Origin: a virus
Taxonomy: Duplodnaviria > Caudoviricetes
Virus record (IMG/VR): IMGVR_UViG_3300027974_000045
Span: 1-54,558 of that record
Length of the DNA stretch: 54,558 nucleotides
Strand: one strand, 5' to 3'
The position numbers and the translations under genes are program-made. Each line of letters opens with the position of its first letter. Positions within the stretch are counted from its first letter, which is position 1. The notes beneath the pieces were generated by a model. It was not told the origin of the DNA. It did not search any database and saw only the letters and a list, made by a program, of their open reading frames with translations. Positions 1-54,558 of the stretch are shown piece after piece.

Positions 1-24
1 GTCAGGGGCGGGGGGGCGGGGGCA
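1..24. repeat. 24-bp direct terminal repeat (circular assembly overlap)
   Basis: gtcaggggcgggggggcgggggca at 1-24 is identical to 54535-54558; the primase reading frame continues across the join. Confidence 0.95.
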
Positions 25-1088
25 TTTACCGGGTAAATGGGTGTCGGGGTGGGGAGGACCTGCGGCTCACCCTTCGAGGTTCCGAGGGTGATGGGTGATG
101 TGATCTTGCCGTTGTGCGGGCAGGCCGCGCAGATGGCTGGCTGGAAGTCCGACAGCTTGCGGCAGGTGGTGGGATTGAACCGCTTGACCTGCGCCACCTT
201 GGCTGTCGTCTCGGCCTGATTGTACTCAGGGTGCCCGGCCGACCAAGCGTGGCAGACATCCTCGCCCTCCTCAGTGAAGGCGATAACGCCAAGCCCGTGG
301 AACCACGTGGGCTGGTCGACGTTCCCGGCTGTGTCCCGCAACAGGCGGATGACACCGCAGTGCTCGGCGACGACATGGGCCGACGACGGCGGGTAGTCAG
401 GCGTGGAGATCAGGTCCGCGTTTATGTTGGGGACGCCGGCCGACGAGCCCTTCAGGACAGGGACGTCAGTGACGTAGGCCACCAGCGCCTTGTGGAAGTC
501 CTCGCGGGTGGCGACAGGGCCGCCCCGCAGCAGCGTGACAGCGCGTCGGCCGCCGCCCTTGTAGTTGTGAGTGCCCGGCATCCGCAGGACGCTGGCGCTG
601 TCAGAGGTACGCGACGGGTCGGCCGCGAGGCCCCACTGTTTGCAGGCTGCCTTGAGCAGCGACGAGGTCTCGAGCCATACGCCCGGCAGCATGTCTGACC
701 ACATGGGCCAGTAGGCGTGGACGCCATAGCCTGATGACACCAGCCATGGGGCAGGCAGGCCGAGGTCGGCGCAGAAGCGCGTCAGCTCACGGACGGCCTC
801 CTTGCGGTCGGCGTATGCCTCGCGTGGCTTGCTCTCGCGTGTGTCGATGTCCAGCCAGAAGGCCCGCACCGCAGCCACGTTGGCCTGCTTGCGTCCGCCG
901 TTCGCCGAGGCAAACGTGGACAGGGCGTAGTAGGCATCGACGGCCCGGCTGTCGAGGCGGGCGGCTGACCGCTCGAGCCACGCGTTGTCGGGCCCGAACA
1001 CATTTGTAAACCGGCCCGCCGCCAGCGCTCCAGCGCAGCGGATGCCCGCCGTGGGTAGCACGGCGTCGAGGAAATCTTGAACTTGCAT
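1..1088 (-). CDS. N-terminal part of primase-helicase (RepB-like AEP primase plus PriCT-2-like region); continues across the origin
   Basis: Manual translation from ATG 1088: MQVQDFLDAVLP...RAFWLDID...LVSSGYGVHAYWP...CAACPHNGKITSPITLG. RBS GGGAGAG upstream. In frame with ORF 52740..54509; about 960 aa in total. Absent from the ORF track because it runs off the edge. Confidence 0.85.
   Translation of the reverse strand, partial: MQVQDFLDAVLPTAGIRCAGALAAGRFTNVFGPDNAWLERSAARLDSRAVDAYYALSTFASANGGRKQANVAAVRAFWLDIDTRESKPREAYADRKEAVRELTRFCADLGLPAPWLVSSGYGVHAYWPMWSDMLPGVWLETSSLLKAACKQWGLAADPSRTSDSASVLRMPGTHNYKGGGRRAVTLLRGGPVATREDFHKALVAYVTDVPVLKGSSAGVPNINADLISTPDYPPSSAHVVAEHCGVIRLLRDTAGNVDQPTWFHGLGVIAFTEEGEDVCHAWSAGHPEYNQAETTAKVAQVKRFNPTTCRKLSDFQPAICAACPHNGKITSPITLGTSKGEPQVLPTPTPIYPVNAPAPPPL
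24..38. promoter_or_regulatory. 15-bp palindrome, copy inside the primase CDS
   Basis: atttaccgggtaaat, encoding IYPVN in the Pro-rich linker. Confidence 0.7.
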
Positions 1089-1119
1089 TGGTGGTGTCGC
1101 TCTCCCAAACGCTACCTGA

Positions 1120-1380
1120 TCAGGGCTGCTTGTATCTCCGCAAAACCCCGTCGATCCGACGCCGACGCTCGAGGCGGGGCATGTCTTTCGGGGCGGGCAG
1201 TTCTCCAGCTTCTACTGCCCGACGCACCGCGTCAAGGAACCTGTCGACCTCAGCCGCATGCAATGCATGCGGCTGAGTGTGACCGTTGAGCCACGCACTG
1301 GCTGTCGCCCGCGTGACCGCGAGGTGGCGCGTGATGTCGTTGGGCTGTAGCCCCGCGCTCTCAAGGGTCTCGACAAGCAT
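1120..1380 (-). CDS. XRE/Cro-like helix-turn-helix regulator
   Basis: LQPNDITRHLAVTRATASAWLNG fits the Cro/XRE HTH pattern; directly upstream of the primase. Confidence 0.7.
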   Translation of the reverse strand: MLVETLESAGLQPNDITRHLAVTRATASAWLNGHTQPHALHAAEVDRFLDAVRRAVEAGELPAPKDMPRLERRRRIDGVLRRYKQP

Positions 1381-1383
1381 GGC

Positions 1384-2358
1384 CTAGTCGTCGTCCAGCA
1401 TGGCGAGGATGGCGTCGAGGGAGGCGTCGGCTTCCTCCAGAACGCTACGCTCGGCCTTGGCGCGGACCGCCGGGGCCTCGGCCTTGACCGGGGCTTCATC
1501 CTCGGGCTCGGGCTCGGGCTCGGGGGCAGGCTTGGGCTTCGCGGCCACCTTCGCCTTGGCCGGGACAGGCTCGGCCACCTTGGCAGCGCGCTCAGGCCGG
1601 GGCCCAAGCTCGTCCACGCTGGCGGCCGTGTCGGTGCCGCCGTCGCCTTGCTCGATCATGGTGATCTGCCGCACGGTCTCGGACGACGCCAGCTCGTCGA
1701 CGGCGTCAGCCTCCGCCTCGGCCAGCCAGTTCAGGGCCTTAAAGGTCAGGGACGGGTACGCCACGGTGTGGTCGAACCCGATGCGCGTGACCACCGCCTG
1801 ATAGGGTGCGCCGCGCCTGTTGAGCAGCTCGGCGTAGGTGGACAGCCCCTTCAGGCTGGCAGCCGGGACACGCAGCAGCATGGACCGGGTCAGGTCGTCG
1901 GCCGGGGCCACGGCCAGACGGCGGCTGTCGGAGCATGCCTTGCCCTTGGACCCCATCTCCGTGATCTTGGAGCCCCACTGGTTGTGGGGGCAGATGGCGC
2001 ACTTGCCGGCCTGCGGGTCGCTGGCGTCAGCGGCGGGCTTCACGCTGTCGTTCGAGTAGCAGGCAGGCTTCTCGTTGGACCCCTCGCTGTAGCCGTCCGG
2101 GTAGTAGACCTTGGACAGGACGCCGTTGGCCTTCAGGATGACCACGTCCAGCGACGCGCGGGGCTCGCCCTCGTCGTTCATCACCAGCTCGCGGTTGCCG
2201 CTCTCGACCACGTGCCAGACCTTCCCCTTGTACGAGATGATCGGGTAGCCAAGGCCGACGCCGCCGGACAGGTCAGCGTTGCCGCCCCCCTGCGCGTGGC
2301 GCTTGCGGATGTGTGCCGGCACGTTGCCGTTATCTTCGAATGGAATGATGTTGCCCAT
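1384..2358 (-). CDS. Probable ssDNA-binding/replication protein with Cys cluster and acidic tail
   Basis: Start taken at MGNIIPF (2358); CYS...CAICPHNQWGS...KACS; Pro/Ala/Glu linker; ends LDDD; replication-module context. Confidence 0.55.
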   Translation of the reverse strand: MGNIIPFEDNGNVPAHIRKRHAQGGGNADLSGGVGLGYPIISYKGKVWHVVESGNRELVMNDEGEPRASLDVVILKANGVLSKVYYPDGYSEGSNEKPACYSNDSVKPAADASDPQAGKCAICPHNQWGSKITEMGSKGKACSDSRRLAVAPADDLTRSMLLRVPAASLKGLSTYAELLNRRGAPYQAVVTRIGFDHTVAYPSLTFKALNWLAEAEADAVDELASSETVRQITMIEQGDGGTDTAASVDELGPRPERAAKVAEPVPAKAKVAAKPKPAPEPEPEPEDEAPVKAEAPAVRAKAERSVLEEADASLDAILAMLDDD

Positions 2359-2362
2359 GGGC

Positions 2363-2737
2363 TTAGGACCTTCTGACGTTAAGGGTGATCTCTTCACGAT
2401 AGTTCACGCCCGGGGGCAGATCATCGTGTTCTTCTCGGAAGGCCACGACGGCCTCCTTGCTGACGCGGCGCTCGAGCATTTCCCACGCGCGGTTCTCGAC
2501 GATGAACCCGAGCGTGGCCTCCCAGTCCGCCACTGTGGCGGACGTGCGCACCGACTTGTAGGCGGTGCCGCTGTCGGTGCGGGCGCTCTCGATGCCCTGC
2601 TTGCCGAACTCCTGCAGGATCAGCGCTTCGATCTTGTCCATGGGACCTTCGAGCAACGCCGCCTTTTCCTTGAACTGTTTTGCCAGCGCCGCCTTGGCGT
2701 CACGCAGCTTGATGTACTTCTCCACGAGGTCTTTCAT
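2363..2737 (-). CDS. Conserved-type replication-module protein, function unknown
   Basis: RBS AAGGAG, N-terminal coiled coil, LPPGV C-terminal motif. Confidence 0.7.
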   Translation of the reverse strand: MKDLVEKYIKLRDAKAALAKQFKEKAALLEGPMDKIEALILQEFGKQGIESARTDSGTAYKSVRTSATVADWEATLGFIVENRAWEMLERRVSKEAVVAFREEHDDLPPGVNYREEITLNVRRS

Positions 2738-2758
2738 TGGGCTCTCCTTATGTCAAGC

Positions 2759-2786
2759 AGTTTACACTTTTGGGGGCAGGTGTCAA
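2759..2786 (-). promoter_or_regulatory. Sigma70-type promoter for the SSB/HTH/primase genes
   Basis: TTGACA-N16-TAAACT on the minus strand. Confidence 0.55.
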
Positions 2787-4324
2787 CCATGCACCGCCTC
2801 CAGAAGCAGCCCTTGCATCGACTGTTTCTGGCGGAGGCGCTGGTAGATTTTCCGTTCCACCGGGCTGCCGCTGACGTTGACGATCAGCTGGCTGTGCTTC
2901 TGGCCGGGCCGCGAGATGCGGGCGTTGGCCTGCTGGTAGGTCTCGTTGCTGGTGACCGGCGCATACCACAAGATGGTGGACGCAGCGGTCAGGGTCAGGC
3001 CATGGGACATGGCGGCTGGTTGTGCCACCAGTACGCGCGGCCCGCTCTTGTCGTTCTGGAACGCGCTGAAGACGGCGTCCCGGTCGGACTTGCTGACGTC
3101 GCCGCTGATCACGCAGACCTCGTAGTCTGCGCTCAGCTGCTCGGCCACGCGCCGGAGCACGCTCTTGTAGGGGACGAACACGATGGTCTTGGTGCCCGCC
3201 TCCTCGATGGCCTCACGGACCACGGCGATCCGGTGGTCGTTGTCGAGGATGACCTCCTCGCCGTCGGTCCCGTACACCACGCCGCAGGCGATCTGCACCA
3301 GCTTGGACATCTTGACCGCCTCGTTGACGGCCACGACTTGGCTGGTCCCCAGCTCCATCACCAGCTTGGCCGCCATGGTCTTGTAGGCGAGGGCCTGCTC
3401 CTTGGTCATGGGCACCTCCCGCTCGACATAGACGCACTCGGGCAGGTCGATGCAGTCATCCATGGTGAACCGGATGGCAGGCTGCATGGCGTCATGCACG
3501 ATGGTCGTGGCGTCATCCCGGGCGACGGTCTTGAAGGGGCCCAGCTTGCGGGTGACGGCGTCCTGAAACCGGCCGAAGAACTTCGGCACCCGCTCGGGCG
3601 AGATGATGCGGCACTGGGCCCAAGCATCCGTGGGTGCGTTGGGTGTCGGCGTGCCGGTCAGGCCCCACAGCCGCTCGCGGCCACGGCACACGGCGTTGAG
3701 TGACCGCCAACGCCCGGTGCGGGCGTTGCGGAACGACGCGATCTCGTCGATGACGATGGTGTCGATGTCAGTGCGGGCGACCAGTGCGTCCTGCATGACC
3801 TTCACCCCGTCATGATTTATCAGGTAAATGTCGGCGTCTAGGTCGAGCATCTTCTGACGGCGGGCCGATGCCCCGTGAAGCACGGACGTCTGCAGGTGAG
3901 GGAAGTGACGGAACACCTCGTCCGCCCACGTGCGCTCCAGCGTGGACAGGGGCGAGATGACCAGCATCTTGCTCGCCATCCCGATGGACCGCAGGTAGTC
4001 GAACGCCCACAGGGTGGACAGGGTCTTGCCGGTCCCCATGTCCGACAGGACGAAGGCGCGGGGGTTGAGGCTCAGGAACCCTGCCGTCTCACGCTGTGCA
4101 TGGAACGGCTTGTACTCGCCGGACCAGTCATAGTGGTACTCGGTCGGCGACGGCGCGTTGATGCCAAGGTTCCGCAGCACCCGGGTCTCGGCCACGTTGT
4201 GGGGGACAGAGACCATGGTCATGCCGTGGTAGTCGAACGCCTTGGCCGACGGGATGACGGTCGTCACCCGGGCCGGGTCCTTCAGCTTGAGCACCAGCTT
4301 CTGGCTCTTGCGGGAGATGATCAC
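2783..4324 (-). CDS. SNF2-family (SF2) helicase
   Basis: DMGTGKT, VIDE, LTGTP, HGLTLT, QANARISRPGQ; GTG start at 4324 overlaps the upstream stop. Confidence 0.92.
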   Translation of the reverse strand: MIISRKSQKLVLKLKDPARVTTVIPSAKAFDYHGMTMVSVPHNVAETRVLRNLGINAPSPTEYHYDWSGEYKPFHAQRETAGFLSLNPRAFVLSDMGTGKTLSTLWAFDYLRSIGMASKMLVISPLSTLERTWADEVFRHFPHLQTSVLHGASARRQKMLDLDADIYLINHDGVKVMQDALVARTDIDTIVIDEIASFRNARTGRWRSLNAVCRGRERLWGLTGTPTPNAPTDAWAQCRIISPERVPKFFGRFQDAVTRKLGPFKTVARDDATTIVHDAMQPAIRFTMDDCIDLPECVYVEREVPMTKEQALAYKTMAAKLVMELGTSQVVAVNEAVKMSKLVQIACGVVYGTDGEEVILDNDHRIAVVREAIEEAGTKTIVFVPYKSVLRRVAEQLSADYEVCVISGDVSKSDRDAVFSAFQNDKSGPRVLVAQPAAMSHGLTLTAASTILWYAPVTSNETYQQANARISRPGQKHSQLIVNVSGSPVERKIYQRLRQKQSMQGLLLEAVHG

Positions 4325-4527
4325 TTGGAGCACAGCGCCTTCCACGCGGCGTTGTGCGCGACAGCCTGCTTCTGGGTGTCGACGGTGTCATCCTTCGACC
4401 AGTAGATCGGCTTGAACGCCACGCACATGGCGGACGGCGGCTCAGTCTCGACGGAAGCCGTCGTCTTGCACGCTGCCATCAGGAGCAAGGCCAGCCCCGC
4501 CAGCAGCCACGTTGCGTTCCGCATCAT
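4321..4527 (-). CDS. o-spanin (Rz1-like lipoprotein)
   Basis: MMRNATWLLAGLALLLMAAC signal with lipobox; two further Cys; overlaps the i-spanin 3' end in another frame. Confidence 0.75.
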   Translation of the reverse strand: MMRNATWLLAGLALLLMAACKTTASVETEPPSAMCVAFKPIYWSKDDTVDTQKQAVAHNAAWKALCSK

Positions 4528-4684
4528 CCCGAGCTTGTACGGCGATCGTGAGGTCATTGACTGTCTCCTGAAGTGTGGCTGCCGACTGCTCGGCTCTGCC
4601 TGCGTTGATGAGCTGTCGCTCTTGGAAGGCCGCGGCGACGGCGGCCAGAAGTTTGACGACGGTGGCGATGAAGCTAGTCCACAT
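4442..4684 (-). CDS. i-spanin (Rz-like)
   Basis: N-terminal hydrophobic anchor, helical periplasmic part, ends DDGFRRD; overlapped by the lipoprotein gene. Confidence 0.7.
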   Translation of the reverse strand: MWTSFIATVVKLLAAVAAAFQERQLINAGRAEQSAATLQETVNDLTIAVQARDDAERNVAAGGAGLAPDGSVQDDGFRRD

Positions 4685-4976
4685 GGAACCCGACCTCCTT
4701 GAAGGCAGCGATGACCTGATCGACGCTCTCGGCCACCATGGCCAGCGAGCCCGCCTGCATGATGGCTTCCAGCTGCCGCTGCTGCAGGGGTGTGACGGTG
4801 CGGCTCTTGCCCGGGGCTTTCACCTCGATGGCAAACATCTGCCCGCGAACGCACCCCACAATGTCGGGCACGCCATGGGACGAGTAGGCCCCGCCGATAG
4901 GCTGGCAGTACCACACCGCCGGGATGCTGGCGAGGTAGGCCCTGATCTTGGTCTTGACCTTGGCTTCCGGGGTCAT
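4674..4976 (-). CDS. VRR-NUC domain nuclease (resolvase-like)
   Basis: TPEAKVK...GVPDIV...AIEVKAPG...TPLQ. Confidence 0.9.
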   Translation of the reverse strand: MTPEAKVKTKIRAYLASIPAVWYCQPIGGAYSSHGVPDIVGCVRGQMFAIEVKAPGKSRTVTPLQQRQLEAIMQAGSLAMVAESVDQVIAAFKEVGFHVD

Positions 4977-5356
4977 CGGACGACCAGCTTCGGCAGAAGG
5001 CGGATCAGGTCGTGCATGGCGCGGGGGCCGAAGCGCGGGATTTCCACCAGTATTGAGGTGATCTCGTCAGGCTCCAGTCCCTTGAACCGCATGAGCGGGA
5101 TACCCGCACGCTCGAGCGCCGCCGCCGTGCGTGGCTGCAGCTGCTGGTGCGCCTTGATGAACTCGGGGTCGTTCCCACCCACCAGCTCGGGCAGGCGTCT
5201 CTTGTACTCGCGAGCTGAGGACAGGAGCTTGTTCACCCGGTCGATGGACAGGTCCATCTTGAGGGCGACCTGCTCTTTCGTCAGGCCGAGGGATATGTAC
5301 TGAAGGACCTGCATGTCCTTTCGTTGAATGAAGCGGGCCACGGTTATTCTCCACAA
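4973..5356 (-). CDS. HTH protein with RNA-polymerase alpha-CTD-like C-terminus
   Basis: GLTKEQVALKMDLSIDRV (LuxR/sigma4-like HTH) plus RTAAALERAGI...IPRFGPRAMHDLIRLL; start may be 5314. Confidence 0.55.
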   Translation of the reverse strand: MWRITVARFIQRKDMQVLQYISLGLTKEQVALKMDLSIDRVNKLLSSAREYKRRLPELVGGNDPEFIKAHQQLQPRTAAALERAGIPLMRFKGLEPDEITSILVEIPRFGPRAMHDLIRLLPKLVVR

Positions 5357-6012
5357 TGTTCACAAAGATGCTTACCCACAGGGCAGTATGCCCTGCACAG
5401 TCCAGACGGCTTGGGGGGATAGTTGTTGTCTCGAGCGGCGATCTCCAGCCGCTGCACACGGGGGGCGAAGTGCTGCCAGATGTCGGGCAGCTCTTCGCGG
5501 GTAAAGGTCTCGGGCGTAGTGGTGCCGTCCTTCAGCCAGACGAACGCGCTGACCACCTTGTCGATCTTGGGGTTGAGCTGCATGGTGATCCCGGCCGTCA
5601 GCTTCAGCTGCGCGGAGGCAGGCGTGGGCCGGCCGGTCTTCCAGTCCCCGATGAACGCCTTGTTCCCCTTGAAGATCGTGAAGTCCGTGATAGCACGCAC
5701 CCACACATCCTTGGCGAACCACGACGTCGCGCCGAAGTTTGCGGTCATGGCCATCTGCTGCTCGCTGACCAGCTTGCCACCCTTGGCCCGGGCGATGACC
5801 GACGCAGCGAGGGGCTCGTACTCCTTGAGGGTGTCGGGCAGGGGGGTGTGCCCGGTCAGCCGCTTGTCGAGGGCTTGGTGAACCCTGTTGCCCCACGTCA
5901 TGGCGTCCGAGGGTTTCTCGGTCACCTGCTTGCTGACCTTGATCAGGTAGTGGCGACGGGGGCAGGTCTCGAAGCTGTCGAGGACGGAGTAGGACCACGC
6001 AATGCGGCTCAT
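5344..6012 (-). CDS. PD-(D/E)XK exonuclease (RecB/Cas4-like)
   Basis: Start MSRIAWSYS; CPRRHY, WGNRVH, D...IGDWKTG, QL, and C-terminal LCRAYCPV..C. Confidence 0.85.
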   Translation of the reverse strand: MSRIAWSYSVLDSFETCPRRHYLIKVSKQVTEKPSDAMTWGNRVHQALDKRLTGHTPLPDTLKEYEPLAASVIARAKGGKLVSEQQMAMTANFGATSWFAKDVWVRAITDFTIFKGNKAFIGDWKTGRPTPASAQLKLTAGITMQLNPKIDKVVSAFVWLKDGTTTPETFTREELPDIWQHFAPRVQRLEIAARDNNYPPKPSGLCRAYCPVGKHLCEHCGE

Positions 6013-6230
6013 TGTTTCAGCTCTTTCGCGGCTCGCCTGATCTGGCCGAGCAGGTTCATGTATGACCTGTCGCCCACGCTTTTGGAGAGGCGGGGGTTCA
6101 TCGGTAAGATGCCCACCAGCCGGCCGGCAGGCACCACGGCGCGGTGCCTGCTCTTGGCAGTGATCTCCCACGGCAGGCCGGTCGCGTCCAGCTCTGCTCG
6201 TAGGTTGTCAGGTATTCGGAGTGCGCTCAT
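6009..6230 (-). CDS. Hypothetical protein
   Basis: Overlapping neighbours in a tightly packed operon. Confidence 0.6.
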   Translation of the reverse strand: MSALRIPDNLRAELDATGLPWEITAKSRHRAVVPAGRLVGILPMNPRLSKSVGDRSYMNLLGQIRRAAKELKQ

Positions 6231-6546
6231 TGGCTGCCTCTGCTTTCTTTTTGGCTCGGTGACGGCGCATGTACAGGGTGCGCCTCATGGTCTCAAAGTC
6301 TTGTAGCTCAGCCTTCATGCGCACAATCCGTGTCTTACGACGGACGCGCACCTGCACTTCTGTAACCCGCCAAAGCTCGGCGGTGATAACCTTGACACTA
6401 CAGGGCTCGAACAAGTAGTGCAACCGTTCCATGGGGACATCCCCATGGCGTAGCTCGTCGCGCACGATGCGCTGCACCCGCCGCCACTGGCCCAGTGGCA
6501 GGGCTGCCATCTGGTCGATGCGGGTCTTAGAGAAGCTCGTAGGCAT
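6208..6546 (-). CDS. Basic hypothetical protein
   Basis: Start MPTSFSK at 6546 with GGAGGAGG RBS. Confidence 0.6.
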   Translation of the reverse strand: MPTSFSKTRIDQMAALPLGQWRRVQRIVRDELRHGDVPMERLHYLFEPCSVKVITAELWRVTEVQVRVRRKTRIVRMKAELQDFETMRRTLYMRRHRAKKKAEAANERTPNT

Positions 6547-6958
6547 CCACCCCTCCTCCACAGGAAGTGTCCAGCTCGCTGGCAATCTCGACCGCCCGGC
6601 GGGCGTCAGCCCCGGCAGCCATGGCCCCGAGCGCGAAGTCCCGGCCGACCCCGTCAGCGAAGTGTACACCCAGCGGGAACACGGCAGGGATATGTACACC
6701 GCAGTAGTGCAGGATACACACCCGGGTGACGACGGTGAGGGCGCACCAGTTCTCCTCGCCGGGCTGCTTGGGCCAGTCGGCCGGCTCACCACCGCCACGC
6801 ATCCAGTGCATGAGCATGTGGCCGTAGACGAGGTCGCCGGCGAACGCGACGAGGTTGTTCCCCATCCGGTCGATCTTGGTGACCTTGCGGATGAGGTTGC
6901 CGCTCGTGCCTTGGCGGTCGGCGGCGAGGGTCTTGCCGTCCCATGCGATGACGGTCAT
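6527..6958 (-). CDS. HslV/proteasome-beta-like Ntn peptidase
   Basis: MTVIAWDGKTLAADRQ (Thr exposed after Met removal), KI, AFAGD, GVGRDFALGAM, D..CGG. Confidence 0.75.
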   Translation of the reverse strand: MTVIAWDGKTLAADRQGTSGNLIRKVTKIDRMGNNLVAFAGDLVYGHMLMHWMRGGGEPADWPKQPGEENWCALTVVTRVCILHYCGVHIPAVFPLGVHFADGVGRDFALGAMAAGADARRAVEIASELDTSCGGGVDAYELL

Positions 6959-6988
6959 GCGGGCGTGCCTCTCTCGGGGTTGGTTGGG

Positions 6989-7405
6989 TCAGTCATAGGC
7001 AAGCTCCTTCAGTTGCGTGAGGCACCAGTCGTCGGCCTCCATGGCGTAGGGGAAACTGAGTGTGATCTTCACCCAGAGCAGGGCCGCCTCACGGCGGAGG
7101 CGACGCAGGCTCAGCCAGAAGTTCAAGGCGAGAAACCCTGCGATGGCAACCACCGCGCCGACAAGGCCGGCGGCCCCGCCCCAGTGGACGCGGGTCACAC
7201 CTTGCTGCTCCAGTGTCGCCAGACAGATCAACGTCACAGACAGTCCGCCGAACAGAAGGCCGACAAGGGATAGCGCTTGACGCGCTGCCAGTTGCGTGTG
7301 ACCCGCCCTGTCAATCATGCGGAACACAGGCTTGTACACCTCGTCCTGCAGCCTGTTAAACCGTGCCGCGTCCCGCTGCGTGACGTAGTGCCCCACCATG
7401 TCCAT
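6989..7405 (-). CDS. Hypothetical membrane protein (2 TM)
   Basis: Two hydrophobic segments; GAGGAG RBS. Confidence 0.6.
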   Translation of the reverse strand: MDMVGHYVTQRDAARFNRLQDEVYKPVFRMIDRAGHTQLAARQALSLVGLLFGGLSVTLICLATLEQQGVTRVHWGGAAGLVGAVVAIAGFLALNFWLSLRRLRREAALLWVKITLSFPYAMEADDWCLTQLKELAYD

Positions 7406-7408
7406 CGC

Positions 7409-9307
7409 CTAGCTCCTCTCAACAGCTGTCATCGAGCCCCACGACTTCCCCATCTTCACGTCGACAGGGAAGGCGACAGGCAGGTCCACGCCCCACGCTT
7501 TCTTGTAGGGCAGGTTGTCCAGCAGGTGGCCGATCTGGTGAGCGGCCTTCTCTGCGTAGCGGTCGGGCACGATGATGAACACACCATCGTGCAGCTCATA
7601 CGAAAACCGGCCGTCGAACTTGGGCAGCCAGTCGCGCAGGGCCATGAGCCCGAGGTACTTCTGGTCAGCACCCGTGCCTTGGACGGGGCCGTTGATAGCC
7701 GTGCTCTCCATGGCCCATGACCAGTCGGCCCAGCCCGAGGGGTCGGCCGCGTCGGGCCTGATCCACGTGTCGCCCTTGCCGGTGTGGATGCGCCGGCCGG
7801 CGACGGTGGTGACGTAGCCCTCCATGCGTGCGGTCTTGCTCTGGCGGGCCCAGTAGGTGGGCACCCCGGGATAGGTCGAGCGGTAGGTGGCGTGGATGGC
7901 GCGCGCCTGCGGCAGCGTCAGGTCCAGCCCATACTGCACACGCGCCACGCGCTGCAGGGTTGGCGGGCTGGTGCGGTACTGGCACGAGAGGTTTCCGACC
8001 TTCCCCATCTGGCGGTACTGCTTGGCCTGCCTGTCGCCTTCCTTCACGGCGTCCATCATGGCGTGGTAGTTCTGCTCGGAGATGGCCGCACCCATGAACG
8101 CGTGGGCGTCCTCGCCCGGCATGCAGCGGGCGATCATCTCCCGGTCCTTGGACAGCACCGCCATCCAGCGGAACTCCTGCCCGGACCAGTCGGCCTCGAT
8201 CAAGGTGTAGCCGTCGGGTGCGAGGATCACGTCACGAAAGGCAGGGTCTCGCTTCCACTGGTGGAGAGCGATGCCCGTCGGCTTCTGCGCCTTGCCCTTC
8301 AGGATCGACGAGCTGTAGGTCATGCGCCCAGTGTAGGTGCCGGACACCCGGGCGGCGGGCCTGACCCGGCCGTCGTCGTTGTAGTTGGACGAGTTGACCG
8401 CACCCAAGGCAAACTTGGTGCGGTTGTTGGTGGCCTCGCGATAGTCGTTGAGCAGGCCGGCGCGTGGGTCCTCGAACGCCAGCTGGCTGAGGCTGTCACG
8501 GTCGGTGCTGTCGGCCCCCTTCTCGGTCTGCTTCACAGGCTTGAGGCCCCACTGTTTGAACAGCAGGTCACGCAGCTTGGTCGGCGACGCCAGCACCTCG
8601 ACGTCGACGGGTCCGCCGCATGCCATCGACAGCTTCACGTGGGCAAGGGTGGCGTCATCCAGCAGCTTCTCCGCCAACGTGGCGGCTGCGTTCCTGTCAA
8701 CCACCAGCCCCTCGACGTTGGCCTCGGCCACCATGGGCAGGCATGCCGCCTCGATGCGGGCGGCAACGCGCTGCTCGGGTGACATCATGTGCCAGAAGGT
8801 GTTGGCCAGCCACAGGGTATAGACGGCGTCCCGCTTGTTGTAGGTTGCCAGCTTGTCGAGGCCATCGGGTGACAGGTCGTCGTAGTCAACCCCGTCCTCG
8901 TAGCCTGCCATGCCCGGCATGAACTGGCGGACGGCATCCTTCAGGCCGTAGGACTTCGGCACGCCGTCAGCCATGGGGTGGCCGGCGGTGCAGTGCTTCC
9001 ACCACAGCATGGCGTCGGCCCACTTGCAGGCGAACACCTCCTCGCGCAGACCCATGGCGATCAGCCAGCCCATGTCGAACGGGGTGTTCCACCCGACGAT
9101 GGTCACGCCACGATCGGCGCAGTCCACCAGCCACGCACGCAGGGTCGCCTTGTCCGGCCGGCGCAGGCAGACAGCGCCGGTGACAGGCGAGGCCATGGCG
9201 CACATGGTCATGTAGGCAGCGCCCGACCGGGCGAGGTAGGGCTGTAGCCCTGCCCCCTCCCGGTCCCCGGTGGTCTCGACGTCGAAGGCTTCGAGTAGCG
9301 GGCTCAT
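7409..9307 (-). CDS. polA: Family A DNA polymerase with 3'-5' exonuclease
   Basis: Start MSPLLEAFDVETTG (ExoI), WNTPFD (ExoII), YNKRD (ExoIII), TGR, motif A ADWSGQEFR, motif B RQMGKVGNLSCQY, motif C LHDG. The track start at 9604 is an over-extension. Confidence 0.93.
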   Translation of the reverse strand: MSPLLEAFDVETTGDREGAGLQPYLARSGAAYMTMCAMASPVTGAVCLRRPDKATLRAWLVDCADRGVTIVGWNTPFDMGWLIAMGLREEVFACKWADAMLWWKHCTAGHPMADGVPKSYGLKDAVRQFMPGMAGYEDGVDYDDLSPDGLDKLATYNKRDAVYTLWLANTFWHMMSPEQRVAARIEAACLPMVAEANVEGLVVDRNAAATLAEKLLDDATLAHVKLSMACGGPVDVEVLASPTKLRDLLFKQWGLKPVKQTEKGADSTDRDSLSQLAFEDPRAGLLNDYREATNNRTKFALGAVNSSNYNDDGRVRPAARVSGTYTGRMTYSSSILKGKAQKPTGIALHQWKRDPAFRDVILAPDGYTLIEADWSGQEFRWMAVLSKDREMIARCMPGEDAHAFMGAAISEQNYHAMMDAVKEGDRQAKQYRQMGKVGNLSCQYRTSPPTLQRVARVQYGLDLTLPQARAIHATYRSTYPGVPTYWARQSKTARMEGYVTTVAGRRIHTGKGDTWIRPDAADPSGWADWSWAMESTAINGPVQGTGADQKYLGLMALRDWLPKFDGRFSYELHDGVFIIVPDRYAEKAAHQIGHLLDNLPYKKAWGVDLPVAFPVDVKMGKSWGSMTAVERS

Positions 9308-9870
9308 GACGTCACCTCCAGCGCGTGGACGACGCGCTCGTTGTCCTCGCACAGCTGCAGCGCCGCCTCGTAGGTGTGCCAGCGCCGGGCCCGGTCGAGT
9401 GAGCGTGTGTAGGGTTTCACATAGCCGACGGGGGCGGCGTAGGCCCGCTGCCCCGACGTGCGCATGATGATCCACGGCATCTCGTCGGTCCTCGCCAGCC
9501 GCGCTGCGTGCTGGGTGCAGTTGTGCATGATCGAGCTGTGGTGGCGGTTCATGAACCTGCCGATCTGCGTGAACTTGTAGCCCTGCTGGCGCATCAGCCA
9601 GCACGCCTCGTTGCGGGCCAGCACGATCAGCCCACGGGGGCGGGGCGCGTCGCGCTCCAGCGGGGCGGCGATGCGCCCCGCTGGGATGTGGTAGCGGTGG
9701 GACACCCCTCTCAGGATGTCCGCCATGCTCGGGCGGGGCGGGGCTTTAACGTCGGCCCCTGCGACGGCGCTCGCCTCAGCGAAAGGAGTATTCTGATCGA
9801 GCGCAGCCGGTGATACTACCGCCTCGGAACCGGCTTGGCGGGTGACCCCTCCACGGGATGGGATAGACAT
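9304..9870 (-). CDS. DnaA domain IV-like HTH DNA-binding protein
   Basis: DILRGVSHRY...IVLARNEACWLMRQQGYKFTQIGRFMNRHHSSIMH resembles the DnaA C-terminal signature ARQIAMYL...IG..F..RDHTTV.H. Confidence 0.7.
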   Translation of the reverse strand: MSIPSRGGVTRQAGSEAVVSPAALDQNTPFAEASAVAGADVKAPPRPSMADILRGVSHRYHIPAGRIAAPLERDAPRPRGLIVLARNEACWLMRQQGYKFTQIGRFMNRHHSSIMHNCTQHAARLARTDEMPWIIMRTSGQRAYAAPVGYVKPYTRSLDRARRWHTYEAALQLCEDNERVVHALEVTS

Positions 9871-9902
9871 TAGAGTGGTGTCCTTCGTGTTTCAAGCTGT
9901 GG

Positions 9903-9917
9903 ATTTACCGGGTAAAT
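9903..9917. promoter_or_regulatory. 15-bp palindrome
   Basis: gg-atttaccgggtaaat-cc, intergenic. Confidence 0.8.
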
Positions 9918-9923
9918 CCCGGG

Positions 9924-11033
9924 TCAGAACATCTCGACGATCTCGCCCCACGGGGCCTTGCCGGACTGGGTGGTCGCCCACAGCACCGGATAGGCAGGGG
10001 CTGGGCCGAAGTCGTTGCAGCACAGGTCGGTCAGCACCACGGTCACGGCGGGCTCGATGCCTGCCTTGTCGATGTAGCTGAAGATCGGCGAGAAGGCAGT
10101 GCCGCCGCCGCCATGGGCAGCCACGGTCAGCTCCTCGTCGGGGCCGAACTCGTCGTGGTGCTGCACCCGGCTGTCGAAGTAGACGACGTGGGTGCGACGG
10201 GGCGAGCAGTCGCCGAGGATGGCGCGCATCTCTGCGGCAAACGCGGCCAGCTCCTTGGCCCCGATGGAGCCCGAGGTGTCGACGGCGATGACCACCTCAC
10301 CCATGCCCTCGCCGTCCCGGGTGGGGACGAGCAGGTCGTAGGTCAGGTAGACTTGGTTGAGGTTGGCGTAGCTGTAGTCGTCCTTGATCTTGGACGTCAT
10401 CCAGCGGCGCAGCACCTCCTGCCACGGAACCTTGGGGTTCAGCAGCTCGTCGACCATGCGGGCGATGTCGCCCGGCAGCTGGCCCCGCATCTTGGCGGCG
10501 TTGGCAGCCTGAGCCACGGCAGCCTTGACCTCGGCAGCCATGGCGGCAGCCTCCGACGGGTCGCCGGGCGCATCCATCACCTCGTCTAAGGCCGTGCCGT
10601 TGCCGGACGCACCGCCGCCACCACCCTTGGGCTGGTCAGGCAGGAGGTTGTAGACGCCGACGGTGTCCTTGCCACGGGCGACGAGGTCAGGATCGTTGAG
10701 CCCGATGGATGGCATGCGGCCGACGCCTGCCTTGATCAGCATGTCGTTGATCACATAGTCGGCGGCGATGTTCCACTTCTGTGGGTCACGGTCGCCACGG
10801 CGCAGCATGTGCTGGAACACGCAGTGCATGACCTCGTGGCAGCAGACGAACACGGTCTCGTCGACAGACATGCTGTCGACAAAGGCAGGGTTGAACCAGA
10901 TGGTCTTGCCATCGGTCGCCATGGTGGGGATCGTGGTGCTCTCGACGAGGGGCATCTTGAGCATGAGGGTGGCGAAGAAAGCGTGCCAGAGCATGAGCTG
11001 GCCGCGGGCCTTGGTCATCTTGTCCATGGACAT
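9924..11033 (-). CDS. HExxH metallopeptidase-vWA fusion (DUF2201-like)
   Basis: TMATDG, HEVMH, WNIAADYVIN, MIDAS motif DTSGS, GGGGT, VLTD. Confidence 0.88.
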   Translation of the reverse strand: MSMDKMTKARGQLMLWHAFFATLMLKMPLVESTTIPTMATDGKTIWFNPAFVDSMSVDETVFVCCHEVMHCVFQHMLRRGDRDPQKWNIAADYVINDMLIKAGVGRMPSIGLNDPDLVARGKDTVGVYNLLPDQPKGGGGGASGNGTALDEVMDAPGDPSEAAAMAAEVKAAVAQAANAAKMRGQLPGDIARMVDELLNPKVPWQEVLRRWMTSKIKDDYSYANLNQVYLTYDLLVPTRDGEGMGEVVIAVDTSGSIGAKELAAFAAEMRAILGDCSPRRTHVVYFDSRVQHHDEFGPDEELTVAAHGGGGTAFSPIFSYIDKAGIEPAVTVVLTDLCCNDFGPAPAYPVLWATTQSGKAPWGEIVEMF

Positions 11034-11076
11034 TGGGGTAGCCTTTCAGGTTGGGGTGTAAAGAATTGGGTAACTA

Positions 11077-11105
11077 AAACTACGGCGGATAGGCATAGCT
11101 GTCAA
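11077..11105 (-). promoter_or_regulatory. Sigma70-type promoter upstream of the vWA gene
   Basis: TTGACA-N17-TAGTTT. Confidence 0.55.
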
Positions 11106-11358
11106 GCGCGCCGAACGCTTGCATTACCTCGAACGCAGCCTTGGCCGAGGTGATGTCAGGGAAGGGGCCGGAGATGGTCTTGCCCCGGCCCTTGGTGATC
11201 AGGATGTTCGTGAGCGGGTCGACACGGGTGACGATCCAGTAGTTCTTTTCCCACTGCTCGATGAACACCCGAGGGGGGTGTGGCACCTCGGGGTGCCACT
11301 GGCTGAAGGTCCCCTCGGGGCGGACGTGACGGCGGTGACGCCACTCACCGAGCGCCAT
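11080..11358 (-). CDS. Hypothetical protein
   Basis: GGAGG RBS, overlaps upstream gene. Confidence 0.55.
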   Translation of the reverse strand: MALGEWRHRRHVRPEGTFSQWHPEVPHPPRVFIEQWEKNYWIVTRVDPLTNILITKGRGKTISGPFPDITSAKAAFEVMQAFGALDSYAYPP

Positions 11359-12193
11359 ACATTTCCTCCATCTTTGCCATCATGTCGGCCATCTCGTCGA
11401 CCACGGCCTCACGCTTGTGCGGCTGGACCCGCAGCTGGCCCGGGGTGTGGGCGCAGAGCGAGCCCTGCAGCCTGACACGCATGGCCTCGAGGTGAGGGTC
11501 GTCGGTCAGGTTGAGGCTGGGCAGGATGCTCACCAACTCCTGCGCGTTCTCGACGAGGCTGTCACGGAACACGTTCTCCGGGCCGGACAGGCGCTCGTGG
11601 GCCTTGGCCACCACGTCGTGGATGCGTGACCACGCCTCACGCATGGCCTCCTCGGTGTTGGCGCTGATCTGTGCGGTCAGCTGCTCACGCAGGTCCTTGA
11701 TGGCGTCGTCGCCGAGCGAGACCCGGAAGTCATCGCCGACCGGCATGAACGCCACCTCGAACCGGAACCGCCGGCGCAGCTCGTACACCGACGGGTAGTC
11801 AGCGTCGCTGTACATGCCGCCCAGCCGCTGGGGTGCGGCCGCCTTGAGTGCGGGGTAGTCCTGCATGAAGTGGTCGGCGACGCCCTCCCACTGCGACTTG
11901 TAGTCGCCGAGCCGCTTGGCGAAGGCCATGTAGCCGACCGCCTTGCAGATGCGGGCGACCGGGCCCCACGGCAGGGTGTTGGCGAGGAAGTAGGTGCGCA
12001 CCTCGCCGGTGAGCTTCTGCAGGTCGGCGAGGCTGGCAGCGCCGGGCAGCAGGGACTTGTTGACCCGGGCCACGTCGTTGCGGATGCCGTGCTTGGCGGC
12101 GACGTCGAGGGTCTCGCGCTTGTCCAGCTTGCGGGCGGACCACTGCGACATGTTGAGCGATACGAGGAGGGCGCGATCTGCGAGGGAAGTCAT
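11345..12193 (-). CDS. DUF3150-like helical protein
   Basis: WSARKLD, TLPW, F..DYP, YPS..ELR.RF, LNLTDDP; lies between the ATPase and vWA genes. Confidence 0.6.
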   Translation of the reverse strand: MTSLADRALLVSLNMSQWSARKLDKRETLDVAAKHGIRNDVARVNKSLLPGAASLADLQKLTGEVRTYFLANTLPWGPVARICKAVGYMAFAKRLGDYKSQWEGVADHFMQDYPALKAAAPQRLGGMYSDADYPSVYELRRRFRFEVAFMPVGDDFRVSLGDDAIKDLREQLTAQISANTEEAMREAWSRIHDVVAKAHERLSGPENVFRDSLVENAQELVSILPSLNLTDDPHLEAMRVRLQGSLCAHTPGQLRVQPHKREAVVDEMADMMAKMEEMYGAR

Positions 12194-12238
12194 GTGGTAG
12201 TCTCCTTGGGTGTGCGGGGCCCCACCATGGGGCCCCTG

Positions 12239-12253
12239 ATTTACCGGGTAAAT
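12239..12253. promoter_or_regulatory. 15-bp palindrome
   Basis: atttaccgggtaaat, intergenic, next to a GC hairpin at 12216-12236. Confidence 0.8.
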
Positions 12254-12259
12254 GGGGTA

Positions 12260-13258
12260 TCAGGCCCCGGCGATCATCTTGCCGGTGGTGATGGCCCACT
12301 TGATGAACGTCTTGCTCTCCTGCAGCTTGGGCAGGCGGGCAACCACGTCACCGATGACGACCGCCGAGAACTCGGCGGGCAGGCGGTTCACGAATGTCAT
12401 CACGTCGGCGAAGTTCGCCTCGGTGGTGGCCATGGCCAGCGAGCTGGCGACAGCGAACCGGATGTCCGGCTTCTCCGGCACCGGGTGGGTGTCGGGGGCC
12501 TTGAGGATGTCCGAGATGCGGGGCAGGTCACGCCACATCCGCATGTGGGCCTTGAACTCTGCGGCCGGGCCCTCGCCGACAGCTCCGGCGAACAGCTCGT
12601 ACTCGAGGTGCTCGGGCAGCTGGCCGATGAACGGCGAGATACCCTCGGCCCACGCACGGGGCGTGGGGTTGATGTCCCGGTTGGGGTCGAAGCTGTGCAG
12701 CAGGTCGGTCTTGAACCTCAAGAACGCGATCAACTCCATGCGCACACCGGCCGGGATAGCCCACGCCACCCAGTCGTCGAGGCTGACATCGTAGGTCAGC
12801 GTCGTCATGCGGTTGCGCAGGTGGGACAGGATGCGGTTGGCCCCGGCCCTGTCACTGGCGCGGTTGCCGGTCATGACGATCGACCAGCCAGCCTTGAGCT
12901 TGTGCCCGTGGATTTCCCGCTCCTGCACAAGGTTGGCGAGGATTTTCTGTATGGCGTTGTCCGCCTGCGGGGCCTCGTCGATCAGGATCACGCCAGCGTC
13001 CGGGTAGTCGGTACCCTCCAGCGGCCAGCAGGAGTTGGCGATGAAGTTATAAGACAGGCGGTCAACGCTCGGCATGCCGAGCGCGACATGCTCGGGCAGC
13101 ATGGTCGGCGCATGGAAGAGCAGGATCGGCAGGCCCATGGACTTGGCCACCTGCTGCACCACCTGCGTCTTGCCGCCGCCGGGGGGGCCTTCGATCATGA
13201 CCGTGCGACGGCCGGTGATCATGACGCGGAGGACATTGGAAAGGTCGGAGGGTTTCAT
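12260..13258 (-). CDS. MoxR/CbbQ-like AAA+ ATPase
   Basis: GPPGGGKT, ILIDE, TGN sensor, LRNR Arg finger, TPRAW. Confidence 0.9.
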   Translation of the reverse strand: MKPSDLSNVLRVMITGRRTVMIEGPPGGGKTQVVQQVAKSMGLPILLFHAPTMLPEHVALGMPSVDRLSYNFIANSCWPLEGTDYPDAGVILIDEAPQADNAIQKILANLVQEREIHGHKLKAGWSIVMTGNRASDRAGANRILSHLRNRMTTLTYDVSLDDWVAWAIPAGVRMELIAFLRFKTDLLHSFDPNRDINPTPRAWAEGISPFIGQLPEHLEYELFAGAVGEGPAAEFKAHMRMWRDLPRISDILKAPDTHPVPEKPDIRFAVASSLAMATTEANFADVMTFVNRLPAEFSAVVIGDVVARLPKLQESKTFIKWAITTGKMIAGA

Positions 13259-13276
13259 TGGGTAGTTCCTTCAGTG

Positions 13277-13291
13277 ATTTACCGGGTAAAT
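13277..13291. promoter_or_regulatory. 15-bp palindrome
   Basis: Between the promoter and the ATPase RBS. Confidence 0.8.
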
Positions 13292-13332
13292 CCCGGCGGG
13301 GTTGGCGATGGGTGTGTTCCCATCGTTTTAAT

Positions 13333-13361
13333 AGTATAGCAGAAGTTGCAGTCTATGTCAA
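13333..13361 (-). promoter_or_regulatory. Strong sigma70 promoter for the ATPase operon
   Basis: TTGACA-N17-TATACT. Confidence 0.8.
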
Positions 13362-13576
13362 GACCCCTCACAGTATTCGACCGGGACCTGTGAGTAGAGC
13401 CATGCTGCTGCCTTCAGGTAACCTTGGGCAGCCAGTGTCTTTGCTACGGCGGCGATCGTGTCACCTGATATGTCAGCCGCAAGCTGGCGGCTGTGACCTG
13501 TGATGGTCTGGCCGGTCAGCACCTCGGTAAAGAACGCGCGCTGGGTAGCAAGCGAGCAGGTGTCATGCAGGGTCAT
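13358..13576 (-). CDS. Small hypothetical protein
   Basis: GGAG RBS within the upstream gene's 3' end. Confidence 0.55.
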   Translation of the reverse strand: MTLHDTCSLATQRAFFTEVLTGQTITGHSRQLAADISGDTIAAVAKTLAAQGYLKAAAWLYSQVPVEYCEGS

Positions 13577-13805
13577 CGGGGTTCTCCATCTCTAGGGGTT
13601 CGACCTCGCGGTCGTGAGCGGGCCATGTGTTGCCCGGCCATTCCGCCCGCTTGTGTGGGTCCGGGTGCGGGACCAGCAGTCGGAGCAGCAAGGGGTAGTG
13701 TCCCGGGTTGTTTGCCTTAACCACGACAGCGACGTGCCCCCTCACAGGCCCGTCCACGCCCTTGCCCTTGATCCTCACCCAGTCGCCGACCTTGAACTCA
13801 CTCAT
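13563..13805 (-). CDS. SH3/KOW-like mini-protein (array member)
   Basis: MSEFKVGDWVRI...GHVAVVV...EVEPL. Confidence 0.7.
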   Translation of the reverse strand: MSEFKVGDWVRIKGKGVDGPVRGHVAVVVKANNPGHYPLLLRLLVPHPDPHKRAEWPGNTWPAHDREVEPLEMENPDDPA

Positions 13806-13984
13806 CTCGGCAGCTCCTTCAAGGCCGCACGCACCTCCCGCTCCAGCTGGCGCAGGTCCTCACGGGCCCGGGCTACCATGGTGTCGGTGGTCCACCCGTG
13901 GGTGGTGTTGTGGGCGGTGAGCGCCCGGGTTTTTATTGACAGCAGCAGGTCCTTGGCCTGCGGGGACAGGACGACGTAGGTCAT
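13802..13984 (-). CDS. Small helical protein (HxWTTD family, copy 1)
   Basis: Start MTYVVLS at 13984 with GGAGGAG RBS; HGWTTDTMVARAREDL. Confidence 0.6.
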   Translation of the reverse strand: MTYVVLSPQAKDLLLSIKTRALTAHNTTHGWTTDTMVARAREDLRQLEREVRAALKELPR

Positions 13985-14202
13985 GGGGTCTCCTCCAGAA
14001 GTTTGAAGTGATCGGTTGAGAGGTACAGGTAGGTGCGGCCCTGTCCCCGCAGGTAGTCGCGGACGTAGGGTGTCGGGCACAGCGGACGGACGGCGACGCC
14101 TCCGTTCAGGAAGCGAGTGCGGTCTTCGACGACCACGCAAACCATGTCCTTGTAGCGGCCGGCAGTGCAGCAAACGACGACATCACCCGGTTGGAAAGTC
14201 AT
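13981..14202 (-). CDS. SH3/KOW-like mini-protein (array member)
   Basis: MTFQPGDVVVC...YKDMVCVVVE...VRPL. Confidence 0.7.
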   Translation of the reverse strand: MTFQPGDVVVCCTAGRYKDMVCVVVEDRTRFLNGGVAVRPLCPTPYVRDYLRGQGRTYLYLSTDHFKLLEETP

Positions 14203-14473
14203 CGGGTCCTCCTATCCTTGTCAGTTCGCTGGCGCGCATCTCCGTGAGCTGGCCGGGGGCGGGGCGTGTCCAGTTGTCCCTCGCAGGGTTGCCCACCAGT
14301 ATCACGATCGACGCCACCCAGTGCCCGTAGGTGCCGGGCGTGAGGATGCAGTGCTGGACGATGTAGGTGTGGCCCTCACCCCTGCTCTCGGTGATGCGGA
14401 CCACATCCCCCTCCTTGAGCGGGGGCGGGGGCTCGGTCGAGGGGGCGGGTTTCGATCTGGGTTTACGTGCCAT
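14183..14473 (-). CDS. SH3/KOW-like mini-protein (array member)
   Basis: LKEGDVVRI...ASELTRI. Confidence 0.65.
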   Translation of the reverse strand: MARKPRSKPAPSTEPPPPLKEGDVVRITESRGEGHTYIVQHCILTPGTYGHWVASIVILVGNPARDNWTRPAPGQLTEMRASELTRIGGPDDFPTG

Positions 14474-14726
14474 CTGGGTTCTCCACGAGTTGTAGCCATG
14501 CGGTCTTGAGCAACAGGTAATCCCTACCGACCTCGTTCAAGTGTGCCCGGACGGGGGGTGCGGCCACCAGCGGGCGCACCGGGGTGTTGCCCTGCATCGA
14601 GTAGGGGGGGTCGGGCGGATACTCGATCACGACACCAACCATGCCCTTGTACCTTTTGCGGTACTCGGGACTGGGCGGCAAGCCTTTGGAGAAGCACACG
14701 ACGTCTCCTATCTTGAAGTCAGTCAT
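14463..14726 (-). CDS. SH3/KOW-like mini-protein (array member)
   Basis: MTDFKIGDVVCF...YKGMVGVVIE...VRPL...LQLVENP. Confidence 0.7.
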   Translation of the reverse strand: MTDFKIGDVVCFSKGLPPSPEYRKRYKGMVGVVIEYPPDPPYSMQGNTPVRPLVAAPPVRAHLNEVGRDYLLLKTAWLQLVENPDGT

Positions 14727-14931
14727 CTGTTTTACCCGGTAAATACGGGTCCTCTACTAAGGTGAAGCTGTTGGGGTAGTCTCTGAGGCGGGGCTTGTCC
14801 CACCAGTAGGGTACGCCCAGCAGGAACCGCACCGTGATGGTGCCGTCCCCGGTGTGGGTGGTGACCACGACCCCCAGCTCCTCCCCCTCGTACTTGTAGC
14901 GGACGAGGTCGCCGGGCTTGAGCCTCACCAT
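14719..14931 (-). CDS. SH3/KOW-like mini-protein (array member)
   Basis: MVRLKPGDLVRY...LGVVV...ITVRF...FTLVED. Confidence 0.7.
   Translation of the reverse strand: MVRLKPGDLVRYKYEGEELGVVVTTHTGDGTITVRFLLGVPYWWDKPRLRDYPNSFTLVEDPYLPGKTDD
14730..14744. promoter_or_regulatory. 15-bp palindrome (1 mismatch, opposite centre)
   Basis: ttttacccggtaaat at a gene junction. Confidence 0.75.
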
Positions 14932-15218
14932 GCCAGTGGCCTCCGCTCGTGGGCCATGCGCAGCAGGCATGTTGTGTCCCAGCACGCTACCACGCGGTGT
15001 GCAATGTGGGCGGCCGAGATGGAGCGGTCGCCAAGCAGGGTGTCTGGCAGGGTGGCGAGGTCCCGCCGCACCTTGTCACTGGCGTCGGTCGTCCAGAGAT
15101 GGGCAGCGTCGAGGGCCTCGCCGATGGCGTGGAACAGCAGTTGCCTGACCGTGTCGGCGGACATGGGTGCGGGGCGGGTATGGTGGGTGGGTGTGGGGGT
15201 CGTGGTTACCATGGTCAT
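14925..15218 (-). CDS. Small helical protein (HxWTTD family, copy 2)
   Basis: Start MTMVTT at 15218 with AAGGAG RBS; HLWTTDASDKVRRDL. Confidence 0.55.
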   Translation of the reverse strand: MTMVTTTPTPTHHTRPAPMSADTVRQLLFHAIGEALDAAHLWTTDASDKVRRDLATLPDTLLGDRSISAAHIAHRVVACWDTTCLLRMAHERRPLAW

Positions 15219-15466
15219 TCTCCTTCGGGGTCTAGGGGCATGGGGGTTACTTCGTTGGCGTTGAACCACCAGCCGCCGCTGGCATACGCGTCCGGGTCAC
15301 CACGCTGGGCGAGCGAGGGATCGAACGTGCCAAGGAACCGCAGCTTGACGCCGTCGGGACCTGTATCCACCACCATCCCGGCGGCAGGCAGGGCGAAGGG
15401 CGGCTGGCCCCGGCTGTATTGTTTCACGGGCACGAGGGCCCAGTCGCCTATCTTGAAGTCAGTCAT
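15215..15466 (-). CDS. SH3/KOW-like mini-protein (array member)
   Basis: MTDFKIGDWALV...GMVVD...VKLRF...WWFNANEVTP. Confidence 0.7.
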   Translation of the reverse strand: MTDFKIGDWALVPVKQYSRGQPPFALPAAGMVVDTGPDGVKLRFLGTFDPSLAQRGDPDAYASGGWWFNANEVTPMPLDPEGE

Positions 15467-15740
15467 CGTCGGTCTCCAGTGCCTCTAGGTTCCTGATCTG
15501 GTAGTGGGCCCGGCCTCCGTTCGCGAACCGCACGCCGACGGTCCACTCCGGCTGGGCTTCAGCCAGCCGCACCTCCTCGGCCGAGTACTTGTCGACCGCC
15601 GTCAGCGCGTCCTTGTGGTACATGCTGAACAGGTTCTCGATCCACCCCACCCAGCCGGGCTCGCCGTAGCCGTCGTAGGCATCGTAGGTGTCGGCGATCC
15701 GCACGGGCAGGCCGACATACAGTTTTGTGCCGCGTTTCAT
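15459..15740 (-). CDS. SH3/KOW-like mini-protein (array member)
   Basis: LYVGLPVRI...GWVGWI...VGVRF...NLEAL. Confidence 0.65.
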   Translation of the reverse strand: MKRGTKLYVGLPVRIADTYDAYDGYGEPGWVGWIENLFSMYHKDALTAVDKYSAEEVRLAEAQPEWTVGVRFANGGRAHYQIRNLEALETDDD

Positions 15741-15961
15741 GGCTCATTCTCCACGAGGGTCAGCCGGCTGACATGGGTGAAACCCCCATGGGCTATGACG
15801 CCGGCGTCGAGGGCGGGGTGCGGCAGCAGGGGCTTGAGCCACCGCTCGTGCGTGCCCTCGGGCAGCTTGTCGGAGCCCCACGGGACCACGACAAACAGGC
15901 ACCCCTTGAAGTGGGCGTTGTCGTTGATGGCGACGACGTCGCCTATCTTGATGTCAGCCAT
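15737..15961 (-). CDS. SH3/KOW-like mini-protein (array member)
   Basis: MADIKIGDVVAI...FKGCLFVVV...LKPL...LTLVENEP. Confidence 0.7.
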   Translation of the reverse strand: MADIKIGDVVAINDNAHFKGCLFVVVPWGSDKLPEGTHERWLKPLLPHPALDAGVIAHGGFTHVSRLTLVENEP

Positions 15962-16142
15962 CGATGATCTCCATCTCGTGGGCCCACATGGCCTGCTGCT
16001 CGGCACCGTCGACAAACCTGACGACCTGCGGCAACAGGCCGTCGAGGACCCACCCCACCTTGCCGACGTAGCTGATGGGGGTAGCCCCCTCGACGATGCG
16101 GACGAGGGAGCCGACGGGCAGGCTGGTATTGTGAACTCTCAT
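15954..16142 (-). CDS. SH3/KOW-like mini-protein (array member)
   Basis: LPVGSLVRI...YVGKVGWV...VVRFVDG...EMEII. Confidence 0.7.
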   Translation of the reverse strand: MRVHNTSLPVGSLVRIVEGATPISYVGKVGWVLDGLLPQVVRFVDGAEQQAMWAHEMEIIDG

Positions 16143-16363
16143 GGGGTTGGGACCTTTCTCAGGTGGATGGGGCGGTGGTTCGAGGTGTTGCCGTCCACTC
16201 CCCGCATGGTGGCGTACCAGATGCCCGAGTTATGGTACTTGTCGAACTTGACGACCCATCCGAACCACTGGCGCCTGCTGCCAAACACGACATAGTCGCC
16301 GACCTTGAGCCCGTTGTGGGCTTTGATGCGGCGTGGGCGGGATTTACCGGGTAAATCAGCCAC
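16139..16363 (-). CDS. SH3/KOW-like mini-protein (array member)
   Basis: LKVGDYVVF...FGWVVKF...HLRKV. Confidence 0.7.
   Translation of the reverse strand: MADLPGKSRPRRIKAHNGLKVGDYVVFGSRRQWFGWVVKFDKYHNSGIWYATMRGVDGNTSNHRPIHLRKVPTP
16342..16356. promoter_or_regulatory. 15-bp palindrome
   Basis: atttaccgggtaaat at a gene junction. Confidence 0.8.
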
Positions 16364-16784
16364 GGCCCTTGCCCCCGTGGATTTCGGTGGTCTGCAGTAT
16401 CTCGGCCATCCGGCGCATGTTCCGCGCCCGGGTCTCCGCCTCGATGGCCGGCTCCTTTACCACGCGCCAGTGCAGGCGGACGGCGTCCCGCATGGCGAGA
16501 AAGATCGCACGCTCGGCCTCGTAGCGGCCACGTCCGTCGGCCGCCATGTCGCCACCCGAGGGGAGCGAGTGGGTGCCCTCACGGGCGATCAGGTGGTATG
16601 CCTCCGCCTCGGCGGCAGGGGCCTCGACCCCACGGTTTGCGGCGTTGACGAGGTCGAGCCCCGCCAGCGCCATGCGGCGCACGATGTGGCCCCACTCAAG
16701 CGCGGGGTTGCGCATGGCCGCCATCATGGCGTCGAGGATGTCGGTGGCGTCGCGGTAGCCATAGCCGTTGTTCGGGGTGGTCAT
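16356..16784 (-). CDS. Hypothetical helical early protein
   Basis: AAGGA RBS; first gene after the 16.9-kb promoter. Confidence 0.7.
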   Translation of the reverse strand: MTTPNNGYGYRDATDILDAMMAAMRNPALEWGHIVRRMALAGLDLVNAANRGVEAPAAEAEAYHLIAREGTHSLPSGGDMAADGRGRYEAERAIFLAMRDAVRLHWRVVKEPAIEAETRARNMRRMAEILQTTEIHGGKGRG

Positions 16785-16809
16785 GGTGTCAGTCCTTTCA
16801 GGGTCAGGG

Positions 16810-16824
16810 ATTTACCGGGTAAAT
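16810..16824. promoter_or_regulatory. 15-bp palindrome
   Basis: Between promoter and RBS. Confidence 0.8.
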
Positions 16825-16871
16825 GGGTCGGGCCCGGCACTGGTTGGGAGGGGTCTCTCAACACAACCTGT

Positions 16872-16900
16872 ATTATGGCACATTTGTGATGCTATGTCAA
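16872..16900 (-). promoter_or_regulatory. Strong sigma70 promoter for the mini-gene array
   Basis: TTGACA-N17-CATAAT, bracketed by a 9-bp inverted repeat aacacaacc/ggttgtgtt. Confidence 0.75.
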
Positions 16901-16941
16901 TGGTTGTGTTAATGGATGGGGCCACGGCTGGATGCCGTATG

Positions 16942-17190
16942 TCAGGGTGTGGGGGCCTTCTGGAGCTCGTCGTAGCCGAACCACCACGTCTCGCCGCTGA
17001 CGATATGCCGGCACTTGCAGGTGCTGGAGGCAAGGTCGATCACCACCAGCAGTGACGGGGACTTCATGACAGGCGGGGTGCGCAGCAGGCGACCACCCGT
17101 CAGGGCCGTGATGCTGTCCAGCCGCCACGGGTTGGCGCAGGTGACCACGTCACCTAGGGCGAAGGGGGCTGCGAGGTCGTGGTCAGTCAT
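16942..17190 (-). CDS. SH3/KOW-like mini-protein (array member)
   Basis: PFALGDVVTC...LVVID...WWFGYDELQK. Confidence 0.65.
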   Translation of the reverse strand: MTDHDLAAPFALGDVVTCANPWRLDSITALTGGRLLRTPPVMKSPSLLVVIDLASSTCKCRHIVSGETWWFGYDELQKAPTP

Positions 17191-17524
17191 GGGGATTTAC
17201 CGGGTAAATGTCGTCGCCGATGACCCACTTGTGGGTGCCATCGACCATGCGGATGATCCACGCAGGCGTCATGACGAAGGTATCGGAGGCGAGGGGGTGC
17301 GTGGGCTCGGCGCGGGGGTAGAGGCTCACCACCCACCCCACGGAGCCTTCGGGGTGAATGTTGGCGATCGCGTAGCTGGAGCCAGAGAGACGCCACCCCG
17401 GCTCGTGGGGTATGGGCGTAGCCGTGCGGGCCAGACGGCGCTTGAGCGCCACGCAGTCGCCGGGGGCGAAGGCGGGCTCAGGTGTGGGCGCAGGGTTGGT
17501 AGGGTGTCGGGGTGTGGGGGGCAT
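17183..17524 (-). CDS. SH3/KOW-like mini-protein (array member), possibly leaderless
   Basis: FAPGDCVAL...GSVGWVV...IIRMVDG; ATG is 7 nt from a -10 box. Confidence 0.6.
   Translation of the reverse strand: MPPTPRHPTNPAPTPEPAFAPGDCVALKRRLARTATPIPHEPGWRLSGSSYAIANIHPEGSVGWVVSLYPRAEPTHPLASDTFVMTPAWIIRMVDGTHKWVIGDDIYPVNPHD
17195..17209. promoter_or_regulatory. 15-bp palindrome
   Basis: atttaccgggtaaat at a gene junction. Confidence 0.8.
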
Positions 17525-17530
17525 GAAGCG

Positions 17531-17559
17531 AGATTATGGCCGGGGCCGGGAAATGTCAA
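17531..17559 (-). promoter_or_regulatory. Sigma70 promoter heading the early arm
   Basis: TTGACA-N17-TAATCT. Confidence 0.6.
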
Positions 17560-17569
17560 CTGCTTGACC

Positions 17570-17584
17570 ATTTACCCGGTAAAT
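17570..17584. promoter_or_regulatory. 15-bp palindrome
   Basis: atttacccggtaaat, 10 bp upstream of a -35 box. Confidence 0.8.
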
Positions 17585-17588
17585 CGCT

Positions 17589-17625
17589 TCACGCTATGTC
17601 TGCCCACAGACATAGCGTGATTTTT
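17589..17625 (+). other. Perfect 14-bp stem-loop followed by T5
   Basis: tcacgctatgtctg-ccca-cagacatagcgtga-ttttt. Confidence 0.75.
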
Positions 17626-18453
17626 AGGGGTGCGCAAGCGGAAACGCCACGAGGGGGCTCGCGCAGCGCCCGGGGACACCACCGGGGGACGAATGCGCGC
17701 TGAAAATGGTTGAGAATCGTGGTTTTTGGAGGAAAAAGTGTAGGGATTTCGGGGACTTGCCAGAGATGTCTAAGATGTACGCCTTTTTTGAGGGTGTCGG
17801 GGTTTTGGGGCCATTTTTGGCCGGGATGGGGGGTAAACTGGACGGTCACATCCAAACAACCCTAAATTAGGGACCAAAAAAAGTGGGATTGGTTTTACAA
17901 CCTAACAAATCAATGAATACAGCTTTTGTGGTTTATCTTTTTTCCTAACCCATTGGTTTCGTTGGATTTCTCCGATGGCTTCCCGCCGGCCCCCCCGCGT
18001 GCATCGCACCTAGCAGGGTACCCGTTCGGGCTAAGTGGTTGATTCTTATGACATACACGTAACCCGTCGCCAATTGCACAATTGTCGCCCAATATCGGGG
18101 CTCCGCCCCGGACCCCGGCAAACCCCCGTGGCGTAAGGATTTCCGGCTCATTTCCCTGTGACCGATTTATAACCGTAAATATCGCCCTCCGGCCACATGT
18201 TCCGCTATACATGCCGGGGTTTTATGCGCAGTTGCTAATGTATGCAGCCCCCGGGTGTATTTCGCAACCTGATCGGGTATTTCAAATAGTTCCACCGTCC
18301 AAAAATGAAACCCAGTCTATCCACATTTCGATGCGGTATGCCCAGATCGGGTATGTTTTCGTGCAACCCACGATCACATATGCCCGCCTACGCCTGCCCG
18401 GCCCGCGCGCCCCACACATGTGCGGTTTCCTCTTAGGGCGGCGCGGCGCTGGC

Positions 18454-18468
18454 ATTTACCCGGTAAAT
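18454..18468. promoter_or_regulatory. 15-bp palindrome
   Basis: ggc-atttacccggtaaat-gcc upstream of the 18556 gene. Confidence 0.8.
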
Positions 18469-18555
18469 GCCGCCCCCTTGAATGTGGGCGGATGGGGCCC
18501 TATCTACTTGTGACCGGCGCATTCCGCGACCGGCCAAACCGAAAGAGACCTCACC

Positions 18556-19356
18556 ATGGCTAACGCCATCAACAAGACCGCCAAGACCGCCGCCAAGGCT
18601 TCCGCTAACACTGCAGCCAAGGTCCGGGCCGGGATTGGCCACAATAGCAAGGGTCCGTTTGTCGCGGACCTCAAGGCTTTCGAAGTCGCCTTAACCGCCA
18701 CCTCGAAGGCTGGCGCGGATAGCGTCGCCAAGGCCAAGGAAACCGCTACGGGCCAGATCGAGGCGCTGCTGGCGGACTGGGCGACCAAGCCCGGTTTCGC
18801 CTTCATGACGGCCGATACCTATCAAGCCAAGATCGACCCCATCTTGACCCGGGTTCTGGACGCGGCCGTCGTGGCATCTGTGGCGTCATTCAAGACCGGC
18901 GCTAAGGCGCTGTTCTTGTGCGCCTCGCATGGCGTCACCGTGACGTTCACGGATGCGGAGCCCAAGGGTATTGTGAAGCGCTCCCCCAAGCGCAACGCAG
19001 CCCTGCGGACGGCGGGGGTGATCCCGGCGCTTGCGGGCTCGGGTCAGCGCGGCCGGAAGGCGAAGGCGACCGAAGGCAAGGGCGTGCTCGCCAAGTCGCA
19101 AGGTCTTGAGACGGGGCAAAAGGTTGGGGCTCCCGGGCCCAAATTCACGCCCACGCCCCCCGTCGTCGCCACCCGCACCGACTTGCTGGCGGCCGGCGCG
19201 CTCCTGTTTGGGTTGGCGGATGACAGCGTCACCCTTGGCAAGGTGATCGACGTGGTACTGGCGAACCGCGCCATGGTGCTCGCGTACTTCACCTCTTTCG
19301 ACGGCGCGGCCGCCAAGCAGGCCAAGGGCGTGAAGGGCGGAGCACCCAAGGTCTAA
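18556..19356 (+). CDS. Ala/Lys-rich protein in a stand-alone transcription unit
   Basis: 266-aa basic ORF with GIGHNS motif; followed by two terminators. Confidence 0.75.
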   Translation: MANAINKTAKTAAKASANTAAKVRAGIGHNSKGPFVADLKAFEVALTATSKAGADSVAKAKETATGQIEALLADWATKPGFAFMTADTYQAKIDPILTRVLDAAVVASVASFKTGAKALFLCASHGVTVTFTDAEPKGIVKRSPKRNAALRTAGVIPALAGSGQRGRKAKATEGKGVLAKSQGLETGQKVGAPGPKFTPTPPVVATRTDLLAAGALLFGLADDSVTLGKVIDVVLANRAMVLAYFTSFDGAAAKQAKGVKGGAPKV

Positions 19357-19374
19357 CGTCTAACCGGACCCTTC

Positions 19375-19408
19375 ACCCCCCGGCCTCGCGGCCGGGGGGT
19401 ATTTTTTT
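19375..19408 (+). terminator. Rho-independent terminator 1
   Basis: accccccggcc-tcgc-ggccggggggt followed by attttttt. Confidence 0.85.
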
Positions 19409-19421
19409 GTCCAAATTTTCG

Positions 19422-19461
19422 CGCGCTCGCCTCCTGTACAGGGAAGCGAGCGCGTTTTTTT
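19422..19461 (+). terminator. Rho-independent terminator 2
   Basis: cgcgctcgc...gcgagcgcg followed by T7. Confidence 0.75.
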
Positions 19462-19699
19462 GTGAGCAAATTCAAGGGGTTAGCAGGGGACCGGATAGGT
19501 TGCGCGGATAAGGCGTGCCACCGTGAGGGGCCGGGGGGAGGGGTGGGACCGCGGGCGGCCGAGGGCAGGGGGGTCTTAAGTAACCCATAAACCGCGACCC
19601 CTATTTTTCCCAAAAACCGTCAACCTCTTGACTTTTCCCACCAAAAAGCCCATAAAACCCCCACACCCCGCCACTTTCGCAGCCCCGCCCTCGACATCC

Positions 19700-19728
19700 T
19701 TGCCCGCGCCCTGCCAAAACCCTACACT
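19700..19728 (+). promoter_or_regulatory. Possible promoter for the packaging operon
   Basis: TTGCCC-N17-TACACT; a second candidate, TTGACT-N17-CATAAA, lies at 19628-19656. Confidence 0.4.
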
Positions 19729-19749
19729 CCCCCAAAGAGGGCCGATCCC

Positions 19750-19977
19750 ATGGCGAATACATCAGGCCGCACCTTCGCCATCGACGCCGAGACGCTGATG
19801 GAGTACATCATGCTGGAGGGCGACGCCTTCGTGGTTCACCGGCCGGGCCATGGTCACCGTTTCAACGGCAACGGCGACTGCTGGTGCAGCCCGTTGGTGG
19901 CGACCCACGAGGAAATGAGCGAGATGTCGCTCCCGGCCCTGCAGCGTCTGCTGGACGCGCACTTCCAGACCCACTGA
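19750..19977 (+). CDS. Small His/Cys-containing hypothetical protein
   Basis: GAGG RBS; H...CWCSP...H possible metal site. Confidence 0.6.
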   Translation: MANTSGRTFAIDAETLMEYIMLEGDAFVVHRPGHGHRFNGNGDCWCSPLVATHEEMSEMSLPALQRLLDAHFQTH

Positions 19978-19984
19978 GGCGCGC

Positions 19985-20404
19985 ATGAGTGACACCGACT
20001 ACGACCTTCAGAAGGTGATGGACACCTACCGGCGCGATGGCTCGCTCATTCGCGAGAAGGCGCGCGTGCTGGTGGAGAAATGGCTGGATCAGGTCTATCC
20101 GCGGATGATCAGCGACGAGACGCCGACGTCCGTGCTCCTTGACATGGGCAAGGCGCTCATGGAGTTGGGCGACCTGAAGCCCAAGAACCAGCCCGTCCTC
20201 CAGCAACAAGGCGCGGGGTTCAGCATCACGATCAACGTGCCGAGCCCCAACGGGGGCAAGCCGGTGGTGATCGAGGGCACAATGACCCCGCAGCCGCCCC
20301 CGCTGGAGGTGGATTTCGACGCGCTGCCGCCGGCCCCAGCGTGGCTGACGCACGACAGCCGCACGCCCAACGCCGAGCTGGCGTTGCCGGAGGATTATGA
20401 GTGA
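19985..20404 (+). CDS. Putative terminase small subunit
   Basis: Overlaps terL start; GFSITIN C-terminal strand motif; mainly a positional call. Confidence 0.55.
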   Translation: MSDTDYDLQKVMDTYRRDGSLIREKARVLVEKWLDQVYPRMISDETPTSVLLDMGKALMELGDLKPKNQPVLQQQGAGFSITINVPSPNGGKPVVIEGTMTPQPPPLEVDFDALPPAPAWLTHDSRTPNAELALPEDYE

Positions 20405-21852
20405 GCAGCCTCACCTACAACCCGCCGCCGTCGATCTCCGGCTTCCTGACCAGCGAGAAGTTCATCTCACTGGCGGTGGGGCCAGTCGGGAGCACCAAGA
20501 CCACGGCAGCCCTGATGAAGATCGCCTACCACGCCAAGCGCATGGCCCCTTGTCGCGACGGTATCCGACGCTCGCGAGCCATCGTCATCCGCAACACGCG
20601 CGAGCAGCTGCGGGACACCACGATACCGGACCTTTTCAAGTGGTTTCCTCCAGACATCGCCGGCACTTACCTCAAGACCGAGTACAAGTTCGAGCTGCGG
20701 TTCGACGACGTGGTGTGCGAGGTGCTCTTTCGGGGGCTCGACGACACAAATGACGTCCGGCGGCTGCTGTCCCTGCAGGCTTCCTTCGGTGTGATGGACG
20801 AGTTTCGGGAGATCAACCCCCTCATTTTCGAGGCCCTGCAGGGCCGTTTGGGCCGCTATCCCGACGGGATGATGGTGCCGCACCGCCCAGAGTGGGGCGT
20901 GGATGCCAAGGGAAACCCGGTTCAGGGGTGCGTGACGGACGACGGGACGCCGAACCAGCACCTGTGGGGGGCGACAAACCCGCCGGATGCCGACACGTTC
21001 TGGGAAAAGTTCCTTAGCGACCCGCCGGTCAACGCCGAGGTGTTCTTCCAGCCGTCGGGCCTGAGCCCCGAGGCCGACTGGGTGCAGCACCTGCCCCAGA
21101 ACTACTATGAGAACCTCGCCGAGGGTAAGTCCCCCGACTGGGTGGACGTCTACATCCACGCAAAGTTCGGCCGGTCGCTCTCGGGGCAGCCGGTGTTCCC
21201 CAGTTTCAAGGCCGACTTCCATGTGGCCAAGAACCCCCTCGTGCCCATAAAGGCGACGGAGCGGCCGCTCATCATCGGCATGGATTTCGGGCTCACCCCC
21301 GCCTGCTGCATCTCGCAGGTGGACATGATGGGGCGGCTGCTGACGTTTGACTGCCTCGTGAGCGAGGGGATGGGGCTGACGCGGTTCCTGAACGAGAAGC
21401 TCAAGCCCCTGCTGGCCCAGAAGTACCCGGGCCTGCGAGCCGTGGTGGTGGGCGACCCCGCCGGGGTGCAGCGCTCGCAGACCGACGAGCGGACATGCTA
21501 CGACATCCTGCGGGCCGAGGGGTTTCACGCCCTGCCGGCGCGGACGAACAGCATCGTGGCGCGGGTCAACGCCGTGGAGAAGTTCATCAGCCGCCAGATC
21601 GACGGCAAGGCCGCATACCTGCTGGACCCGGGCCCGGGGTGCCGGCCGCTGGTGAAGGCCATGCGGGGCGGCTACCGCTACAAGATGAAAAAGGACGGCA
21701 ACGTGGAGCCGACGCCCGACAAGGGGCCGGACAGCCACATCGCCGACGCCCACCAGTACGCCTGCCTGCACGCCGACGGCGGGGACATGACAGGCCGGGT
21801 GACCGACGCCCGGCGGGAAATCGTGAAGGTCAGCCACGTCGGCTGGACGTGA
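20401..21852 (+). CDS. terL: Terminase large subunit
   Basis: GPVGSTKT, VIRNT, MDE, ATNPP, RNase H GMDFG, SHIADAHQY. Confidence 0.93.
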   Translation: MSSLTYNPPPSISGFLTSEKFISLAVGPVGSTKTTAALMKIAYHAKRMAPCRDGIRRSRAIVIRNTREQLRDTTIPDLFKWFPPDIAGTYLKTEYKFELRFDDVVCEVLFRGLDDTNDVRRLLSLQASFGVMDEFREINPLIFEALQGRLGRYPDGMMVPHRPEWGVDAKGNPVQGCVTDDGTPNQHLWGATNPPDADTFWEKFLSDPPVNAEVFFQPSGLSPEADWVQHLPQNYYENLAEGKSPDWVDVYIHAKFGRSLSGQPVFPSFKADFHVAKNPLVPIKATERPLIIGMDFGLTPACCISQVDMMGRLLTFDCLVSEGMGLTRFLNEKLKPLLAQKYPGLRAVVVGDPAGVQRSQTDERTCYDILRAEGFHALPARTNSIVARVNAVEKFISRQIDGKAAYLLDPGPGCRPLVKAMRGGYRYKMKKDGNVEPTPDKGPDSHIADAHQYACLHADGGDMTGRVTDARREIVKVSHVGWT

Positions 21853-21916
21853 CATTGCGCCACCCCCCGGCGCATGGTAGCGTGCGACAACGCACTCCCC
21901 TCATACAGGACCTGCC

Positions 21917-22210
21917 ATGACACCGTTCACGCCGCTGTCCACCAGCAAGTTGACGAGCACGACCTCGTCCCAGACCGTGACCGTGCCCGTGGGCGCGAGC
22001 GTGCTGGTCGCCTACAACGGCGGCCCGCAGCCGGTCTATCTCAAGTACGGCGCATCTGTGGCGGTGCCCGGCGCTTGGGCCGGCAATGTCATGGCCGTGC
22101 AGCCGTACACCACTCAGGCGTTCGCCGTGCCGCAGGTCGGGGGCACGCTGGCCTACATCGCCGACACCACGGGTGGCTCGCTGGTCCTTTCGGTCGGCGA
22201 GGGCGTCTAA
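21917..22210 (+). CDS. Small beta-rich virion-type protein
   Basis: AGGA RBS; Thr/Val/Gly-rich. Confidence 0.6.
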   Translation: MTPFTPLSTSKLTSTTSSQTVTVPVGASVLVAYNGGPQPVYLKYGASVAVPGAWAGNVMAVQPYTTQAFAVPQVGGTLAYIADTTGGSLVLSVGEGV

Positions 22211-23007
22211 TGCTCGCCGCACGCCGCGTCTCCCGGGCCGGCGGTCGAGGCGACCCGGCGGCCTACGCCTACGCCGCCGCTGTCGGCACACCCCTGACAG
22301 GAGGTCAGTTCAGCGCGGTGTCGGCGGCGCTGGCAACCCTGCGCGCCACCGGCGTGCTGGCAAAGCTGGACATGCTGCAGGTCTACGGCGTGTGGGCCGA
22401 GGACCAAGTGAAGGATTGGGCGCTGCCCAGCCGCACGATCACCACCACAGGCTCGCCGACGTTTACGGCCCGAACGGGGTATGTGTTCAACGGCACGTCG
22501 AGCTACGTGCGGACGGGGTTCATTCCGTCGGCGGCGACGGTCATGACGACGAGCGACTATTTCATCGGAGCTGACGAGCGCACAAACGTGGGGGCGGCCA
22601 ACGCCCGGGTCATGGGATCATACAACGGCCCGACGCAGGGCCAGCTGCTGGTGCCTCGCAACGGGTCAAGTGTGGCGCAGGCCGGGCTTAGCTCGGCGAC
22701 CATACCGCTGGCCACGTCGGTGACGACGAGCGTCGGGCTGACGTGCGCTCAGAGCAGCGGTACACAGGGCCTCGGCTACAAGAACGGGATCGTGTCAGCA
22801 TCGGGGGCCCAGACGCTCGGGACAGCAAACGGCGCGCTGCCCACGGTCGAGCACTATGTGGGCTGCTATAACTCGGCAGGCAACTATGCCAACGGTCGCG
22901 CCGCGACCGTTGGCTACGTGGTGGCCGGCGCAGGCATGACCGCAGAGCAGCACCTGTCACTCTACGAGGCCATGACGGCGTTCCAGACTGCGGCGACAGG
23001 ACTTTAA
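22210..23007 (+). CDS. Beta-sandwich (ConA/LamG-like) putative virion protein
   Basis: ATG overlaps the upstream TAA; GYVFNGTSSYVRTG and YKNG motifs. Confidence 0.55.
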   Translation: MLAARRVSRAGGRGDPAAYAYAAAVGTPLTGGQFSAVSAALATLRATGVLAKLDMLQVYGVWAEDQVKDWALPSRTITTTGSPTFTARTGYVFNGTSSYVRTGFIPSAATVMTTSDYFIGADERTNVGAANARVMGSYNGPTQGQLLVPRNGSSVAQAGLSSATIPLATSVTTSVGLTCAQSSGTQGLGYKNGIVSASGAQTLGTANGALPTVEHYVGCYNSAGNYANGRAATVGYVVAGAGMTAEQHLSLYEAMTAFQTAATGL

Positions 23008-23008
23008 G

Positions 23009-25075
23009 ATGGCCATGCCCAACACCAACGCCGCCATCTCGATCGGGCCGCTAAAGGCGGTGTCGCTGGCCGTCGTGCAGGACGAGGAGCGCCGCAACGC
23101 CGAGGTCCGGCAGGCCGCGCCACTGGTCACGGGCATCGCCGCCCATATCCGCCGCAAGTGGGACCACGCCCGGGAAGCCCGGCGCGATGTCGAGGACCGC
23201 ATGCTCGCAAACATGCGGGCCCGGCGCGGGGAGTACGAGCCCGAGAAGCTCAGCGCCATCATGGCGATGGGCGGGTCGGACATCTATGCTGGCATGACAT
23301 CCGTCAAATGCCGCGCCGCGGCCAGCTGGCTGCGGGACGTGCTGATGGCGACGGGCACCGAGCGCCCGTGGACCCTGCGACCCACGCCGGTGCCGGACCT
23401 GCCGCCCGAGGACAACGAGGCGCTGGTCGCCGAGGTGGCGCAGGCAATCCTGCAGTCGTCGATGCAGGGCCAGCCGCCCAACGACGCGGCCATCAAGGAG
23501 ATGATGGAGGAAGTCCGCGAGCAGGCGCTGGCAAAAGCCAAGGCCGAGGCGCGTGAGCGGTCTGAGAAGATGGCCGACAAGATGGAAGACCAGCTTGTCG
23601 AGGGCGGGTTCCTGCGGGCGCTGGACGCCATCGTCGACGACATCACCACATTCCCCTGCGCGATCCTTAAAGGGCCGGTCATCCGCCGCCGCAAGGTGCT
23701 GAAGTGGGTGCCGGGCCCGGCAGGCAGGTCCATCGCCCAGATGACCGAGGAGCTTGTGTCGTGCTGGGAGCGGGTGTCGCCGTTCAACATCTACCCGTCG
23801 CCGCAGGCCACGGACGTCAACGAGGGCGACCTGATCGAGAAGCACCAGCTGTCCCGTCAGGACCTGCTGGAGATGGTCGGGGTCGAGGGCTATGACGAGG
23901 GGGCAATCCGGCTGGCTCTGGAAGCCTACGGCAAGGGCGGCCTGCGCGACTGGTTGACCATCGACACCACGGCCATCGCCGACGCCACGGGGCTGGGCCA
24001 GACGGCCACCTCGACAAACTCCGAGGGGCTGATCGACGCCCTGCAGTTCTGGGGCCCGGTGCAGGGTCAAGAGCTGCTGGACTGGGGCATGGACGAGAAG
24101 GACGTGCCCGACCCGCTGAAGGACTACCACATCGAGGCGTGGCTGGTCGGCACCTACGTCGTCAAGGCGGTGCTCAACTACGACCCGCTGTGCCGCAAGC
24201 CCTACTACAAGGCGTCCTACGAGGACGTGCCCGGGAACTGGTGGGGCAACTCCATCGCCGACCTGCTGGCCGACACCCAGACGGTGATCAATGCGGCGGC
24301 CCGGGCCATCGTCAACAACATGGGCATCGCCTCGGGCCCGCAGGTGACCGTCAACGTCAGCCGGCTGGCGACGGGCGAGGACATCCAGCAGGTGACGCCG
24401 TGGCGCATCTGGCAGGTGAAGGACGACCCGATGGGGGGCAACTCCCGGCCGATCGACTTCTTCCAGCCGGACAGCCGTATCGGCGAGCTGATGGCCGTGT
24501 TCGACAAGTTCAACTCACTGGCTGACGAGTACTCCGGCCTGCCCAAGTACATGGCCGGCGACAACGCCGGCGGCGCGGGGCGGACGGCGTCCGGCCTGTC
24601 GATGCTCATGAGCAACGCGGGCAAGTCCATCAAGCAGGTCATCTCGAACATCGACATGGGTGTGCTGACCCCCATGCTCGAGCGGCTCTACGACCACAAC
24701 ATGCAGTTCGCCGAGGACCCTGACCTGAAGGGTGACGTCAAGATCGTGGCCCGCGGCGCGGCGTCGCTGATCACCAAGGAAACCGCGCAGCTGCGCCGGA
24801 ACGAGTTCCTGATGGCGACGTCCAACCCGATCGACATGCAGATCGTGGGCGTCGAGGGGCGTGCGGCCATCCTGCGGGAGACCGCCAAGAACCTCGACAT
24901 GGACACCGACAAGGTGGTGCCGCCGCTCGACACCCTGCGCAAAAAGTTCCTCGCGCAGCAGATGATGCAGCAGCCGCAGCAGGGTTCGCCTCCCGCCCCG
25001 CAAGGGATGGGCTCCGGCCAGACCCTCGCCGACGGCGCGCCGACAACCGACAACTTCAGCCCGCCGTCAAGTTAG
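23009..25075 (+). CDS. Portal protein
   Basis: 688 aa between terminase and scaffold; VSPFNIYP, WWGNSIADLL, RTASGLSMLM. Confidence 0.88.
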   Translation: MAMPNTNAAISIGPLKAVSLAVVQDEERRNAEVRQAAPLVTGIAAHIRRKWDHAREARRDVEDRMLANMRARRGEYEPEKLSAIMAMGGSDIYAGMTSVKCRAAASWLRDVLMATGTERPWTLRPTPVPDLPPEDNEALVAEVAQAILQSSMQGQPPNDAAIKEMMEEVREQALAKAKAEARERSEKMADKMEDQLVEGGFLRALDAIVDDITTFPCAILKGPVIRRRKVLKWVPGPAGRSIAQMTEELVSCWERVSPFNIYPSPQATDVNEGDLIEKHQLSRQDLLEMVGVEGYDEGAIRLALEAYGKGGLRDWLTIDTTAIADATGLGQTATSTNSEGLIDALQFWGPVQGQELLDWGMDEKDVPDPLKDYHIEAWLVGTYVVKAVLNYDPLCRKPYYKASYEDVPGNWWGNSIADLLADTQTVINAAARAIVNNMGIASGPQVTVNVSRLATGEDIQQVTPWRIWQVKDDPMGGNSRPIDFFQPDSRIGELMAVFDKFNSLADEYSGLPKYMAGDNAGGAGRTASGLSMLMSNAGKSIKQVISNIDMGVLTPMLERLYDHNMQFAEDPDLKGDVKIVARGAASLITKETAQLRRNEFLMATSNPIDMQIVGVEGRAAILRETAKNLDMDTDKVVPPLDTLRKKFLAQQMMQQPQQGSPPAPQGMGSGQTLADGAPTTDNFSPPSS

Positions 25076-25078
25076 CCA

Positions 25079-25108
25079 TTGACGGCTGTAATAAGTGCGC
25101 GCTAGGTT
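25079..25108 (+). promoter_or_regulatory. Possible promoter (leaderless start at 25115)
   Basis: TTGACG-N18-TAGGTT, ATG 7 nt downstream. Confidence 0.45.
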
Positions 25109-25114
25109 CCGACC

Positions 25115-25360
25115 ATGCTGTTGACACCCCCAGCTGACGTCCTGCGAAGCGTTTACCTGCTGAGCCGGATGAATGAGTGGAAGGTGTTCAGCGGTTTCCT
25201 CGCCGAGGAACGGGCGAAGGTGATTGAGCGACTGGTGGCAGCCTCTGACGAGGCGACCCTCCGACAGCTTCAGGGCCGCGCCAAGTGCTTGGACGAGCTG
25301 GAGGCCATGGTGCGCGACGCCCGTGACGACCTCGACAAATTGGGCGTGACAACGCTCTAA
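25115..25360 (+). CDS. Small head-assembly-region protein
   Basis: LRQLQGRA motif; lies between portal and scaffold. Confidence 0.7.
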   Translation: MLLTPPADVLRSVYLLSRMNEWKVFSGFLAEERAKVIERLVAASDEATLRQLQGRAKCLDELEAMVRDARDDLDKLGVTTL

Positions 25361-25411
25361 CCCCAGCAGACCGTGAGGCGGCCAAGCCGCAGTCGGAGCA
25401 GGAGAACTAAA

Positions 25412-26377
25412 ATGGCGCTTCCCAAGCAGGTCCAAGCAGAGCTGGACGCAGCGGAGTTGATCGAGCAGCAGCTGGCCCAGAGCCAACCGCCCGCAGACGA
25501 CGCCCCCGCCGACCCACCCGCAGCGACCTCACAGGAGCCGCCGGCGACCGCGGCCACCCCGGTGGCAGCCGACCCTTCCGCCGAAGAACTGACCTTCAAG
25601 CAGCGCTATCTCAGCCTGCAGGGCATGTACAACGCGGAGGTTCCCCGGCTCAACGCGCAGGTCCGTGAGTTGACCCAGAAGGTTAACGACCTGACCGCCG
25701 CTTCGGTTCCCGCCCCCAAGGCGGAGCCACAGGCAGCGCCCGCACAGTCGCTAGTTACCGACGCCGACGTCGAAGCCTACGGCGCGGACCTCATCGGGTT
25801 GATGAAACGCTCGGCGCAGGAAGCTGCCCAAGCCAACGACGCCCGACTGGCCCAGCTGGAAGCGGAGAACGCGCACCTCAAGGCGCAAGTCGGTGGCGTT
25901 GCTGAGCAGCAGAGCATGTCTCAGCGTCAGTCCTACCTCTCTCAGCTGGCGGGCTCCGTGCCCGACTACGTTGAGGTGAACGCGGACCAAGGGTTCCTTG
26001 ACTGGCTTCTGGAAACAGACCCGCTCAGCGGGGTGGTCAGGCAGGCGTACCTCGACGACGCTTTTGCACGCTTTGATGTGGCTCGCACGGCAGCGCTGTT
26101 TGACGCGTACAAGGCCGGCAGTCGCCCAGCGACAACCCCCGCCAGCCCCGCGCAAACGGCTCGCCCGCGAGAGCTGCAGGCCCAGACAGCGCCCGGCACG
26201 GCGAGGGCCTCGGCCGCCGCCACCCCGTCGAATGCTGCCAAGTCTTGGTCGATGACCGAGGTCCAGTCGTTTTACACCGACGTGGCCAAGGGCAGGTACA
26301 AGGGCCAAGAAACCGAGCAGCTGCGTATTGAGGCCGAAATCGACCTCGCAATGGCCCAAGGCCGTCTCACAGCGTGA
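25412..26377 (+). CDS. Capsid scaffolding protein
   Basis: Start MALPKQV with AGGAG RBS; coiled coils; SLQGMYNAE; precedes the capsid gene. Confidence 0.8.
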   Translation: MALPKQVQAELDAAELIEQQLAQSQPPADDAPADPPAATSQEPPATAATPVAADPSAEELTFKQRYLSLQGMYNAEVPRLNAQVRELTQKVNDLTAASVPAPKAEPQAAPAQSLVTDADVEAYGADLIGLMKRSAQEAAQANDARLAQLEAENAHLKAQVGGVAEQQSMSQRQSYLSQLAGSVPDYVEVNADQGFLDWLLETDPLSGVVRQAYLDDAFARFDVARTAALFDAYKAGSRPATTPASPAQTARPRELQAQTAPGTARASAAATPSNAAKSWSMTEVQSFYTDVAKGRYKGQETEQLRIEAEIDLAMAQGRLTA

Positions 26378-26427
26378 GGCTCCAGCCATAGTCGAGGTGT
26401 CCCAACCCCCTCTCGGAGATCACGACT

Positions 26428-27468
26428 ATGGCCATTTCTGTCAACGGTTCGGGCACGTCCGGCGGCGCAACGTCGTCCGGCGCGTTCAACACCTCGCCCG
26501 CCTATAGCGGCTCGTTCATCCCGACCCTGTGGTCGTCCAAGCTGAACGCCAAGTTCTACGCCACCACCGTGTTCGGCGACATCGCCAACACCAACTACGA
26601 GGGTGAGATCAAGTCGTTCGGCGACAAGGTCATCATCAACACCGCGCCGACCATCGCGATCAGCAACTACACCGTCGGGTCGACCCTCTCCTACGAGGTC
26701 CCCACCCCCGACAAGACCGAGCTGAACATCTCGATGGCGAAGTACTTCGGCGTCACCGTCTCGGACGTGCTGGAATACCAGTCCAATCCGAAGATGATGA
26801 ACCACTTCACCGACGACGCGTCGAAGCAGATGGCCATCGCCATCGACACCGACCTGCTGAAGATGTCGGCTGACACCGCTGCTGCCACCAACAACCGTGG
26901 CACGCTGGCCGGTGTTCGCTCCGCATCCTACAACCTCGGCGGCGCTGGCGGCACCTACCATGCCTCCACCAACCCGTCGGGCGGTGCCCCGCTGACCCTG
27001 TCGACCTCGAACGTCCTGTCCACCATGACCGCCATGGCGTCCGTTCTGGACGAGCAGAACGTCCCCGACAGCGACCGCTTCCTGATCATCACGCCGGCTG
27101 TTCGCAACCTGCTGATGAACTCGGACCTGCGGCAGGCGTACATCACTGGTGACAGCCAGTCGATCCTGCGGAACGGCAAGATCGGGATGATCGACAGGTT
27201 CAACCTGTACGTCTCGAACCTGCTGCCCACCGCCGCGGCCGGTCAGAACTTCGACACCACGACCACCGGCACCGGCATCTCCGCCAACGCTGTGGCGCGC
27301 AAGTCCATGATCGCCGGCCACAAATCCGCGATCACCTTCGCGTCGCAGATCACCAAGGTCGAAGAGCTGGCCAACCCGCTCGACTTCGGTCGCCTGATCC
27401 GTGGCCTCAACGTCTACGGCTACAGCACCATCAAGTCGACCTCGCTGGTCCTCTGCCAGTACCTGTAA
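26428..27468 (+). CDS. Major capsid protein
   Basis: FIPTLWS, NTNYEGEIK..GDKVII, RFLIITP, GKIGMIDRFNLYVSN, GLNVYG; strongly biased codons. Confidence 0.92.
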   Translation: MAISVNGSGTSGGATSSGAFNTSPAYSGSFIPTLWSSKLNAKFYATTVFGDIANTNYEGEIKSFGDKVIINTAPTIAISNYTVGSTLSYEVPTPDKTELNISMAKYFGVTVSDVLEYQSNPKMMNHFTDDASKQMAIAIDTDLLKMSADTAAATNNRGTLAGVRSASYNLGGAGGTYHASTNPSGGAPLTLSTSNVLSTMTAMASVLDEQNVPDSDRFLIITPAVRNLLMNSDLRQAYITGDSQSILRNGKIGMIDRFNLYVSNLLPTAAAGQNFDTTTTGTGISANAVARKSMIAGHKSAITFASQITKVEELANPLDFGRLIRGLNVYGYSTIKSTSLVLCQYL

Positions 27469-27483
27469 ACCACTGGCGCGAAG

Positions 27484-27513
27484 CAGGAGAGTAGGCTACC
27501 ACCTACTCTCCTG
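27484..27513 (+). other. 12-bp stem-loop after the capsid gene, no U-tract
   Basis: caggagagtagg-ctacca-cctactctcctg. Confidence 0.6.
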
Positions 27514-27528
27514 ACTACGAGGACCCTC

Positions 27529-28215
27529 ATGCCTGTCACAGCGCAGACGATCCTCGACAAGGTCCGTGACCAGCTGGTCGATAACGGGACTACCCCGCGC
27601 TGGACTGACGTCGAGCTGCTCAGCTACCTGTCAGACGGACAGCGCACAGCTGTGTCCTATGTTCCCTCCGCAGCCAGCACTATCGACGTGGTGGCGATGG
27701 TCGCCGGGACCAAGCAATCCCTCCCTTCCGACGGCTACATGCTGCTGACCGTAGTCCGCAACATCGCCGATGACCTGACCACCGGCGGCCGGGCCTGCCG
27801 TATCGTCAGCCGGGAGCTGCTCGACGGCTACATGCCTACTTGGCACGCCAGCACGGCGTCCGCGATCGTGCAGAACTACATCTACGAGCCGCAGTCGCCC
27901 GAGACCTTCTACGTCTACCCGCCGAACAACGGCCTCGGGCACGTGGAGATGGTCTACGCGGTCCTGCCGCCTGTCCTGACCACCGGCTCGAGCAACCTGA
28001 CGCTGGGCGAAATCTATCACTCGGCCCTGTTCGACTACGTCATGTATCGGGCCCACCAGAAAGACGGCGACTTCGCCGCCGGCCAAGGCGTGGCCGCAAA
28101 CTACCTCCAGCTGTTCATGCAGGCGCTCGGGCAGGGCGACGCGGCACAGCTGTCCAACAACCCCAATCTCCAGCTCTATCCGCCGAACCCGGCGAGCAAG
28201 GGGACGGCCAAGTGA
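27529..28215 (+). CDS. Head-tail adaptor-like protein
   Basis: RWTDVELLSYLSDGQ, FYVYPP, ALFDYVMYRAHQKD. Confidence 0.75.
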   Translation: MPVTAQTILDKVRDQLVDNGTTPRWTDVELLSYLSDGQRTAVSYVPSAASTIDVVAMVAGTKQSLPSDGYMLLTVVRNIADDLTTGGRACRIVSRELLDGYMPTWHASTASAIVQNYIYEPQSPETFYVYPPNNGLGHVEMVYAVLPPVLTTGSSNLTLGEIYHSALFDYVMYRAHQKDGDFAAGQGVAANYLQLFMQALGQGDAAQLSNNPNLQLYPPNPASKGTAK

Positions 28216-28853
28216 GCACGCGATACGAGAGCTTTCTCCCCGAGGTGGTGCCCTACGTCCACGACGTCGCCGAGTTCGTGGCGGTCAACGCCGTGCGCAA
28301 CGCCTGCATCGAGTTCTGCCGCCAGACCCAGATGTGGCTGTACGTCCACGACCCGATCTCGTCGGTTGTCGGCGTCGGCACCTACGACATCACGCCCCCC
28401 GAGGGGGCCACCCCTGTGCAGATCGTCGCGGCTTGGTACGACGAGGCCCGGCTGATCCCGGTCACGTCCGGCGAGCTGCGTGAGAACTACAACAAGGACT
28501 GGACGACCGAGACCGGCACGCCCTGCTTCTTTACCCACAACAACCCGACCGATGTCGAACTGGTGCCCACGCCGGACACCGCCATCGCCGGCGCGCTGCG
28601 GCTGCACCTCGCGCTCTGCCCGACCCGGGACAGCGTCGAGGTGGACGACAACATCTACCAGTACTGGGCGGAAGTCATCGGCTACGGGGCCCGGTCCCGG
28701 CTGTATGACACCCCCAACCAGCCCTACTACGACCCGACGCAGGCCATGAACTACGCCAGCAAGTTCAAGGCGGGCATCGACCGGGCTGTCATCGAGCGCA
28801 ACAAGGGCCTGACCCGGCGCTCTGTCTACGTGCGCATGCCGAGGATCGTCTGA
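28212..28853 (+). CDS. Second adaptor / tail tubular A-like protein
   Basis: GTG start overlaps the upstream TGA; AVRNACIEFC, LVPTPD. Confidence 0.7.
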   Translation: MSTRYESFLPEVVPYVHDVAEFVAVNAVRNACIEFCRQTQMWLYVHDPISSVVGVGTYDITPPEGATPVQIVAAWYDEARLIPVTSGELRENYNKDWTTETGTPCFFTHNNPTDVELVPTPDTAIAGALRLHLALCPTRDSVEVDDNIYQYWAEVIGYGARSRLYDTPNQPYYDPTQAMNYASKFKAGIDRAVIERNKGLTRRSVYVRMPRIV

Positions 28854-31800
28854 TGTCGCGGATCAAGCTCGTCCAAGGCGACACCCGCCCCGACATCACC
28901 ATCGTGCTGGTGGACGCTGACACGCGCGCAGGCATCGACGTGTCAGGAGGGGGCACGTCGGTCAAGCTGAAGTTCCGTCCAACTGACGGCGAGACGCTGC
29001 AGGAGATCACGGGGATCAAGCTGGCCGGCGCGGTGGCCGAGGACGGGTCGATTGACGAGACTGTCACGACTGCTGGGCAAGGCGGCAGGGTCAGGTTCGT
29101 GTGGCCTAACGGAGCGCTGAACGTCGACCCCGGCTACTATGAGGCCGAGATCACGATCGACTACGCGGACGACACGACGCAGACGGTTTACGACCTGCTC
29201 AAGTTCGACGTCAGGGCGAATGTCGACGGCGTCCAGACACCGGCAGCGCCCTATATCCCTACAGGTGCGACCGAGACCTTGACGGCCAATGACATGGCCA
29301 GCGCTGAGGCCCTGCAGGCGGCGGTCGACGCGCTGGCGGGGAAGTACCCCGTTATCCCGCCCGGGACATGGCCTCTCGACATGCTGTCGTCGCCGACCGA
29401 GATTGACATCTCGGGACTGGGCGGCCTCGCGTTTTCGCCGGGCGCGCTGCTGACGACGAACAACCCGTCTCGCGGCCTGTTGCGGATGCTTGAGACGGAC
29501 AGGCTGATTATCCACGGCATGGACCTGCGACAGCAGTTTCTGGCAGGCATCGCCCGGCCGGACATCGGGTGGACGCACACGCTCAACGCCGCGGGCACGG
29601 CGGTGGTCAGCGCAAACAGCGACATGATCGCGTGGATCAACGCGTGGAACCTCGCCTACGGGGTCAACATATCCAACTCCGGGACGTCGACCGCGACCTT
29701 CAAAGAGAGGTGGAACGCCGTCTACACGAGCAGCCCGTTCGCCACTCTTGGCCAGATCAGCTCCAACGGACGGCCGTCCGGTCTGCTGATGGACGGGTGC
29801 AGCCGGACCCAGATTCTTGGCCCTCGCGGCAACCACCTCGTCGCCCTGATCAACGACCAAGGCGGCACGCGCACGGGCGAGGATGTCTACGGCTTTGGGA
29901 CCTACGTCGACAGCGTCGAAGTGACTGACGACATCCGCTTCGGCTACCTCGGCAAGGGCGTCGCGACGACCATCGACCGGGTGACCTGCAACACCAACGG
30001 TACGCGCGACAGCCAAGGCGCGCCTCACGGCGTGTACGTGGCAGGCTCCGCCGCCGCCGGCAACGTCAACACCGCTCTGCAGATCAGGTCGGTGCAGGCC
30101 CGGTTCTGGGGCATCGGGCCGTTCATCAAGGCGCGCGAGGCATCCCTCGCGCTTGGCCCGATGGTGGGCGAGCAGGTCCAGTCCATGCTGGGGCTTGTGC
30201 ACTGCACCGGCTCCGTGGGCCCGATCACGTCCGTCGACCAAGTGCTCAACACCGAGGCGACGGGTTCGGGCTCCAAGTTTGTCGCCAATTTCACAGACTG
30301 CTACGACCTGAGTGTTGGCCGGATCAGCGCGCAGCACAGGGCCTCAACCCCGACCGTGTCGCAGGACGCGCTGAGGGCGGTGGACATCAACGGTGCCGAC
30401 CGGCTGCGGCTCGAGGGGATTGACGTCACGTGCAACCGCCTCTCCTCGGCGAGTGCAATGGTGCGTCTGGCGCTGGCAGATAGCTGCTCCTTCGGTCCCG
30501 GCTCGCTCCTCAACACAGGCGACACATCGGCGACCATGTACGAGTTCCCGGCCGATGGCCTTGTCGGCGGCCCCTCGATCGGTAACCGCTTCGCCCCCGT
30601 GCGCTGCTCGACCAACGCGACCATTGCGGCCATCTCCGGCTCCTCGCGCGGGAACATTTTCGAAGTGGATGCCCGCCTCCTGACGGACGGCTACACCGAA
30701 GGCACGACCATCGACGACGAGAGCTTCGGCGCGTCGAACCAGATCAACCTGACCAACGGTGTCCGAGTGGTCCCGCTCTCGGCGGCACCGTCATTCCTGA
30801 CCCGCTCCAACGCGACGCTGATCATGGACAGCGGCGGCGACGAGGACGACACCACGGTCATCGACGAAGAGTACGGGACCAGTTTCGTCAACGGGCAGAT
30901 TGTCACGACGCCGGGCGCGCGGCCATACACCGCCCGTACAGCCCTCACCGGATCGGGCGACGAGTTCAAAATTGCGACGACGGCGGAGGGCGGCCTCTCC
31001 ACCTCGATCAAGCGCTTGCGTGCAGCCATCAACAACGAGCTGCTGGGCGGTCGCGGCTCCACCGCTGTATCGGGCGCGAACGCGATCTACAACAACGGCA
31101 ACAACGACCACGACACGTTCTCCGCCATTTCGTCTGGCCGGACCCTGACAGTCTACGCCAAGACGACGGGCCCGGCGGCGGACGGGCAGGCTGTGTCCAT
31201 CTCTGGCACGGGCGGCGCGTGGACTTCTGCGACCACCACGGGCGGCGACGGCGTCGATCGCAAGCTGTTCGGCGCCCGGCTGGCCTACACCACAGCGGGC
31301 TCCGCCCTGACCGTTGCCATGCCGTCTACTGCCGAGACCGGCGAGACGCTGGAGCAGGTCATTGTCGATCAGGTCGGCGGGTCGCTGAAGATTCAGACCA
31401 GCGCCGGGGTGCCCATCTCCACGGTCACGCGGTCGGACGCACCGATCAAGCACGTCTACGACGGCGGGTGGGTTCTGGACCACGTCCCCAATGGGTATCT
31501 GGACCTGAGCCTGTTCGGAGCGGTTGGCGACGGGACGACTGATTGCTCGGCCGCGTTCGCTGCCGCGCTGGCGCAGGCCGCCGAAGAGCGGCTGACGGTT
31601 CAGGTGCAGGGCGGGCCCGACAAAATCTATTACTGGCCCACGACGCCGGGAGCAGTGATTAACGCGGCTGTGTCCACCATCAAGTCGGTGACCTACGACT
31701 GGATCAGTATCGAGGCTGTCGGCGGGCCGGTCACCATCCTGTGCGGGATCGAGCAGACCGCAGCCGCAGCGGCGGTTACGCCCACGGCACGTGGCGCTTC

Positions 31801-33886
31801 GACCAAGGCATTCCTGAAAGCCAACTCGTCTACCGGCGGGACGTTCCAGCTCAAGGGCACGTTCATTGTCGACGGAGGTAAGGACCAAGGCGCGTGGGAC
31901 TTCTCGACTTTCACCGGCGCGGACCCGGCGGCGGCGGCGGCGCTGGAGGTCACCGGCTACGATCAAGTGCTGTTCGATGACCTCCGGGTCAAGAACACCT
32001 ACGGCAACGCCGACATGCGCGCCGATCCTGACTACGGGGTCTACAACGCCACCAACAACCCGCTGGGCTCGCTGTACAAGGGCGGCATCGTCATCTCCGG
32101 CAACGGGCTGGTCAAAGGCAAGTTGACGGTAGGCTCCGTCTGGAGGGAAGGCCCATTCATCACGGCCTCGAATGTGCGTCGCGAGATCGAGTTCGAGTAC
32201 ATCAACCCGATCGCCTACGGCGCTTCGACCGGGCTGCGCGAGCCTGTCTCGACACCGCTCAACCTCTTCGGCCGCCAGAAGAGCGGTACGTCGCCATACT
32301 CCCTGTATGGCCCGGAAAACGCAGACACGTACACTTATCTGAAGATCGGTAAGGTGTCGGGCCCGTGGCGTGGGTCGCTGGTCAACGTCGGCTGGTCGGG
32401 CGACCTCGTGCTGGAAGGCACGTCGGAAATCACCGGACTTGTCCCGACGACGGTTGCGGCGAACGCTACCGCGAGCGCGACACAGTACGGCCCGGGCATC
32501 GACTGCAGCAGCGAGGTCAACTTCGGCGTCTCGCGGTCCATCGAGCTGCGGAGCCTGCGCTTCAAGGACAACCATCGCTACAGCCTGAGCCTTGCGCGCT
32601 CGTCGTCGGGCACGAAAATCCGGCGCGCGATCGGCGACGTGGCGGTGCAGGGCGGTTGGTCTGGTCCGAACATCCAGAACATCGACTTCGCCGACTTGGC
32701 CATCCGCTGCTACGATGTCTGCGACTACACCAACGCCGGCGACTACGGCACGGCGCTGCGCCTCTACACGGTCGGGTCGGGTGACGTCCGGGTCGACCTC
32801 AACGGCGCGACGCAGGTGGGGACAGCCAAGTCGTACATCGGCATGGCGCGGCAATACAGCGGCTGCGTCGTTCGCGGCCGGATACAGGACTTCAACCTCT
32901 GCTGCATCTCCGACAACAACGTGTCGAGCATCACGGACAACACCTACGACAGCCTCTACGGCGACATGGAGGTGGTCACCTCTACCTACACGACGTCGTC
33001 TGACAGCGGTAAGATCATCCGCATCGGCAGGTCCGACAGCAACCGCGCCAAGCGCGCGGAGATTAGCCGGCTGCGGCTGGATGGCGTGCCTGTCATTGGG
33101 ACGGGCCGCGCCGCGGTGTATGCGGTGAGCCTGCCCGGCGTCGGCGATCTGGTGCTGGGCACAGGCAAGCAGTCCCTCACCAGCGACGAGTTTGGGCGTT
33201 TGATCTGGGTCAATGACGACCCGTCCTCGCCGGGCCCGGGCACAAAAGCCCGGCTGTACGCCGTCACCGACGCCAACGGCCGGGACGCCGAGCTGTACGC
33301 CGAGACGCGCGAGAACACGTCAGGGAGCATGCACCGCTACCCGCTGCGCGGCCCGTCGCTGCGCAACATTTCCGGCGTGGATTACTACCCGCCGACGGGT
33401 CTGGGCTTTGGGACCAACACGCTCATTCTCATCCCTGACACCTTGTACCTTCTCGGGTGGGATGGCCACGTCAAGTCGCTTGGCCCTGCCATCGAAGTGA
33501 CCGCTGCGGTGCCGGCGTCGTCCCTGCGGCTGGGGGTGTATCAAGGCACGCCGGAAGGCAACGTCGGCGCACTGCTTGAGGAAAGTGCGACCATCGATAC
33601 AACCGCCGCAGGGCTCAAAGCGTTCTCGTTCTCGACGGACGGCACGCGCCGGCGACTGGGCCCCAACCAGTTTTTGGCGCTAGTGGCGTCGCACGGCATC
33701 ACCGTCCGCGCATACACATCGGACCCCGTCACCCTGCAGCGCGTCAACGGCTCGGCCTCCCTGACCGCCACGACGGGCATCAGCCACTGGACCGGCTCCC
33801 ACACCTACGGCGCCCTGCCGACGACGATCCCGACCTTGACCGGGCAGACGACTAACGCACCGATGATTTACGTGAGACGGGGGTAA
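28853..33886 (+). CDS. Tail spike / receptor-binding protein with probable beta-helix domains
   Basis: BppU-like N-terminus (LVQGDT...YYEAEITI); FGAVGDGTTDCSAAF pectate-lyase-like cap; 1677 aa. Confidence 0.8.
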   Translation: MSRIKLVQGDTRPDITIVLVDADTRAGIDVSGGGTSVKLKFRPTDGETLQEITGIKLAGAVAEDGSIDETVTTAGQGGRVRFVWPNGALNVDPGYYEAEITIDYADDTTQTVYDLLKFDVRANVDGVQTPAAPYIPTGATETLTANDMASAEALQAAVDALAGKYPVIPPGTWPLDMLSSPTEIDISGLGGLAFSPGALLTTNNPSRGLLRMLETDRLIIHGMDLRQQFLAGIARPDIGWTHTLNAAGTAVVSANSDMIAWINAWNLAYGVNISNSGTSTATFKERWNAVYTSSPFATLGQISSNGRPSGLLMDGCSRTQILGPRGNHLVALINDQGGTRTGEDVYGFGTYVDSVEVTDDIRFGYLGKGVATTIDRVTCNTNGTRDSQGAPHGVYVAGSAAAGNVNTALQIRSVQARFWGIGPFIKAREASLALGPMVGEQVQSMLGLVHCTGSVGPITSVDQVLNTEATGSGSKFVANFTDCYDLSVGRISAQHRASTPTVSQDALRAVDINGADRLRLEGIDVTCNRLSSASAMVRLALADSCSFGPGSLLNTGDTSATMYEFPADGLVGGPSIGNRFAPVRCSTNATIAAISGSSRGNIFEVDARLLTDGYTEGTTIDDESFGASNQINLTNGVRVVPLSAAPSFLTRSNATLIMDSGGDEDDTTVIDEEYGTSFVNGQIVTTPGARPYTARTALTGSGDEFKIATTAEGGLSTSIKRLRAAINNELLGGRGSTAVSGANAIYNNGNNDHDTFSAISSGRTLTVYAKTTGPAADGQAVSISGTGGAWTSATTTGGDGVDRKLFGARLAYTTAGSALTVAMPSTAETGETLEQVIVDQVGGSLKIQTSAGVPISTVTRSDAPIKHVYDGGWVLDHVPNGYLDLSLFGAVGDGTTDCSAAFAAALAQAAEERLTVQVQGGPDKIYYWPTTPGAVINAAVSTIKSVTYDWISIEAVGGPVTILCGIEQTAAAAAVTPTARGASTKAFLKANSSTGGTFQLKGTFIVDGGKDQGAWDFSTFTGADPAAAAALEVTGYDQVLFDDLRVKNTYGNADMRADPDYGVYNATNNPLGSLYKGGIVISGNGLVKGKLTVGSVWREGPFITASNVRREIEFEYINPIAYGASTGLREPVSTPLNLFGRQKSGTSPYSLYGPENADTYTYLKIGKVSGPWRGSLVNVGWSGDLVLEGTSEITGLVPTTVAANATASATQYGPGIDCSSEVNFGVSRSIELRSLRFKDNHRYSLSLARSSSGTKIRRAIGDVAVQGGWSGPNIQNIDFADLAIRCYDVCDYTNAGDYGTALRLYTVGSGDVRVDLNGATQVGTAKSYIGMARQYSGCVVRGRIQDFNLCCISDNNVSSITDNTYDSLYGDMEVVTSTYTTSSDSGKIIRIGRSDSNRAKRAEISRLRLDGVPVIGTGRAAVYAVSLPGVGDLVLGTGKQSLTSDEFGRLIWVNDDPSSPGPGTKARLYAVTDANGRDAELYAETRENTSGSMHRYPLRGPSLRNISGVDYYPPTGLGFGTNTLILIPDTLYLLGWDGHVKSLGPAIEVTAAVPASSLRLGVYQGTPEGNVGALLEESATIDTTAAGLKAFSFSTDGTRRRLGPNQFLALVASHGITVRAYTSDPVTLQRVNGSASLTATTGISHWTGSHTYGALPTTIPTLTGQTTNAPMIYVRRG

Positions 33887-33888
33887 GG

Positions 33889-34218
33889 ATGGCGTTGACG
33901 AAAAGCGAGCAGGAAGCCCTGAACCACGACCGATTGGAGGCGGCGGAGTTTCGCGAAGAAATCCGAGGCGCGGTGCATGAGCTGCAGAGCCAGCACAAGG
34001 CGATGCTCGACGCCATCGGCACGCCGTCCGCTGACGGCAAAGGCGGCACGGGCCTGCTGGGCGAGCTGCTGCGCCTGAAGGCCGACGTACGGGGCCTCCT
34101 CGACCTCAAGACCAAGGGCATGGGGTTTGTGGCGGCGATCGTCGTGTTCGGCACGATTATCATCACCGGCATCAAGGGCTGGCTGACAAACCTGCTGAGC
34201 GGGGCGCACACCGGATGA
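33889..34218 (+). CDS. Coiled-coil protein with C-terminal TM (possible holin/antiholin)
   Basis: GMGFVAAIVVFGTIIITGI. Confidence 0.55.
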   Translation: MALTKSEQEALNHDRLEAAEFREEIRGAVHELQSQHKAMLDAIGTPSADGKGGTGLLGELLRLKADVRGLLDLKTKGMGFVAAIVVFGTIIITGIKGWLTNLLSGAHTG

Positions 34219-34769
34219 CCATCGCAGCGCGCCTCGAGGGTGTAGACACCAAGACAACGATGGATGCGTTCGCGCCGGAGATCGACGCGATCATCACCGA
34301 CGTCGACATCGCCTACGCCTACGCTTTCGCGGAGACCGTCACGCCGACAGGCAGCGTCGTGCTCCAGCACCGCAACGCGGGCGGTACGCTGCTCGCAGAG
34401 ATCACGGCCACGAACATGGTAGTGACGGCAGGCAAGGTGCTGATCGCCGATCGCATGCTCGCGACCCCGTCGAAGGCGGCCGTCGGCTACCTCGCCGTCG
34501 GCAAGTCCGACACAGCGACAGCTGTGACCCAGACCGCCCTGTCCAACGAGACAGCCCGCACCGCCAACGCGTTCACAGCTGCGGCTGCCGCTGGCGTCCT
34601 GACCTACACCGCCACCCTGCCGGCCGGCGTCGGCACCGGCAAGATCAGGGAGGTGGGGCTGTTCAACGCTTCGTCAGGCGGCGACATGTTGTGCAGGACC
34701 ACGTTTGCGGTTATTCAGAAGGCCCAGACGGACACCCTGTCCATCACGTGGTCGATCACGGTGGCATAA
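34215..34769 (+). CDS. Tail-associated protein
   Basis: NMVVTAGK, IREVGLFNA, LSITWSIT. Confidence 0.7.
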   Translation: MTIAARLEGVDTKTTMDAFAPEIDAIITDVDIAYAYAFAETVTPTGSVVLQHRNAGGTLLAEITATNMVVTAGKVLIADRMLATPSKAAVGYLAVGKSDTATAVTQTALSNETARTANAFTAAAAAGVLTYTATLPAGVGTGKIREVGLFNASSGGDMLCRTTFAVIQKAQTDTLSITWSITVA

Positions 34770-35930
34770 ATGACAGCCCTGTTCGCGAACAACGCAACTA
34801 CCACCCTTTCGGCAGGCATCAGCGCGGTCGACACGTCCATATCTGTCGTAGCAGGTAGCGCGTTCCCTACCCCCAGCGCCGGCCAGTATTTCTACCTGAC
34901 GCTCGTCGACGCCTCGAACAACATCGAGATCGTCAAGTGTACGGCACGGGTCTCCAACGCACTTACAGTCGTCCGCGCGCAGGAGGGCACGACTGCGCGT
35001 AGTTACATCAGCGGTAGCCGAGCGGAGCTGCGCATCACCGCCGCCGGCATGGCCAACAAGCTGAGCACGGCAGGCGGGACCATCACCGGCAACGTGGGCA
35101 TCACCGGCACGTTCACGGTGGACGGCAACATGACGTTCGGCACCTCGGACGACACCATCACCCTCGGGTCGGTGGCCGTCACGATGCCCGCCGCAGGCGT
35201 GGACTTCAACGGCGGGGCGATCCGTTCCAACCGGACGATCAAAGGGGCCACCCCGGACGCCGGCGCGTCTGGTTACGCGTCGGTTAATCTGCCGCATGGT
35301 GCTGCGCCGACGACCAACCTCGCCAACGGCGACATGTGGACGACCACGGCCGGGCTGTATGTGCGCGTCAACGGCGTGACCTACGGCCCGCTGCTCGCTG
35401 CCGACAGCGCGCTGGTGAAGACCAACAACCTGTCGGACATTGCGGTGGCCGCCACGGCCCGCACCAACCTCGGCCTCGGCACCATGGCGACGCAGGCCGC
35501 GTCAGCTGTGGCCATCACCGGCGGCACCATCACCGGCCTGTCTGATCCGCTCCCGGTCGCGTCGGGGGGCACGGGCGGCGAGACGGCGGCTGAGGCGCGC
35601 ATCGCGTTGGGGATCGCGCAGACCCTCGGCAACAACCCCGGCAAGCTGCAAGTGGGCGGCGTGCTTATCCAGTGGGGTGCTGTGCTTTGCACGGTCGGCA
35701 ACACAGCGATATACCCGGCGGCCGTGGCCTTCGCCACTAGTTACGCCAATACCACAACCCGCGTGCTTCTAGGGATCGACACCGGCTACACCTCGACCGG
35801 AGGCGGCGGCAAAAACTGCGCCCCCTACTTCACGTCGGTCACGACAACCGGGATGAACGTGGGCGTCGACAGTAGCGGCAGCGACGGCGGCACAGTCTAT
35901 GTCCACTGGCTCACCATCGGAGACGCATAA
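34770..35930 (+). CDS. Tail fibre protein
   Basis: FANNATTTL, EIVKCTAR, VRAQEGT, NNLSD...ARTNLGLG, VLIQWG. Confidence 0.85.
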   Translation: MTALFANNATTTLSAGISAVDTSISVVAGSAFPTPSAGQYFYLTLVDASNNIEIVKCTARVSNALTVVRAQEGTTARSYISGSRAELRITAAGMANKLSTAGGTITGNVGITGTFTVDGNMTFGTSDDTITLGSVAVTMPAAGVDFNGGAIRSNRTIKGATPDAGASGYASVNLPHGAAPTTNLANGDMWTTTAGLYVRVNGVTYGPLLAADSALVKTNNLSDIAVAATARTNLGLGTMATQAASAVAITGGTITGLSDPLPVASGGTGGETAAEARIALGIAQTLGNNPGKLQVGGVLIQWGAVLCTVGNTAIYPAAVAFATSYANTTTRVLLGIDTGYTSTGGGGKNCAPYFTSVTTTGMNVGVDSSGSDGGTVYVHWLTIGDA

Positions 35931-36373
35931 TGATCAGCAGCCGCTCACTCGAAGTCCTGCACCCCACGGTCAAGCGCATGGCGCAGGACTTCCTGCAGCG
36001 CTGCGCGGCCGACGACATCGACCTGCTGGTCACCTGCACCTTCCGCGACGCGGAGGAGCAGAACCGCCTCTATGCCCGGGGCCGCACGGTCCTGTGGGAG
36101 AACGGTGCGAAAGTCCGCAAGGTCACCAACGCCAAGGCCGGCCAGTCGTTCCATAACTACCGCCTCGCGCTGGACGTTGTCCCGCTGCGCGGGGGTAAGC
36201 CTGTGTGGGGCACGGCCGGCGCTGACGGTCTTCTCTGGCAGCGCGTCGGCGCGCATGGTAAGGCTGCAGGGCTTGAGTGGGCCGGCGATTGGCTCCGGTT
36301 CAAGGAGATGGCGCATTTCCAGTTTACAGGAGGCCACCCGCTCTCCTACTTCCAAAACGGCGGGACGCTCTAG
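35930..36373 (+). CDS. Endolysin, peptidase M15 (L-Ala-D-Glu type)
   Basis: R..EEQ..LYARGRT, SFHNYRLALD, WAGDW, EMAHFQ. Confidence 0.9.
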   Translation: MISSRSLEVLHPTVKRMAQDFLQRCAADDIDLLVTCTFRDAEEQNRLYARGRTVLWENGAKVRKVTNAKAGQSFHNYRLALDVVPLRGGKPVWGTAGADGLLWQRVGAHGKAAGLEWAGDWLRFKEMAHFQFTGGHPLSYFQNGGTL

Positions 36374-36382
36374 GAGACCACC

Positions 36383-36553
36383 ATGTTTGCTGGCTACAAG
36401 ACCTACATCGTCGCCGCCGTGGCCGTGCTCAGCGCGGTCGCCACCTACTTTGTCGGCGACGCCTCACTGGCCGACACCGCCCAGCTGGTCCTGACCGCCG
36501 TGCTAGGGGCAACGCTCCGCGCCGGCATCAACCCCCCCAACAGCCCACGGTAA
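36383..36553 (+). CDS. Putative holin (56 aa, below the track cutoff)
   Basis: MFAGYKTYIVAAVAVLSAVATYFVGDASLADTAQLVLTAVLGATLRAGINPPNSPR; AGGAG RBS; two hydrophobic segments. Confidence 0.7.
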   Translation: MFAGYKTYIVAAVAVLSAVATYFVGDASLADTAQLVLTAVLGATLRAGINPPNSPR

Positions 36554-36562
36554 CCTGCGCAT

Positions 36563-38389
36563 ATGCCGTCCCTCAAGATCATGGGCTTCGACGGACTGGC
36601 TCCTCGCCAGTCCGCCACCATGCTTGGGGATACGCAGGCACAGACGGCCGATAATGTGAAGCTGTACTCCCGCGAGCTGCGCTACTGGCGCGGCCCCGCC
36701 GCCGACGAGTACAACGGTCACAACACGGCGACGCCGCCGTTGACTAACGTGGCGACGATCTACAAATACTACAGCAACGCCGCTGCCCTGTGGCTGACAT
36801 GGAGCAGCGTCGTTGATGTGGTGCAGTCTCCGTCCGCCGACCTGACGGACTATCGGCTCTATTACACCGGCGACGGGGGGCCGAAGAAGACGAACTACAG
36901 CTTGGTGTCGACTGGCTCGGGTGTCTATCCCCGGGCCAGCCGACCCATGGGTGTGCCAGCCCCAACCGTGGCCCCAACCGTGGCGCGCTCCGGAACAGGC
37001 ACGCTCGACCCCGAGAGCCGCGCGTACGTCTACACCTACGTGACGACCTTCGGCACTTTGCGGGAAGAGAGCGCGCCGTCGCCGGCCTCGTCCGTCGTGA
37101 CCATCTACACCGGCGATACCTGCAACGTGTCAGCGTTCACCGCCCCGCCGGCGGCCCCCCCTGACTACGGCATCAACGCTATCCGCATCTATCGGACGGT
37201 CACCGGGGCGACGACGGACAGCTACCAGTTTGTCGCCGAGATCACGACAGCCTCGCTGCCCGTCACCTACAACGACACCAAGACCGCCGCCCAGCTCGGC
37301 GAAGTCCTGCCCACCCTCGGCTGGCTGCCGCCGCCCACCGACCTCGAGGGCCTGCAGGCCCTGCCCGGCGGCACACTGGTCGGCTTCACCGGCAACACCA
37401 TCTGCTTCTCCGAGCCCTACTACCCGCACGCGTGGCCCATCAGGTACGTCCTGACCACGCCCTCCCCGATCGTCGGCCTCGGCGTCTACGGCTCGATGGT
37501 CGTGGTCCTGACCGACCGCTACCCCTACGTCATCAGCGGCGGCGTCCCCGGCTTCATGTCCATGGAGCGGGTGCCGATCCTCGAGCCCTGCGTCTCGGCC
37601 CGGTCGATCGTCAGCGACGAGTTCGGCGTGGTCTACGCCAGCCCCAACGGTCTCGTGGGTATCGGGGCCGGGATGCGCGGCGTCATCACGACCGGCCTGT
37701 ACCGCCGCGACGAGTGGCAGGACGTCAACCCGGACGACCTGATCAGCGTCATCTACGACGGCCGCTACATCGGCACCTACAACACGACAGACGAGGACCA
37801 GCGCGCCCTTGTGATCAGCCGGCAGGACATCCCCGCCCTGTCGCACGCGTCGCTGCAGGCGAGCGCTGTCCACGTCGACAGCCGTGACGCCAAGCTCTAC
37901 TACGTCTCGCCGCTGGACAACAAAATCTACGAGGCCGACGCCGACGAGCTGAACCCCCTGACGTACGAGTGGAAGTCCAAGCGCTTTGTCCTGCCGCAGG
38001 GCACGACTTTCTCGGCCCTGAAGCTCGACGCCAACTTCGACCAGCAAAACAACGCCGCCGACTACGCCGCCGCGGTCGCCGCGGTTTCCGCGTCCAACGC
38101 CGTGATCTTCGCAGGCGGGGCCCTCGACGGCGTTCTCAACACTACGGCGCTCAACACCTACGACGTCAACGGCAGCCGCATGACCAACCTCCCGGCGCAG
38201 GCATCCCTGCGTACGGCGCAAGTCCTGCTCTACGGTGACGGGGAGCTGGCGGCCACGCTGTCGATCACGTCGTTTGACCCGGTGCGCATCCCGTCGTTCC
38301 GCTGCCGGACACTGGAGGTGGCGATCGCCGGCACCATGGACGTCAGGTCCGTGCAGCTGGCCACGACGGTGGTGGAGCTGCACCAGTGA
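36563..38389 (+). CDS. Tail nozzle / stabilisation protein (tubular B-like)
   Basis: 608 aa beta-rich; YVYTYVT..EESAPS, FSEPYYPHAWP, YASPNGLV, WKSKRF. Confidence 0.8.
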   Translation: MPSLKIMGFDGLAPRQSATMLGDTQAQTADNVKLYSRELRYWRGPAADEYNGHNTATPPLTNVATIYKYYSNAAALWLTWSSVVDVVQSPSADLTDYRLYYTGDGGPKKTNYSLVSTGSGVYPRASRPMGVPAPTVAPTVARSGTGTLDPESRAYVYTYVTTFGTLREESAPSPASSVVTIYTGDTCNVSAFTAPPAAPPDYGINAIRIYRTVTGATTDSYQFVAEITTASLPVTYNDTKTAAQLGEVLPTLGWLPPPTDLEGLQALPGGTLVGFTGNTICFSEPYYPHAWPIRYVLTTPSPIVGLGVYGSMVVVLTDRYPYVISGGVPGFMSMERVPILEPCVSARSIVSDEFGVVYASPNGLVGIGAGMRGVITTGLYRRDEWQDVNPDDLISVIYDGRYIGTYNTTDEDQRALVISRQDIPALSHASLQASAVHVDSRDAKLYYVSPLDNKIYEADADELNPLTYEWKSKRFVLPQGTTFSALKLDANFDQQNNAADYAAAVAAVSASNAVIFAGGALDGVLNTTALNTYDVNGSRMTNLPAQASLRTAQVLLYGDGELAATLSITSFDPVRIPSFRCRTLEVAIAGTMDVRSVQLATTVVELHQ

Positions 38390-38580
38390 AAAAGCCCGGC
38401 ATCCCGCCGACCCCGCTGGTGATGGGCGAGATGGCCCAATTCCTCGACGCTCTCAAGACGCACCTCGAGATGCTGGGCGGCGTGCGCGGCGGCGTGATCG
38501 AGCCACTGGCGACCGACGCGACGCTTGCTGACGTGATCGCCAAGGTCAACCAGCTCGTCGACAGGGTCAACGCCCGGTGA
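38386..38580 (+). CDS. Small virion-region protein
   Basis: Coupled at both ends; ATLADVIAKVN. Confidence 0.65.
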   Translation: MKKPGIPPTPLVMGEMAQFLDALKTHLEMLGGVRGGVIEPLATDATLADVIAKVNQLVDRVNAR

Positions 38581-39023
38581 CGCTGGAGGTCTCGTCCGAC
38601 GAGCCGGCCGCGTGGGATTTCATCACCAGCTTCTACTCGCTCTACCGCGCCGACAGGCAGAAGGGCATCGTCCTGCGCAAGGACGGCGAGGTCATCGCGG
38701 CCACCCTGTACGTCGAGAACAACGGCTCGAACATGTTCATGCACTGCGCCGCCAAGCCCGGCAGGCGCTGGCTGAACAGGGATTTCCTGTACTGGGTGTT
38801 CCACTACCCGTTCGAGCAGTGCGGGGTGCGGCGCGTAACGTGCTGGGTTGAAGCATCAAATGTAGACTGCCACCGATTTATCAAGCATATAGGGTTCACC
38901 CACGAGGCTACGCTGGCGCAAGCCGCAGCCGACGGCGGCGATGTTTTCATCTATGTGATGCACAAGGAACATTGTCAGCATGTATCGCAGGTACGTTTGT
39001 GGCGGCGGCAAAGGCACGGATAA
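38577..39023 (+). CDS. GNAT-like protein (T7 gp13-like position)
   Basis: FHYPFEQCGVRRVT...N...HIGFTHEA. Confidence 0.75.
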   Translation: MTLEVSSDEPAAWDFITSFYSLYRADRQKGIVLRKDGEVIAATLYVENNGSNMFMHCAAKPGRRWLNRDFLYWVFHYPFEQCGVRRVTCWVEASNVDCHRFIKHIGFTHEATLAQAAADGGDVFIYVMHKEHCQHVSQVRLWRRQRHG

Positions 39024-40020
39024 CCCGTACGACCCCCAGATCGGCGCAGCCGCTGCCAAGAGCGCGGAGACGGCCGACAGGGCTATCGCCTTCGCCGAAA
39101 AATACCAGATGGAGGTCGTGGCTCCGCTGCTGAGGCAGAGCGCTGAGGCGTCTGCCAAGACGCAAGGCCAGCTCGGCGAGCTTTACGCCACGAACAAGGC
39201 GGGCATGGACCTCTCCATGGAGCGCTACAAGGAGTTCGGTATCCCCGCCGAGCAGCGCTATTACGACATGGTGTCGAAGTACTCCGAGCCCGCCGAGATG
39301 GAGCGTCAGGCCATGGCCGCCAAGGGCGACCTCGGCGTGGCGCAGGCCAACCAGTTTGAGGCGCTGCGTCGTCGGCAAGCGGCTGTCGGCATCGACCCCA
39401 CATCCCCGGCAGCCATTAGCGCGATGACCGACGCGTCGGTCATGGGTGCAGCGCAGGAAGCGTCGGCCATGAACCGGGCCCGTGGCGCAGCGCGCCAGCT
39501 GGGCATGCAGCTCACCGCCGACGGCGCAAACTTCGGGCGCGGCGGCCAGTCAGGTGTTCTCCAGTTCGGCGCAGGCGCGCAGGGCAACGCGATGGGTGGC
39601 GCAGGCGTCGCGAACAGCGCGCTCGGCGCAGCGGCTGGCGCGAGCAGCGGCATGATGCAGGGCTTCAACACAGGTCTGCAGGGCTACGGCCAGAACCTCA
39701 ACGCCTACACCAGCCTCGGCAACACCGCCATGAACGCGCAGGCGCAGCAGCAGGCGGCGCTCTACAGCGGCCTCGGCTCCATGGCGGGCTCGGCGGCAGG
39801 CGTCTATGCCGCTGGCGGCTTCTCGGACGTCCACTTGAAGGAAAACATCGAGCTGATCGGCCACACCCCCGAGGGGCTCGGCATTTATCGGTTCACCTAC
39901 GTCGGCGACCCGACCGTCTACGAGGGTGTCATGGCTCAGGAGGTCATGACCGTCCGGCCGGAAGCGGTCGGCTTTACCAACGACGGCTACATGTACGTCG
40001 ACTACGCACAGCTGGGGTAA
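38980..40020 (+). CDS. Ejection protein with C-terminal peptidase-S74-like domain
   Basis: Gly/Ala/Gln-rich body, then FSDVHLKENI...IYRFTY...GVMAQEV...VDY. Confidence 0.7.
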   Translation: MYRRYVCGGGKGTDNPYDPQIGAAAAKSAETADRAIAFAEKYQMEVVAPLLRQSAEASAKTQGQLGELYATNKAGMDLSMERYKEFGIPAEQRYYDMVSKYSEPAEMERQAMAAKGDLGVAQANQFEALRRRQAAVGIDPTSPAAISAMTDASVMGAAQEASAMNRARGAARQLGMQLTADGANFGRGGQSGVLQFGAGAQGNAMGGAGVANSALGAAAGASSGMMQGFNTGLQGYGQNLNAYTSLGNTAMNAQAQQQAALYSGLGSMAGSAAGVYAAGGFSDVHLKENIELIGHTPEGLGIYRFTYVGDPTVYEGVMAQEVMTVRPEAVGFTNDGYMYVDYAQLG

Positions 40021-40023
40021 ACC

Positions 40024-42258
40024 ATGGCCGGCCTTCCATCCTTCGGCGACAGCTTCTCGTCCGCCTTCAGTTCGACCTACGGCATGCTCAAGCAGAAGCA
40101 GAGCCAAGAGAAGGCGGATGAGCGCGCGGCAGCCGCCGAGGCGCGTGCGCAGGAGGATGCGGACTACCAGAAGGCCCAGCGCGACCGGCTCGACCGGCAG
40201 CGCGAAGCCGTGAACGCATCTGTCTTCAAGGTCAAGGACCCGGTGCTCGCGCCCGAAAACAACGCCAACCCCGTCAGGGCAGGTATCGACACCGCCCCCA
40301 CCATCACTGCGGACCTACCGTGGAAGACGGGCGAAACCGTGCAGGCTGCGGGGCTCCCGTTCGACCCCAACAACCCCGGCATCAAGCCGCAGCTGGAGGG
40401 GGCCACGTACACTCCAAAGGGTCTGCCCTTCCGTCCGCCTGAGCAGGAGCTGCTGGTGCCGAAGGCCCCGGCGCAACCCCCGCGCCCTGTGGCGGAGAAC
40501 GTCGTCCCGACCATGGTCGACGGCACGATCCGCTACATGCCGAAGGACGCGGTCGAAGAGCTGCAGGGCTCCGCGCGCACCCGCGCCATGGCGTCGGCCA
40601 TGAGTGAGTTCGACACAGCGATGAGCGTCAGCTTGAACGCCACGGCAGACGCTCAGGAAGACCGCGAGGTGGTCAAGAAGTCACGCGAGTTCGGTCAGAA
40701 GGTGGTTGACGCGTGGGGGATTTTCCAGACCGACCCCGTCAAAGGGCTGCAGTCACTTACGAACACGGCTTACAAAAGTCTGCCCGACGGGCAGGAGGCG
40801 TCGTTCGAGTACGACGCCAAGACCGGCAACGCTATGATGACGTTCAAGGCGCGCACCGACAAAGGGCTGATAACTGTCGGCGAGCCTCAAACGCTGCCCG
40901 CCACGGAGTGGTTCAAGCGGGGGATGGCACTGGCGGACCCGGCGGCATTTGCGACGTACCTCACGCAGTCCAGCGAGGATGCGTTTCGCGCGCTCACCCT
41001 GAAATATGCCGGCAACAACGACGCCCGCGCCGCTGCCGCAGAAGCCCGAGCCGCCGCCCTGCACCCCGCGCAGCTCCGCGCAGCTACTGCGGGCGCTACC
41101 GCCGCAGAGCAGGAGACCGACATCAATGGGTTGAAGATCGCCGGAGCTGTCGCAGGTACAGCGCGCGACCCCGCCGTTGGCTCCTACATCGCGGAGGCCG
41201 CTACAAAGGCCATCCCGGGACTGGTCGTGACGAGCGACTTCAGGGACGAGGCCGCAAACAAGAAGGCCGGCGGCGTCAGCGACAGCTACCACAAGTACGG
41301 CGCAGCCCGCGACTTCCGCATCCCGCAGGGTATGACGTCCGCGCAGGTGGCGGCCAAGCTCAAGGGTACGTTCGGCGCAGGCTACGATGTCGTGGACGAG
41401 GGAGACCATGTCCACGTCGAGCCCTCGCCTGCGTGGTCTCCCAAGATTGCAGGGTTCACCGGCACGACGCCGGCTGTTGACCAAAAGACGCGGGACCGCG
41501 TCGACACGTCTGTTAACCAGATCGTTGTGGACGCGGCAAAGCGCAACGAGGACCCTCTGCCGGCTCTGCGGATTTACTATAAAAACTCGTCGGGTCAGGC
41601 GAGGGCGTACCTCGACAGTCAGTTGGTACGGCCGCGTCCCGACGAGGGGGCCGCCGCCTCGACAGGCTCCACAGAAGAAAAACGGCCAGCCGCTGGCGAT
41701 CGGCGTCCTGATCCGAAAGAGAGGGTTGTGGACGGTGTCACGGTTGTCGACACTAGCGCAGGCGGCGCGCTCAGTCGGTCCCTTAACCAAGCCGGCAAGG
41801 GGATGTCGCAGGTAAACGCCGAGATGCAGCGTAAACCTGTCGAGCAGTTCAACGCGCTTGTTGCAAGCGGGAGGGTCACGACGTCGGACATTGCGCGTGT
41901 TCGCAGATACCCGGCCGGAGAAATCTTTCTGTCCCCCGCAGCGCGCAAGGTTCTCGGCCTCCCCGCGGCAACGCCGGTGGCCGCCCCCAAGGCACAGCCG
42001 CCCGTGCGTGTCGGTCTCCCAGACGTGGGAAAGATGATGCGCGACGCTGGCGAAAAAGCGGGGAAAGCGGAGGCCGACAAGCGCGTACGCGAAGCCCGGC
42101 CCCAAGTCGACGCGCTCAACAAGGCGGTGGCCAACGGCACAGCCACCCGCGAGCAGGCACTGGACGTGGCGCAGCGCTTCAGCCGCTACCCGGCGGTCAA
42201 GAGCATCGTGTCGCCTGCGGCGCTGCGTTATATCTCCTCTGTGTGGGATAAGAAGTAA
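40024..42258 (+). CDS. Ejection protein with internal peptidase M15A-like domain
   Basis: VTSDFR...N..AGGVSDSYHKYGAARD...DHVHVE. Confidence 0.75.
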   Translation: MAGLPSFGDSFSSAFSSTYGMLKQKQSQEKADERAAAAEARAQEDADYQKAQRDRLDRQREAVNASVFKVKDPVLAPENNANPVRAGIDTAPTITADLPWKTGETVQAAGLPFDPNNPGIKPQLEGATYTPKGLPFRPPEQELLVPKAPAQPPRPVAENVVPTMVDGTIRYMPKDAVEELQGSARTRAMASAMSEFDTAMSVSLNATADAQEDREVVKKSREFGQKVVDAWGIFQTDPVKGLQSLTNTAYKSLPDGQEASFEYDAKTGNAMMTFKARTDKGLITVGEPQTLPATEWFKRGMALADPAAFATYLTQSSEDAFRALTLKYAGNNDARAAAAEARAAALHPAQLRAATAGATAAEQETDINGLKIAGAVAGTARDPAVGSYIAEAATKAIPGLVVTSDFRDEAANKKAGGVSDSYHKYGAARDFRIPQGMTSAQVAAKLKGTFGAGYDVVDEGDHVHVEPSPAWSPKIAGFTGTTPAVDQKTRDRVDTSVNQIVVDAAKRNEDPLPALRIYYKNSSGQARAYLDSQLVRPRPDEGAAASTGSTEEKRPAAGDRRPDPKERVVDGVTVVDTSAGGALSRSLNQAGKGMSQVNAEMQRKPVEQFNALVASGRVTTSDIARVRRYPAGEIFLSPAARKVLGLPAATPVAAPKAQPPVRVGLPDVGKMMRDAGEKAGKAEADKRVREARPQVDALNKAVANGTATREQALDVAQRFSRYPAVKSIVSPAALRYISSVWDKK

Positions 42259-45200
42259 TGCCCGGAGAACTCGTCCCGCTACCCGGCGGCGGTTTCGGCG
42301 TCACGCGTGGCGACGAGACGCCTGACGACGTACTTCGCGCCTACGGCTACACGCCCGCCCCGCCCGTCGGAGGCAAGCGCAAGCCCTTCGCGGCAGGCTT
42401 CGACGCAGCGGCCACAGGGCTGACGGCCGGCCTACCATACGCCGTGCGCCAAGTCACCGGCGGCACCACGGCGCGTGAGGAGTACGACTACAAGCAGAAG
42501 CTCCGCGAGAGCGCCGCCCGCCAGCAGGAACTCCTGCCCGGCGGCCCGGCGTGGTTCGACAACGCTCCGCTCGGTCAAGTCATCTACGAGAACCTCGCCT
42601 ACCCGGCCCCCCAGATGGTCGCGCAGGTTGCTGGCGGTCTGGTCGGCGGTGCGGTGGGCTCCCTCGCGGGCCCCGGCCCCGGCACGGCCATCGGCGCGGG
42701 TCTTGGCGCTGGTGCTGTCGGCTCGCCCTTCTACGTGGGGTCCAACGTCGCGCGTGCGACCGAGGACGGCCAGAAGAACCTGACGGCTCAGGCGGCTGGC
42801 CGCTCCATCGGCATCGCCGGCGTCCAGTCGCTTCTCGACGTTCCGGTGGCCGCGTTTGCTCCGGGTGTCGGCAAGCTCATCCCCGGCGCAGGCGGGTTTG
42901 CTGGCAACGTCTTGACCCGCGCCGCCAAGGGTGCGGCCCTCGCCGCTCCGCTGGAGGCCGGCACTGAAGTCCTGCAGCAGGCCGGCGAGCGCTACGCCGC
43001 CGGGCTCGACCTCGTGTCGCCGGATGCGGGTAACGAGTATTTCCGAGCGGGGACACTCGGCGGCCTGCTCGGCGGCATTACTGGCGGCGTCGGCGGCCCG
43101 TTCAACGTCAAGCGTACGCCTGCGGCGGTCCCGACACCCACGGCCAACGCCATGCAGGCCGGCGCACCTGTCGACATCTTGCAGATCGGCGGCCCGACCT
43201 ACGACGCCCGGGGCCTCGAGGATTACGGCATCGCGCAACAGCGCGCGAACTACATGGCCGCCGCCCCCGTCGGCGCGCAGTCCGACCTGTTCCAGTTCCC
43301 GCTCGTCGAGCCCGAGCCTGTCGTTCAGCAGGAGGACATGGCGGCAGCGCCGCCGCGCGACAACCGCACCGAGGACCTGTTCGAGTACGCTCCCACGGCT
43401 GAGGTGCGGTCGCAGTTCTCCCCGAACAGCGTCGTGGCCGCGGTGCGGGAAGCCGTTGCCCCGAGGGACGAGGCCGGTAACCGGATCAAGAACAAGAAAG
43501 GCGAACTGGTCGAAGGCAAACTGGATAACTGGTCCCTGCAGTTGGTCAACAAGGTCAACAACCTGATCTTCACCGGCAACGACGAAGAGCTGGCCGCCTA
43601 CGTCGACGCCGCGCAGGAGACACTCCAGACCGCCAAGTTGTCGGGGAAGACGATCGCCTACCGCGAGGCGGCCCTCGGCGCAGCGGCCGGCATCGCCAAG
43701 GCCCACGGCGACCTGATGGGCACGGCTCGTGGTATCGAGGGACTGCGCACGCCGCCTGTCGCCAAGGAAGCGCCGGCCATCGCTGAGCCCCCGGCACCCA
43801 TCCCGACGCCGGACGCCCTGCAGCCCGAGGCGCAGTTTGCTCAGGCGGCGCAGACCGTGGCGGATACTGAGCGTAGGGACGCTCAGCTTTCGGAGGACGC
43901 CAAGAGGCAGGACCTTCTCGATTACGTGCTCAATGCACCGGACACCGTCGATCCCGTTCGCCGGTTCGTCGCGCTGCTGAAGCGAAACGGCCTCGAGCCG
44001 ACGCTCCGTGGTTACGAGACCAAGAAAATCGACAGTGCCGTGACGTTCGCAGCGATGCCGGAGCCTGAGCCGGAGTTTGCTGACTTCGACCCCGGCCCGC
44101 AGGAAGATGGCGTCGGCTCGCTGGAAGCCATGATCCCCGAGCGTGGGACCGTGCGCAGCCAGCCTCAGCCCCGGCCTGCCCCGCTGCCCAAGCCCGAGGC
44201 CCCGCCTCTGGTCATGCGTACCTACAGTGACGAGGACATCGCCAACATCGAGGCGGCTGCCGTGCGTCGTGCGGCCAAGGCTGCGAAGCTGGCGACCGCT
44301 GCGGCGGATGCCATGCCCACCGGGCCCAAGCAAACGGAGATGTTCACCCCCAAGGGGAAGGTCACCGCGACCGTCGAGAAGGCCATGAAGCGGGCGGCCG
44401 ACGCCGCCGAGGAGCGGCGTGCTGCTGCCAAGGCCCGCCGCGATGCGACCAACGCGAAGACCAAGGCCACCCGGGAAGCCAACAGGGCGGCCCAGCAGGC
44501 GGCGAGAGAAGCCGAGCAGCGGGCTGCCGAGGAAGCTGCAGCCAAGGCGGCAGCCCAGCCCAAACCCAAACCCAAACCCGCCCCGGCAAAAACGGACGCA
44601 CCGACGCAGCCGCGTGCAAAACTGACGTTGCCTCCCAAGGCCGCAGCGGCGGCCGACACGTCGAAGGCGAAAGAGAAGCCCGAGGCTACGGCGACGGCGG
44701 AGCCTGCCGAGAAGGTCGCCGAGTTCAAGACCGCCAAGGGTTCGACCTACAAGGTCAACGCTGACGGCACGACCACGCGCGACAAGGCTGCACGGCCGGA
44801 GCATCCCGGCAAGGCGGAGCGCGGCCCCCAACCTACGTCCGAGGACACTTTCTACGCCACGAAAGAGCAGGCCGACGCGCTGGCGATCATGCAGGCGAAG
44901 GGCGGCCCGCGCACCCGGGTGATCCGCGATCGCAACAGCTACGCGGTCGAATACGTCGAGGGCCCTGACGCCGGCAAACTCGTGAAGGGCTCAGTCATCA
45001 CGCCCTCGCGCACGCCTGCTGTGGGACTGCTGCCCGTTGAACTGTGGGACGGCGGCAAGCGCATCCACTTCGGCAACGAGATCGTCTCGACGTCGGCAGC
45101 CGAACCGAAAGCCCCGCCCGCCGCAGAGGCGGCCAAGAAAACGTCGCAAGCCCGGTCGGCCCCGGCCGCTGAGACCCAGACCACGACTGCCGAGAAGCCC

Positions 45201-48200
45201 GCTGCACCGCCCGAGTTCAAGGCCCCTGCGGGCGGCATCACCCAAGAGGATGCTGTGGCGTGGGCGACGGCTCGCGCCAACAGTTTGGGCATCCGCGACA
45301 ACGACCCTATCCGCGCAGCACTGGCGGACGGTGCCCGCACGCAGGTCCAGTACAAGCAGGGCCTGCTCACCCCCGGCGCGTTCAACGCCAAGGTTCCCCC
45401 TGACGGCCCGAGAAAGACCGCGTGGCTGATGGGCGCGCAGTGGGCCATGACCCAGCGGGCCGCCGCGCCTGAGGTCAACGCCACTCCCGAACCCAAGGGC
45501 GACCCCGTCGAGAAGATGGTGGAGCGGAAGGCCGCGAAAGCTGCGGCCACGCTCGAGCCCGCCCCCGAGCCCACACCTGCCCCCGAGCAGCGGGCCAGCA
45601 AAGAGACCATGGCCGCCGTCAAGAAGGCGTGGCAGGCGATCGACAGGAAGGTCGACAAAATCCGCGACGACCTCTCCGAGTACATCGACACCGGGAATTA
45701 CAAGACCAACAAGCAAATTGTGGCCTACGCCGCCAAGCTGAACAAGGCCGGCGTCATCGACGATGGCACACTGGCCGAGATCGAGCGCACCATGTCCGAC
45801 AAGGACATGGGCTGGGGCAACGTCGACACTGATTTCAACTTCGCCATCGACGAGTACGAGAGCCGGCTCAAGGAAGAGGCGAAGGCTGAGCTTGGAGGAG
45901 GCACCGCCCGACAGGAAGCCGTCACCCGCCGCGGACTGGTGGGCGGCCTCATGGGCGCGGCCGCCACGCTGGCGGCCGGTGCCGCGAAGGCTAAGACTGC
46001 GCTGGCCGGCACCTCGTTTGCCGACGCCATCGGCCCGAAAGGCTGGGTGGCGGACGCGTTCGAGCGGGGCCAGTGGCTTTACGACGCTGACCTTTCCAAG
46101 GCAGTCGCGTGGGTGCGCGACAACAGCACCAACCCCGCTCACCGCGACCTCGCCCGGCTGCTGATGTTGGGCGGTTTCGGTAAAGGCGCGACGCTGTCCA
46201 TCGCTCCCCCCGGCGCGGTGTTCGGTCTGGCAGGTCTCACAGAGTTTAAGGGCGACCACATTGCCGTTAAACTGATGATGAAAAACGGCGACCAGACCGC
46301 GTGGAACAACGGTCTATCCGAAGAAACCCTGCTGCACGAAGCCATCCACGCGTGGGTGATGGCTCGGTATGAGGGTGTCGGCACGTACCTCTCCCGCAAT
46401 CTGGAAATCCTGAAGATCGCTCCGGTCGAAGGCGAGCCGTTTGTCGCGGCTTTCCGCGAGCTGTGGCGGACTGTGAGCGGTCGGCTGGAAAAAGAGTTCG
46501 ACTTCGAAAACAAAAGTGCGGATGATCCCATTTTTGACGACCCGCGCATGTTGAATCTCCGCGAGGCATGGGGCTCGCCGGACGAGCTGCTGGTGCGCGT
46601 GTTCGTTGACCCCTACACACGGGAGTGGCTCAAGACCCACGACATGGACGGTCGGGTGGTCAAGCCCGCCGACGCCAAGCCGTCGCTGTGGGACAAGATC
46701 GTCAAGTTCTTCGGCGACATGCTGGGCATCAAGGCCGCGCCGACCCGTGCAGCGTTCGACGAGCTGATGGACGCCGGCACACGCCTGCTGAAGGCCGGCA
46801 CGCTGGACCCGGCAGACCTGAAGGTCGCCAGTGCGATGAACGCCGAGCTGGCTAAGGAGACTACGCGGGCTGAGACCACGGCGGCTGACCCCGAGCCTCG
46901 TGGCGGCCTGTACGGCGACTTTCTTGCGGCGTCGTACCCTGACGTCCTCGATGATCTGGACGGCGAGGGGTACGTCAGGCGTATCGACGCGGAGCCCGCG
47001 ATCGAGTGGATCGCCTCGCACCCCGAGAAAAATCTGGAGCACCTGTCGACGCTGGCGCAGGTCATGCTTGACGCAGGTCTCGGCAAAGGCATCGACGTTT
47101 CAGTCTACTCTGAAGACTGGCTGGACAAGAACCCTGACGCGGAACCCGGCTTGGAGAACGCCCACGGGTATGTGCGGCAGGGGGTGTCCCCAGACAGCCG
47201 CCACGAGGTGGTTCTGGCACAGGCCAGAGGCACGTACATGGGCGACCTCCTCCGCGACGGGTTGTCTCCCGTCGCGTTTATGCACGAGGCTTTCCACGCG
47301 TGGGTCGGGGGGAGGATCGGTACGCTGCGGCGCTATACGTCCGATCAGGTCACTCCGGTTACAGTGCTGCGCAACGCGCCTGCAGAGATCAAGCAACTGC
47401 ACAAGCTGTTCCGCGAGTTTGTCAATATGCCGGCGACAGACCATATAGATAACCTGCTCGATCAAGCCTCTAACCTCCACAGCGGCGTGATCCAGATGTT
47501 TAGTTACGCCAAGACAAACATGGACGAGTTTGCCGCTGTTATACTGACCGAGCCCTATGTGCGGTGGGTGCTCAAAAACACTGCCATGGATGGCCTGCCG
47601 GTCAACGCAGACAGGAAGTCCGCGTGGGACCGCATCATGGACTGGATGGCGAGCCTGTTCCAACTGCCTCCTCGTAAAACCCGGCAGGTCAGGTCAGCGC
47701 TGGACGAACTCTCCGAAGCGTTTGACAAAACGCTCGCCGCTGTAGGTCGGCTGCCGTCGGACAACAGCGTCGCCGAGGGCGATTACGCCTACATCGAGAG
47801 CAGGAAGGCCAGACGCTTTGCTGCAAGCGGCCCCGACCGTATCGCTAAACTTGAGCCCGAGGGCGGAGCCAGACCCCGCCAAAACATCGACCAGCGCCAG
47901 ACCGACCGGCCCGAGACCGACGTGGCGCGGGAGATCGACGACTACCTCAGGGCCAGCGACGCCGCCAAGGCCGACAAGTTCTCGCCCGAGGACTACGCCA
48001 AATTCCGCGCCCGCCTTGATGCGCTCGGGCTGGCGTCGGTGCAGCTGATGGTCCGCAAGCCTGTCATGGGTGAGAAGTTCACCGGCTACTTCGGGCCCAA
48101 CACGAAGGGCCAGCGCCTGATCACCCTGTTGCTCGGCAACGATGGTAAACTCAGGACGCTGAACCACGAGGTCATCCACGCCCTGCGTGACATGGGCGCG

Positions 48201-51200
48201 TTCTCTGACAGCGAGTGGGCGTCCCTCACCCTTATCGCCAAGTCCGCGGGCACACGGCTCGAGGACGCCAAGGCACGCTACGGCGGCAATATTGCCTACC
48301 AGAACAAAGATGGTAGCGTGAACGAGGACGCCATCGTCGAGGAAGTGGTGGCGGATATGTTCGGGGACTGGGCGCAAAAGCGCGCTACCTTCCCGGGCCG
48401 CGCCTCGGCGCTGTTCGATCGCATCGGGCGGTTCTTCCACCTGCTGCACGACACCCTGCGCACGGGGCGCGGCTGGCCCCAACAGTCCCTCACCCAGATT
48501 TTCAACGACATCGACAGCGGCAAGATCGGCGCGCGAGGTAACCCAAGCTCCCAGATGCGTGAGGGCCCCGGCCGCATGAGCCTTGGCCCGACAGCCCAGA
48601 GCGCAGGCAACGTCCTGAAGAACGTCATCGCCGACAGGGGCCAGCGCTACCCGGCCATGGCGGTCATGAGCCCGAAGCTGATCGAGATGGGGGACAAGCT
48701 GGGGCTGACGGCCCTGCGCACCTACCAGCGCCTGCTTGACCTGAGCGCCGCCGTGGTCTCCCGCCACAACACCCAGTTCGAACAGCTGTCCACCGACGCC
48801 GACGCCCTGCCCGTGGCAGCCCGGGCCAGCGCCAACAAGCTGATCGAGACCATGACCCGCAAGGGCTTGTGGGCGTTCAACCCCGGCTATCTGGCCAGCC
48901 CACCGCAGGTGGACGCCGCACTGGCCGCACAGTTCAACGCCATGCCGGTCAAGGCGCAGGAGGCCATCAAGTCCGCCTTCAGCCTGATGCGCCAGACGCT
49001 GCTGGAAAAGAAGGCCGCCGTCATGGAAGCAGTGGGCAGCGAGTACGACGCCCTGATCCGTGGCGCGACTAGCACTGGCGACACCGCCGAGGCTGCCCGG
49101 TTGACCCGGGCCAAGGCCAAGGAGCTGACCCGCTTCCGCTCCCTGCTGTCGATCAACGAGGGCATGCCCTACGCGCCTCTCCGCAGGTTCGGGGACTACG
49201 TGGTCGTCGGCACCTCGCAAGCCTACCTCGACGCTGTCGAGGCCGCGCGCAGCGGCACGGGCACGTGGGACACCGTGACCAGCATGCAGAAGGACGACCG
49301 GCACTACTTCGTCGACTTTGCCGAGAACGCTGCTGCGCAGGCATCCATGCTGGCGCGTGTGACGGCCGCCTACGACGTGCCTTACGCCTTCAAGAAAGAC
49401 GACCGCGTGGACCGCGGTGTTGGCCAACCCATGTTCAGCATTTTCCAGCGCCTGCAGAAAATGATCGAGGACGAGGAACTGGACCCGGTCGCCACGCGCC
49501 GCCTCCAGAAGATGGCCACCGAGATGTACCTCGGCGCACTGGCCGCCACCTCTGCTCGCAAGTCCGAGCTGCATCGCCGGCTGGTGGCCAGCGAGGACCT
49601 CGACATGATGCGGGGTATCATCCAGCAGGGGCGGGCGGACGCCCACTTCATCGGTGCGGTCAAGAACAACAGCCAAGTGCTGGACGCACTGGCCGAGGCC
49701 AAGCAGCAGGCAGAGGTGCGTGGGGCCACGGCTGACGAGCGGGCACAGAACGCCACCATGCGCGGCCCCCGTCAGGCGGTGCTCAACGAGGTGCTGCTGC
49801 GCCACGCAGCCAACCTCGACCAGCCCCCGCCCAACACGCTGGTGGACGCTGCCACGAGCCTGACGTCCATGTGGATGCTCAGCACCAGCCCGAGCTACTT
49901 CCTGCAGCAGGCGCTGCAGCCGATGGTCTTCTCGGTGCCGGCCGCCGCTGCCCGCTACGGCTACGGCCCTGCCATGTCGACCCTGATGAAGGGCTACAAG
50001 CAAATCGTCGGCGCATGGGGTGGCTCCGGTGTCACCGGCCCGCTGGACATCGACCAGCTCGACGAGCAGTACCGCCCCCTCGCCCACTTCCTCGCCGAGC
50101 GTAACCGCCTCGACGTCGGGATCGACAAGGACATGGGCAGCTGGACCTCGGGTGGCGACAACCCGGCCGCTGTCGTGTGGCGCACCATCGACGGCAAGCT
50201 GCGCGGGATCACCCGCAAGGCCGAGATGGTCAACCGCCTGTCCACGGCGGTCATGGTCTACGATCTGGAGCTGGCGGCCACGGCCAAGGCTCCGGTCAAC
50301 TTCGACCCCGGGGCCTACACCGCCTATCGCGACGACTTCGCCACGGCCCACCCCGACCTGACGCCGATGACGCCCGAGCAGTTCGCGGCGGCCAACCAAG
50401 CGCTGAAGCTGATCGACGACACCCACGGCGACTACAGCACGGCGTCGGCTCCCCGTTTCCTGCGCGGCAACTTCGCCCGGCTGATCACCCAGTTCCGCAA
50501 GTTCCAGATCATGACGGTCACCCTCTACGCCCAGTCGATCAAGGACGCGTTCTTCGCGCCCAACATCGACCCGGTGGAGCGGGCCGTCGCACGTCGCACC
50601 ATCGCCTACCTGCTGGGTCACGCTGCCCTGTTCGCCGGCGCTGTCGGCCTGCCGGGAGCCATGATGGCCATGGCGGTGCTGGAGGCGGTGCTCGACACGG
50701 TGGATGACGACGAGCCCCACGACGTCGAGGAGATGTTGCGCAAGGCCATCGGCAACGACGCCATCGCCGACCTCCTGCTCAAGGGTGCGCCGACACTGGC
50801 GGGGCTGGACCTGTCCGGCTCGCTGGGCCAAGGCGCGTCCCTGTCGCTGGCCCCCTACTCCGACCCGCCCCTCGATCGTCAGGGCTACGAGAAGTACGTG
50901 TTCGCCCTGACGGGCCCGGCCATCGGCGGCGTGGGGGCGAACCTGTTCAAGGGCATCGGCCTCATGCGTGAGGGCGAATACTACAAGGGCCTCGAGGCCA
51001 TGATGCCCAAGGGTATCGCCAACGGCATGCGGTCCTACCGCGAGGGCACCGAGGGGATCACCAACGTGCGCGGCGACGTGCTCGATCAGGTGGACGCCTA
51101 CACCACGGCGGCCGGGGTCCTCGGCCTGCGCACCTCGCGCCGGGCTGACCAGCAGGAAGCCGTCGGCCGCAAGATCGAACTCGACACGTTCTTCAAGCGC

Positions 51201-51476
51201 AAGGGTGTGCGGGTCAAGCGGGCCTACGTGGAGGCGGTGCGCAAGAACGACACCGTCGCCCAGACCCGGCTGCGGGCCCAGTGGATGGCGCTGCAGGAGG
51301 CACGGGCCGAGAAGGGCTACGCCAAGCAGCCGCTGTCCATGCTGCTGCGCGCTCCGGCGGCCCAGACCAAGAAGGAAGCCCGCACGGTGGAGGGCATCCA
51401 GTTCTCGCCGGGCAACGCCGACGCGGCCGAGGAACTGGCCGACATCTACGGCCTCAGCTCAGAGGACGACACCTAA
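42258..51476 (+). CDS. Giant internal virion / polyvalent protein (3072 aa)
   Basis: Gly-rich hydrophobic N-terminus, low-complexity linkers, three HExxH modules, C-terminal helical/hydrophobic region. Confidence 0.85.
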   Translation: MPGELVPLPGGGFGVTRGDETPDDVLRAYGYTPAPPVGGKRKPFAAGFDAAATGLTAGLPYAVRQVTGGTTAREEYDYKQKLRESAARQQELLPGGPAWFDNAPLGQVIYENLAYPAPQMVAQVAGGLVGGAVGSLAGPGPGTAIGAGLGAGAVGSPFYVGSNVARATEDGQKNLTAQAAGRSIGIAGVQSLLDVPVAAFAPGVGKLIPGAGGFAGNVLTRAAKGAALAAPLEAGTEVLQQAGERYAAGLDLVSPDAGNEYFRAGTLGGLLGGITGGVGGPFNVKRTPAAVPTPTANAMQAGAPVDILQIGGPTYDARGLEDYGIAQQRANYMAAAPVGAQSDLFQFPLVEPEPVVQQEDMAAAPPRDNRTEDLFEYAPTAEVRSQFSPNSVVAAVREAVAPRDEAGNRIKNKKGELVEGKLDNWSLQLVNKVNNLIFTGNDEELAAYVDAAQETLQTAKLSGKTIAYREAALGAAAGIAKAHGDLMGTARGIEGLRTPPVAKEAPAIAEPPAPIPTPDALQPEAQFAQAAQTVADTERRDAQLSEDAKRQDLLDYVLNAPDTVDPVRRFVALLKRNGLEPTLRGYETKKIDSAVTFAAMPEPEPEFADFDPGPQEDGVGSLEAMIPERGTVRSQPQPRPAPLPKPEAPPLVMRTYSDEDIANIEAAAVRRAAKAAKLATAAADAMPTGPKQTEMFTPKGKVTATVEKAMKRAADAAEERRAAAKARRDATNAKTKATREANRAAQQAAREAEQRAAEEAAAKAAAQPKPKPKPAPAKTDAPTQPRAKLTLPPKAAAAADTSKAKEKPEATATAEPAEKVAEFKTAKGSTYKVNADGTTTRDKAARPEHPGKAERGPQPTSEDTFYATKEQADALAIMQAKGGPRTRVIRDRNSYAVEYVEGPDAGKLVKGSVITPSRTPAVGLLPVELWDGGKRIHFGNEIVSTSAAEPKAPPAAEAAKKTSQARSAPAAETQTTTAEKPAAPPEFKAPAGGITQEDAVAWATARANSLGIRDNDPIRAALADGARTQVQYKQGLLTPGAFNAKVPPDGPRKTAWLMGAQWAMTQRAAAPEVNATPEPKGDPVEKMVERKAAKAAATLEPAPEPTPAPEQRASKETMAAVKKAWQAIDRKVDKIRDDLSEYIDTGNYKTNKQIVAYAAKLNKAGVIDDGTLAEIERTMSDKDMGWGNVDTDFNFAIDEYESRLKEEAKAELGGGTARQEAVTRRGLVGGLMGAAATLAAGAAKAKTALAGTSFADAIGPKGWVADAFERGQWLYDADLSKAVAWVRDNSTNPAHRDLARLLMLGGFGKGATLSIAPPGAVFGLAGLTEFKGDHIAVKLMMKNGDQTAWNNGLSEETLLHEAIHAWVMARYEGVGTYLSRNLEILKIAPVEGEPFVAAFRELWRTVSGRLEKEFDFENKSADDPIFDDPRMLNLREAWGSPDELLVRVFVDPYTREWLKTHDMDGRVVKPADAKPSLWDKIVKFFGDMLGIKAAPTRAAFDELMDAGTRLLKAGTLDPADLKVASAMNAELAKETTRAETTAADPEPRGGLYGDFLAASYPDVLDDLDGEGYVRRIDAEPAIEWIASHPEKNLEHLSTLAQVMLDAGLGKGIDVSVYSEDWLDKNPDAEPGLENAHGYVRQGVSPDSRHEVVLAQARGTYMGDLLRDGLSPVAFMHEAFHAWVGGRIGTLRRYTSDQVTPVTVLRNAPAEIKQLHKLFREFVNMPATDHIDNLLDQASNLHSGVIQMFSYAKTNMDEFAAVILTEPYVRWVLKNTAMDGLPVNADRKSAWDRIMDWMASLFQLPPRKTRQVRSALDELSEAFDKTLAAVGRLPSDNSVAEGDYAYIESRKARRFAASGPDRIAKLEPEGGARPRQNIDQRQTDRPETDVAREIDDYLRASDAAKADKFSPEDYAKFRARLDALGLASVQLMVRKPVMGEKFTGYFGPNTKGQRLITLLLGNDGKLRTLNHEVIHALRDMGAFSDSEWASLTLIAKSAGTRLEDAKARYGGNIAYQNKDGSVNEDAIVEEVVADMFGDWAQKRATFPGRASALFDRIGRFFHLLHDTLRTGRGWPQQSLTQIFNDIDSGKIGARGNPSSQMREGPGRMSLGPTAQSAGNVLKNVIADRGQRYPAMAVMSPKLIEMGDKLGLTALRTYQRLLDLSAAVVSRHNTQFEQLSTDADALPVAARASANKLIETMTRKGLWAFNPGYLASPPQVDAALAAQFNAMPVKAQEAIKSAFSLMRQTLLEKKAAVMEAVGSEYDALIRGATSTGDTAEAARLTRAKAKELTRFRSLLSINEGMPYAPLRRFGDYVVVGTSQAYLDAVEAARSGTGTWDTVTSMQKDDRHYFVDFAENAAAQASMLARVTAAYDVPYAFKKDDRVDRGVGQPMFSIFQRLQKMIEDEELDPVATRRLQKMATEMYLGALAATSARKSELHRRLVASEDLDMMRGIIQQGRADAHFIGAVKNNSQVLDALAEAKQQAEVRGATADERAQNATMRGPRQAVLNEVLLRHAANLDQPPPNTLVDAATSLTSMWMLSTSPSYFLQQALQPMVFSVPAAAARYGYGPAMSTLMKGYKQIVGAWGGSGVTGPLDIDQLDEQYRPLAHFLAERNRLDVGIDKDMGSWTSGGDNPAAVVWRTIDGKLRGITRKAEMVNRLSTAVMVYDLELAATAKAPVNFDPGAYTAYRDDFATAHPDLTPMTPEQFAAANQALKLIDDTHGDYSTASAPRFLRGNFARLITQFRKFQIMTVTLYAQSIKDAFFAPNIDPVERAVARRTIAYLLGHAALFAGAVGLPGAMMAMAVLEAVLDTVDDDEPHDVEEMLRKAIGNDAIADLLLKGAPTLAGLDLSGSLGQGASLSLAPYSDPPLDRQGYEKYVFALTGPAIGGVGANLFKGIGLMREGEYYKGLEAMMPKGIANGMRSYREGTEGITNVRGDVLDQVDAYTTAAGVLGLRTSRRADQQEAVGRKIELDTFFKRKGVRVKRAYVEAVRKNDTVAQTRLRAQWMALQEARAEKGYAKQPLSMLLRAPAAQTKKEARTVEGIQFSPGNADAAEELADIYGLSSEDDT

Positions 51477-51499
51477 CAACGAAAGCGGAGAGCAGTGCC

Positions 51500-52624
51500 A
51501 TGAGCCGGATGGGTGGTCCCCCGATTAAACGTGAGTTGGCTGAGCAGACCATAGCGGTTTGCGAGGAAGTGCTGGCGGAGGGTACGAAGGACTACCAGTC
51601 CGAGGTGGCGCGGCGGATGGGCCTGTCCATCCCGGCTGTCCGCAACCGGCTCCGGTCTGCCGAAGCCAACTACGGCATGAAGGTGGACCCGGACGCGTAC
51701 CAGCCCAGACGCGCCGCCTCTGCCTTTACGGTGGACCCCCTGCCGGATGACGGCGAGCCGGACGCCGAGACACTGATCGCAGAGCTGACCGCCCGTCACG
51801 CAAAGCGGGCGGTCCACGACACCGCGACAAAGATGCACACCATCAAGATCAACGTCGACGGCCCCATCGCCGTTGCCTTTCTCGGCGACCCCCACATCGA
51901 CGACCCCGGCTGCGCGTGGGGTGACCTGTCCCGGGACGTGGCGATCTGCCGGGACACGCAGGGCTTTATGGCTGTAAACATTGGGGATACAACCAACAAT
52001 TGGGTCGGCCGCCTGATGGGTCTGTACGCCAACCAAGAGGTCACGTCCAAGCAGGCGCTCAAGCTGATCGAGTGGCTGCTGTCAGAGCTGCCGTGGCTGA
52101 TGACCGTGGGTGGTAACCATGACACGTGGAACACGCAAAAGGGCGATGTCTCCGAGGTGATCCACCGACTGCAAAAGATGCCGGGGCTGTACGAGAACGT
52201 CGGGGCCCGCATGAGGGTGGTGCTGCCCGGCGACGTCGAGTTCACGATGAACTGCAGGCACGATTTCCCGGGCGGCTCGCAGTTCAATCCGGCGCATGCG
52301 CTGGTGCGTGAGACCCTGTTCGGGTTCCGCGACCACATCCTCGCCTGCGGCCACAGGCACCACTCGGGCTACATCCCTGTGTGGCACAACGACCCGCGCC
52401 GCCTGTGCCATGGTTTCAGGGTCGGGACCTACAAAGATTTCGACCACTACGCCCGCGAGAAGGGTTTCAAGGAGGCGAACTGGGCCCGGTCCATGGCCGC
52501 TGTCATAGACCCGGCATATGCCGACGACCCGGTACGGTTCATTAAGCCCTTCTTTAACCTCGAAGAGGCGTCCGAGTACCTGACGTGGAAGCGTGGCCGG
52601 TTCGACGTGAGCCGCAGCACCTGA
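51500..52624 (+). CDS. Calcineurin-like metallophosphoesterase with N-terminal HTH
   Basis: QSEVARRMGLSIPAVRNRL; GDPH, GD, GNHD, H, GHRH; start MSRMGG with GGAG RBS. Confidence 0.85.
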   Translation: MSRMGGPPIKRELAEQTIAVCEEVLAEGTKDYQSEVARRMGLSIPAVRNRLRSAEANYGMKVDPDAYQPRRAASAFTVDPLPDDGEPDAETLIAELTARHAKRAVHDTATKMHTIKINVDGPIAVAFLGDPHIDDPGCAWGDLSRDVAICRDTQGFMAVNIGDTTNNWVGRLMGLYANQEVTSKQALKLIEWLLSELPWLMTVGGNHDTWNTQKGDVSEVIHRLQKMPGLYENVGARMRVVLPGDVEFTMNCRHDFPGGSQFNPAHALVRETLFGFRDHILACGHRHHSGYIPVWHNDPRRLCHGFRVGTYKDFDHYAREKGFKEANWARSMAAVIDPAYADDPVRFIKPFFNLEEASEYLTWKRGRFDVSRST

Positions 52625-52625
52625 A

Positions 52626-52700
52626 CGAAAAACCCCGCCCTGCATGTCCATCTGCAAGGCGGGGTCAGTCGCGGGACGTTGGAGTGGGAGAGCGCCAACG
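52626..52700 (-). ncRNA. Candidate small RNA with anti-Shine-Dalgarno loop
   Basis: Promoter TTGCGC-N17-TATCGT (52734-52706), 5' hairpin CGUUGG-CGCUCUCCCACU-CCAACG, then the terminator. Confidence 0.5.
52628..52665 (-). terminator. Rho-independent terminator at the convergence of the two arms
   Basis: accccgccttgca...tgcagggcggggttttt on the minus strand. Confidence 0.8.
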
Positions 52701-52739
52701 CCCGAACGATATGCGCGCTTTATGTAAAGCGCAAGACGG

Positions 52740-54558
52740 TCAGACCACCTTTGACGTGAGCACGCTCACGATTTTCGGGGCGGTGGGGCTGATGCCCACG
52801 GCGTCCCGCACGGCGGACGGGTTGATCTCCCAGACCTTCACGGGCCCGGCCAAGCTGCTGTATTGGTTCGTGCCGCGGCCCAGCGACATGCGCTTGACCT
52901 CCGGCGCTGCGAAGCTGTGACGCACCAGCTCGTCGTGGATGACCTTCATGGACACCCCCTTGCGGCTGCACCACTCCCTGACAGCCGCCACGCTGATGAA
53001 CAGTTTCTCCGAGCTGTAGCGGTCGGGCAGGATGGAGCGGCCGGTGATGACGCCCCCCTTGGGGTGGCAGGCCACCGTTGCGGCCGCGCCGTGGGTCAGG
53101 TTGCCCTCGCCCTCGGTGACCAGCACCCCGGCCCAGATGTCGGTGAGCATGTCGGCGAACTGCTCGACAGGCTTGCTGACCGACGAGATCATCTGGCCGC
53201 GGTTCTTCTCCAGCTCGAGCAGTATCCAGTCGAACATGGCGTTGACGTCGAACGACACCAGCCCGAGCTTGCGGCAGATGACCAGCGACGTGAGGGTGCA
53301 GGCATGGAGCATCGACCAGTAGCGCTCGGCCTGCATGATCTTGGCGCGCTGGTTGAACACCCGCCGCATCTCGAACAGCATGGCCTGCACCTTGTCCTTG
53401 TTGTCGACGAGGTACTGCGCGTAGACCCGGCCGGCGTGGCCGTAGTTGTCGCTGAAGCTGGCGAACAGGGGGTCGGCTACGTTGGGCGGGATGGTGCTTT
53501 TCTTTGTGAGGGTGAACTCCCACAGGCGGGCCAGTTCCGCCTCGGCGTTGGCGCGGTGGAGTGACAGCTTGTCGCTGAGCAGGTTGTTGCCCGACGCCGC
53601 CACGATCGTCGACCAGTGCAGGCTCTCGCGCTCGCCGCCCTCGGCCCGCATCCGCAGCTTGCCCTGTCCGGCCGAGGCCGCATAGACCAGCTGCGATGCG
53701 AACTCGGGCTTGCAGTTCGTCATCTCGTCGATGACGCCCGGCAGGTTGTGCATGATGCCGAGGTGCTGCCACAGGGCGTTCTCGGTGTAGCTGCTCTCAC
53801 GCAGCAGCAGCTCGCTGGCCTTGCCCCATGCCGACAGGCCGACCATCTGGGCGGTGGTCTTGCCGTAGCCGGAGCCGGAGCTGTGGGCGAAGACCGTGAC
53901 CCCGCCGTTCTGGCCCCAGAGCCGCCACAGGGGGGCGGCGAACGCCACCAGCACGCAGAACTGCAGGCCCTCCTCGCCCGGCCTGTTGTAGGCCCGGTCG
54001 ACGTTGGTGACCCACGTCTGCAGGTCACCGCCCGTGACGAGGTGGCGGGCCTTGGGGGTGGCGTCCGAGTGAACCACGGCGGCGCGCATGCCACCCTTGG
54101 CCACGTAGTCCTTGCCGATGACGAAGTCGTCGCCATGCCAGCCGAACTGGCGGATGGCCGGGGTCTTGGTGTAGCCGTCCTGCAGGGCGCTGATCCACTC
54201 CAGCAGGTAGCGGTCCACCTCGGGGCGGGCGGCCGGGCCCACCGCGATCTCTTGGGATGCCAGTGCTGCGCTCAACGGCTTGCCTCCTTCGGCGACCAGA
54301 CTGTGAGGGATGACGAAGTCCTTCTCGTCACCGTTGGGGTATATAGCATGGATGTTCATCTCGAACTTGCTGTCGGTGCTCTCGATCCGAACCGTCGGGT
54401 AGAACAGGATGTTGGAGAAACCCTGCCGGGCCCACGTGACCTGCCCGGTGTCGGGGTCTTCCTCGCGCACCGAGCGCCAGAGCATCTTGTCTGCGTGGCC
54501 CGGCACCACGCCGAAGCCATAGCCGTCAGGGAATGTCAGGGGCGGGGGGGCGGGGGCA
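52740..54558 (-). CDS. C-terminal part of primase-helicase (DUF927-like P-loop helicase domain)
   Basis: Walker A SSGSGYGKTT, Walker B VIDEMT, upstream QFGW motif; open frame through 54558 into the N-terminal half. Confidence 0.85.
   Translation of the reverse strand, partial: APAPPPLTFPDGYGFGVVPGHADKMLWRSVREEDPDTGQVTWARQGFSNILFYPTVRIESTDSKFEMNIHAIYPNGDEKDFVIPHSLVAEGGKPLSAALASQEIAVGPAARPEVDRYLLEWISALQDGYTKTPAIRQFGWHGDDFVIGKDYVAKGGMRAAVVHSDATPKARHLVTGGDLQTWVTNVDRAYNRPGEEGLQFCVLVAFAAPLWRLWGQNGGVTVFAHSSGSGYGKTTAQMVGLSAWGKASELLLRESSYTENALWQHLGIMHNLPGVIDEMTNCKPEFASQLVYAASAGQGKLRMRAEGGERESLHWSTIVAASGNNLLSDKLSLHRANAEAELARLWEFTLTKKSTIPPNVADPLFASFSDNYGHAGRVYAQYLVDNKDKVQAMLFEMRRVFNQRAKIMQAERYWSMLHACTLTSLVICRKLGLVSFDVNAMFDWILLELEKNRGQMISSVSKPVEQFADMLTDIWAGVLVTEGEGNLTHGAAATVACHPKGGVITGRSILPDRYSSEKLFISVAAVREWCSRKGVSMKVIHDELVRHSFAAPEVKRMSLGRGTNQYSSLAGPVKVWEINPSAVRDAVGISPTAPKIVSVLTSKVV
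54535..54558. repeat. 24-bp direct terminal repeat (second copy)
   Basis: Identical to 1-24. Confidence 0.95.

Follow-up and report, generated by a model that had tools for sequence, protein, structure and literature searches.

Why would a phage repeat one 15-base palindrome, ATTTACC(C/G)GGTAAAT, along a single arm of its genome, ahead of most of its early genes? The window that we analyzed is an entire IMG/VR virus record of 54,558 nt, the complete circular genome (54.5 kb) of a freshwater, uncultured podophage whose host is probably Gram-negative. The assembly is taken as circular because the two window ends share 24 bases, and a primase/helicase ORF of 960 amino acids runs continuously over the join (52740..1088). 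The early/replication arm reads leftward, on the minus strand, and the structural arm rightward, its first gene being the one at 18556.

The motif is a perfect 7+1+7 dyad with nine exact matches, starting at positions 24, 9903, 12239, 13277, 16342, 16810, 17195, 17570 and 18454, and none was found in any of 100 dinucleotide shuffles of the window. Allowing up to two mismatches gave 11 matches, adding 14730 (one mismatch) and 3815 (two mismatches). The same 11 copies alone were recovered at up to three mismatches, where the shuffles had a mean of 0.15 matches and a maximum of one; at that threshold the sequence from 18469 to the window end is therefore free of copies. All 11 lie within the leftward early/replication arm, most of them at gene junctions (six intergenic, three at gene ends and two inside genes). 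A reading of the sequence alone, made before this analysis, had listed ten copies, all in or bordering the early arm, and noticed none between 19 and 52.6 kb. Both observations hold and all ten copies are real, but the two-mismatch copy at 3815 was missing from the list.

Leaving 3815 aside, each of the ten good copies is followed on the coding (minus) strand by an ATG at a distance of 3–48 nt, where seven within about 50 nt had been counted before; two of these ten starts are doubtful, one opening a short unconserved ORF after 18454 and the other being an in-frame internal ATG after 24. From copy 24 through copy 18454, the distances are 37, 32, 45, 18, 3, 48, 25, 4, 45 and 34 nt. As the primase/helicase ORF spans the join, copy 24..38 falls within it, in agreement with the earlier placement of one copy deep within the primase gene; it occupies the linker that joins the primase and DUF927 parts, with the in-frame ATG at 54509. 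The degenerate copy, ATTTATCAGGTAAAT (3815..3829), is within an SNF2 helicase gene. Two intergenic copies each lie 6 nt past a stop codon: 9903..9917 follows a DUF2201/VWA gene and precedes the ATG of a DnaA-domain-IV–like gene, and 12239..12253 follows an AAA (MoxR-like) gene and precedes ATG 12193, with a G+C-rich hairpin coming next. The 3′ end or stop codon of the upstream ORF is overlapped by three copies. The one-mismatch copy 14730..14744 is in the 3′ end of ORF 14719–14985, ahead of ATG 14726; copy 16342..16356 overlaps the stop codon of ORF 16356–16784; and copy 17195..17209, in the 3′ end of ORF 17183–17524, is read as IYPVN and followed by ATG 17190.

The remaining copies stand close to promoters. 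Leader copy 13277..13291 starts 42 nt past the −10 element of the AAA gene's strong sigma-70–like promoter (TTGACA-17-TATACT, 13333..13361, minus strand), and leader copy 16810..16824, upstream of ATG 16784, starts 48 nt past that of another (TTGACA-17-CATAAT, 16872..16900, minus strand); both promoters have 11 of 12 consensus matches and a TG preceding the second hexamer. Across 16 genomes or loci, a site starts 36–70 nt past the −10 at 12 of the 26 strong sigma-70–like early-strand promoters, and 11 of these promoter-linked leader copies start at 36–54 nt; the 12 sites are not independent because eight belong to one orthologous AAA-gene promoter.

Copies 17570..17584 and 18454..18468 border an apparently non-coding control region (17590..18453), which has a GC content of 54% against 65.5% for the genome and ORFs with a GC3 of 0.52–0.64. 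Its mismatches to G001, a 4.4-kb fragment of a relative that is 72–90% identical to the window, are spread evenly across the three codon phases. The first copy lies between a long hairpin (17589–17620) and the leftward promoter-like TTGACA-17-TAATCT (17531..17559, minus strand), 10 nt from the TTGACA; the second lies where the two arms diverge, 9 nt before the rightward TTGAAT-17-TATCTA (18478..18506, plus strand) ahead of gene 18556. Both elements, with their −35-like hexamers, were read by eye. The leftward one, under the scan threshold and 6 nt before ATG 17524, would yield a leaderless or near-leaderless mRNA and is kept in G001; the two hexamers of the rightward one are nearly kept there. 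Together with one copy in the related locus L217, these copies end 9–13 nt before a −35-like hexamer. Two or three copies thereby lie just upstream of such hexamers, and two lie about 42–48 nt after strong promoters.

Both copies covered by G001 are retained. At the 18454 site all 14 dyad positions are intact, while the flanks have diverged, the central base is flipped and a 6-nt indel alters the spacing to the −35. Judging from this comparison, the dyad itself appears to be under selection.

The wider family has the same architecture in other letters. Among 62 related loci found via PolA relatives (38–59% identical) and searched for at least four identical 6+6 inverted repeats per locus, 18 have their own repeated palindrome at equivalent positions, and so does the cultured Rhizobium phage RHph_TM27A. 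Markov shuffles of the loci gave a maximum of three copies in one locus and two or fewer in the others. The arms differ lineage by lineage, always contain A+T and extend to 10–11 bp in some lineages; within a genome they are invariant. In each of four further whole genomes, all 11–17 sites are confined to the early/replication arm. In the window and its relatives most sites are tight against a junction of stop codon and Shine–Dalgarno sequence, and orthologous copies stand before conserved core genes. Not every relative shows the feature: by hand count, an exact-arm family of at least four copies is absent from 22 of the 39 loci with 5 kb or more of sequence ahead of PolA. The main new result of our analysis is this occurrence of lineage-specific arms at equivalent positions. 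Conservation in relatives, the lack of which the sequence-only reading had named as part of a refutation, is found both in the close relative, where the sites are kept, and in the family-wide architecture.

One source of lineage-specific arms could be the hosts, each phage having adopted the box of its own host's transcription factor. In one sub-lineage the site is TGTGAC-N4-GTCACA, which we take to contain a CRP-type core, and phages grouped by common arms may have hosts in common. Among relatives whose arms are CRP-like, however, N5 spacing is found too, and a scan of 185,579 species genomes gave scattered single matches, with none multicopy among the matches listed (at least 121 stretches), which argues weakly against a host regulon. 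It is also unlikely that a different host factor was recruited to the same positions in each related phage, and we hold this origin to be highly improbable.

Copies could instead be self-spreading mini-palindromes, multiplied through gene conversion or a copy-paste process, whose main use is to supply microhomology at which early-gene cassettes are shuffled; PeSL cassettes in T4-type phages, along with REP-like repeats, would be the nearest analogues. In line with this, spacer sequences are common to copies within a genome, in both orientations, and six N5 copies in locus L251 are identical, whereas the orthologous places in the 85%-identical L225 are occupied by N4 copies whose spacers vary. 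Early ORFans lying between sites, moreover, have no homologues in the 62 related loci. Set against these patterns are the orthologous positions before conserved core genes and the sole homology break that could be examined, between the window and G001 at about 18538, which is 70 nt off the site. The Y1 transposase (IS200/IS605 type, PF01797) of a REP/RAYT-like system was found in none of five genomes, and Phage_integrase (PF00589) in one of five, which is not the window. Repeats capable of intragenomic recombination also make a genome less stable, and their being kept points to a function. We regard a role mainly in shuffling as unlikely, and the recombination site of the sequence-only reading keeps some probability.

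The spacers between the arms vary in sequence and orientation, and between relatives also in length. Identical arms enclose one nucleotide in the window and four in L215, and four orthologous sites have N4 in L216 and N3 in L219; the spacers are N4 in L225, N5 six times and N4 once in L251, and N6 in 26 and N5 in eight of the 34 TTACC-N5/6-GGTAA sites of RHph_TM27A. A rigid dimer on B-DNA would not easily accommodate such variable length. Within a single transcription unit a given spacer is found both ways round (ACAT seven times and ATGT five times in one whole genome, G003; CGG seven times and CCG twice in another, G005), and in the window the central base on the coding strand is C in seven copies and G in three. 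The sites are without strand sense.

These features bear on a reading at the RNA level, in which a small hairpin before each ribosome-binding site of a polycistronic early mRNA would be read by an endoribonuclease or RNA-binding protein, of phage or host origin, with translational repression, processing or nut-like loading as the outcome. With few exceptions, the intergenic copies of the window and of its relatives have a stop codon on one side and the following Shine–Dalgarno sequence or ATG on the other, the leader copies keep their narrow distance from the −10, and the arms, long in some lineages, are kept while the loop shifts in length and sequence. The window hairpin alone is worth −3.8 kcal/mol, however; in four of its ten contexts some other fold has the minimum energy, a fifth context is marginal, and only two of the ten reach a z of −3 or below. 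Among arm variants with one or two differences (17 families), 29 were one-sided against two compensatory, and by our own tally six transitions were wobble-compatible on the coding strand and ten were not. The constraint thus seems to act on sequence and not on structure. Both loop orientations on one coding strand, the copies 17570 and 18454 upstream of their neighboring −35 elements and the many copies deep within genes of RHph_TM27A also count against an RNA-level role. The marks of RNA-hairpin operators of the boxB/nut, RNase III or coat-protein type (a stable stem-loop favored at every copy, pair-preserving variation and a strand-specific loop) were not found, and the RNA hairpin offered by the sequence-only reading, though weakened, keeps a small but real chance.

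The same shape, a 6-bp stem closing a 3-nt loop, could act in single-stranded or cruciform DNA, as a promoter for a noncanonical, injected RNA polymerase or as a signal for priming by the DUF927 primase. Compact hairpin promoters serve an injected RNA polymerase in phage N4. The limitation of the copies to the early arm, the ATG at 11–13 nt from the dyad center in the close-spaced copies (our own count) and the giant virion proteins conserved across the phage family would all suit such a signal. The 3072-amino acid protein, however, had no match to solved structures by sequence; its PHROG matches are to a DarB-like family and one of unknown function, and sequence searches gave no polymerase signal. 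Its homologues bear other Pfam families, which we take to be polyvalent-protein domains and not polymerase domains. The arm already has sigma-70 promoters close to consensus, the central base keeps to neither strand, and a priming signal would not be expected to be restricted to one arm. This possibility we consider very unlikely.

Which protein might bind the sites? Four candidates had been named, and not one of them co-occurs with the palindromes. The XRE-like small HTH protein (1120..1380, minus strand; subthreshold Pfam matches to HTH_31, E = 0.013, and HTH_3, E = 0.13) is the only one kept at a syntenic position in relatives, and it is present in three of six palindrome-bearing whole genomes and absent from the other three. 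The DnaA-domain-IV–like HTH protein (9304..9870, minus strand), whose gene directly follows a palindrome copy, has family members in 10 of the 62 related loci and one of the six whole genomes. No homologues were detected in the related loci for the small protein with a weak LuxR/sigma-region-4–like HTH (4973..5356, minus strand; the HTH/alphaCTD candidate) or, by tblastn, for the 18556 protein. A blastp search (E ≤ 1e-4) gave no small nucleic-acid-binding family common to the six whole genomes, and no immunity repressor was identified. In favor of a binder, lone half-sites are depleted three- to fourfold in G003 and G005; against it, no such depletion was found in the window or RHph_TM27A.

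A parS/matS-like role had also been proposed, and a centromere and silencing system of the parS/KorB kind would be consistent with about ten copies clustered on one side of the genome and with a form like that of the RK2 operator OB, TTTAGCGGCTAAA (PMC11790492). In that account OB is a global regulator's site, a short palindrome (TTTA..S..TAAA) with about a dozen copies both near promoters (4–10 bp upstream) and much farther away. The likeness is one of form alone, with two window copies 9–10 nt before −35-like hexamers read by eye and the rest distal. KorB is described there as a plasmid-encoded CTPase clamp of the ParB family (PMC11790492); here, in a phage, we found no partition system, and ParB_N (PF02195; E ≤ 0.01) was detected in none of the five whole genomes, with controls positive in 11 of 14. 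Because the ParB domain was not found, this reading is close to refuted and retains next to no probability.

Dispersed operators are known from other phages. The repressor of phiC31, a temperate phage, binds an inverted repeat of about 17 bp with many copies in the early region; here no such repressor was found. Start-associated sequences are asymmetric and include the ribosome-binding site. Those of Cluster K likewise repeat a motif at gene 5′ ends (PMC3203893, PMC4351075), whereas our motif is a dyad and usually apart from the Shine–Dalgarno sequence. The sites resemble more generally the 17-bp dyad repeats of Cluster O mycobacteriophages, TGTTCGG-N3-CCGAACA, for which the authors predicted a DNA-binding protein acting as a dimer, without assigning it an identity or a function (PMC4351075). 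Both have invariant inverted arms, a variable center, no meaningful orientation to transcription and many intergenic or gene-end copies with some inside genes, and neither group of phages is obviously temperate (PMC4351075). The descriptive traits of such repeats are found here, the difference being the restriction to the early arm: the Cluster O phages, actinobacteriophage siphoviruses, have more than 30 copies genome-wide (PMC4351075), whereas this podophage has 11 in one arm, with dyad arms that change by lineage, spacer length that drifts and no sequence relationship to the Cluster O repeats.

Cluster A stoperators (PMC9283540, PMC6550527) are also short sites in many copies across transcription units, vary in sequence between sub-lineages and act beyond promoters by blocking elongation. 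They are asymmetric, oriented with transcription and bound by a monomeric immunity repressor of temperate phages, a contrast drawn in PMC4351075. In the window the copies are similarly dispersed through short intergenic gaps and mostly away from promoters, but they are dyads in either orientation and not oriented sites of 13–14 bp, and neither a temperate lifestyle nor, in four of five genomes, an integrase was found.

An operator or roadblock, as first suggested, fits best: it accords with the invariant arms, the want of a compensatory pattern, the spacers in either orientation and the promoter proximity, although the dyads are not asymmetric stoperators and a binder was not found. On sequence comparisons, then, we tentatively favor the palindromes being recognition sites for an early-arm regulator that binds DNA, is encoded by the phage and evolves fast, a reading that could well be correct while falling short of probable. 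We infer that a protein encoded by the phage binds the sites as duplex DNA and represses as a roadblock. The candidate regulator, a sequence-specific nucleic-acid-binding protein and most likely a DNA binder, would read two inverted half-sites, TTTACC and GGTAAA, some directly upstream of promoters at the early-arm head and in the divergent early/late control region, others about 40–50 nt beyond the two strongest of the internal promoters, and further ones at most remaining cistron junctions. Given these three kinds of position, one protein could gate the whole leftward early/replication arm, by shut-off or by an elongation block, and may couple this gating to the rightward late promoter. That many related phages have their own versions of the palindrome in the same places points to a phage factor that would read these sites and control early expression.

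The exact palindrome ATTTACC(C/G)GGTAAAT occurred nine times in the window and gave no matches in 100 shuffles, and allowing up to two mismatches raised the count to 11 copies. The same 11 were recovered at up to three mismatches, at which the shuffles gave a mean of 0.15. The two-mismatch scan retrieved the one-mismatch copy at 14730 named by the sequence-only reading and added a two-mismatch copy at 3815 beyond its list. That reading had seen no copies in the late region, and from 18469 to the end of the window there was indeed no match at up to three mismatches, the leftward arm holding 11 of the 11 copies. On the coding strand, six copies were intergenic, three (14730, 16342, and 17195) overlapped the last codons or the stop of the upstream open reading frame (ORF), and two were intragenic: the copy at 24, within the primase/helicase linker, and that at 3815, within the SNF2 helicase gene. 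The proposed proximity to start codons extended to every good copy, with an ATG 3 to 48 nt downstream on the coding strand, and the copies at 9903 and 12239 began 6 nt past a stop codon. Near-consensus sigma-70-like promoters (11 of 12 positions plus the TG) lay 48 nt upstream of copy 16810 and 42 nt upstream of copy 13277, the latter promoter being that of the AAA gene (promoter and leader, 13258–13361). Read by eye, a promoter-like TTGACA-17-TAATCT lies 10 nt past the end of copy 17570 and is followed 6 nt on by an ATG, and a rightward promoter-like TTGAAT-17-TATCTA, preceding the first late-arm gene, lies 9 nt past the end of copy 18454. No strong early-strand promoters (at least 10 of 12 positions) were found when the divergent control regions were scanned in five genomes. 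An internal start downstream of the primase-gene copy was rejected as a general claim: the window has this ATG in frame, and the analogous one in the cultured Rhizobium phage RHph_TM27A is, by our arithmetic, out of frame.

The ends of the record overlap by 24 bases, so the window represents a circular, complete assembly (54,534 bp when circular), and the two ORFs at its ends are therefore one primase/DUF927-helicase gene of 960 aa on the minus strand (52740–54558 joined to 1–1088), continuous across the join. Minus-strand genes extend from ∼18.4 kb leftward past position 1 to ∼52.7 kb, and the other early-arm products include an SNF2 helicase, a VRR-NUC nuclease, a PD-(D/E)XK nuclease, DNA polymerase A, a DnaA-domain-IV-like helix-turn-helix (HTH) protein, a DUF2201/VWA protein, a MoxR-like AAA ATPase, and a run of small ORFans. 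The plus-strand late arm (18556 to 51476) encodes a terminase, an SU10-type portal and adaptor, capsid, fibers, internal virion proteins, and a 3072-aa protein. From the gene content and strands of both arms, the phage is a podophage whose two arms diverge; a Gram-negative host is suggested by a weak spanin-like match. Rfam (gathering threshold) and tRNA scans of the window gave no matches, megablast found no near-identical relatives among cultured phages, and the matching sequencing runs were two probable source DNA runs and one run with a small share, with no RNA run listed. The longest DNA polymerase ORF (7409–9604, minus) overlaps the DnaA-IV-like ORF (9304–9870, minus) by 300 nt; because relatives align only from residue ∼104, the polymerase probably begins near 9307. 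The C terminus of the 3072-aa protein (42258–51476, plus) resembles a DarB-like PHROG, and the protein had no Pfam match, matched no solved structure by sequence, and gave no polymerase signal. It is probably an injected multidomain "polyvalent" protein, because its homologs, 2 to 5 thousand residues long, carry varied enzyme domains, from Pfam families that we take to be "polyvalent protein" domains.

A scan of IMG/VR for the exact motif returned 65 stretches, all single chance matches except for one contig with two. This contig, G001, is a 4,414-bp fragment of a close relative, 72 to 90% identical to window positions 17499–21165, and it keeps two of the two copies within its span, as expected if the motif is conserved in relatives. 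Around copy 18454, G001 has diverged flanks, a 6-nt insertion ahead of the –35 element, and the other C/G base at the center, while 14 of the 14 dyad positions are intact; this is direct evidence for selection on the dyad with a free center. The first late-arm gene is highly variable, since the window gene at 18556–19356 is replaced in G001 by a gene with four tandem 24-nt repeats (2649–2744).

Searching with DNA polymerase A provided 62 IMG/VR loci (38 to 59% identity), oriented with the early genes upstream. The window motif at up to two mismatches was absent from these, apart from one lone ATTAACCCGGTTAAT in locus L206. A family of at least four identical 6+6 inverted repeats was found in 18 of the 62 loci, two pairs of which are mutual near-duplicates; the control, eight Markov shuffles per locus, gave a maximum of three copies. 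By our count, 17 of the 39 loci extending 5 kb or more upstream of the polymerase were positive; because the other 22 were not by this strict measure, the feature is common but not universal. The arms were lineage specific across the palindrome-bearing loci: L211 has 11 copies of GTTATCCCGGGATAAC, L217 nine of ATTAACC-NN-GGTTAAT, L225 eight of TGTGAC-N4-GTCACA, and L218 seven of TGTGACACGTGTCACA; six copies each were found of GTGACAT-G-ATGTCAC (L251) and TGTGAC-N5-GTCACA (L257), and five each of ATTGCC-N4-GGCAAT (L216), ATTGCAC-G-GTGCAAT (L222), GTTAAA-N3-TTTAAC (L210), TGTGAA-N4-TTCACA (L254), and TGATAC-N5-GTATCA (L259), with four-copy families in several additional loci. The contexts were those of the window, past a stop codon and ahead of a Shine–Dalgarno sequence and ATG, and at the orthologous promoter of the AAA-ATPase gene, the site lay ∼40 to 50 nt past the –10 element. 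Four further whole genomes carried 12, 17, 11, and 11 sites, all in the early/replication arm (2 of the 17 being terminal-repeat duplicates). The palindromes are real and more general than could be seen from the window.

The nearest cultured phages are those of the Rhizobium RHph_TM group (SNF2 45% identical), and our literature search found no papers naming them. RHph_TM27A, a phage of Rhizobium phaseoli N831, has a gene order in common with the window and contains 34 TTACC-N5/6-GGTAA sites, in both arms and frequently intragenic. Relatives of the AAA protein (44 to 51% identity) were found at one locus among viral contigs and nine among metagenome contigs, and the window motif at up to three mismatches was absent from all of them. 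Three more distant, lower-GC relatives found through this protein (L070, 4420–4731; L077, ∼2026–2136; L078, ∼1316–1532) carry locally clustered TTTAGATAG-type repeats, both direct and inverted, in place of dispersed palindromes; such clusters may be iterons or an operator cluster. In the leaders of the AAA-ATPase genes, we also noted by eye a lineage-specific short inverted repeat between the promoter and the palindrome (window, 13292–13332, GATGGG..CCCATC; L222, ∼4150–4199, TTGGGGGA..TCCCAAC; L216, ∼4070–4116; L209, ∼1485–1528), which looks like a 5′ leader hairpin preserved via compensatory change.

The palindromes could act as duplex DNA or as a hairpin in the transcript, the latter being among the options raised by the sequence-only reading. 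Across 17 families, the arm variants among copies with one or two differences were one-sided in 29 cases and compensatory in 2, and the coding-strand transitions among them were, by our reading, wobble compatible in 6 cases and not in 10. An identical spacer was found in both orientations inside a single transcription unit; the window RNA hairpin alone folds at –3.8 kcal/mol and in 4 of 10 contexts gives way to alternative G+C-rich folds; copies 17570 and 18454 lie upstream of neighboring promoter-like elements; and lone half-sites are depleted three- to fourfold in two genomes, with no depletion in the window or RHph_TM27A. Together, these observations favor sequence-specific recognition of duplex DNA. 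The RNA-level role is weakened by the compensatory count and the shallow fold, and we retain it as unlikely. An argument from dyad symmetry through an unpairable center was dropped, as about equally many families have asymmetric centers.

Spacer length added a further constraint. The same TTTACC arms flank N1 in the window and N4 in L215; L216 and L219, 72 to 82% identical, have N4 and N3, respectively, at four orthologous sites; L225 has N4 and the 85%-identical L251 six identical N5 copies and one N4; and the spacers of RHph_TM27A are mixed (26 N6 and 8 N5). A rigid dimer is disfavored because spacer length drifts while the arms persist, and the drift would fit a flexible dimer, a hairpin, or a pair of half-sites each read independently. 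The pattern also implies collective replacement of site sets, through gene conversion or copy-paste. One conjecture, to which we attach a low probability, is a fast-turnover "address label": a mini-palindrome copy-pasted in either orientation before early cistrons. A putative phage protein would read each copy in extruded form (hairpin or cruciform), or as a pair of half-sites recognized independently, and not as a conventional duplex operator. This would explain both the persistence of the arms while spacers range from 1 to 6 nt and the joint switching of whole site sets to another variant between genomes that are 85% identical.

A mobile or recombination role seems to us improbable: Y1 transposase was found in none of five genomes and an integrase in one. 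Tyrosine integrases were seen in two relatives, locus L207 and genome G002 (40583–41020, minus), and not in the window or three other whole genomes; in L207, a copy of the locus's own palindrome (11134–11148) apparently lies, by eye, within the putative integrase gene. The Rhizobium phage MN988461.1 has 14-bp attL/attR features and a 1027-aa gene annotated as "putative integrase" (42248–45331, corresponding to L266 22249–25332). This gene occupies the position of the window primase/helicase and clusters with it, and the annotation may be wrong.

The preferred reading, to which we give a little less than an even chance, is that the sites would serve as recognition sites for a rapidly coevolving phage factor governing the early arm, a DNA-level regulator, with binding, direction of effect, and timing all inferred. 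None of the four binders proposed from the sequence tracked the palindromes. The XRE-like protein (1120–1380) had 19 ORFs at the syntenic place in related loci by iterated profile search, with a site immediately upstream in three lineages and a recognition helix that differs among lineages, a variation confounded with phylogeny; it is absent from whole genomes G003 and G004 and from RHph_TM27A despite their strong palindromes and present in four loci without detected palindromes. The DnaA-IV-like protein (9304–9870) recurs in 10 related loci yet in only one of six whole genomes, homologs of the HTH/alphaCTD-like protein (4973–5356) were undetected in the 62 loci, and the 18556 protein had no tblastn homolog in related loci, its gene having no DNA-level alignment to G001. 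NCBIfam and relaxed-threshold Pfam searches of the small early proteins gave subthreshold HTH hints for 1120–1380 and 4973–5356 and nothing else. No small protein family was common to all six whole genomes (blastp E ≤ 1e-4), which share a terminase, portal, SSB-like, AAA, SNF2, Gp157-like, VWA, nuclease, and primase proteins. A parS-like role was not supported, a ParB_N domain being found in none of five genomes. If the motif were a host-regulator box, the phage sites would match a host regulon; a scan of genome contigs returned at least 121 stretches, and those among the matches listed were scattered, with one small contig carrying two.

Elements with which the palindromes may be compared include PeSL cassettes, REP elements, N4 hairpin promoters, lambda nut sites, and phiC31 inverted repeats. 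Genome-wide dyad repeats of lytic phages, such as those of Cluster O, have to our knowledge stood for a decade without a binder or function. The closest described likeness is the Cluster O mycobacteriophage 17-bp dyad repeat, with invariant 7-bp arms, a variable center, no orientation, a predicted dimeric binder, and an unknown function (PMC4351075). Stoperators differ from the window palindromes in being asymmetric, oriented, and from temperate phages (PMC9283540, PMC6550527, PMC4351075). The RK2 KorB operator (OB) is similar to the motif in form and likewise occurs both close to promoters and far from them (PMC11790492), but the ParB protein defining that system is missing in the window phage. 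The exact OB consensus string had no matches in the literature.

At the head of the early arm, the 864 bp between copies 17570 and 18454 (17590–18453; GC 54%) look noncoding. Their ORFs have a GC3 of 0.52 to 0.64 versus 0.82 to 0.88 in adjacent genes, and the region shares conserved blocks with G001 without codon periodicity, mismatches being even across codon phases (92/92/86). It contains an A+T-rich tract, two copies of GATCGGGTAT (18271 and 18345), and two of CAATTG 8 nt apart (18071 and 18079), had no Rfam match, and could be a replication origin, a regulatory region, or a noncoding RNA. Adjoining copy 17570, a hairpin with a 14-bp stem followed by a T-run on the plus (noncoding) strand (17589–17620) is kept in G001 and would terminate rightward, antisense transcription or act bidirectionally.

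The dataset adds 62 loci, five whole genomes of uncultured phages, and one Rhizobium phage in culture, among which the same architecture recurs with differing arms, early-arm restriction, and a fixed position past the AAA-gene promoter. Covariation among lineages can point to the binder, and RHph_TM27A, with its 34 sites, offers a laboratory system. Should the binder prove to be a global switch of early genes, the family would hold compact orthogonal regulator/site pairs; if the sites are mobile hairpins, they would represent a new route for phage gene-cassette flux. The "address label" reading, if true, would mean a new kind of early-gene control or cassette capture in a widespread, almost uncultured phage family.

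What the first reader, a model, noticed from the sequence alone, without database searches (positions are those of the whole stretch)
13563..17524. Tandem array of about 12 divergent SH3/KOW-like mini-paralogs in the early operon
Seen: twelve 62-113 aa ORFs start with a shared pattern (FKVGDWV, FQPGDVV, LKEGDVV, FKIGDVV, LKPGDLV, FKIGDWA, LYVGLPV, IKIGDVV, LPVGSLV, LKVGDYV, FALGDVV, FAPGDCV). Most then show G-x-V-V and V-R-(F/P) strands and a terminal (E/D)-L-x-x-V-like strand, with highly variable loops between. Closer pairs are visible (13981 with 14463; 15954 with 17183). Most overlap their neighbours and sit behind near-consensus sigma70 promoters. Known: this pattern is typical of SH3-like/KOW/Tudor beta-barrels, and single copies are common in phages. 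Inference: a dozen copies on one scaffold with variable loops suggests a diversified binder repertoire (anti-defence, host takeover, or adaptors for the downstream AAA+/vWA machine). I do not know of a described system like this.
Basis: partly seen in the sequence, partly recalled or inferred. Interest (0 to 1): 0.85.

Follow-up and report, generated by a model that had tools for sequence, protein, structure and literature searches.

The report
Tandem SH3-like mini-protein family in phage
An uncultured freshwater phage carries about a dozen very diverged copies of one small beta-barrel (SH3/KOW-like) protein in a row at the start of its leftward operon, a lineage-specific gene expansion whose function is untested.

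Summary
Window 13563-17524 (minus strand) carries 12 small ORFs with coding-type GC3 (0.74-0.87), most with overlapping start and stop codons. Ten have [FLI]xxGDx[VA] near the N-terminus. These are the only 10 of 302 small ORFs in the window with that motif.

Family membership by sequence:
- Leave-one-out HMMs place 10 of 12 above all 215 decoy ORFs.
- hhalign places 6 of the 7 non-core members above all decoys.
- o06 (15459-15740) is not supported by sequence.

AlphaFold2 models of o11 (pLDDT 92) and of the motif-less o04 (pLDDT 89) are SH3-like barrels. Their nearest solved folds are Spt5/NusG KOW, PWWP and PsaE. No Pfam, PHROG or NCBIfam family is matched.

The array is lineage-specific:
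- 0 hits in 80 loci that share the neighbouring MoxR ATPase.
- 0 hits in 5 whole related records.
- No tblastn match for o11 or o12 in 50,697 deposited phage records.
- Only 7 outside clusters, all on short metagenome contigs.

The function is inferred, not shown. I read them as diversified protein-binding modules for host takeover or counter-defence. The "adaptor for the AAA+/vWA machine" idea is disfavoured. This is a new variant of a known kind. The nearest precedent is the three dispersed LSm-like early proteins of T4.

The parts
17183..17524 (-). o01, 113 aa, FAPGDCV at residues 19-25; long b1-b2 insert; ends ...IYPVNPHD across the palindrome
   Evidence: GC3 0.82. Leave-one-out HMM 9.7 bits, above all 215 decoys. 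7.8 bits without the motif. hhalign 19%, N-terminus only.
16942..17190 (-). o02, 82 aa, FALGDVV at residues 10-16
   Evidence: Leave-one-out 10.7 bits, above all decoys, but no signal once the motif is removed. The Atlas's own model has pLDDT 0.60, with neighbours NdhO, KN17_SH3 and CRR42-like. This is a lead only.
16356..16784 (-). Non-family ORF, 142 aa; first gene behind the 16900 promoter
   Evidence: No Pfam hit. Scores near zero against the family.
16139..16363 (-). o03, 74 aa, LKVGDYV at residues 19-25; the only basic member (pI 11)
   Evidence: Leave-one-out 10.7 bits. hhalign 70% over 59 columns.
15954..16142 (-). o04, 62 aa, degenerate motif LPVGSLV; minimal five-strand barrel
   Evidence: AF2 pLDDT 89.1, pTM 0.74. 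Foldseek best matches are SPT5 KOW5/6, CPH, YorP and Kin17, with TMq 0.63-0.81. hhalign 50%. Fails the leave-one-out HMM.
15737..15961 (-). o05, 74 aa from the ATG that overlaps the o04 stop (the ORF finder lists 92 aa up to 16015); IKIGDVV
   Evidence: (P0002). Leave-one-out 13.7 bits.
15459..15740 (-). o06, 93 aa, LYVGLPV; membership not shown
   Evidence: Fails. Weak pairwise links to o04 (E 0.017) and o01 (E 0.026). The Atlas's own model has pLDDT 0.63, with neighbours NifZ and DUF8139 at TM about 0.57.
15215..15466 (-). o07, 83 aa, FKIGDWA
   Evidence: hhalign 95.5% over 70 columns.
14925..15164 (-). Non-family ORF (79 aa from the ATG at 15164); weak WTTD...R.DL similarity to ORF 13802-13984
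   Evidence: E 0.025.
14719..14931 (-). o08, 70 aa from the ATG that overlaps the upstream stop (ORF finder: 88 aa up to 14985); LKPGDLV; C-terminus crosses a palindrome copy
   Evidence: (P0007). Leave-one-out 21.4 bits. Closest window member to the outside proteins P0024 and P0063.
14463..14726 (-). o09, 87 aa, FKIGDVV; clear paralogue of o11
   Evidence: E 4e-12, 41% identity to o11. Leave-one-out 23.7 bits.
14183..14473 (-). o10, 96 aa, Pro/Lys-rich N-terminal extension, then LKEGDVV
   Evidence: hhalign 91% over 74 columns.
13981..14202 (-). o11, 73 aa, FQPGDVV; barrel with a helix between strands 3 and 4
13802..13984 (-). Non-family ORF, 60 aa
13563..13805 (-). o12, 80 aa, FKVGDWV; last family member
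   Evidence: Leave-one-out 29.8 bits, and 12.8 bits without the motif.
13358..13576 (-). Non-family ORF, 72 aa; last gene before the ATPase promoter
16872..16900 (-). sigma70-like promoter TTGACA-17-CATAAT (11 of 12)
17533..17559 (-). Weaker promoter-like site TTGACA-15-CATAAT, ending 8 nt before the o01 ATG
   Evidence: Read. Not reported by the scan, because the spacer is 15 nt.
13333..13361 (-). sigma70-like promoter TTGACA-17-TATACT, upstream of the MoxR ATPase gene; marks the downstream end of the array
12260..13258 (-). MoxR-type AAA+ ATPase, the downstream neighbour (not part of the family)
   Evidence: Pfam AAA_5 and AAA.

Best explanation
The region is a lineage-specific, tandemly duplicated and strongly diverged family of 11 (possibly 12) stand-alone, single-domain SH3-like (KOW/Tudor-type) beta-barrel proteins of 62-113 aa. 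They lie in two or three translationally coupled operons at the promoter-proximal end of the leftward (probably early) arm of an uncultured freshwater podophage. The phage has a Bcep22-like structural module.

The conserved residues are the barrel core:
- strand 1: h-x-x-G-D-x-V
- strand 2: G-x-V-G-x-V-V
- strand 3: V-R-(P/F)-L, followed in the core subgroup by x-P-x-P and a helix
- last strand: h-x-x-L-x-E

The loops that form the ligand-binding face in SH3-type domains differ in length and sequence from copy to copy.

Inferred mechanism, not shown: each copy is a small protein-binding module made soon after infection. Each binds a different host protein (or a different variant of one), to take over host functions or block host defences. 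The array grew by duplication and divergence, possibly helped by recombination between the conserved 5' ends of the genes.
For: Shown:
- Real genes in one strand and operon layout.
- A non-random shared motif.
- Profile coherence for 11 of 12 members.
- One clear paralogous pair, E 4e-12.
- Outside homologues bridge members. P0024 hits o08, o11, o12 and o09 at E <= 1e-3 against a database of only 16 sequences.
- Confident SH3-like models for a core member and for a motif-less member. KOW, PWWP, PsaE, CPH and YorP are the nearest folds.
- Weak profile hits to solved structures are all SH3-like barrels, E 0.03-1.4.
- Conserved positions coincide with the strands, and loop lengths vary widely.
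- A 36-nt DNA repeat, 64-86% identical, lies at the starts of o12, o09, o07 and o05.

Lineage specificity: 0 family hits in 80 ATPase-sharing loci. 0 of 5 whole related records, with a positive control of 12 in the window's own record. 0 in Itty13, Bcep22 and Xp15.

The array probably persists in a relative. P0024, P0029 and P0058 are only 26-33% identical to each other. All three list the same longest contig of 3,270 bases.

Favouring protein ligands over nucleic-acid ligands: 11 of 12 members have pI 4.4-8.0 and net charge -6 to +1. No conserved surface residue stands out beyond the core.

Early timing is inferred from position, next to the divergent intergenic region and behind sigma70-like promoters.
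Against: - There is no functional, expression or interaction data, and no RNA run holds the sequence.
- The host is unknown.
- Only 2 of 12 members were folded with AlphaFold2. Both alignments contained the other paralogues, which may bias the models toward one fold.
- o06 is unsupported by sequence. o01 and o02 match the core profile only over the N-terminal motif.
- KOW and LSm relatives often bind RNA, so nucleic-acid binding is not excluded. One member, o03, is strongly basic.
- Database gene calls for o09, o10 and o01 start at an internal GTG just after the GD (P0001, P0009, P0011). For these three, translation of the motif is not certain.
It was not seen directly.
Confidence: 0.5

Rival explanations
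1. The copies are RNA-binding (or DNA-binding) KOW/LSm-like regulators. They act on transcripts or on the transcription-translation machinery, for example on mRNA stability, on antitermination, or by competing with the NusG KOW domain for Rho or S10.
For: The nearest solved folds are NusG/Spt5 KOW domains, and OapB, an RNA-binding KOW-like protein. The N-terminal F-x-x-G-D-x-V resembles the start of the NusG KOW domain as I recall it, and the profile weakly hits NusG (E 1.3). [quoted passage not shown] GoF mutants affect gene 41 mRNA level and growth on rho alleles (PMC12152347, section 2.2). o03 is basic, pI 11.
Against: 11 of 12 members are neutral to acidic. No member reaches Pfam KOW even at E <= 1. 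No Sm or Hfq chain appears in the listed top matches, which does not exclude them. Twelve different copies are hard to explain with a single conserved nucleic-acid target.
Confidence: 0.2
2. The copies are adaptors or substrates for the downstream MoxR AAA+ ATPase and the vWA/DUF2201 protein.
For: Adjacency. The array ends 99 nt upstream of the ATPase gene.
Against: The ATPase has its own near-consensus promoter. 80 loci that encode a 43-50% identical ATPase have 0 family members among 5,773 small ORFs. Five whole related records also have none. The ATPase module is therefore widespread without the array.
Confidence: 0.04
3. The ORFs are not a protein family. They are unrelated orphan ORFs that share an N-terminal pattern because of a DNA- or RNA-level signal at gene starts, such as a translation-initiation element.
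For: A 36-nt DNA repeat covers the starts of four genes. GGAGAC/GGCGAC inside the motif looks like a ribosome-binding site, and gene callers start three of the genes just after it. o01 and o02 match the core only over the motif.
Against: The motif lies 3-22 residues from the start, not at a fixed distance. With the motif removed, 6 of 12 members still beat all decoys. o07 and o10 align to the core over 70-74 columns at 91-95% probability. Both folded members, including one without the motif, give the same barrel. Outside homologues keep the motif as protein.
Confidence: 0.04
4. The copies are a real paralogous family but have little current function. They are leftover duplicates that drift, or selfish filler.
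For: Extreme divergence. No homologues in most relatives. [quoted passage not shown]
Against: All 12 frames are intact, with coding-type GC3 and coupled starts. The core residues are conserved. Divergent paralogues appear to be retained in a relative. Phage genomes are under packaging-size pressure (general knowledge).
Confidence: 0.1

Closest known systems
T4 GoF / MotB.1 / Frd.2 'LSm-like fold' family (PMC12152347; abstract and section 2.2 read)
   Same: Small early phage proteins. Their mutual similarity is invisible to BLASTP, yet they share a five-stranded SH3-topology beta-barrel. There are several copies per genome and the function is unknown.
   Different: T4 has three copies, named after different neighbouring genes. 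They are about 2x longer, with an added C-terminal domain, and are conserved across Tevenvirinae. Here there are 11-12 single-domain copies in tandem in 4 kb, absent from relatives. No sequence link to the T4 proteins was tested.
KOW domains of NusG/Spt5 and ribosomal proteins (Pfam PF00467)
   Different: No member reaches the Pfam KOW model even at E <= 1. The proteins stand alone, with no NGN domain or ribosomal context. The core subgroup has a P-x-P segment and a helix between strands 3 and 4.
Stand-alone small SH3-like proteins of phages and prophages: YorP, an NMR structure deposited as a B. subtilis protein (2heq); many uncharacterised BFVD entries
   Same: Same size and fold. YorP gives TMq 0.78 to o04. 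BFVD top hits are small uncharacterised proteins. There are two each from Streptomyces phage Wofford, Salinivibrio phage CW02, Siphoviridae sp. ctK0l2 and Bacillus phage G.
   Different: These are single or double occurrences as far as the listing shows. There is no detectable sequence relation. tblastn of o11 and o12 against 50,697 phage records at E <= 1 found nothing. I did not inspect those phages' gene order.
Cellular proteins with tandem KOW/SH3-like repeats in one polypeptide (for example P0005, a TIR domain plus five repeats)
   Same: The N-terminal half of the family profile (motif plus strand 2) matches these repeats. 62 of the 79 profile hits are proteins of this kind, 153-2,180 aa. 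Pfam names on 10 of them include KOW, SH3_15, NHase_beta_C and L21e.
   Different: Each repeat scores only 3-20 bits and mostly covers profile positions 3-31. This is a generic signature, not specific kinship. The repeats are fused in one chain, whereas here every copy is a separate gene.

Membership tests
SH3-like beta-barrel fold (structural class) | Five to six antiparallel strands forming a small closed barrel | tested here: met
   o11: strands at residues 8-11, 21-24, 35-40, 59-62 and 66-68, plus a helix at 45-54; pLDDT 92.2. o04: five strands, pLDDT 89.1. All top matches are SH3-like barrels. Only 2 of 12 members were folded. The others are assigned by profile similarity.
KOW (Pfam PF00467) / NusG-Spt5 KOW domain | Match to the KOW profile at or above the gathering score | tested here: not met
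   No PF00467 hit at E <= 1 for any of the 12. The family profile against solved structures gives NusG at E 1.3 only.
KOW (Pfam PF00467) / NusG-Spt5 KOW domain | Domain context: follows an NGN domain, or is part of a ribosomal protein (recalled definition) | tested here: not met
   All members are stand-alone 62-113 aa proteins. The profile search, which has no length limit, found no specific fused relative.
LSm/Hfq-like proteins (as proposed for T4 GoF family) | Strongly bent five-stranded sheet, usually with an N-terminal helix, forming ring oligomers (recalled definition) | tested here: inconclusive
   No Sm or Hfq chain is among the rows listed. The models have no N-terminal helix. Oligomer state was not tested.
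Tudor/PWWP 'royal family' | Aromatic cage that binds methyl-lysine or arginine (recalled definition) | not tested
Pfam DUF7245 / PHROG phrog_2858 | Profile match above threshold | tested here: not met
   o11 only: DUF7245 at 18.7 bits against a cut-off of 27. phrog_2858 at E 0.0028 over 39 residues. 0 of 12 members hit NCBIfam.

The most novel reading that the evidence does not exclude
The array is a phage-encoded repertoire of binders built on one minimal SH3-like scaffold. A dozen early-expressed copies, with diversified loops, each neutralise a different host defence or hub protein. The conserved 5' gene segments and the conserved 15-nt palindromes at gene junctions allow copies to be shuffled, gained and lost. 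This would be a multigene counter-defence family of a kind known from large eukaryotic viruses but not described for a 54-kb phage.
Probability: 0.2. Interest if true: 0.75.

Novelty: new variant of a known kind. Interest (0 to 1): 0.5.

Why it matters
Small early phage proteins are where many host-takeover and counter-defence functions have been found, but most are orphans that cannot be grouped. Here about 7% of a 54.5-kb genome is spent on one fold, copied about a dozen times and diverged beyond pairwise recognition. If the copies bind different targets, the array gives a natural series of related binders on a 60-80 residue scaffold. It would be a compact system for studying how phages diversify such proteins. 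It also shows that profile and structure comparison within a single genome can expose families that annotation pipelines miss: nothing reaches threshold in Pfam, and there are no significant hits in PHROGs or NCBIfam. If the copies prove dispensable, as the T4 LSm-like proteins are in the laboratory, the finding remains a clear case of lineage-specific gene expansion in a small phage.

Tried and rejected
N4-like phage with vRNAP hairpin promoters. I suspected this at first, because the MoxR ATPase hits N4-like phages and there is a 3,072-aa ORF. I rejected it. The giant protein matches only a DarB-like PHROG and one of unknown function. The structural genes are closest to Bcep22-like podophages at 33-36% identity.

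Searches for relatives that found nothing:
- megablast and blastn of the array against phages.
- o09 against 5.8 billion proteins: only its own cluster.
- P0029 and P0024 in viral contigs.
- Alignment A5 in genome contigs and in viral contigs.

The palindrome as a handle for relatives. 64 IMG/VR stretches hold the 15-mer, but none encodes a family member. I treat them as chance matches.

The first ATPase-based locus, L001, is a low-GC fragment with no array.

Sequencing runs. Two DNA runs labelled freshwater metagenome hold the stretch. Both may be the source of this DNA, and no RNA holder is listed. Laying them showed identical sequence and no variants, so there is no information on expression or microdiversity.

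The palindrome as an RNA hairpin. In 4 contexts the minimum-free-energy fold used the palindromic stem only once, and z-scores were unremarkable in 3 of 4.

Rfam found 0 families and tRNA search found 0 genes.

Full report
CONTEXT

The window is a complete IMG/VR virus record of 54,558 bases with direct terminal repeats. GC content is about 65%. Two DNA runs labelled freshwater metagenome hold it, and both may be its source.

Genes on the right arm (18.5-52 kb, plus strand):
- terminase, portal and major head protein
- tail fibre proteins and an internal virion protein
- a 3,072-aa protein whose C-terminus matches a DarB-like PHROG

The internal virion protein is 33-36% identical to those of Pseudomonas phage Itty13, Burkholderia phages Bcep22, DC1 and BcepIL02, and Sinorhizobium phage PBC5.

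The left arm (1-17.5 kb, minus strand) runs in this order: the small-ORF region studied here, a MoxR-type AAA+ ATPase (12260-13258), a DUF2201 metallopeptidase/vWA protein (9924-11033), family A DNA polymerase (7409-9604), a PD-(D/E)XK nuclease and an SNF2 helicase. A DUF927 protein lies at 52740-54509.

My first idea was an N4-like phage. I dropped it because nothing supports a virion RNA polymerase.

THE OBSERVATION

All twelve ORFs exist as described.
- Their GC3 is 0.74-0.87, higher than GC1 and GC2, as in real genes of this genome.
- 12 of the 15 junctions in the stretch 17524-13358 are overlaps of 4-20 nt, the pattern of translational coupling.
- Two ORFs most likely begin at an internal ATG that overlaps the upstream stop, giving 74 aa (15737-15961) and 70 aa (14719-14931). 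Database gene calls agree (P0002, P0007).
- Four ORFs in the stretch are not family members: 16356-16784, 14925-15164, 13802-13984 and 13358-13576.

The shared N-terminal pattern is not chance. [FLIVM]xxGDx[VALI] occurs 47 times in six frames of the whole window, and 10 of these lie in the coding frames of the array. Of 302 small ORFs (45-140 aa) in the window, 10 have it in the first 45 residues, and they are exactly the ten array members. The same count in three comparison phages was 4 of 230, 2 of 235 and 2 of 265, with no family-profile hit.

IS IT ONE FAMILY?

Pairwise comparison shows only one clear pair: o09 (14463) with o11 (13981), 41% identity, E 4e-12. A few borderline links exist.

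Profiles do better.
- In a leave-one-out test, 10 of 12 members scored above all 215 decoy ORFs of the same window and above 1,199-1,200 of 1,200 shuffles. o04 and o06, the two without G-D, failed.
- The members were chosen by the motif, so I cut everything up to and including it and repeated the test. 6 of 12 (o01, o05, o08, o09, o11, o12) still beat all decoys. o04 was beaten by one decoy.
- hhalign of single sequences against a core profile (five window members plus seven outside homologues) gave o07 95.5%, o10 91%, o03 70%, o04 50%, and o01 and o02 19% (N-terminal columns only). All are above the best decoy at 1.8%. o06 gave 0.6%.
- Even against all other members, o06 scored 14.4, and two of 215 decoys did as well.

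So 11 of 12 are supported by sequence, three of them (o01, o02, o04) only modestly. o06 is supported only by weak pairwise links (E about 0.02) and by position.

FOLD

AlphaFold2 was run with a 19-row alignment (12 paralogues plus 7 outside homologues).
- o11: pLDDT 92.2, pTM 0.80. Three strands, a helix (residues 45-54), then two strands.
- o04: pLDDT 89.1, pTM 0.74. Five strands.

Foldseek against the PDB gave no match at E <= 0.001, but every listed top match has a small SH3-like barrel.
- For o11: Spt5 and NusG KOW, PWWP, NdhS, PsaE and OapB, with TMq 0.5-0.66.
- For o04: SPT5 KOW5/6, CUL7/PARC CPH, YorP, Kin17 and L21e, with TMq 0.63-0.81. The KOW rows have rmsd 1.3-1.5 A.

The family profile searched against PDB sequences gave only weak hits (E 0.03-1.4). 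Apart from one to ribosomal protein S17 (which I recall as an OB fold) and one to a large Fe-S hydrogenase component, they are to proteins that contain SH3-like barrels: HERC2/MIB, nitrile hydratase beta, L21e, L27e and NusG.

For o06 and o02, the ESM Atlas holds its own low-confidence models (pLDDT 0.63 and 0.60). Their neighbours include NifZ, NdhO, KN17_SH3 and CRR42-like families, at TM 0.55-0.67. These are leads only.

The fold assignment is therefore good at the level of "SH3-like barrel, KOW/Tudor type". It is not membership of any named family. No member reaches Pfam's score cut-off, and the best hits are E 0.002-0.02 to SH3_15, DUF7245 and DUF7664. PHROGs gives at best E 0.0028. NCBIfam gives 0 of 12.

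Mapped on the o11 model, the conserved columns are the strands. Loop lengths differ widely between copies, by 6-34, 5-27 and 4-21 residues. The alignment in the loops is uncertain.

A feature specific to the core subgroup is (V/L)-R-(P/F)-L-x-P-x-P after strand 3, leading into the helix.

RELATIVES

The profile search of 1.84 billion representatives found 79 proteins at E <= 0.001.
- Ten are the window's own products or near-identical copies. o03 and o06 are not among them.
- Seven are small outside proteins: P0017, P0024, P0029, P0043, P0058, P0063 and P0075.
- 62 are longer proteins (153-2,180 aa). They match through several weak repeats of the N-terminal half of the profile (3-20 bits each). 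Ten of them scanned against Pfam carry KOW, SH3_15, NHase_beta_C, L21e and similar names. This is a generic signature, not kinship.

Among the outside small proteins:
- P0029 and P0017 are orthologues of o11 (56% and 50% identity).
- P0024 and P0063 are closest to o08 (34-38%).
- P0024 also hits o11, o12 and o09 at E <= 1e-3 against the 16-sequence database, which ties these members together.

All seven come from short metagenome contigs of at most 5.6 kb. P0024, P0029 and P0058 each list the same longest contig, 3,270 bases. I read this as three diverged paralogues side by side in a relative, but I could not fetch the contig.

The array is absent elsewhere.
- tblastn of o11 and o12 against 50,697 phage records at E <= 1 found nothing.
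- There are no hits in 185,579 species genomes or in IMG/VR with the o11 alignment.
- The MoxR ATPase next door has 1,414 homologues at E <= 1e-20. It has at least 405 loci in IMG/VR, of which the best 80 were kept (43-50% identity). In those 80 loci, 5,773 small ORFs gave 0 family hits, and at most 2 motif-bearing ORFs lay on the ATPase strand per locus.
- Five whole related records, three of them at least 90% complete, gave 0 hits. The same query gave 12 in the window's own record.

The array is therefore a lineage-specific expansion, not a routine feature of relatives. The ATPase/vWA module does not depend on it.

HOW IT PROBABLY WORKS

Shown: a family of stand-alone SH3-like barrels with a conserved core and variable loops, kept as intact, coupled genes at the promoter-proximal end of the leftward arm.

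Inferred:
- They are made early. This rests on their position beside the 0.95-kb divergent intergenic region and on sigma70-like promoters at 16900-16872 and, more weakly, 17559-17533.
- They act as protein-binding modules. This rests on the general use of SH3-type loops for ligand binding, on the neutral to acidic charge of 11 of 12 copies, and on the lack of any shared surface motif.
- Their targets are host proteins, in host takeover or counter-defence, by analogy with other small early phage proteins. For the review PMC11323111 I saw only the search listing.

I put 0.5 on this whole reading. The main rival is RNA or DNA binding in the manner of KOW or LSm proteins, at 0.2. It draws on the fold neighbours and on the T4 GoF family. 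The adaptor-for-MoxR idea (0.04) is weakened. The "DNA-level motif only" idea (0.04) is weakened.

COMPARISON AND NOVELTY

Single small SH3-like proteins are common in phages. A three-member, sequence-dissimilar family of early proteins with this topology is published for T4 (PMC12152347). What is new here:
- the copy number, 11-12
- the strict tandem arrangement in 4 kb of a 54.5-kb genome
- the single-domain architecture
- the restriction to one lineage

I rate it a new variant of a known kind, with interest 0.5.

Noticed in passing
window 24-38, 3815-3829, 9903-9917, 12239-12253, 13277-13291, 14730-14744, 16342-16356, 16810-16824, 17195-17209, 17570-17584, 18454-18468: An AT-rich 15-nt palindrome, ATTTACC(C/G)GGTAAAT, occurs at 11 sites. 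Nine carry the exact 12-nt core, one has 1 mismatch and one has 2. All lie in the left 18.5 kb and none in the right 36 kb. That is 22 strand matches against 0.77 expected. Most sites lie 3-45 nt upstream of a start codon or at a gene junction, and two lie about 35-55 nt downstream of the sigma70-like promoters. Outside homologues P0024 and P0085 end in G-I-Y-P-V-N (P0063 has IYPVT), which is this palindrome in translation, so it seems conserved in relatives. It does not fold as a stable RNA hairpin. An operator for a dimeric DNA-binding protein seems more likely. The 64 IMG/VR stretches that hold the 15-mer are unrelated.
   Followed up: partly
window 17589-17620 and 17600-18555: A perfect 14-bp inverted repeat with a 4-nt loop and a T-run on the plus strand (terminator-like) sits just upstream of the array. 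It lies at the edge of a non-coding stretch of about 0.95 kb with lower GC (0.60), between the leftward and rightward arms. This may be a control or origin region.
   Followed up: no
window 14925-15164 and 13802-13984: Two of the interleaved non-family ORFs share a short segment, H-x-W-T-T-D ... R-x-D-L (E 0.025 for the pair). They may be a second, two-member paralogue set inside the array.
   Followed up: partly
window 13782-13817, 14703-14738, 15443-15478, 15938-15973: A 36-nt direct DNA repeat, 64-86% identical, spans the last bases of the upstream gene and the first codons (M-T-D-F-K-I-G-D) of o12, o09, o07 and o05. It is a possible substrate for recombination between copies.
   Followed up: no
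window 14463-14726, 14183-14473, 17183-17524: Database gene calls for these three members (P0001, P0009, P0011) start at an internal GTG directly after the G-D. This is probably because GGAGAC/GGCGAC looks like a ribosome-binding site, and it drops the shared motif from the predicted proteins. Automatic annotation would therefore hide part of the family.
   Followed up: partly
window 42258-51476 and 28853-33886: A 3,072-aa protein matches a DarB-like antirestriction PHROG over residues 2710-3027 and an unknown-function PHROG over residues 2277-2917. A 1,677-aa protein has no PHROG match at all.
   Followed up: no
window 9924-13258; loci L072-L151: The MoxR-type ATPase is very widespread in uncultured phages. 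It has 1,414 homologues at E <= 1e-20 and at least 405 IMG/VR loci across GC 0.36-0.64. In this window a DUF2201 metallopeptidase/vWA gene lies two genes downstream of it. The function of the pair in phages is not known to me.
   Followed up: partly
protein P0005 (outside the window): A 600-aa protein from the representative library has an N-terminal TIR domain (E 9e-23) followed by five weak KOW/SH3-like repeats that match the N-terminal half of the family profile. TIR domains occur in defence systems, so this may be a defence protein with SH3-like sensor repeats. Nothing links it specifically to this phage.
   Followed up: no

Follow-up and report, generated by a model that had tools for sequence, protein, structure and literature searches.

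A candidate anti-Shine-Dalgarno hairpin in the 3′-UTR of the replication operon of an uncultured freshwater phage

Introduction

Can the structured 3′ end of a phage replication operon hold down the translation of the last gene of that same operon? The question is raised by a gap of 115 nt in the genome of an uncultured phage, in which a primase-helicase gene on the minus strand and an exonuclease gene on the plus strand converge. In the initial annotation, the gap was read as carrying a small RNA of about 75 nt, with a promoter, a hairpin and a terminator of its own, whose loop is complementary to the ribosome-binding site (RBS) of the primase-helicase gene; pairing between the 3′-UTR and the 5′-UTR of one mRNA was offered as a second form of the same idea. 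In this study, we analysed the folding of this region, its complementarity to the RBS, its conservation in a near strain and in distant relatives, and its likeness to known RNA families. The answer that we tentatively put first is that the gap holds an anti-Shine-Dalgarno (anti-SD) hairpin, borne on the 3′-UTR, that may damp primase-helicase translation. Four other explanations are weighed against it below.

Results

Genomic setting of the element

The window, that is, the whole stretch of DNA analysed, is the IMG/VR record IMGVR_UViG_3300027974_000045 of 54,558 nt, from a phage whose source is freshwater metagenomes. Its G+C content is 65.5%. The 24 nt at both termini are identical, and the genome is therefore a circle of 54,534 bp. 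No tRNA or tmRNA gene was found in it. In a blastn search against a phage collection, the sole match was one of 138 nt to an unrelated Pseudomonas phage, while the best match in a tblastn search for cultured relatives had 26% identity; a scan of viral contigs with a single phage protein found nothing. An alphaproteobacterial host, from the class in which anti-SD-loop sRNAs are common according to the initial annotation, was not supported.

The early/replication module consists of minus-strand genes that run from ~19.6 kb down to position 1 and continue over the circle junction (Table 1). The plus strand carries the structural module, with two of its ORFs 1677 and 3072 aa in length and the exonuclease homologue as its last gene. 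The primase-helicase gene, split in the window by the junction, encodes 960 aa in all and is 100% identical to protein P0001 (960 aa). As to its start, tblastn alignments of P0001 begin at residue 1 in relatives. The usual SD sequence of the phage is AGGAGA. Five promoters of the form TTGACA-N16/17-TAnnnT lie on the minus strand, at 17559, 16900 (where the second hexamer is CATAAT), 13361, 11105 and 2786, and the one at 2786 probably drives the primase operon. Three minus-strand ORFs that overlap 51800-52700 (52082-52657, 51796-52338 and 52447-52698), and that would have altered the gene map, were rejected as genes and judged to be antisense artefacts of a GC-rich genome, because the first two have no PHROG match and the plus-strand ORF is the exonuclease homologue.

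Table 1 Features of the primase-helicase gene, the gap that follows it and their surroundings (positions in the window)
Feature	Position	Strand	Remarks
Primase-helicase, 5′ part	1-1088	minus	ATG at 1088-1086; continues across the 24-nt terminal repeat
Proposed loop target UGGGAGAGCG	1098-1107	minus	9 nt before the primase ATG
Exonuclease homologue (DNA repair exonuclease family)	51500-52624	plus	374 aa; phrog_7339, E 2e-37
Intrinsic terminator	52626-52666	minus	14-pair stem (one U·G) at 52666-52631, 8-nt loop, U run
Hairpin B	52674-52703	minus	Predicted fold; 9-bp stem GGGCGUUGG/CCAACGUCC, 12-nt loop CGCUCUCCCACU
Promoter-like site TTGCGC-N17-TATCGT	52706-52734	minus	7/12 consensus positions
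Hairpin A	52714-52733	minus	Predicted fold; UGCGCUUU-ACAU-AAAGCGCG
Primase-helicase, 3′ part	52740-54558	minus	Stop TGA at 52742-52740; DUF927 (PF06048, E 2e-27); primase/helicase PHROGs
Replication-module products		minus	ATPase, HNH endonuclease, family-A DNA polymerase, exonuclease, helicase, DUF927 primase-helicase (last gene)

Three hairpins in the minus-strand RNA

Folding of a 120-nt region of minus-strand RNA gave -56.5 kcal/mol (z = -5.3), and none of 200 shuffled sequences was equally stable. Where a hairpin and a terminator had been implied, three minus-strand hairpins were found, namely hairpin A, hairpin B and the terminator. As DNA, the sequence of hairpin A is perfectly palindromic (GCGCTTTA/TAAAGCGC) and has no second copy in the window, and it shares bases with both the proposed -35 hexamer and the spacer of the promoter-like site.

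Hairpin B exposes the loop CGCUCUCCCACU at 52694-52683, as the initial annotation had it, but its stem proved to be of 9 bp rather than 6, with arms 52703-52695 and 52682-52674 and one G·U pair at 52701/52676. This loop carries the anti-SD sequence, and its bases are predicted to be unpaired with P >= 0.99, save for one weak internal pair.

The intrinsic terminator described earlier is likewise present. It has the loop GAUGGACA, its arms are 92% complementary as DNA, and the stop codon of the converging exonuclease gene overlaps with its U run. It is the strongest terminator-like site across the three stretches scanned, and in 34559-54558 it is the sole strong one. Since the G·U pair in hairpin B and the U·G pair in the terminator would be mismatches in plus-strand RNA and can work only in minus-strand RNA, the folds belong to the minus-strand transcript.

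Neither iterons nor an AT-rich stretch were found, and on these grounds an origin of replication was rejected.

Complementarity between the loop of hairpin B and the primase-helicase RBS

Ten bases of the loop pair perfectly with UGGGAGAGCG ahead of the primase ATG, in agreement with the initial annotation, and all ten lie inside the predicted open loop. The computed energy of the duplex is -20.7 kcal/mol. The sequence TGGGAGAGCG occurs exactly twice in the window, once at the RBS (1098-1107, minus strand) and once at 52685-52694, on the DNA strand opposite the loop. In the 31-nt spacer that precedes the primase ATG, UGGGAGAGCG is the sole purine-rich (SD-like) motif; measured from GGAG, its distance to the ATG is 13 nt, which is long for a classical SD. 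The GGGA of this RBS falls in the loop of a weak local hairpin, with predicted unpaired probabilities of 0.77-1.0, so that a loop-loop start of the pairing is conceivable.

The chance of such a match was estimated with 200,000 simulated 12-nt loops, which were compared with the primase RBS and with 53 hand-curated RBSs. When the UCUCC core was held fixed, a 10-nt match to the primase RBS arose in 0.29% of the loops and a match to any of the 53 RBSs in 2.7%; for fully random loops, the values were 0.0065% and 0.37%, respectively. In cross-locus controls, in which the 160-nt 3′ region of one phage was set against the 28-nt RBS of another, a perfect complement of at least 10 nt was seen in 13 of 8010 pairs. 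If G·U pairs are counted as well, the loop has four further partner sites of equal or better pairing (11898, 18996 and 28632 on the minus strand and the G-run at position 1 on the plus strand). Two of these are opposite annotated genes, one is within a coding region and one has no nearby start codon, and none of the four is a demonstrated RBS.

The seed GGAGAGC was indeed found at RBS position ahead of the ATGs at 2737 and 51500, in the latter case at 51487-51493, before the exonuclease homologue. It is not over-represented, with 8 copies in the window against 11 expected, and because the usual SD of the phage is AGGAGA, loop matches of 5-7 nt come free. Taken over these estimates, the 10-nt match between loop and RBS is nominally significant (~0.003 to 0.03), for a pair that was selected after the fact.

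Constraint on the element in a near strain

A contig of 1803 nt from a near strain, X3, covers 52645-53600 with 64 differences (~93% identity). The non-coding stretch that can be judged against it is 52676-52739 (64 nt), about 30 nt nearest the contig end being left out. Among the differences listed, two fall within these 64 nt. The one at 52722 is in the loop of hairpin A; the other, at 52700 (C>U in the RNA), replaces a C-G pair in the stem of hairpin B by U·G, where plus-strand RNA would have A·C. No listed difference falls in the 12-nt loop of hairpin B, in the linker or in either hexamer of the proposed promoter. Just beyond the stretch, a change at 52741 converts the primase-helicase stop codon from TGA to TAA.

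The coding part of the comparison has at most 61 changes in 858 nt (overall rate 7.1%), and all eight of the coding changes listed nearest the element (52746-52815) are on third codon positions. If most of the changes in the coding part are third-position ones, the silent-site rate would be ~21%. Two changes in 64 nt have a probability of 3.6e-5 under this third-position rate and of 0.16, which is not significant, under the overall coding rate. By hand count, the 32 unpaired positions of 52676-52739 include one listed change, suggesting a constraint on the sequence besides that on the structure. Together, these data from one strain suggest that the element is under purifying selection, a conclusion that is weaker against the overall coding rate, and that its constraint is roughly like that of protein-coding sequence and includes bases that a purely structural hairpin could lose.

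Distant relatives and the possibility of a plain operon end

Of the candidate proteins that were scored, 181 fall in the primase-helicase family at E <= 0.001, with P0002-P0012 at 50-54% identity. By protein identity, the nearest relatives among the DNA examined were at 49%, 47%, 46% and 43% (loci L082, L083, L002 and L126, respectively). In the relatives examined, the primase gene is likewise the last in its operon, and what comes next is a terminator, either directly or after a small acidic ORF, or else a converging gene. Hairpins A and B are absent from the relatives, all at or below 49% protein identity. Across 90 non-redundant loci, the longest complement of the 3′ region had a mean length of 5.69 nt against the own RBS and of 5.66 nt against foreign RBSs, showing no excess. 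The covariation of loop and RBS that the initial annotation had looked to was thus not borne out among these relatives. The anti-RBS feature is not, judging from these loci, a family trait, and at such distances the result is neutral on a lineage-specific element. Searching viral contigs for an exact 16-mer of the loop region gave 16 matches, all of which lack further similarity to the window and were judged to be chance.

These comparisons bear on the possibility that the locus is a plain operon end, at which hairpins A and B and the terminator stop transcription and shield the 3′ end from exonucleases, the match to the RBS being chance. We regard this as the main rival explanation, only a little less probable than the anti-SD hairpin. 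It would account for the placing of the strongest terminator of the region between converging genes, and for relatives that retain the terminator or the converging gene without hairpin B and without any family-wide complementarity to their own RBS. It also fits the four equally good pairing sites elsewhere and the post-hoc chance of about 3% per anti-SD loop of matching any RBS. The AGGAGA of this phage makes partial matches to any C/U-rich loop common. It accords less well with a match to the gene's own RBS (0.29% in the simulation) that falls wholly within the loop, or with a rate of 1 change in 32 (hand count) at unpaired loop and linker bases compared with ~21% at third codon positions. 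These last two observations are what would be expected of an anti-SD hairpin that acts on the primase-helicase RBS, which we continue to put first.

A promoter-like site and the possibility of an independent sRNA gene

The hexamers TTGCGC (52734-52729) and TATCGT (52711-52706), separated by 17 nt, are present as the initial annotation stated. If they were a working promoter, the locus would be an sRNA gene of its own, giving an RNA of ~75 nt that consists of a shortened hairpin B and the terminator and acts in trans on RBSs (those of the primase gene and of the genes at 2737 and 51500) or on host mRNAs; in that case, palindrome A would serve as an operator that overlies the promoter. We consider this unlikely. 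The TTG and TA...T core at the 17-nt spacing is shared by only 15 sites in the window, and the hexamers and linker are the same in X3. The palindrome over the -35 and spacer has the usual placement of an operator, the terminator with its U tail would suit an sRNA 3′ end, and two more RBSs contain 7-nt seeds. However, the site agrees with the consensus at only 7 of 12 positions, a level equalled by 336 sites in the window, and it was not reported by a 9-of-12 promoter scan, whereas the convincing promoters of this phage all have a perfect TTGACA. Moreover, a transcript that starts ~7 nt after the -10 would lose four of the nine stem pairs of hairpin B, including the pair that is retained through the C>U change in X3, and the sub-threshold Rfam alignment described below takes hairpin A into the RNA.

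Because the promoter is weak and four of nine stem pairs would be lost, one of them kept in X3, a form in which the hairpins are made by read-through from the operon is favoured over an sRNA with its own promoter. Of what had been proposed for this locus, therefore, the architecture and the complementarity stand, and pairing of a 3′-UTR with a 5′-UTR fits better than a separate sRNA gene does.

Comparison with the Rhizobiales-2 RNA family

An Rfam search, which the initial annotation had suggested, reached no family at gathering scores over the whole window. The best match was a sub-threshold one to Rhizobiales-2 (RF01723), a family described by Weinberg et al. (2010; PMC2864571). In a permissive scan of 52560-52800 (241 nt), it scored 32.7 bits against a gathering threshold of 40 (E 0.019), in an alignment that spans the full model (1-103) with all three stems; an independent fold gives the same three hairpins. 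For true members of this RNA family, genomes were sampled around a Bradyrhizobium genome; 46 of the 141 from its taxonomic family and 2 of the 151 from its order had the RNA. A covariance model built from 31 true members gave the phage element 25.8 bits (E 0.011) and the next site in the window 15.4 bits, and no other match at E <= 10 came from the ~1.84 Mb of further loci searched. The scores of true members range from 45 to 109 bits.

On these scores, the element could be a diverged phage-borne relative of the Rhizobiales-2 sRNA that acts like this uncharacterised host sRNA. It is the best match of the targeted Rfam scan over the full model, nothing else in the loci searched comes up with the 31-member model, and the loops of the second hairpin agree at 11 of 15 positions in a hand comparison, in which two invariant positions differ. 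Several features of true members set the phage element apart. Inspection by eye showed their promoter (an A tract, TTGAAC, ~17 nt and ACCAAT) in about 25 of the 26 loci listed, L182 being without it, and TTGAAC...ACCAAT is absent upstream of 52733 in the phage. Their invariant terminator loop, UUGUCCCC, is not in the phage element, where the loop at that place is of unrelated sequence. True members are chromosomal and downstream of a subtilase gene (at least 9 of 16 loci have an upstream gene of at least 426 aa on the same strand, and three of three tested were Peptidase_S8), whereas the phage element follows a primase-helicase gene. A degenerate pattern that spans both versions of the second hairpin had no match in viral contigs, and part of the score is supplied by a generic GC-rich terminator. 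Within the 3-kb loci of true members, the only local target of the family's loop is the antisense site of the RNA itself. Given the missing promoter, terminator loop and subtilase context and the score below 40 bits, the element was not filed under Rhizobiales-2, and a relationship to this family appears quite improbable, though it is kept as a lead.

The least probable explanation is that the conserved bases serve protein or DNA rather than RNA-RNA pairing, as a regulator site at palindrome A, as a site for an RNA-binding protein on the loop of hairpin B, or as a block to late antisense plus-strand transcripts into the primase gene: hairpin A is a perfect palindrome as DNA, all 64 nt are constrained, beyond the loop, and the phage has another palindrome, ATTTACCSGGTAAAT, that occurs 11 times and is likely an operator, but palindrome A is unique and does not resemble that repeated operator, iterons and an AT-rich stretch are lacking, and the G·U pairs point to selection on the fold of the minus-strand RNA.

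Discussion

In this study, we describe a structured 3′ end that follows the primase-helicase gene of an uncultured phage, with a hairpin loop that is perfectly complementary over 10 nt to the RBS of that same gene. The explanation that we prefer, an anti-SD hairpin on the 3′-UTR that damps primase-helicase translation, would work as follows. The element would be the structured end of the minus-strand replication operon, of which the primase-helicase gene is the last; transcription of the operon would pass hairpins A and B and end at the intrinsic terminator. The C/U-rich 12-nt loop of hairpin B would then mimic an anti-SD sequence and pair with UGGGAGAGCG ahead of the primase-helicase start codon. 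We infer that the first contact could be made between the two loops, by UCCC and GGGA, and that the pairing could then lengthen to 10 bp, by which ribosomes would be excluded and the synthesis of primase-helicase limited. The pairing might take place in cis within one mRNA or between molecules. In the intermolecular form, the hairpin might be carried by stable, terminator-bearing 3′ fragments that outlast the body of the mRNA. The repression of translation and the molecular form in which the hairpin acts are thus both predictions of this model, which is built on the folds, the complementarity, the constraint and the strand specificity described above.

Should the pairing be genuine, this uncultured phage would tune how much replication initiator it makes by means of a hairpin at the 3′ end of the same operon, and in doing so would combine the 5′/3′-UTR logic of the bacterial icaR mRNA with anti-RBS loops of the type of c4 of phage P1. 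If it is not real, the locus provides a calibrated example of chance matches between C/U-rich loops and RBSs, with a frequency of ~3% when every gene is considered and of 0.3% when only the own gene is.

A more adventurous idea, to which we attach very little weight, is that the phage has copied or imitated an orphan host sRNA of the Rhizobiales-2 type, which would have diverged while retaining the three hairpins and a C-rich second loop, and that this loop has been redirected to the phage's own primase-helicase RBS. Were this true, it would suggest a first target logic for such RNAs, namely a C-rich loop directed against G-rich translation starts; it would place the host in or near the family of Bradyrhizobium, and it would mean that a phage has adapted a host sRNA scaffold for control of its own replication.

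Some of the nearest parallels to the preferred explanation, an anti-SD hairpin in the 3′-UTR of the primase-helicase mRNA, are found in cellular bacteria. In the icaR mRNA of Staphylococcus aureus, the SD is described as pairing with an anti-SD motif in the 3′-UTR of this mRNA (PMC3868564), and an interaction between the 5′- and 3′-UTRs is described for hbs in Bacillus subtilis (PMC5737220). As in icaR, the phage has a C/U-rich anti-SD sequence in the 3′-UTR that is complementary to the SD of the same gene, with the loop placed after the stop codon (52740) and before the terminator (52666-52631), and lower translation is the outcome predicted for the phage. The two cases differ in that icaR is a cellular gene, whereas the phage target is a phage gene and the last cistron of a long operon, its 5′ and 3′ partners being 2.9 kb apart. 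The phage motif, moreover, sits in a hairpin loop beside the terminator, and its pairing is of 10 nt and perfect.

Among phage RNAs, the c4 antisense RNA of phages P1 and P7 (Rfam C4, RF01695), to which the CI RNA of P4 is related, is located upstream of its target and excised from the transcript, and the target is an antirepressor. Like c4, the element described here is encoded by a phage, and its hairpin loop complements the RBS region of a gene that belongs to the same phage and the same transcription unit. Unlike c4, it lies downstream, at the end of the operon, and it is directed at a replication gene rather than an antirepressor. A search with the Rfam C4 model gave no match at gathering scores, and none at E <= 10 in 52560-52800.

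The 3′-UTR-derived sRNAs of enterobacteria, such as CpxQ, DapZ and SroC, use the terminator of the parent mRNA and may arise by processing or from an internal promoter. The phage element resembles them in that its seed directly precedes the terminator of an operon of protein-coding genes, and it too might arise by either route. These enterobacterial sRNAs are known to act in trans on other mRNAs, whereas the best target of the phage element is the RBS of its own parent gene. With Rhizobiales-2, the element shares three hairpins in the same order, the last of them a GC-rich terminator, and a C-rich second loop (GCGCCCAUCCACCCC in the family and GCGCUCUCCCACUCC in the phage); the family promoter, the terminator loop UUGUCCCC and the chromosomal context after a subtilase gene are not shared. 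Phage sRNAs as a group are the subject of reviews and preprints (PMC12197685; 10.1101/2024.10.31.621285). If the element is real, it would be unlike both icaR and c4: a loop beside the terminator, at the end of a phage replication operon, whose best target would be the RBS of the parent gene itself.

Proposed pairing between the intergenic element and the primase-helicase RBS

The computed energy of the unconstrained duplex between hairpin B and the RBS region of the primase-helicase gene was -33.3 kcal/mol. By hand count, beyond the 10 perfect pairs, hairpin B could, were its stem to open, use its 5′ arm (52695-52703) to pair with five of the nine RBS bases that follow, up to the ATG (1089-1097). 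With the change at 52700 seen in the near strain X3 (C to U in the minus-strand RNA), a sixth extra pair becomes possible, again by hand count. The whole intergenic module is flanked by a 12-nt direct repeat, TTCGACGTGAGC and TTTGACGTGAGC, identical at 11 of 12 positions; chance alone should yield roughly one pair of this quality in the region searched.

The corresponding place in relatives and in a co-occurring phage

In many relatives, the printed DNA, inspected by eye, contains a short ORF for an acidic protein (about 50 aa) directly 3′ of the primase-helicase gene. No such ORF follows the primase-helicase gene in the window, where hairpins A and B occupy that place. A second phage, represented by contigs of 32 and 38.5 kb, was present in the same samples as the phage of the window (DNA runs X1 and X2). 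In these runs its exonuclease gene is about 80% identical to window positions 51849-52593; the similarity ends right past 52593, just short of the intergenic element, and the sequences beyond are unrelated.

Early promoters, repeated palindrome and genome layout

Five promoters resemble the sigma-70 type, each combining an exact TTGACA with a spacer of 16-17 nt, and every one of them is on the early strand. The last operon, which comprises the gene at 2737, a 337-aa gene, an 86-aa gene and the primase-helicase gene, is probably transcribed from the promoter at 2786-2759. The 15-bp palindrome ATTTACCSGGTAAAT is present in 11 copies in the window, nine of them exact, with none expected from shuffled sequences. 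All 11 lie in the minus-strand early region, including one inside the primase gene, and a copy stands directly upstream of two of the six promoters listed (17559 and 9895). The copies look like an operator set for a phage regulator.

The 24-nt terminal repeat (1-24 = 54535-54558) closes the circle and is itself a G-run, GGGGCGGGGGGGCGGGGG, located within the primase-helicase gene; assemblies are prone to break at G-runs of this kind. Two giant ORFs were also found, and the C-terminal third of the 3072-aa ORF matched one DarB-like antirestriction PHROG and one PHROG of unknown function.

Features of the window and loci of relatives with the acidic ORF
Feature	Position or locus	Strand
Giant ORF, 3072 aa	42258-51473	+
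Giant ORF, 1677 aa	28853-33886	+
Sigma-70-like promoters	17559, 16900, 13361, 11105, 2786 (also 9895)	-
Palindrome ATTTACCSGGTAAAT, 15 bp each	24-38, 3815, 9903, 12239, 13277, 14730, 16342, 16810, 17195, 17570, 18454	
Direct repeat TTCGACGTGAGC / TTTGACGTGAGC, 12 nt	52601-52612 and 52750-52761	+
Acidic ORF, ~50 aa, just past primase stop (loci of relatives)	L002, L084-L087, L091, L114, L126	

Comparison with true Rhizobiales-2 RNAs

The true Rhizobiales-2 RNAs (L180-L211) have a strongly conserved upstream promoter, consisting of an A tract, TTGAAC, about 17 nt and ACCAAT, and lie 75-175 nt 3′ of a subtilase (Peptidase_S8) gene on the same strand. Of 141 genomes sampled from the Bradyrhizobium family, 46 contained the RNA, whereas only two of the 151 sampled from the order did.
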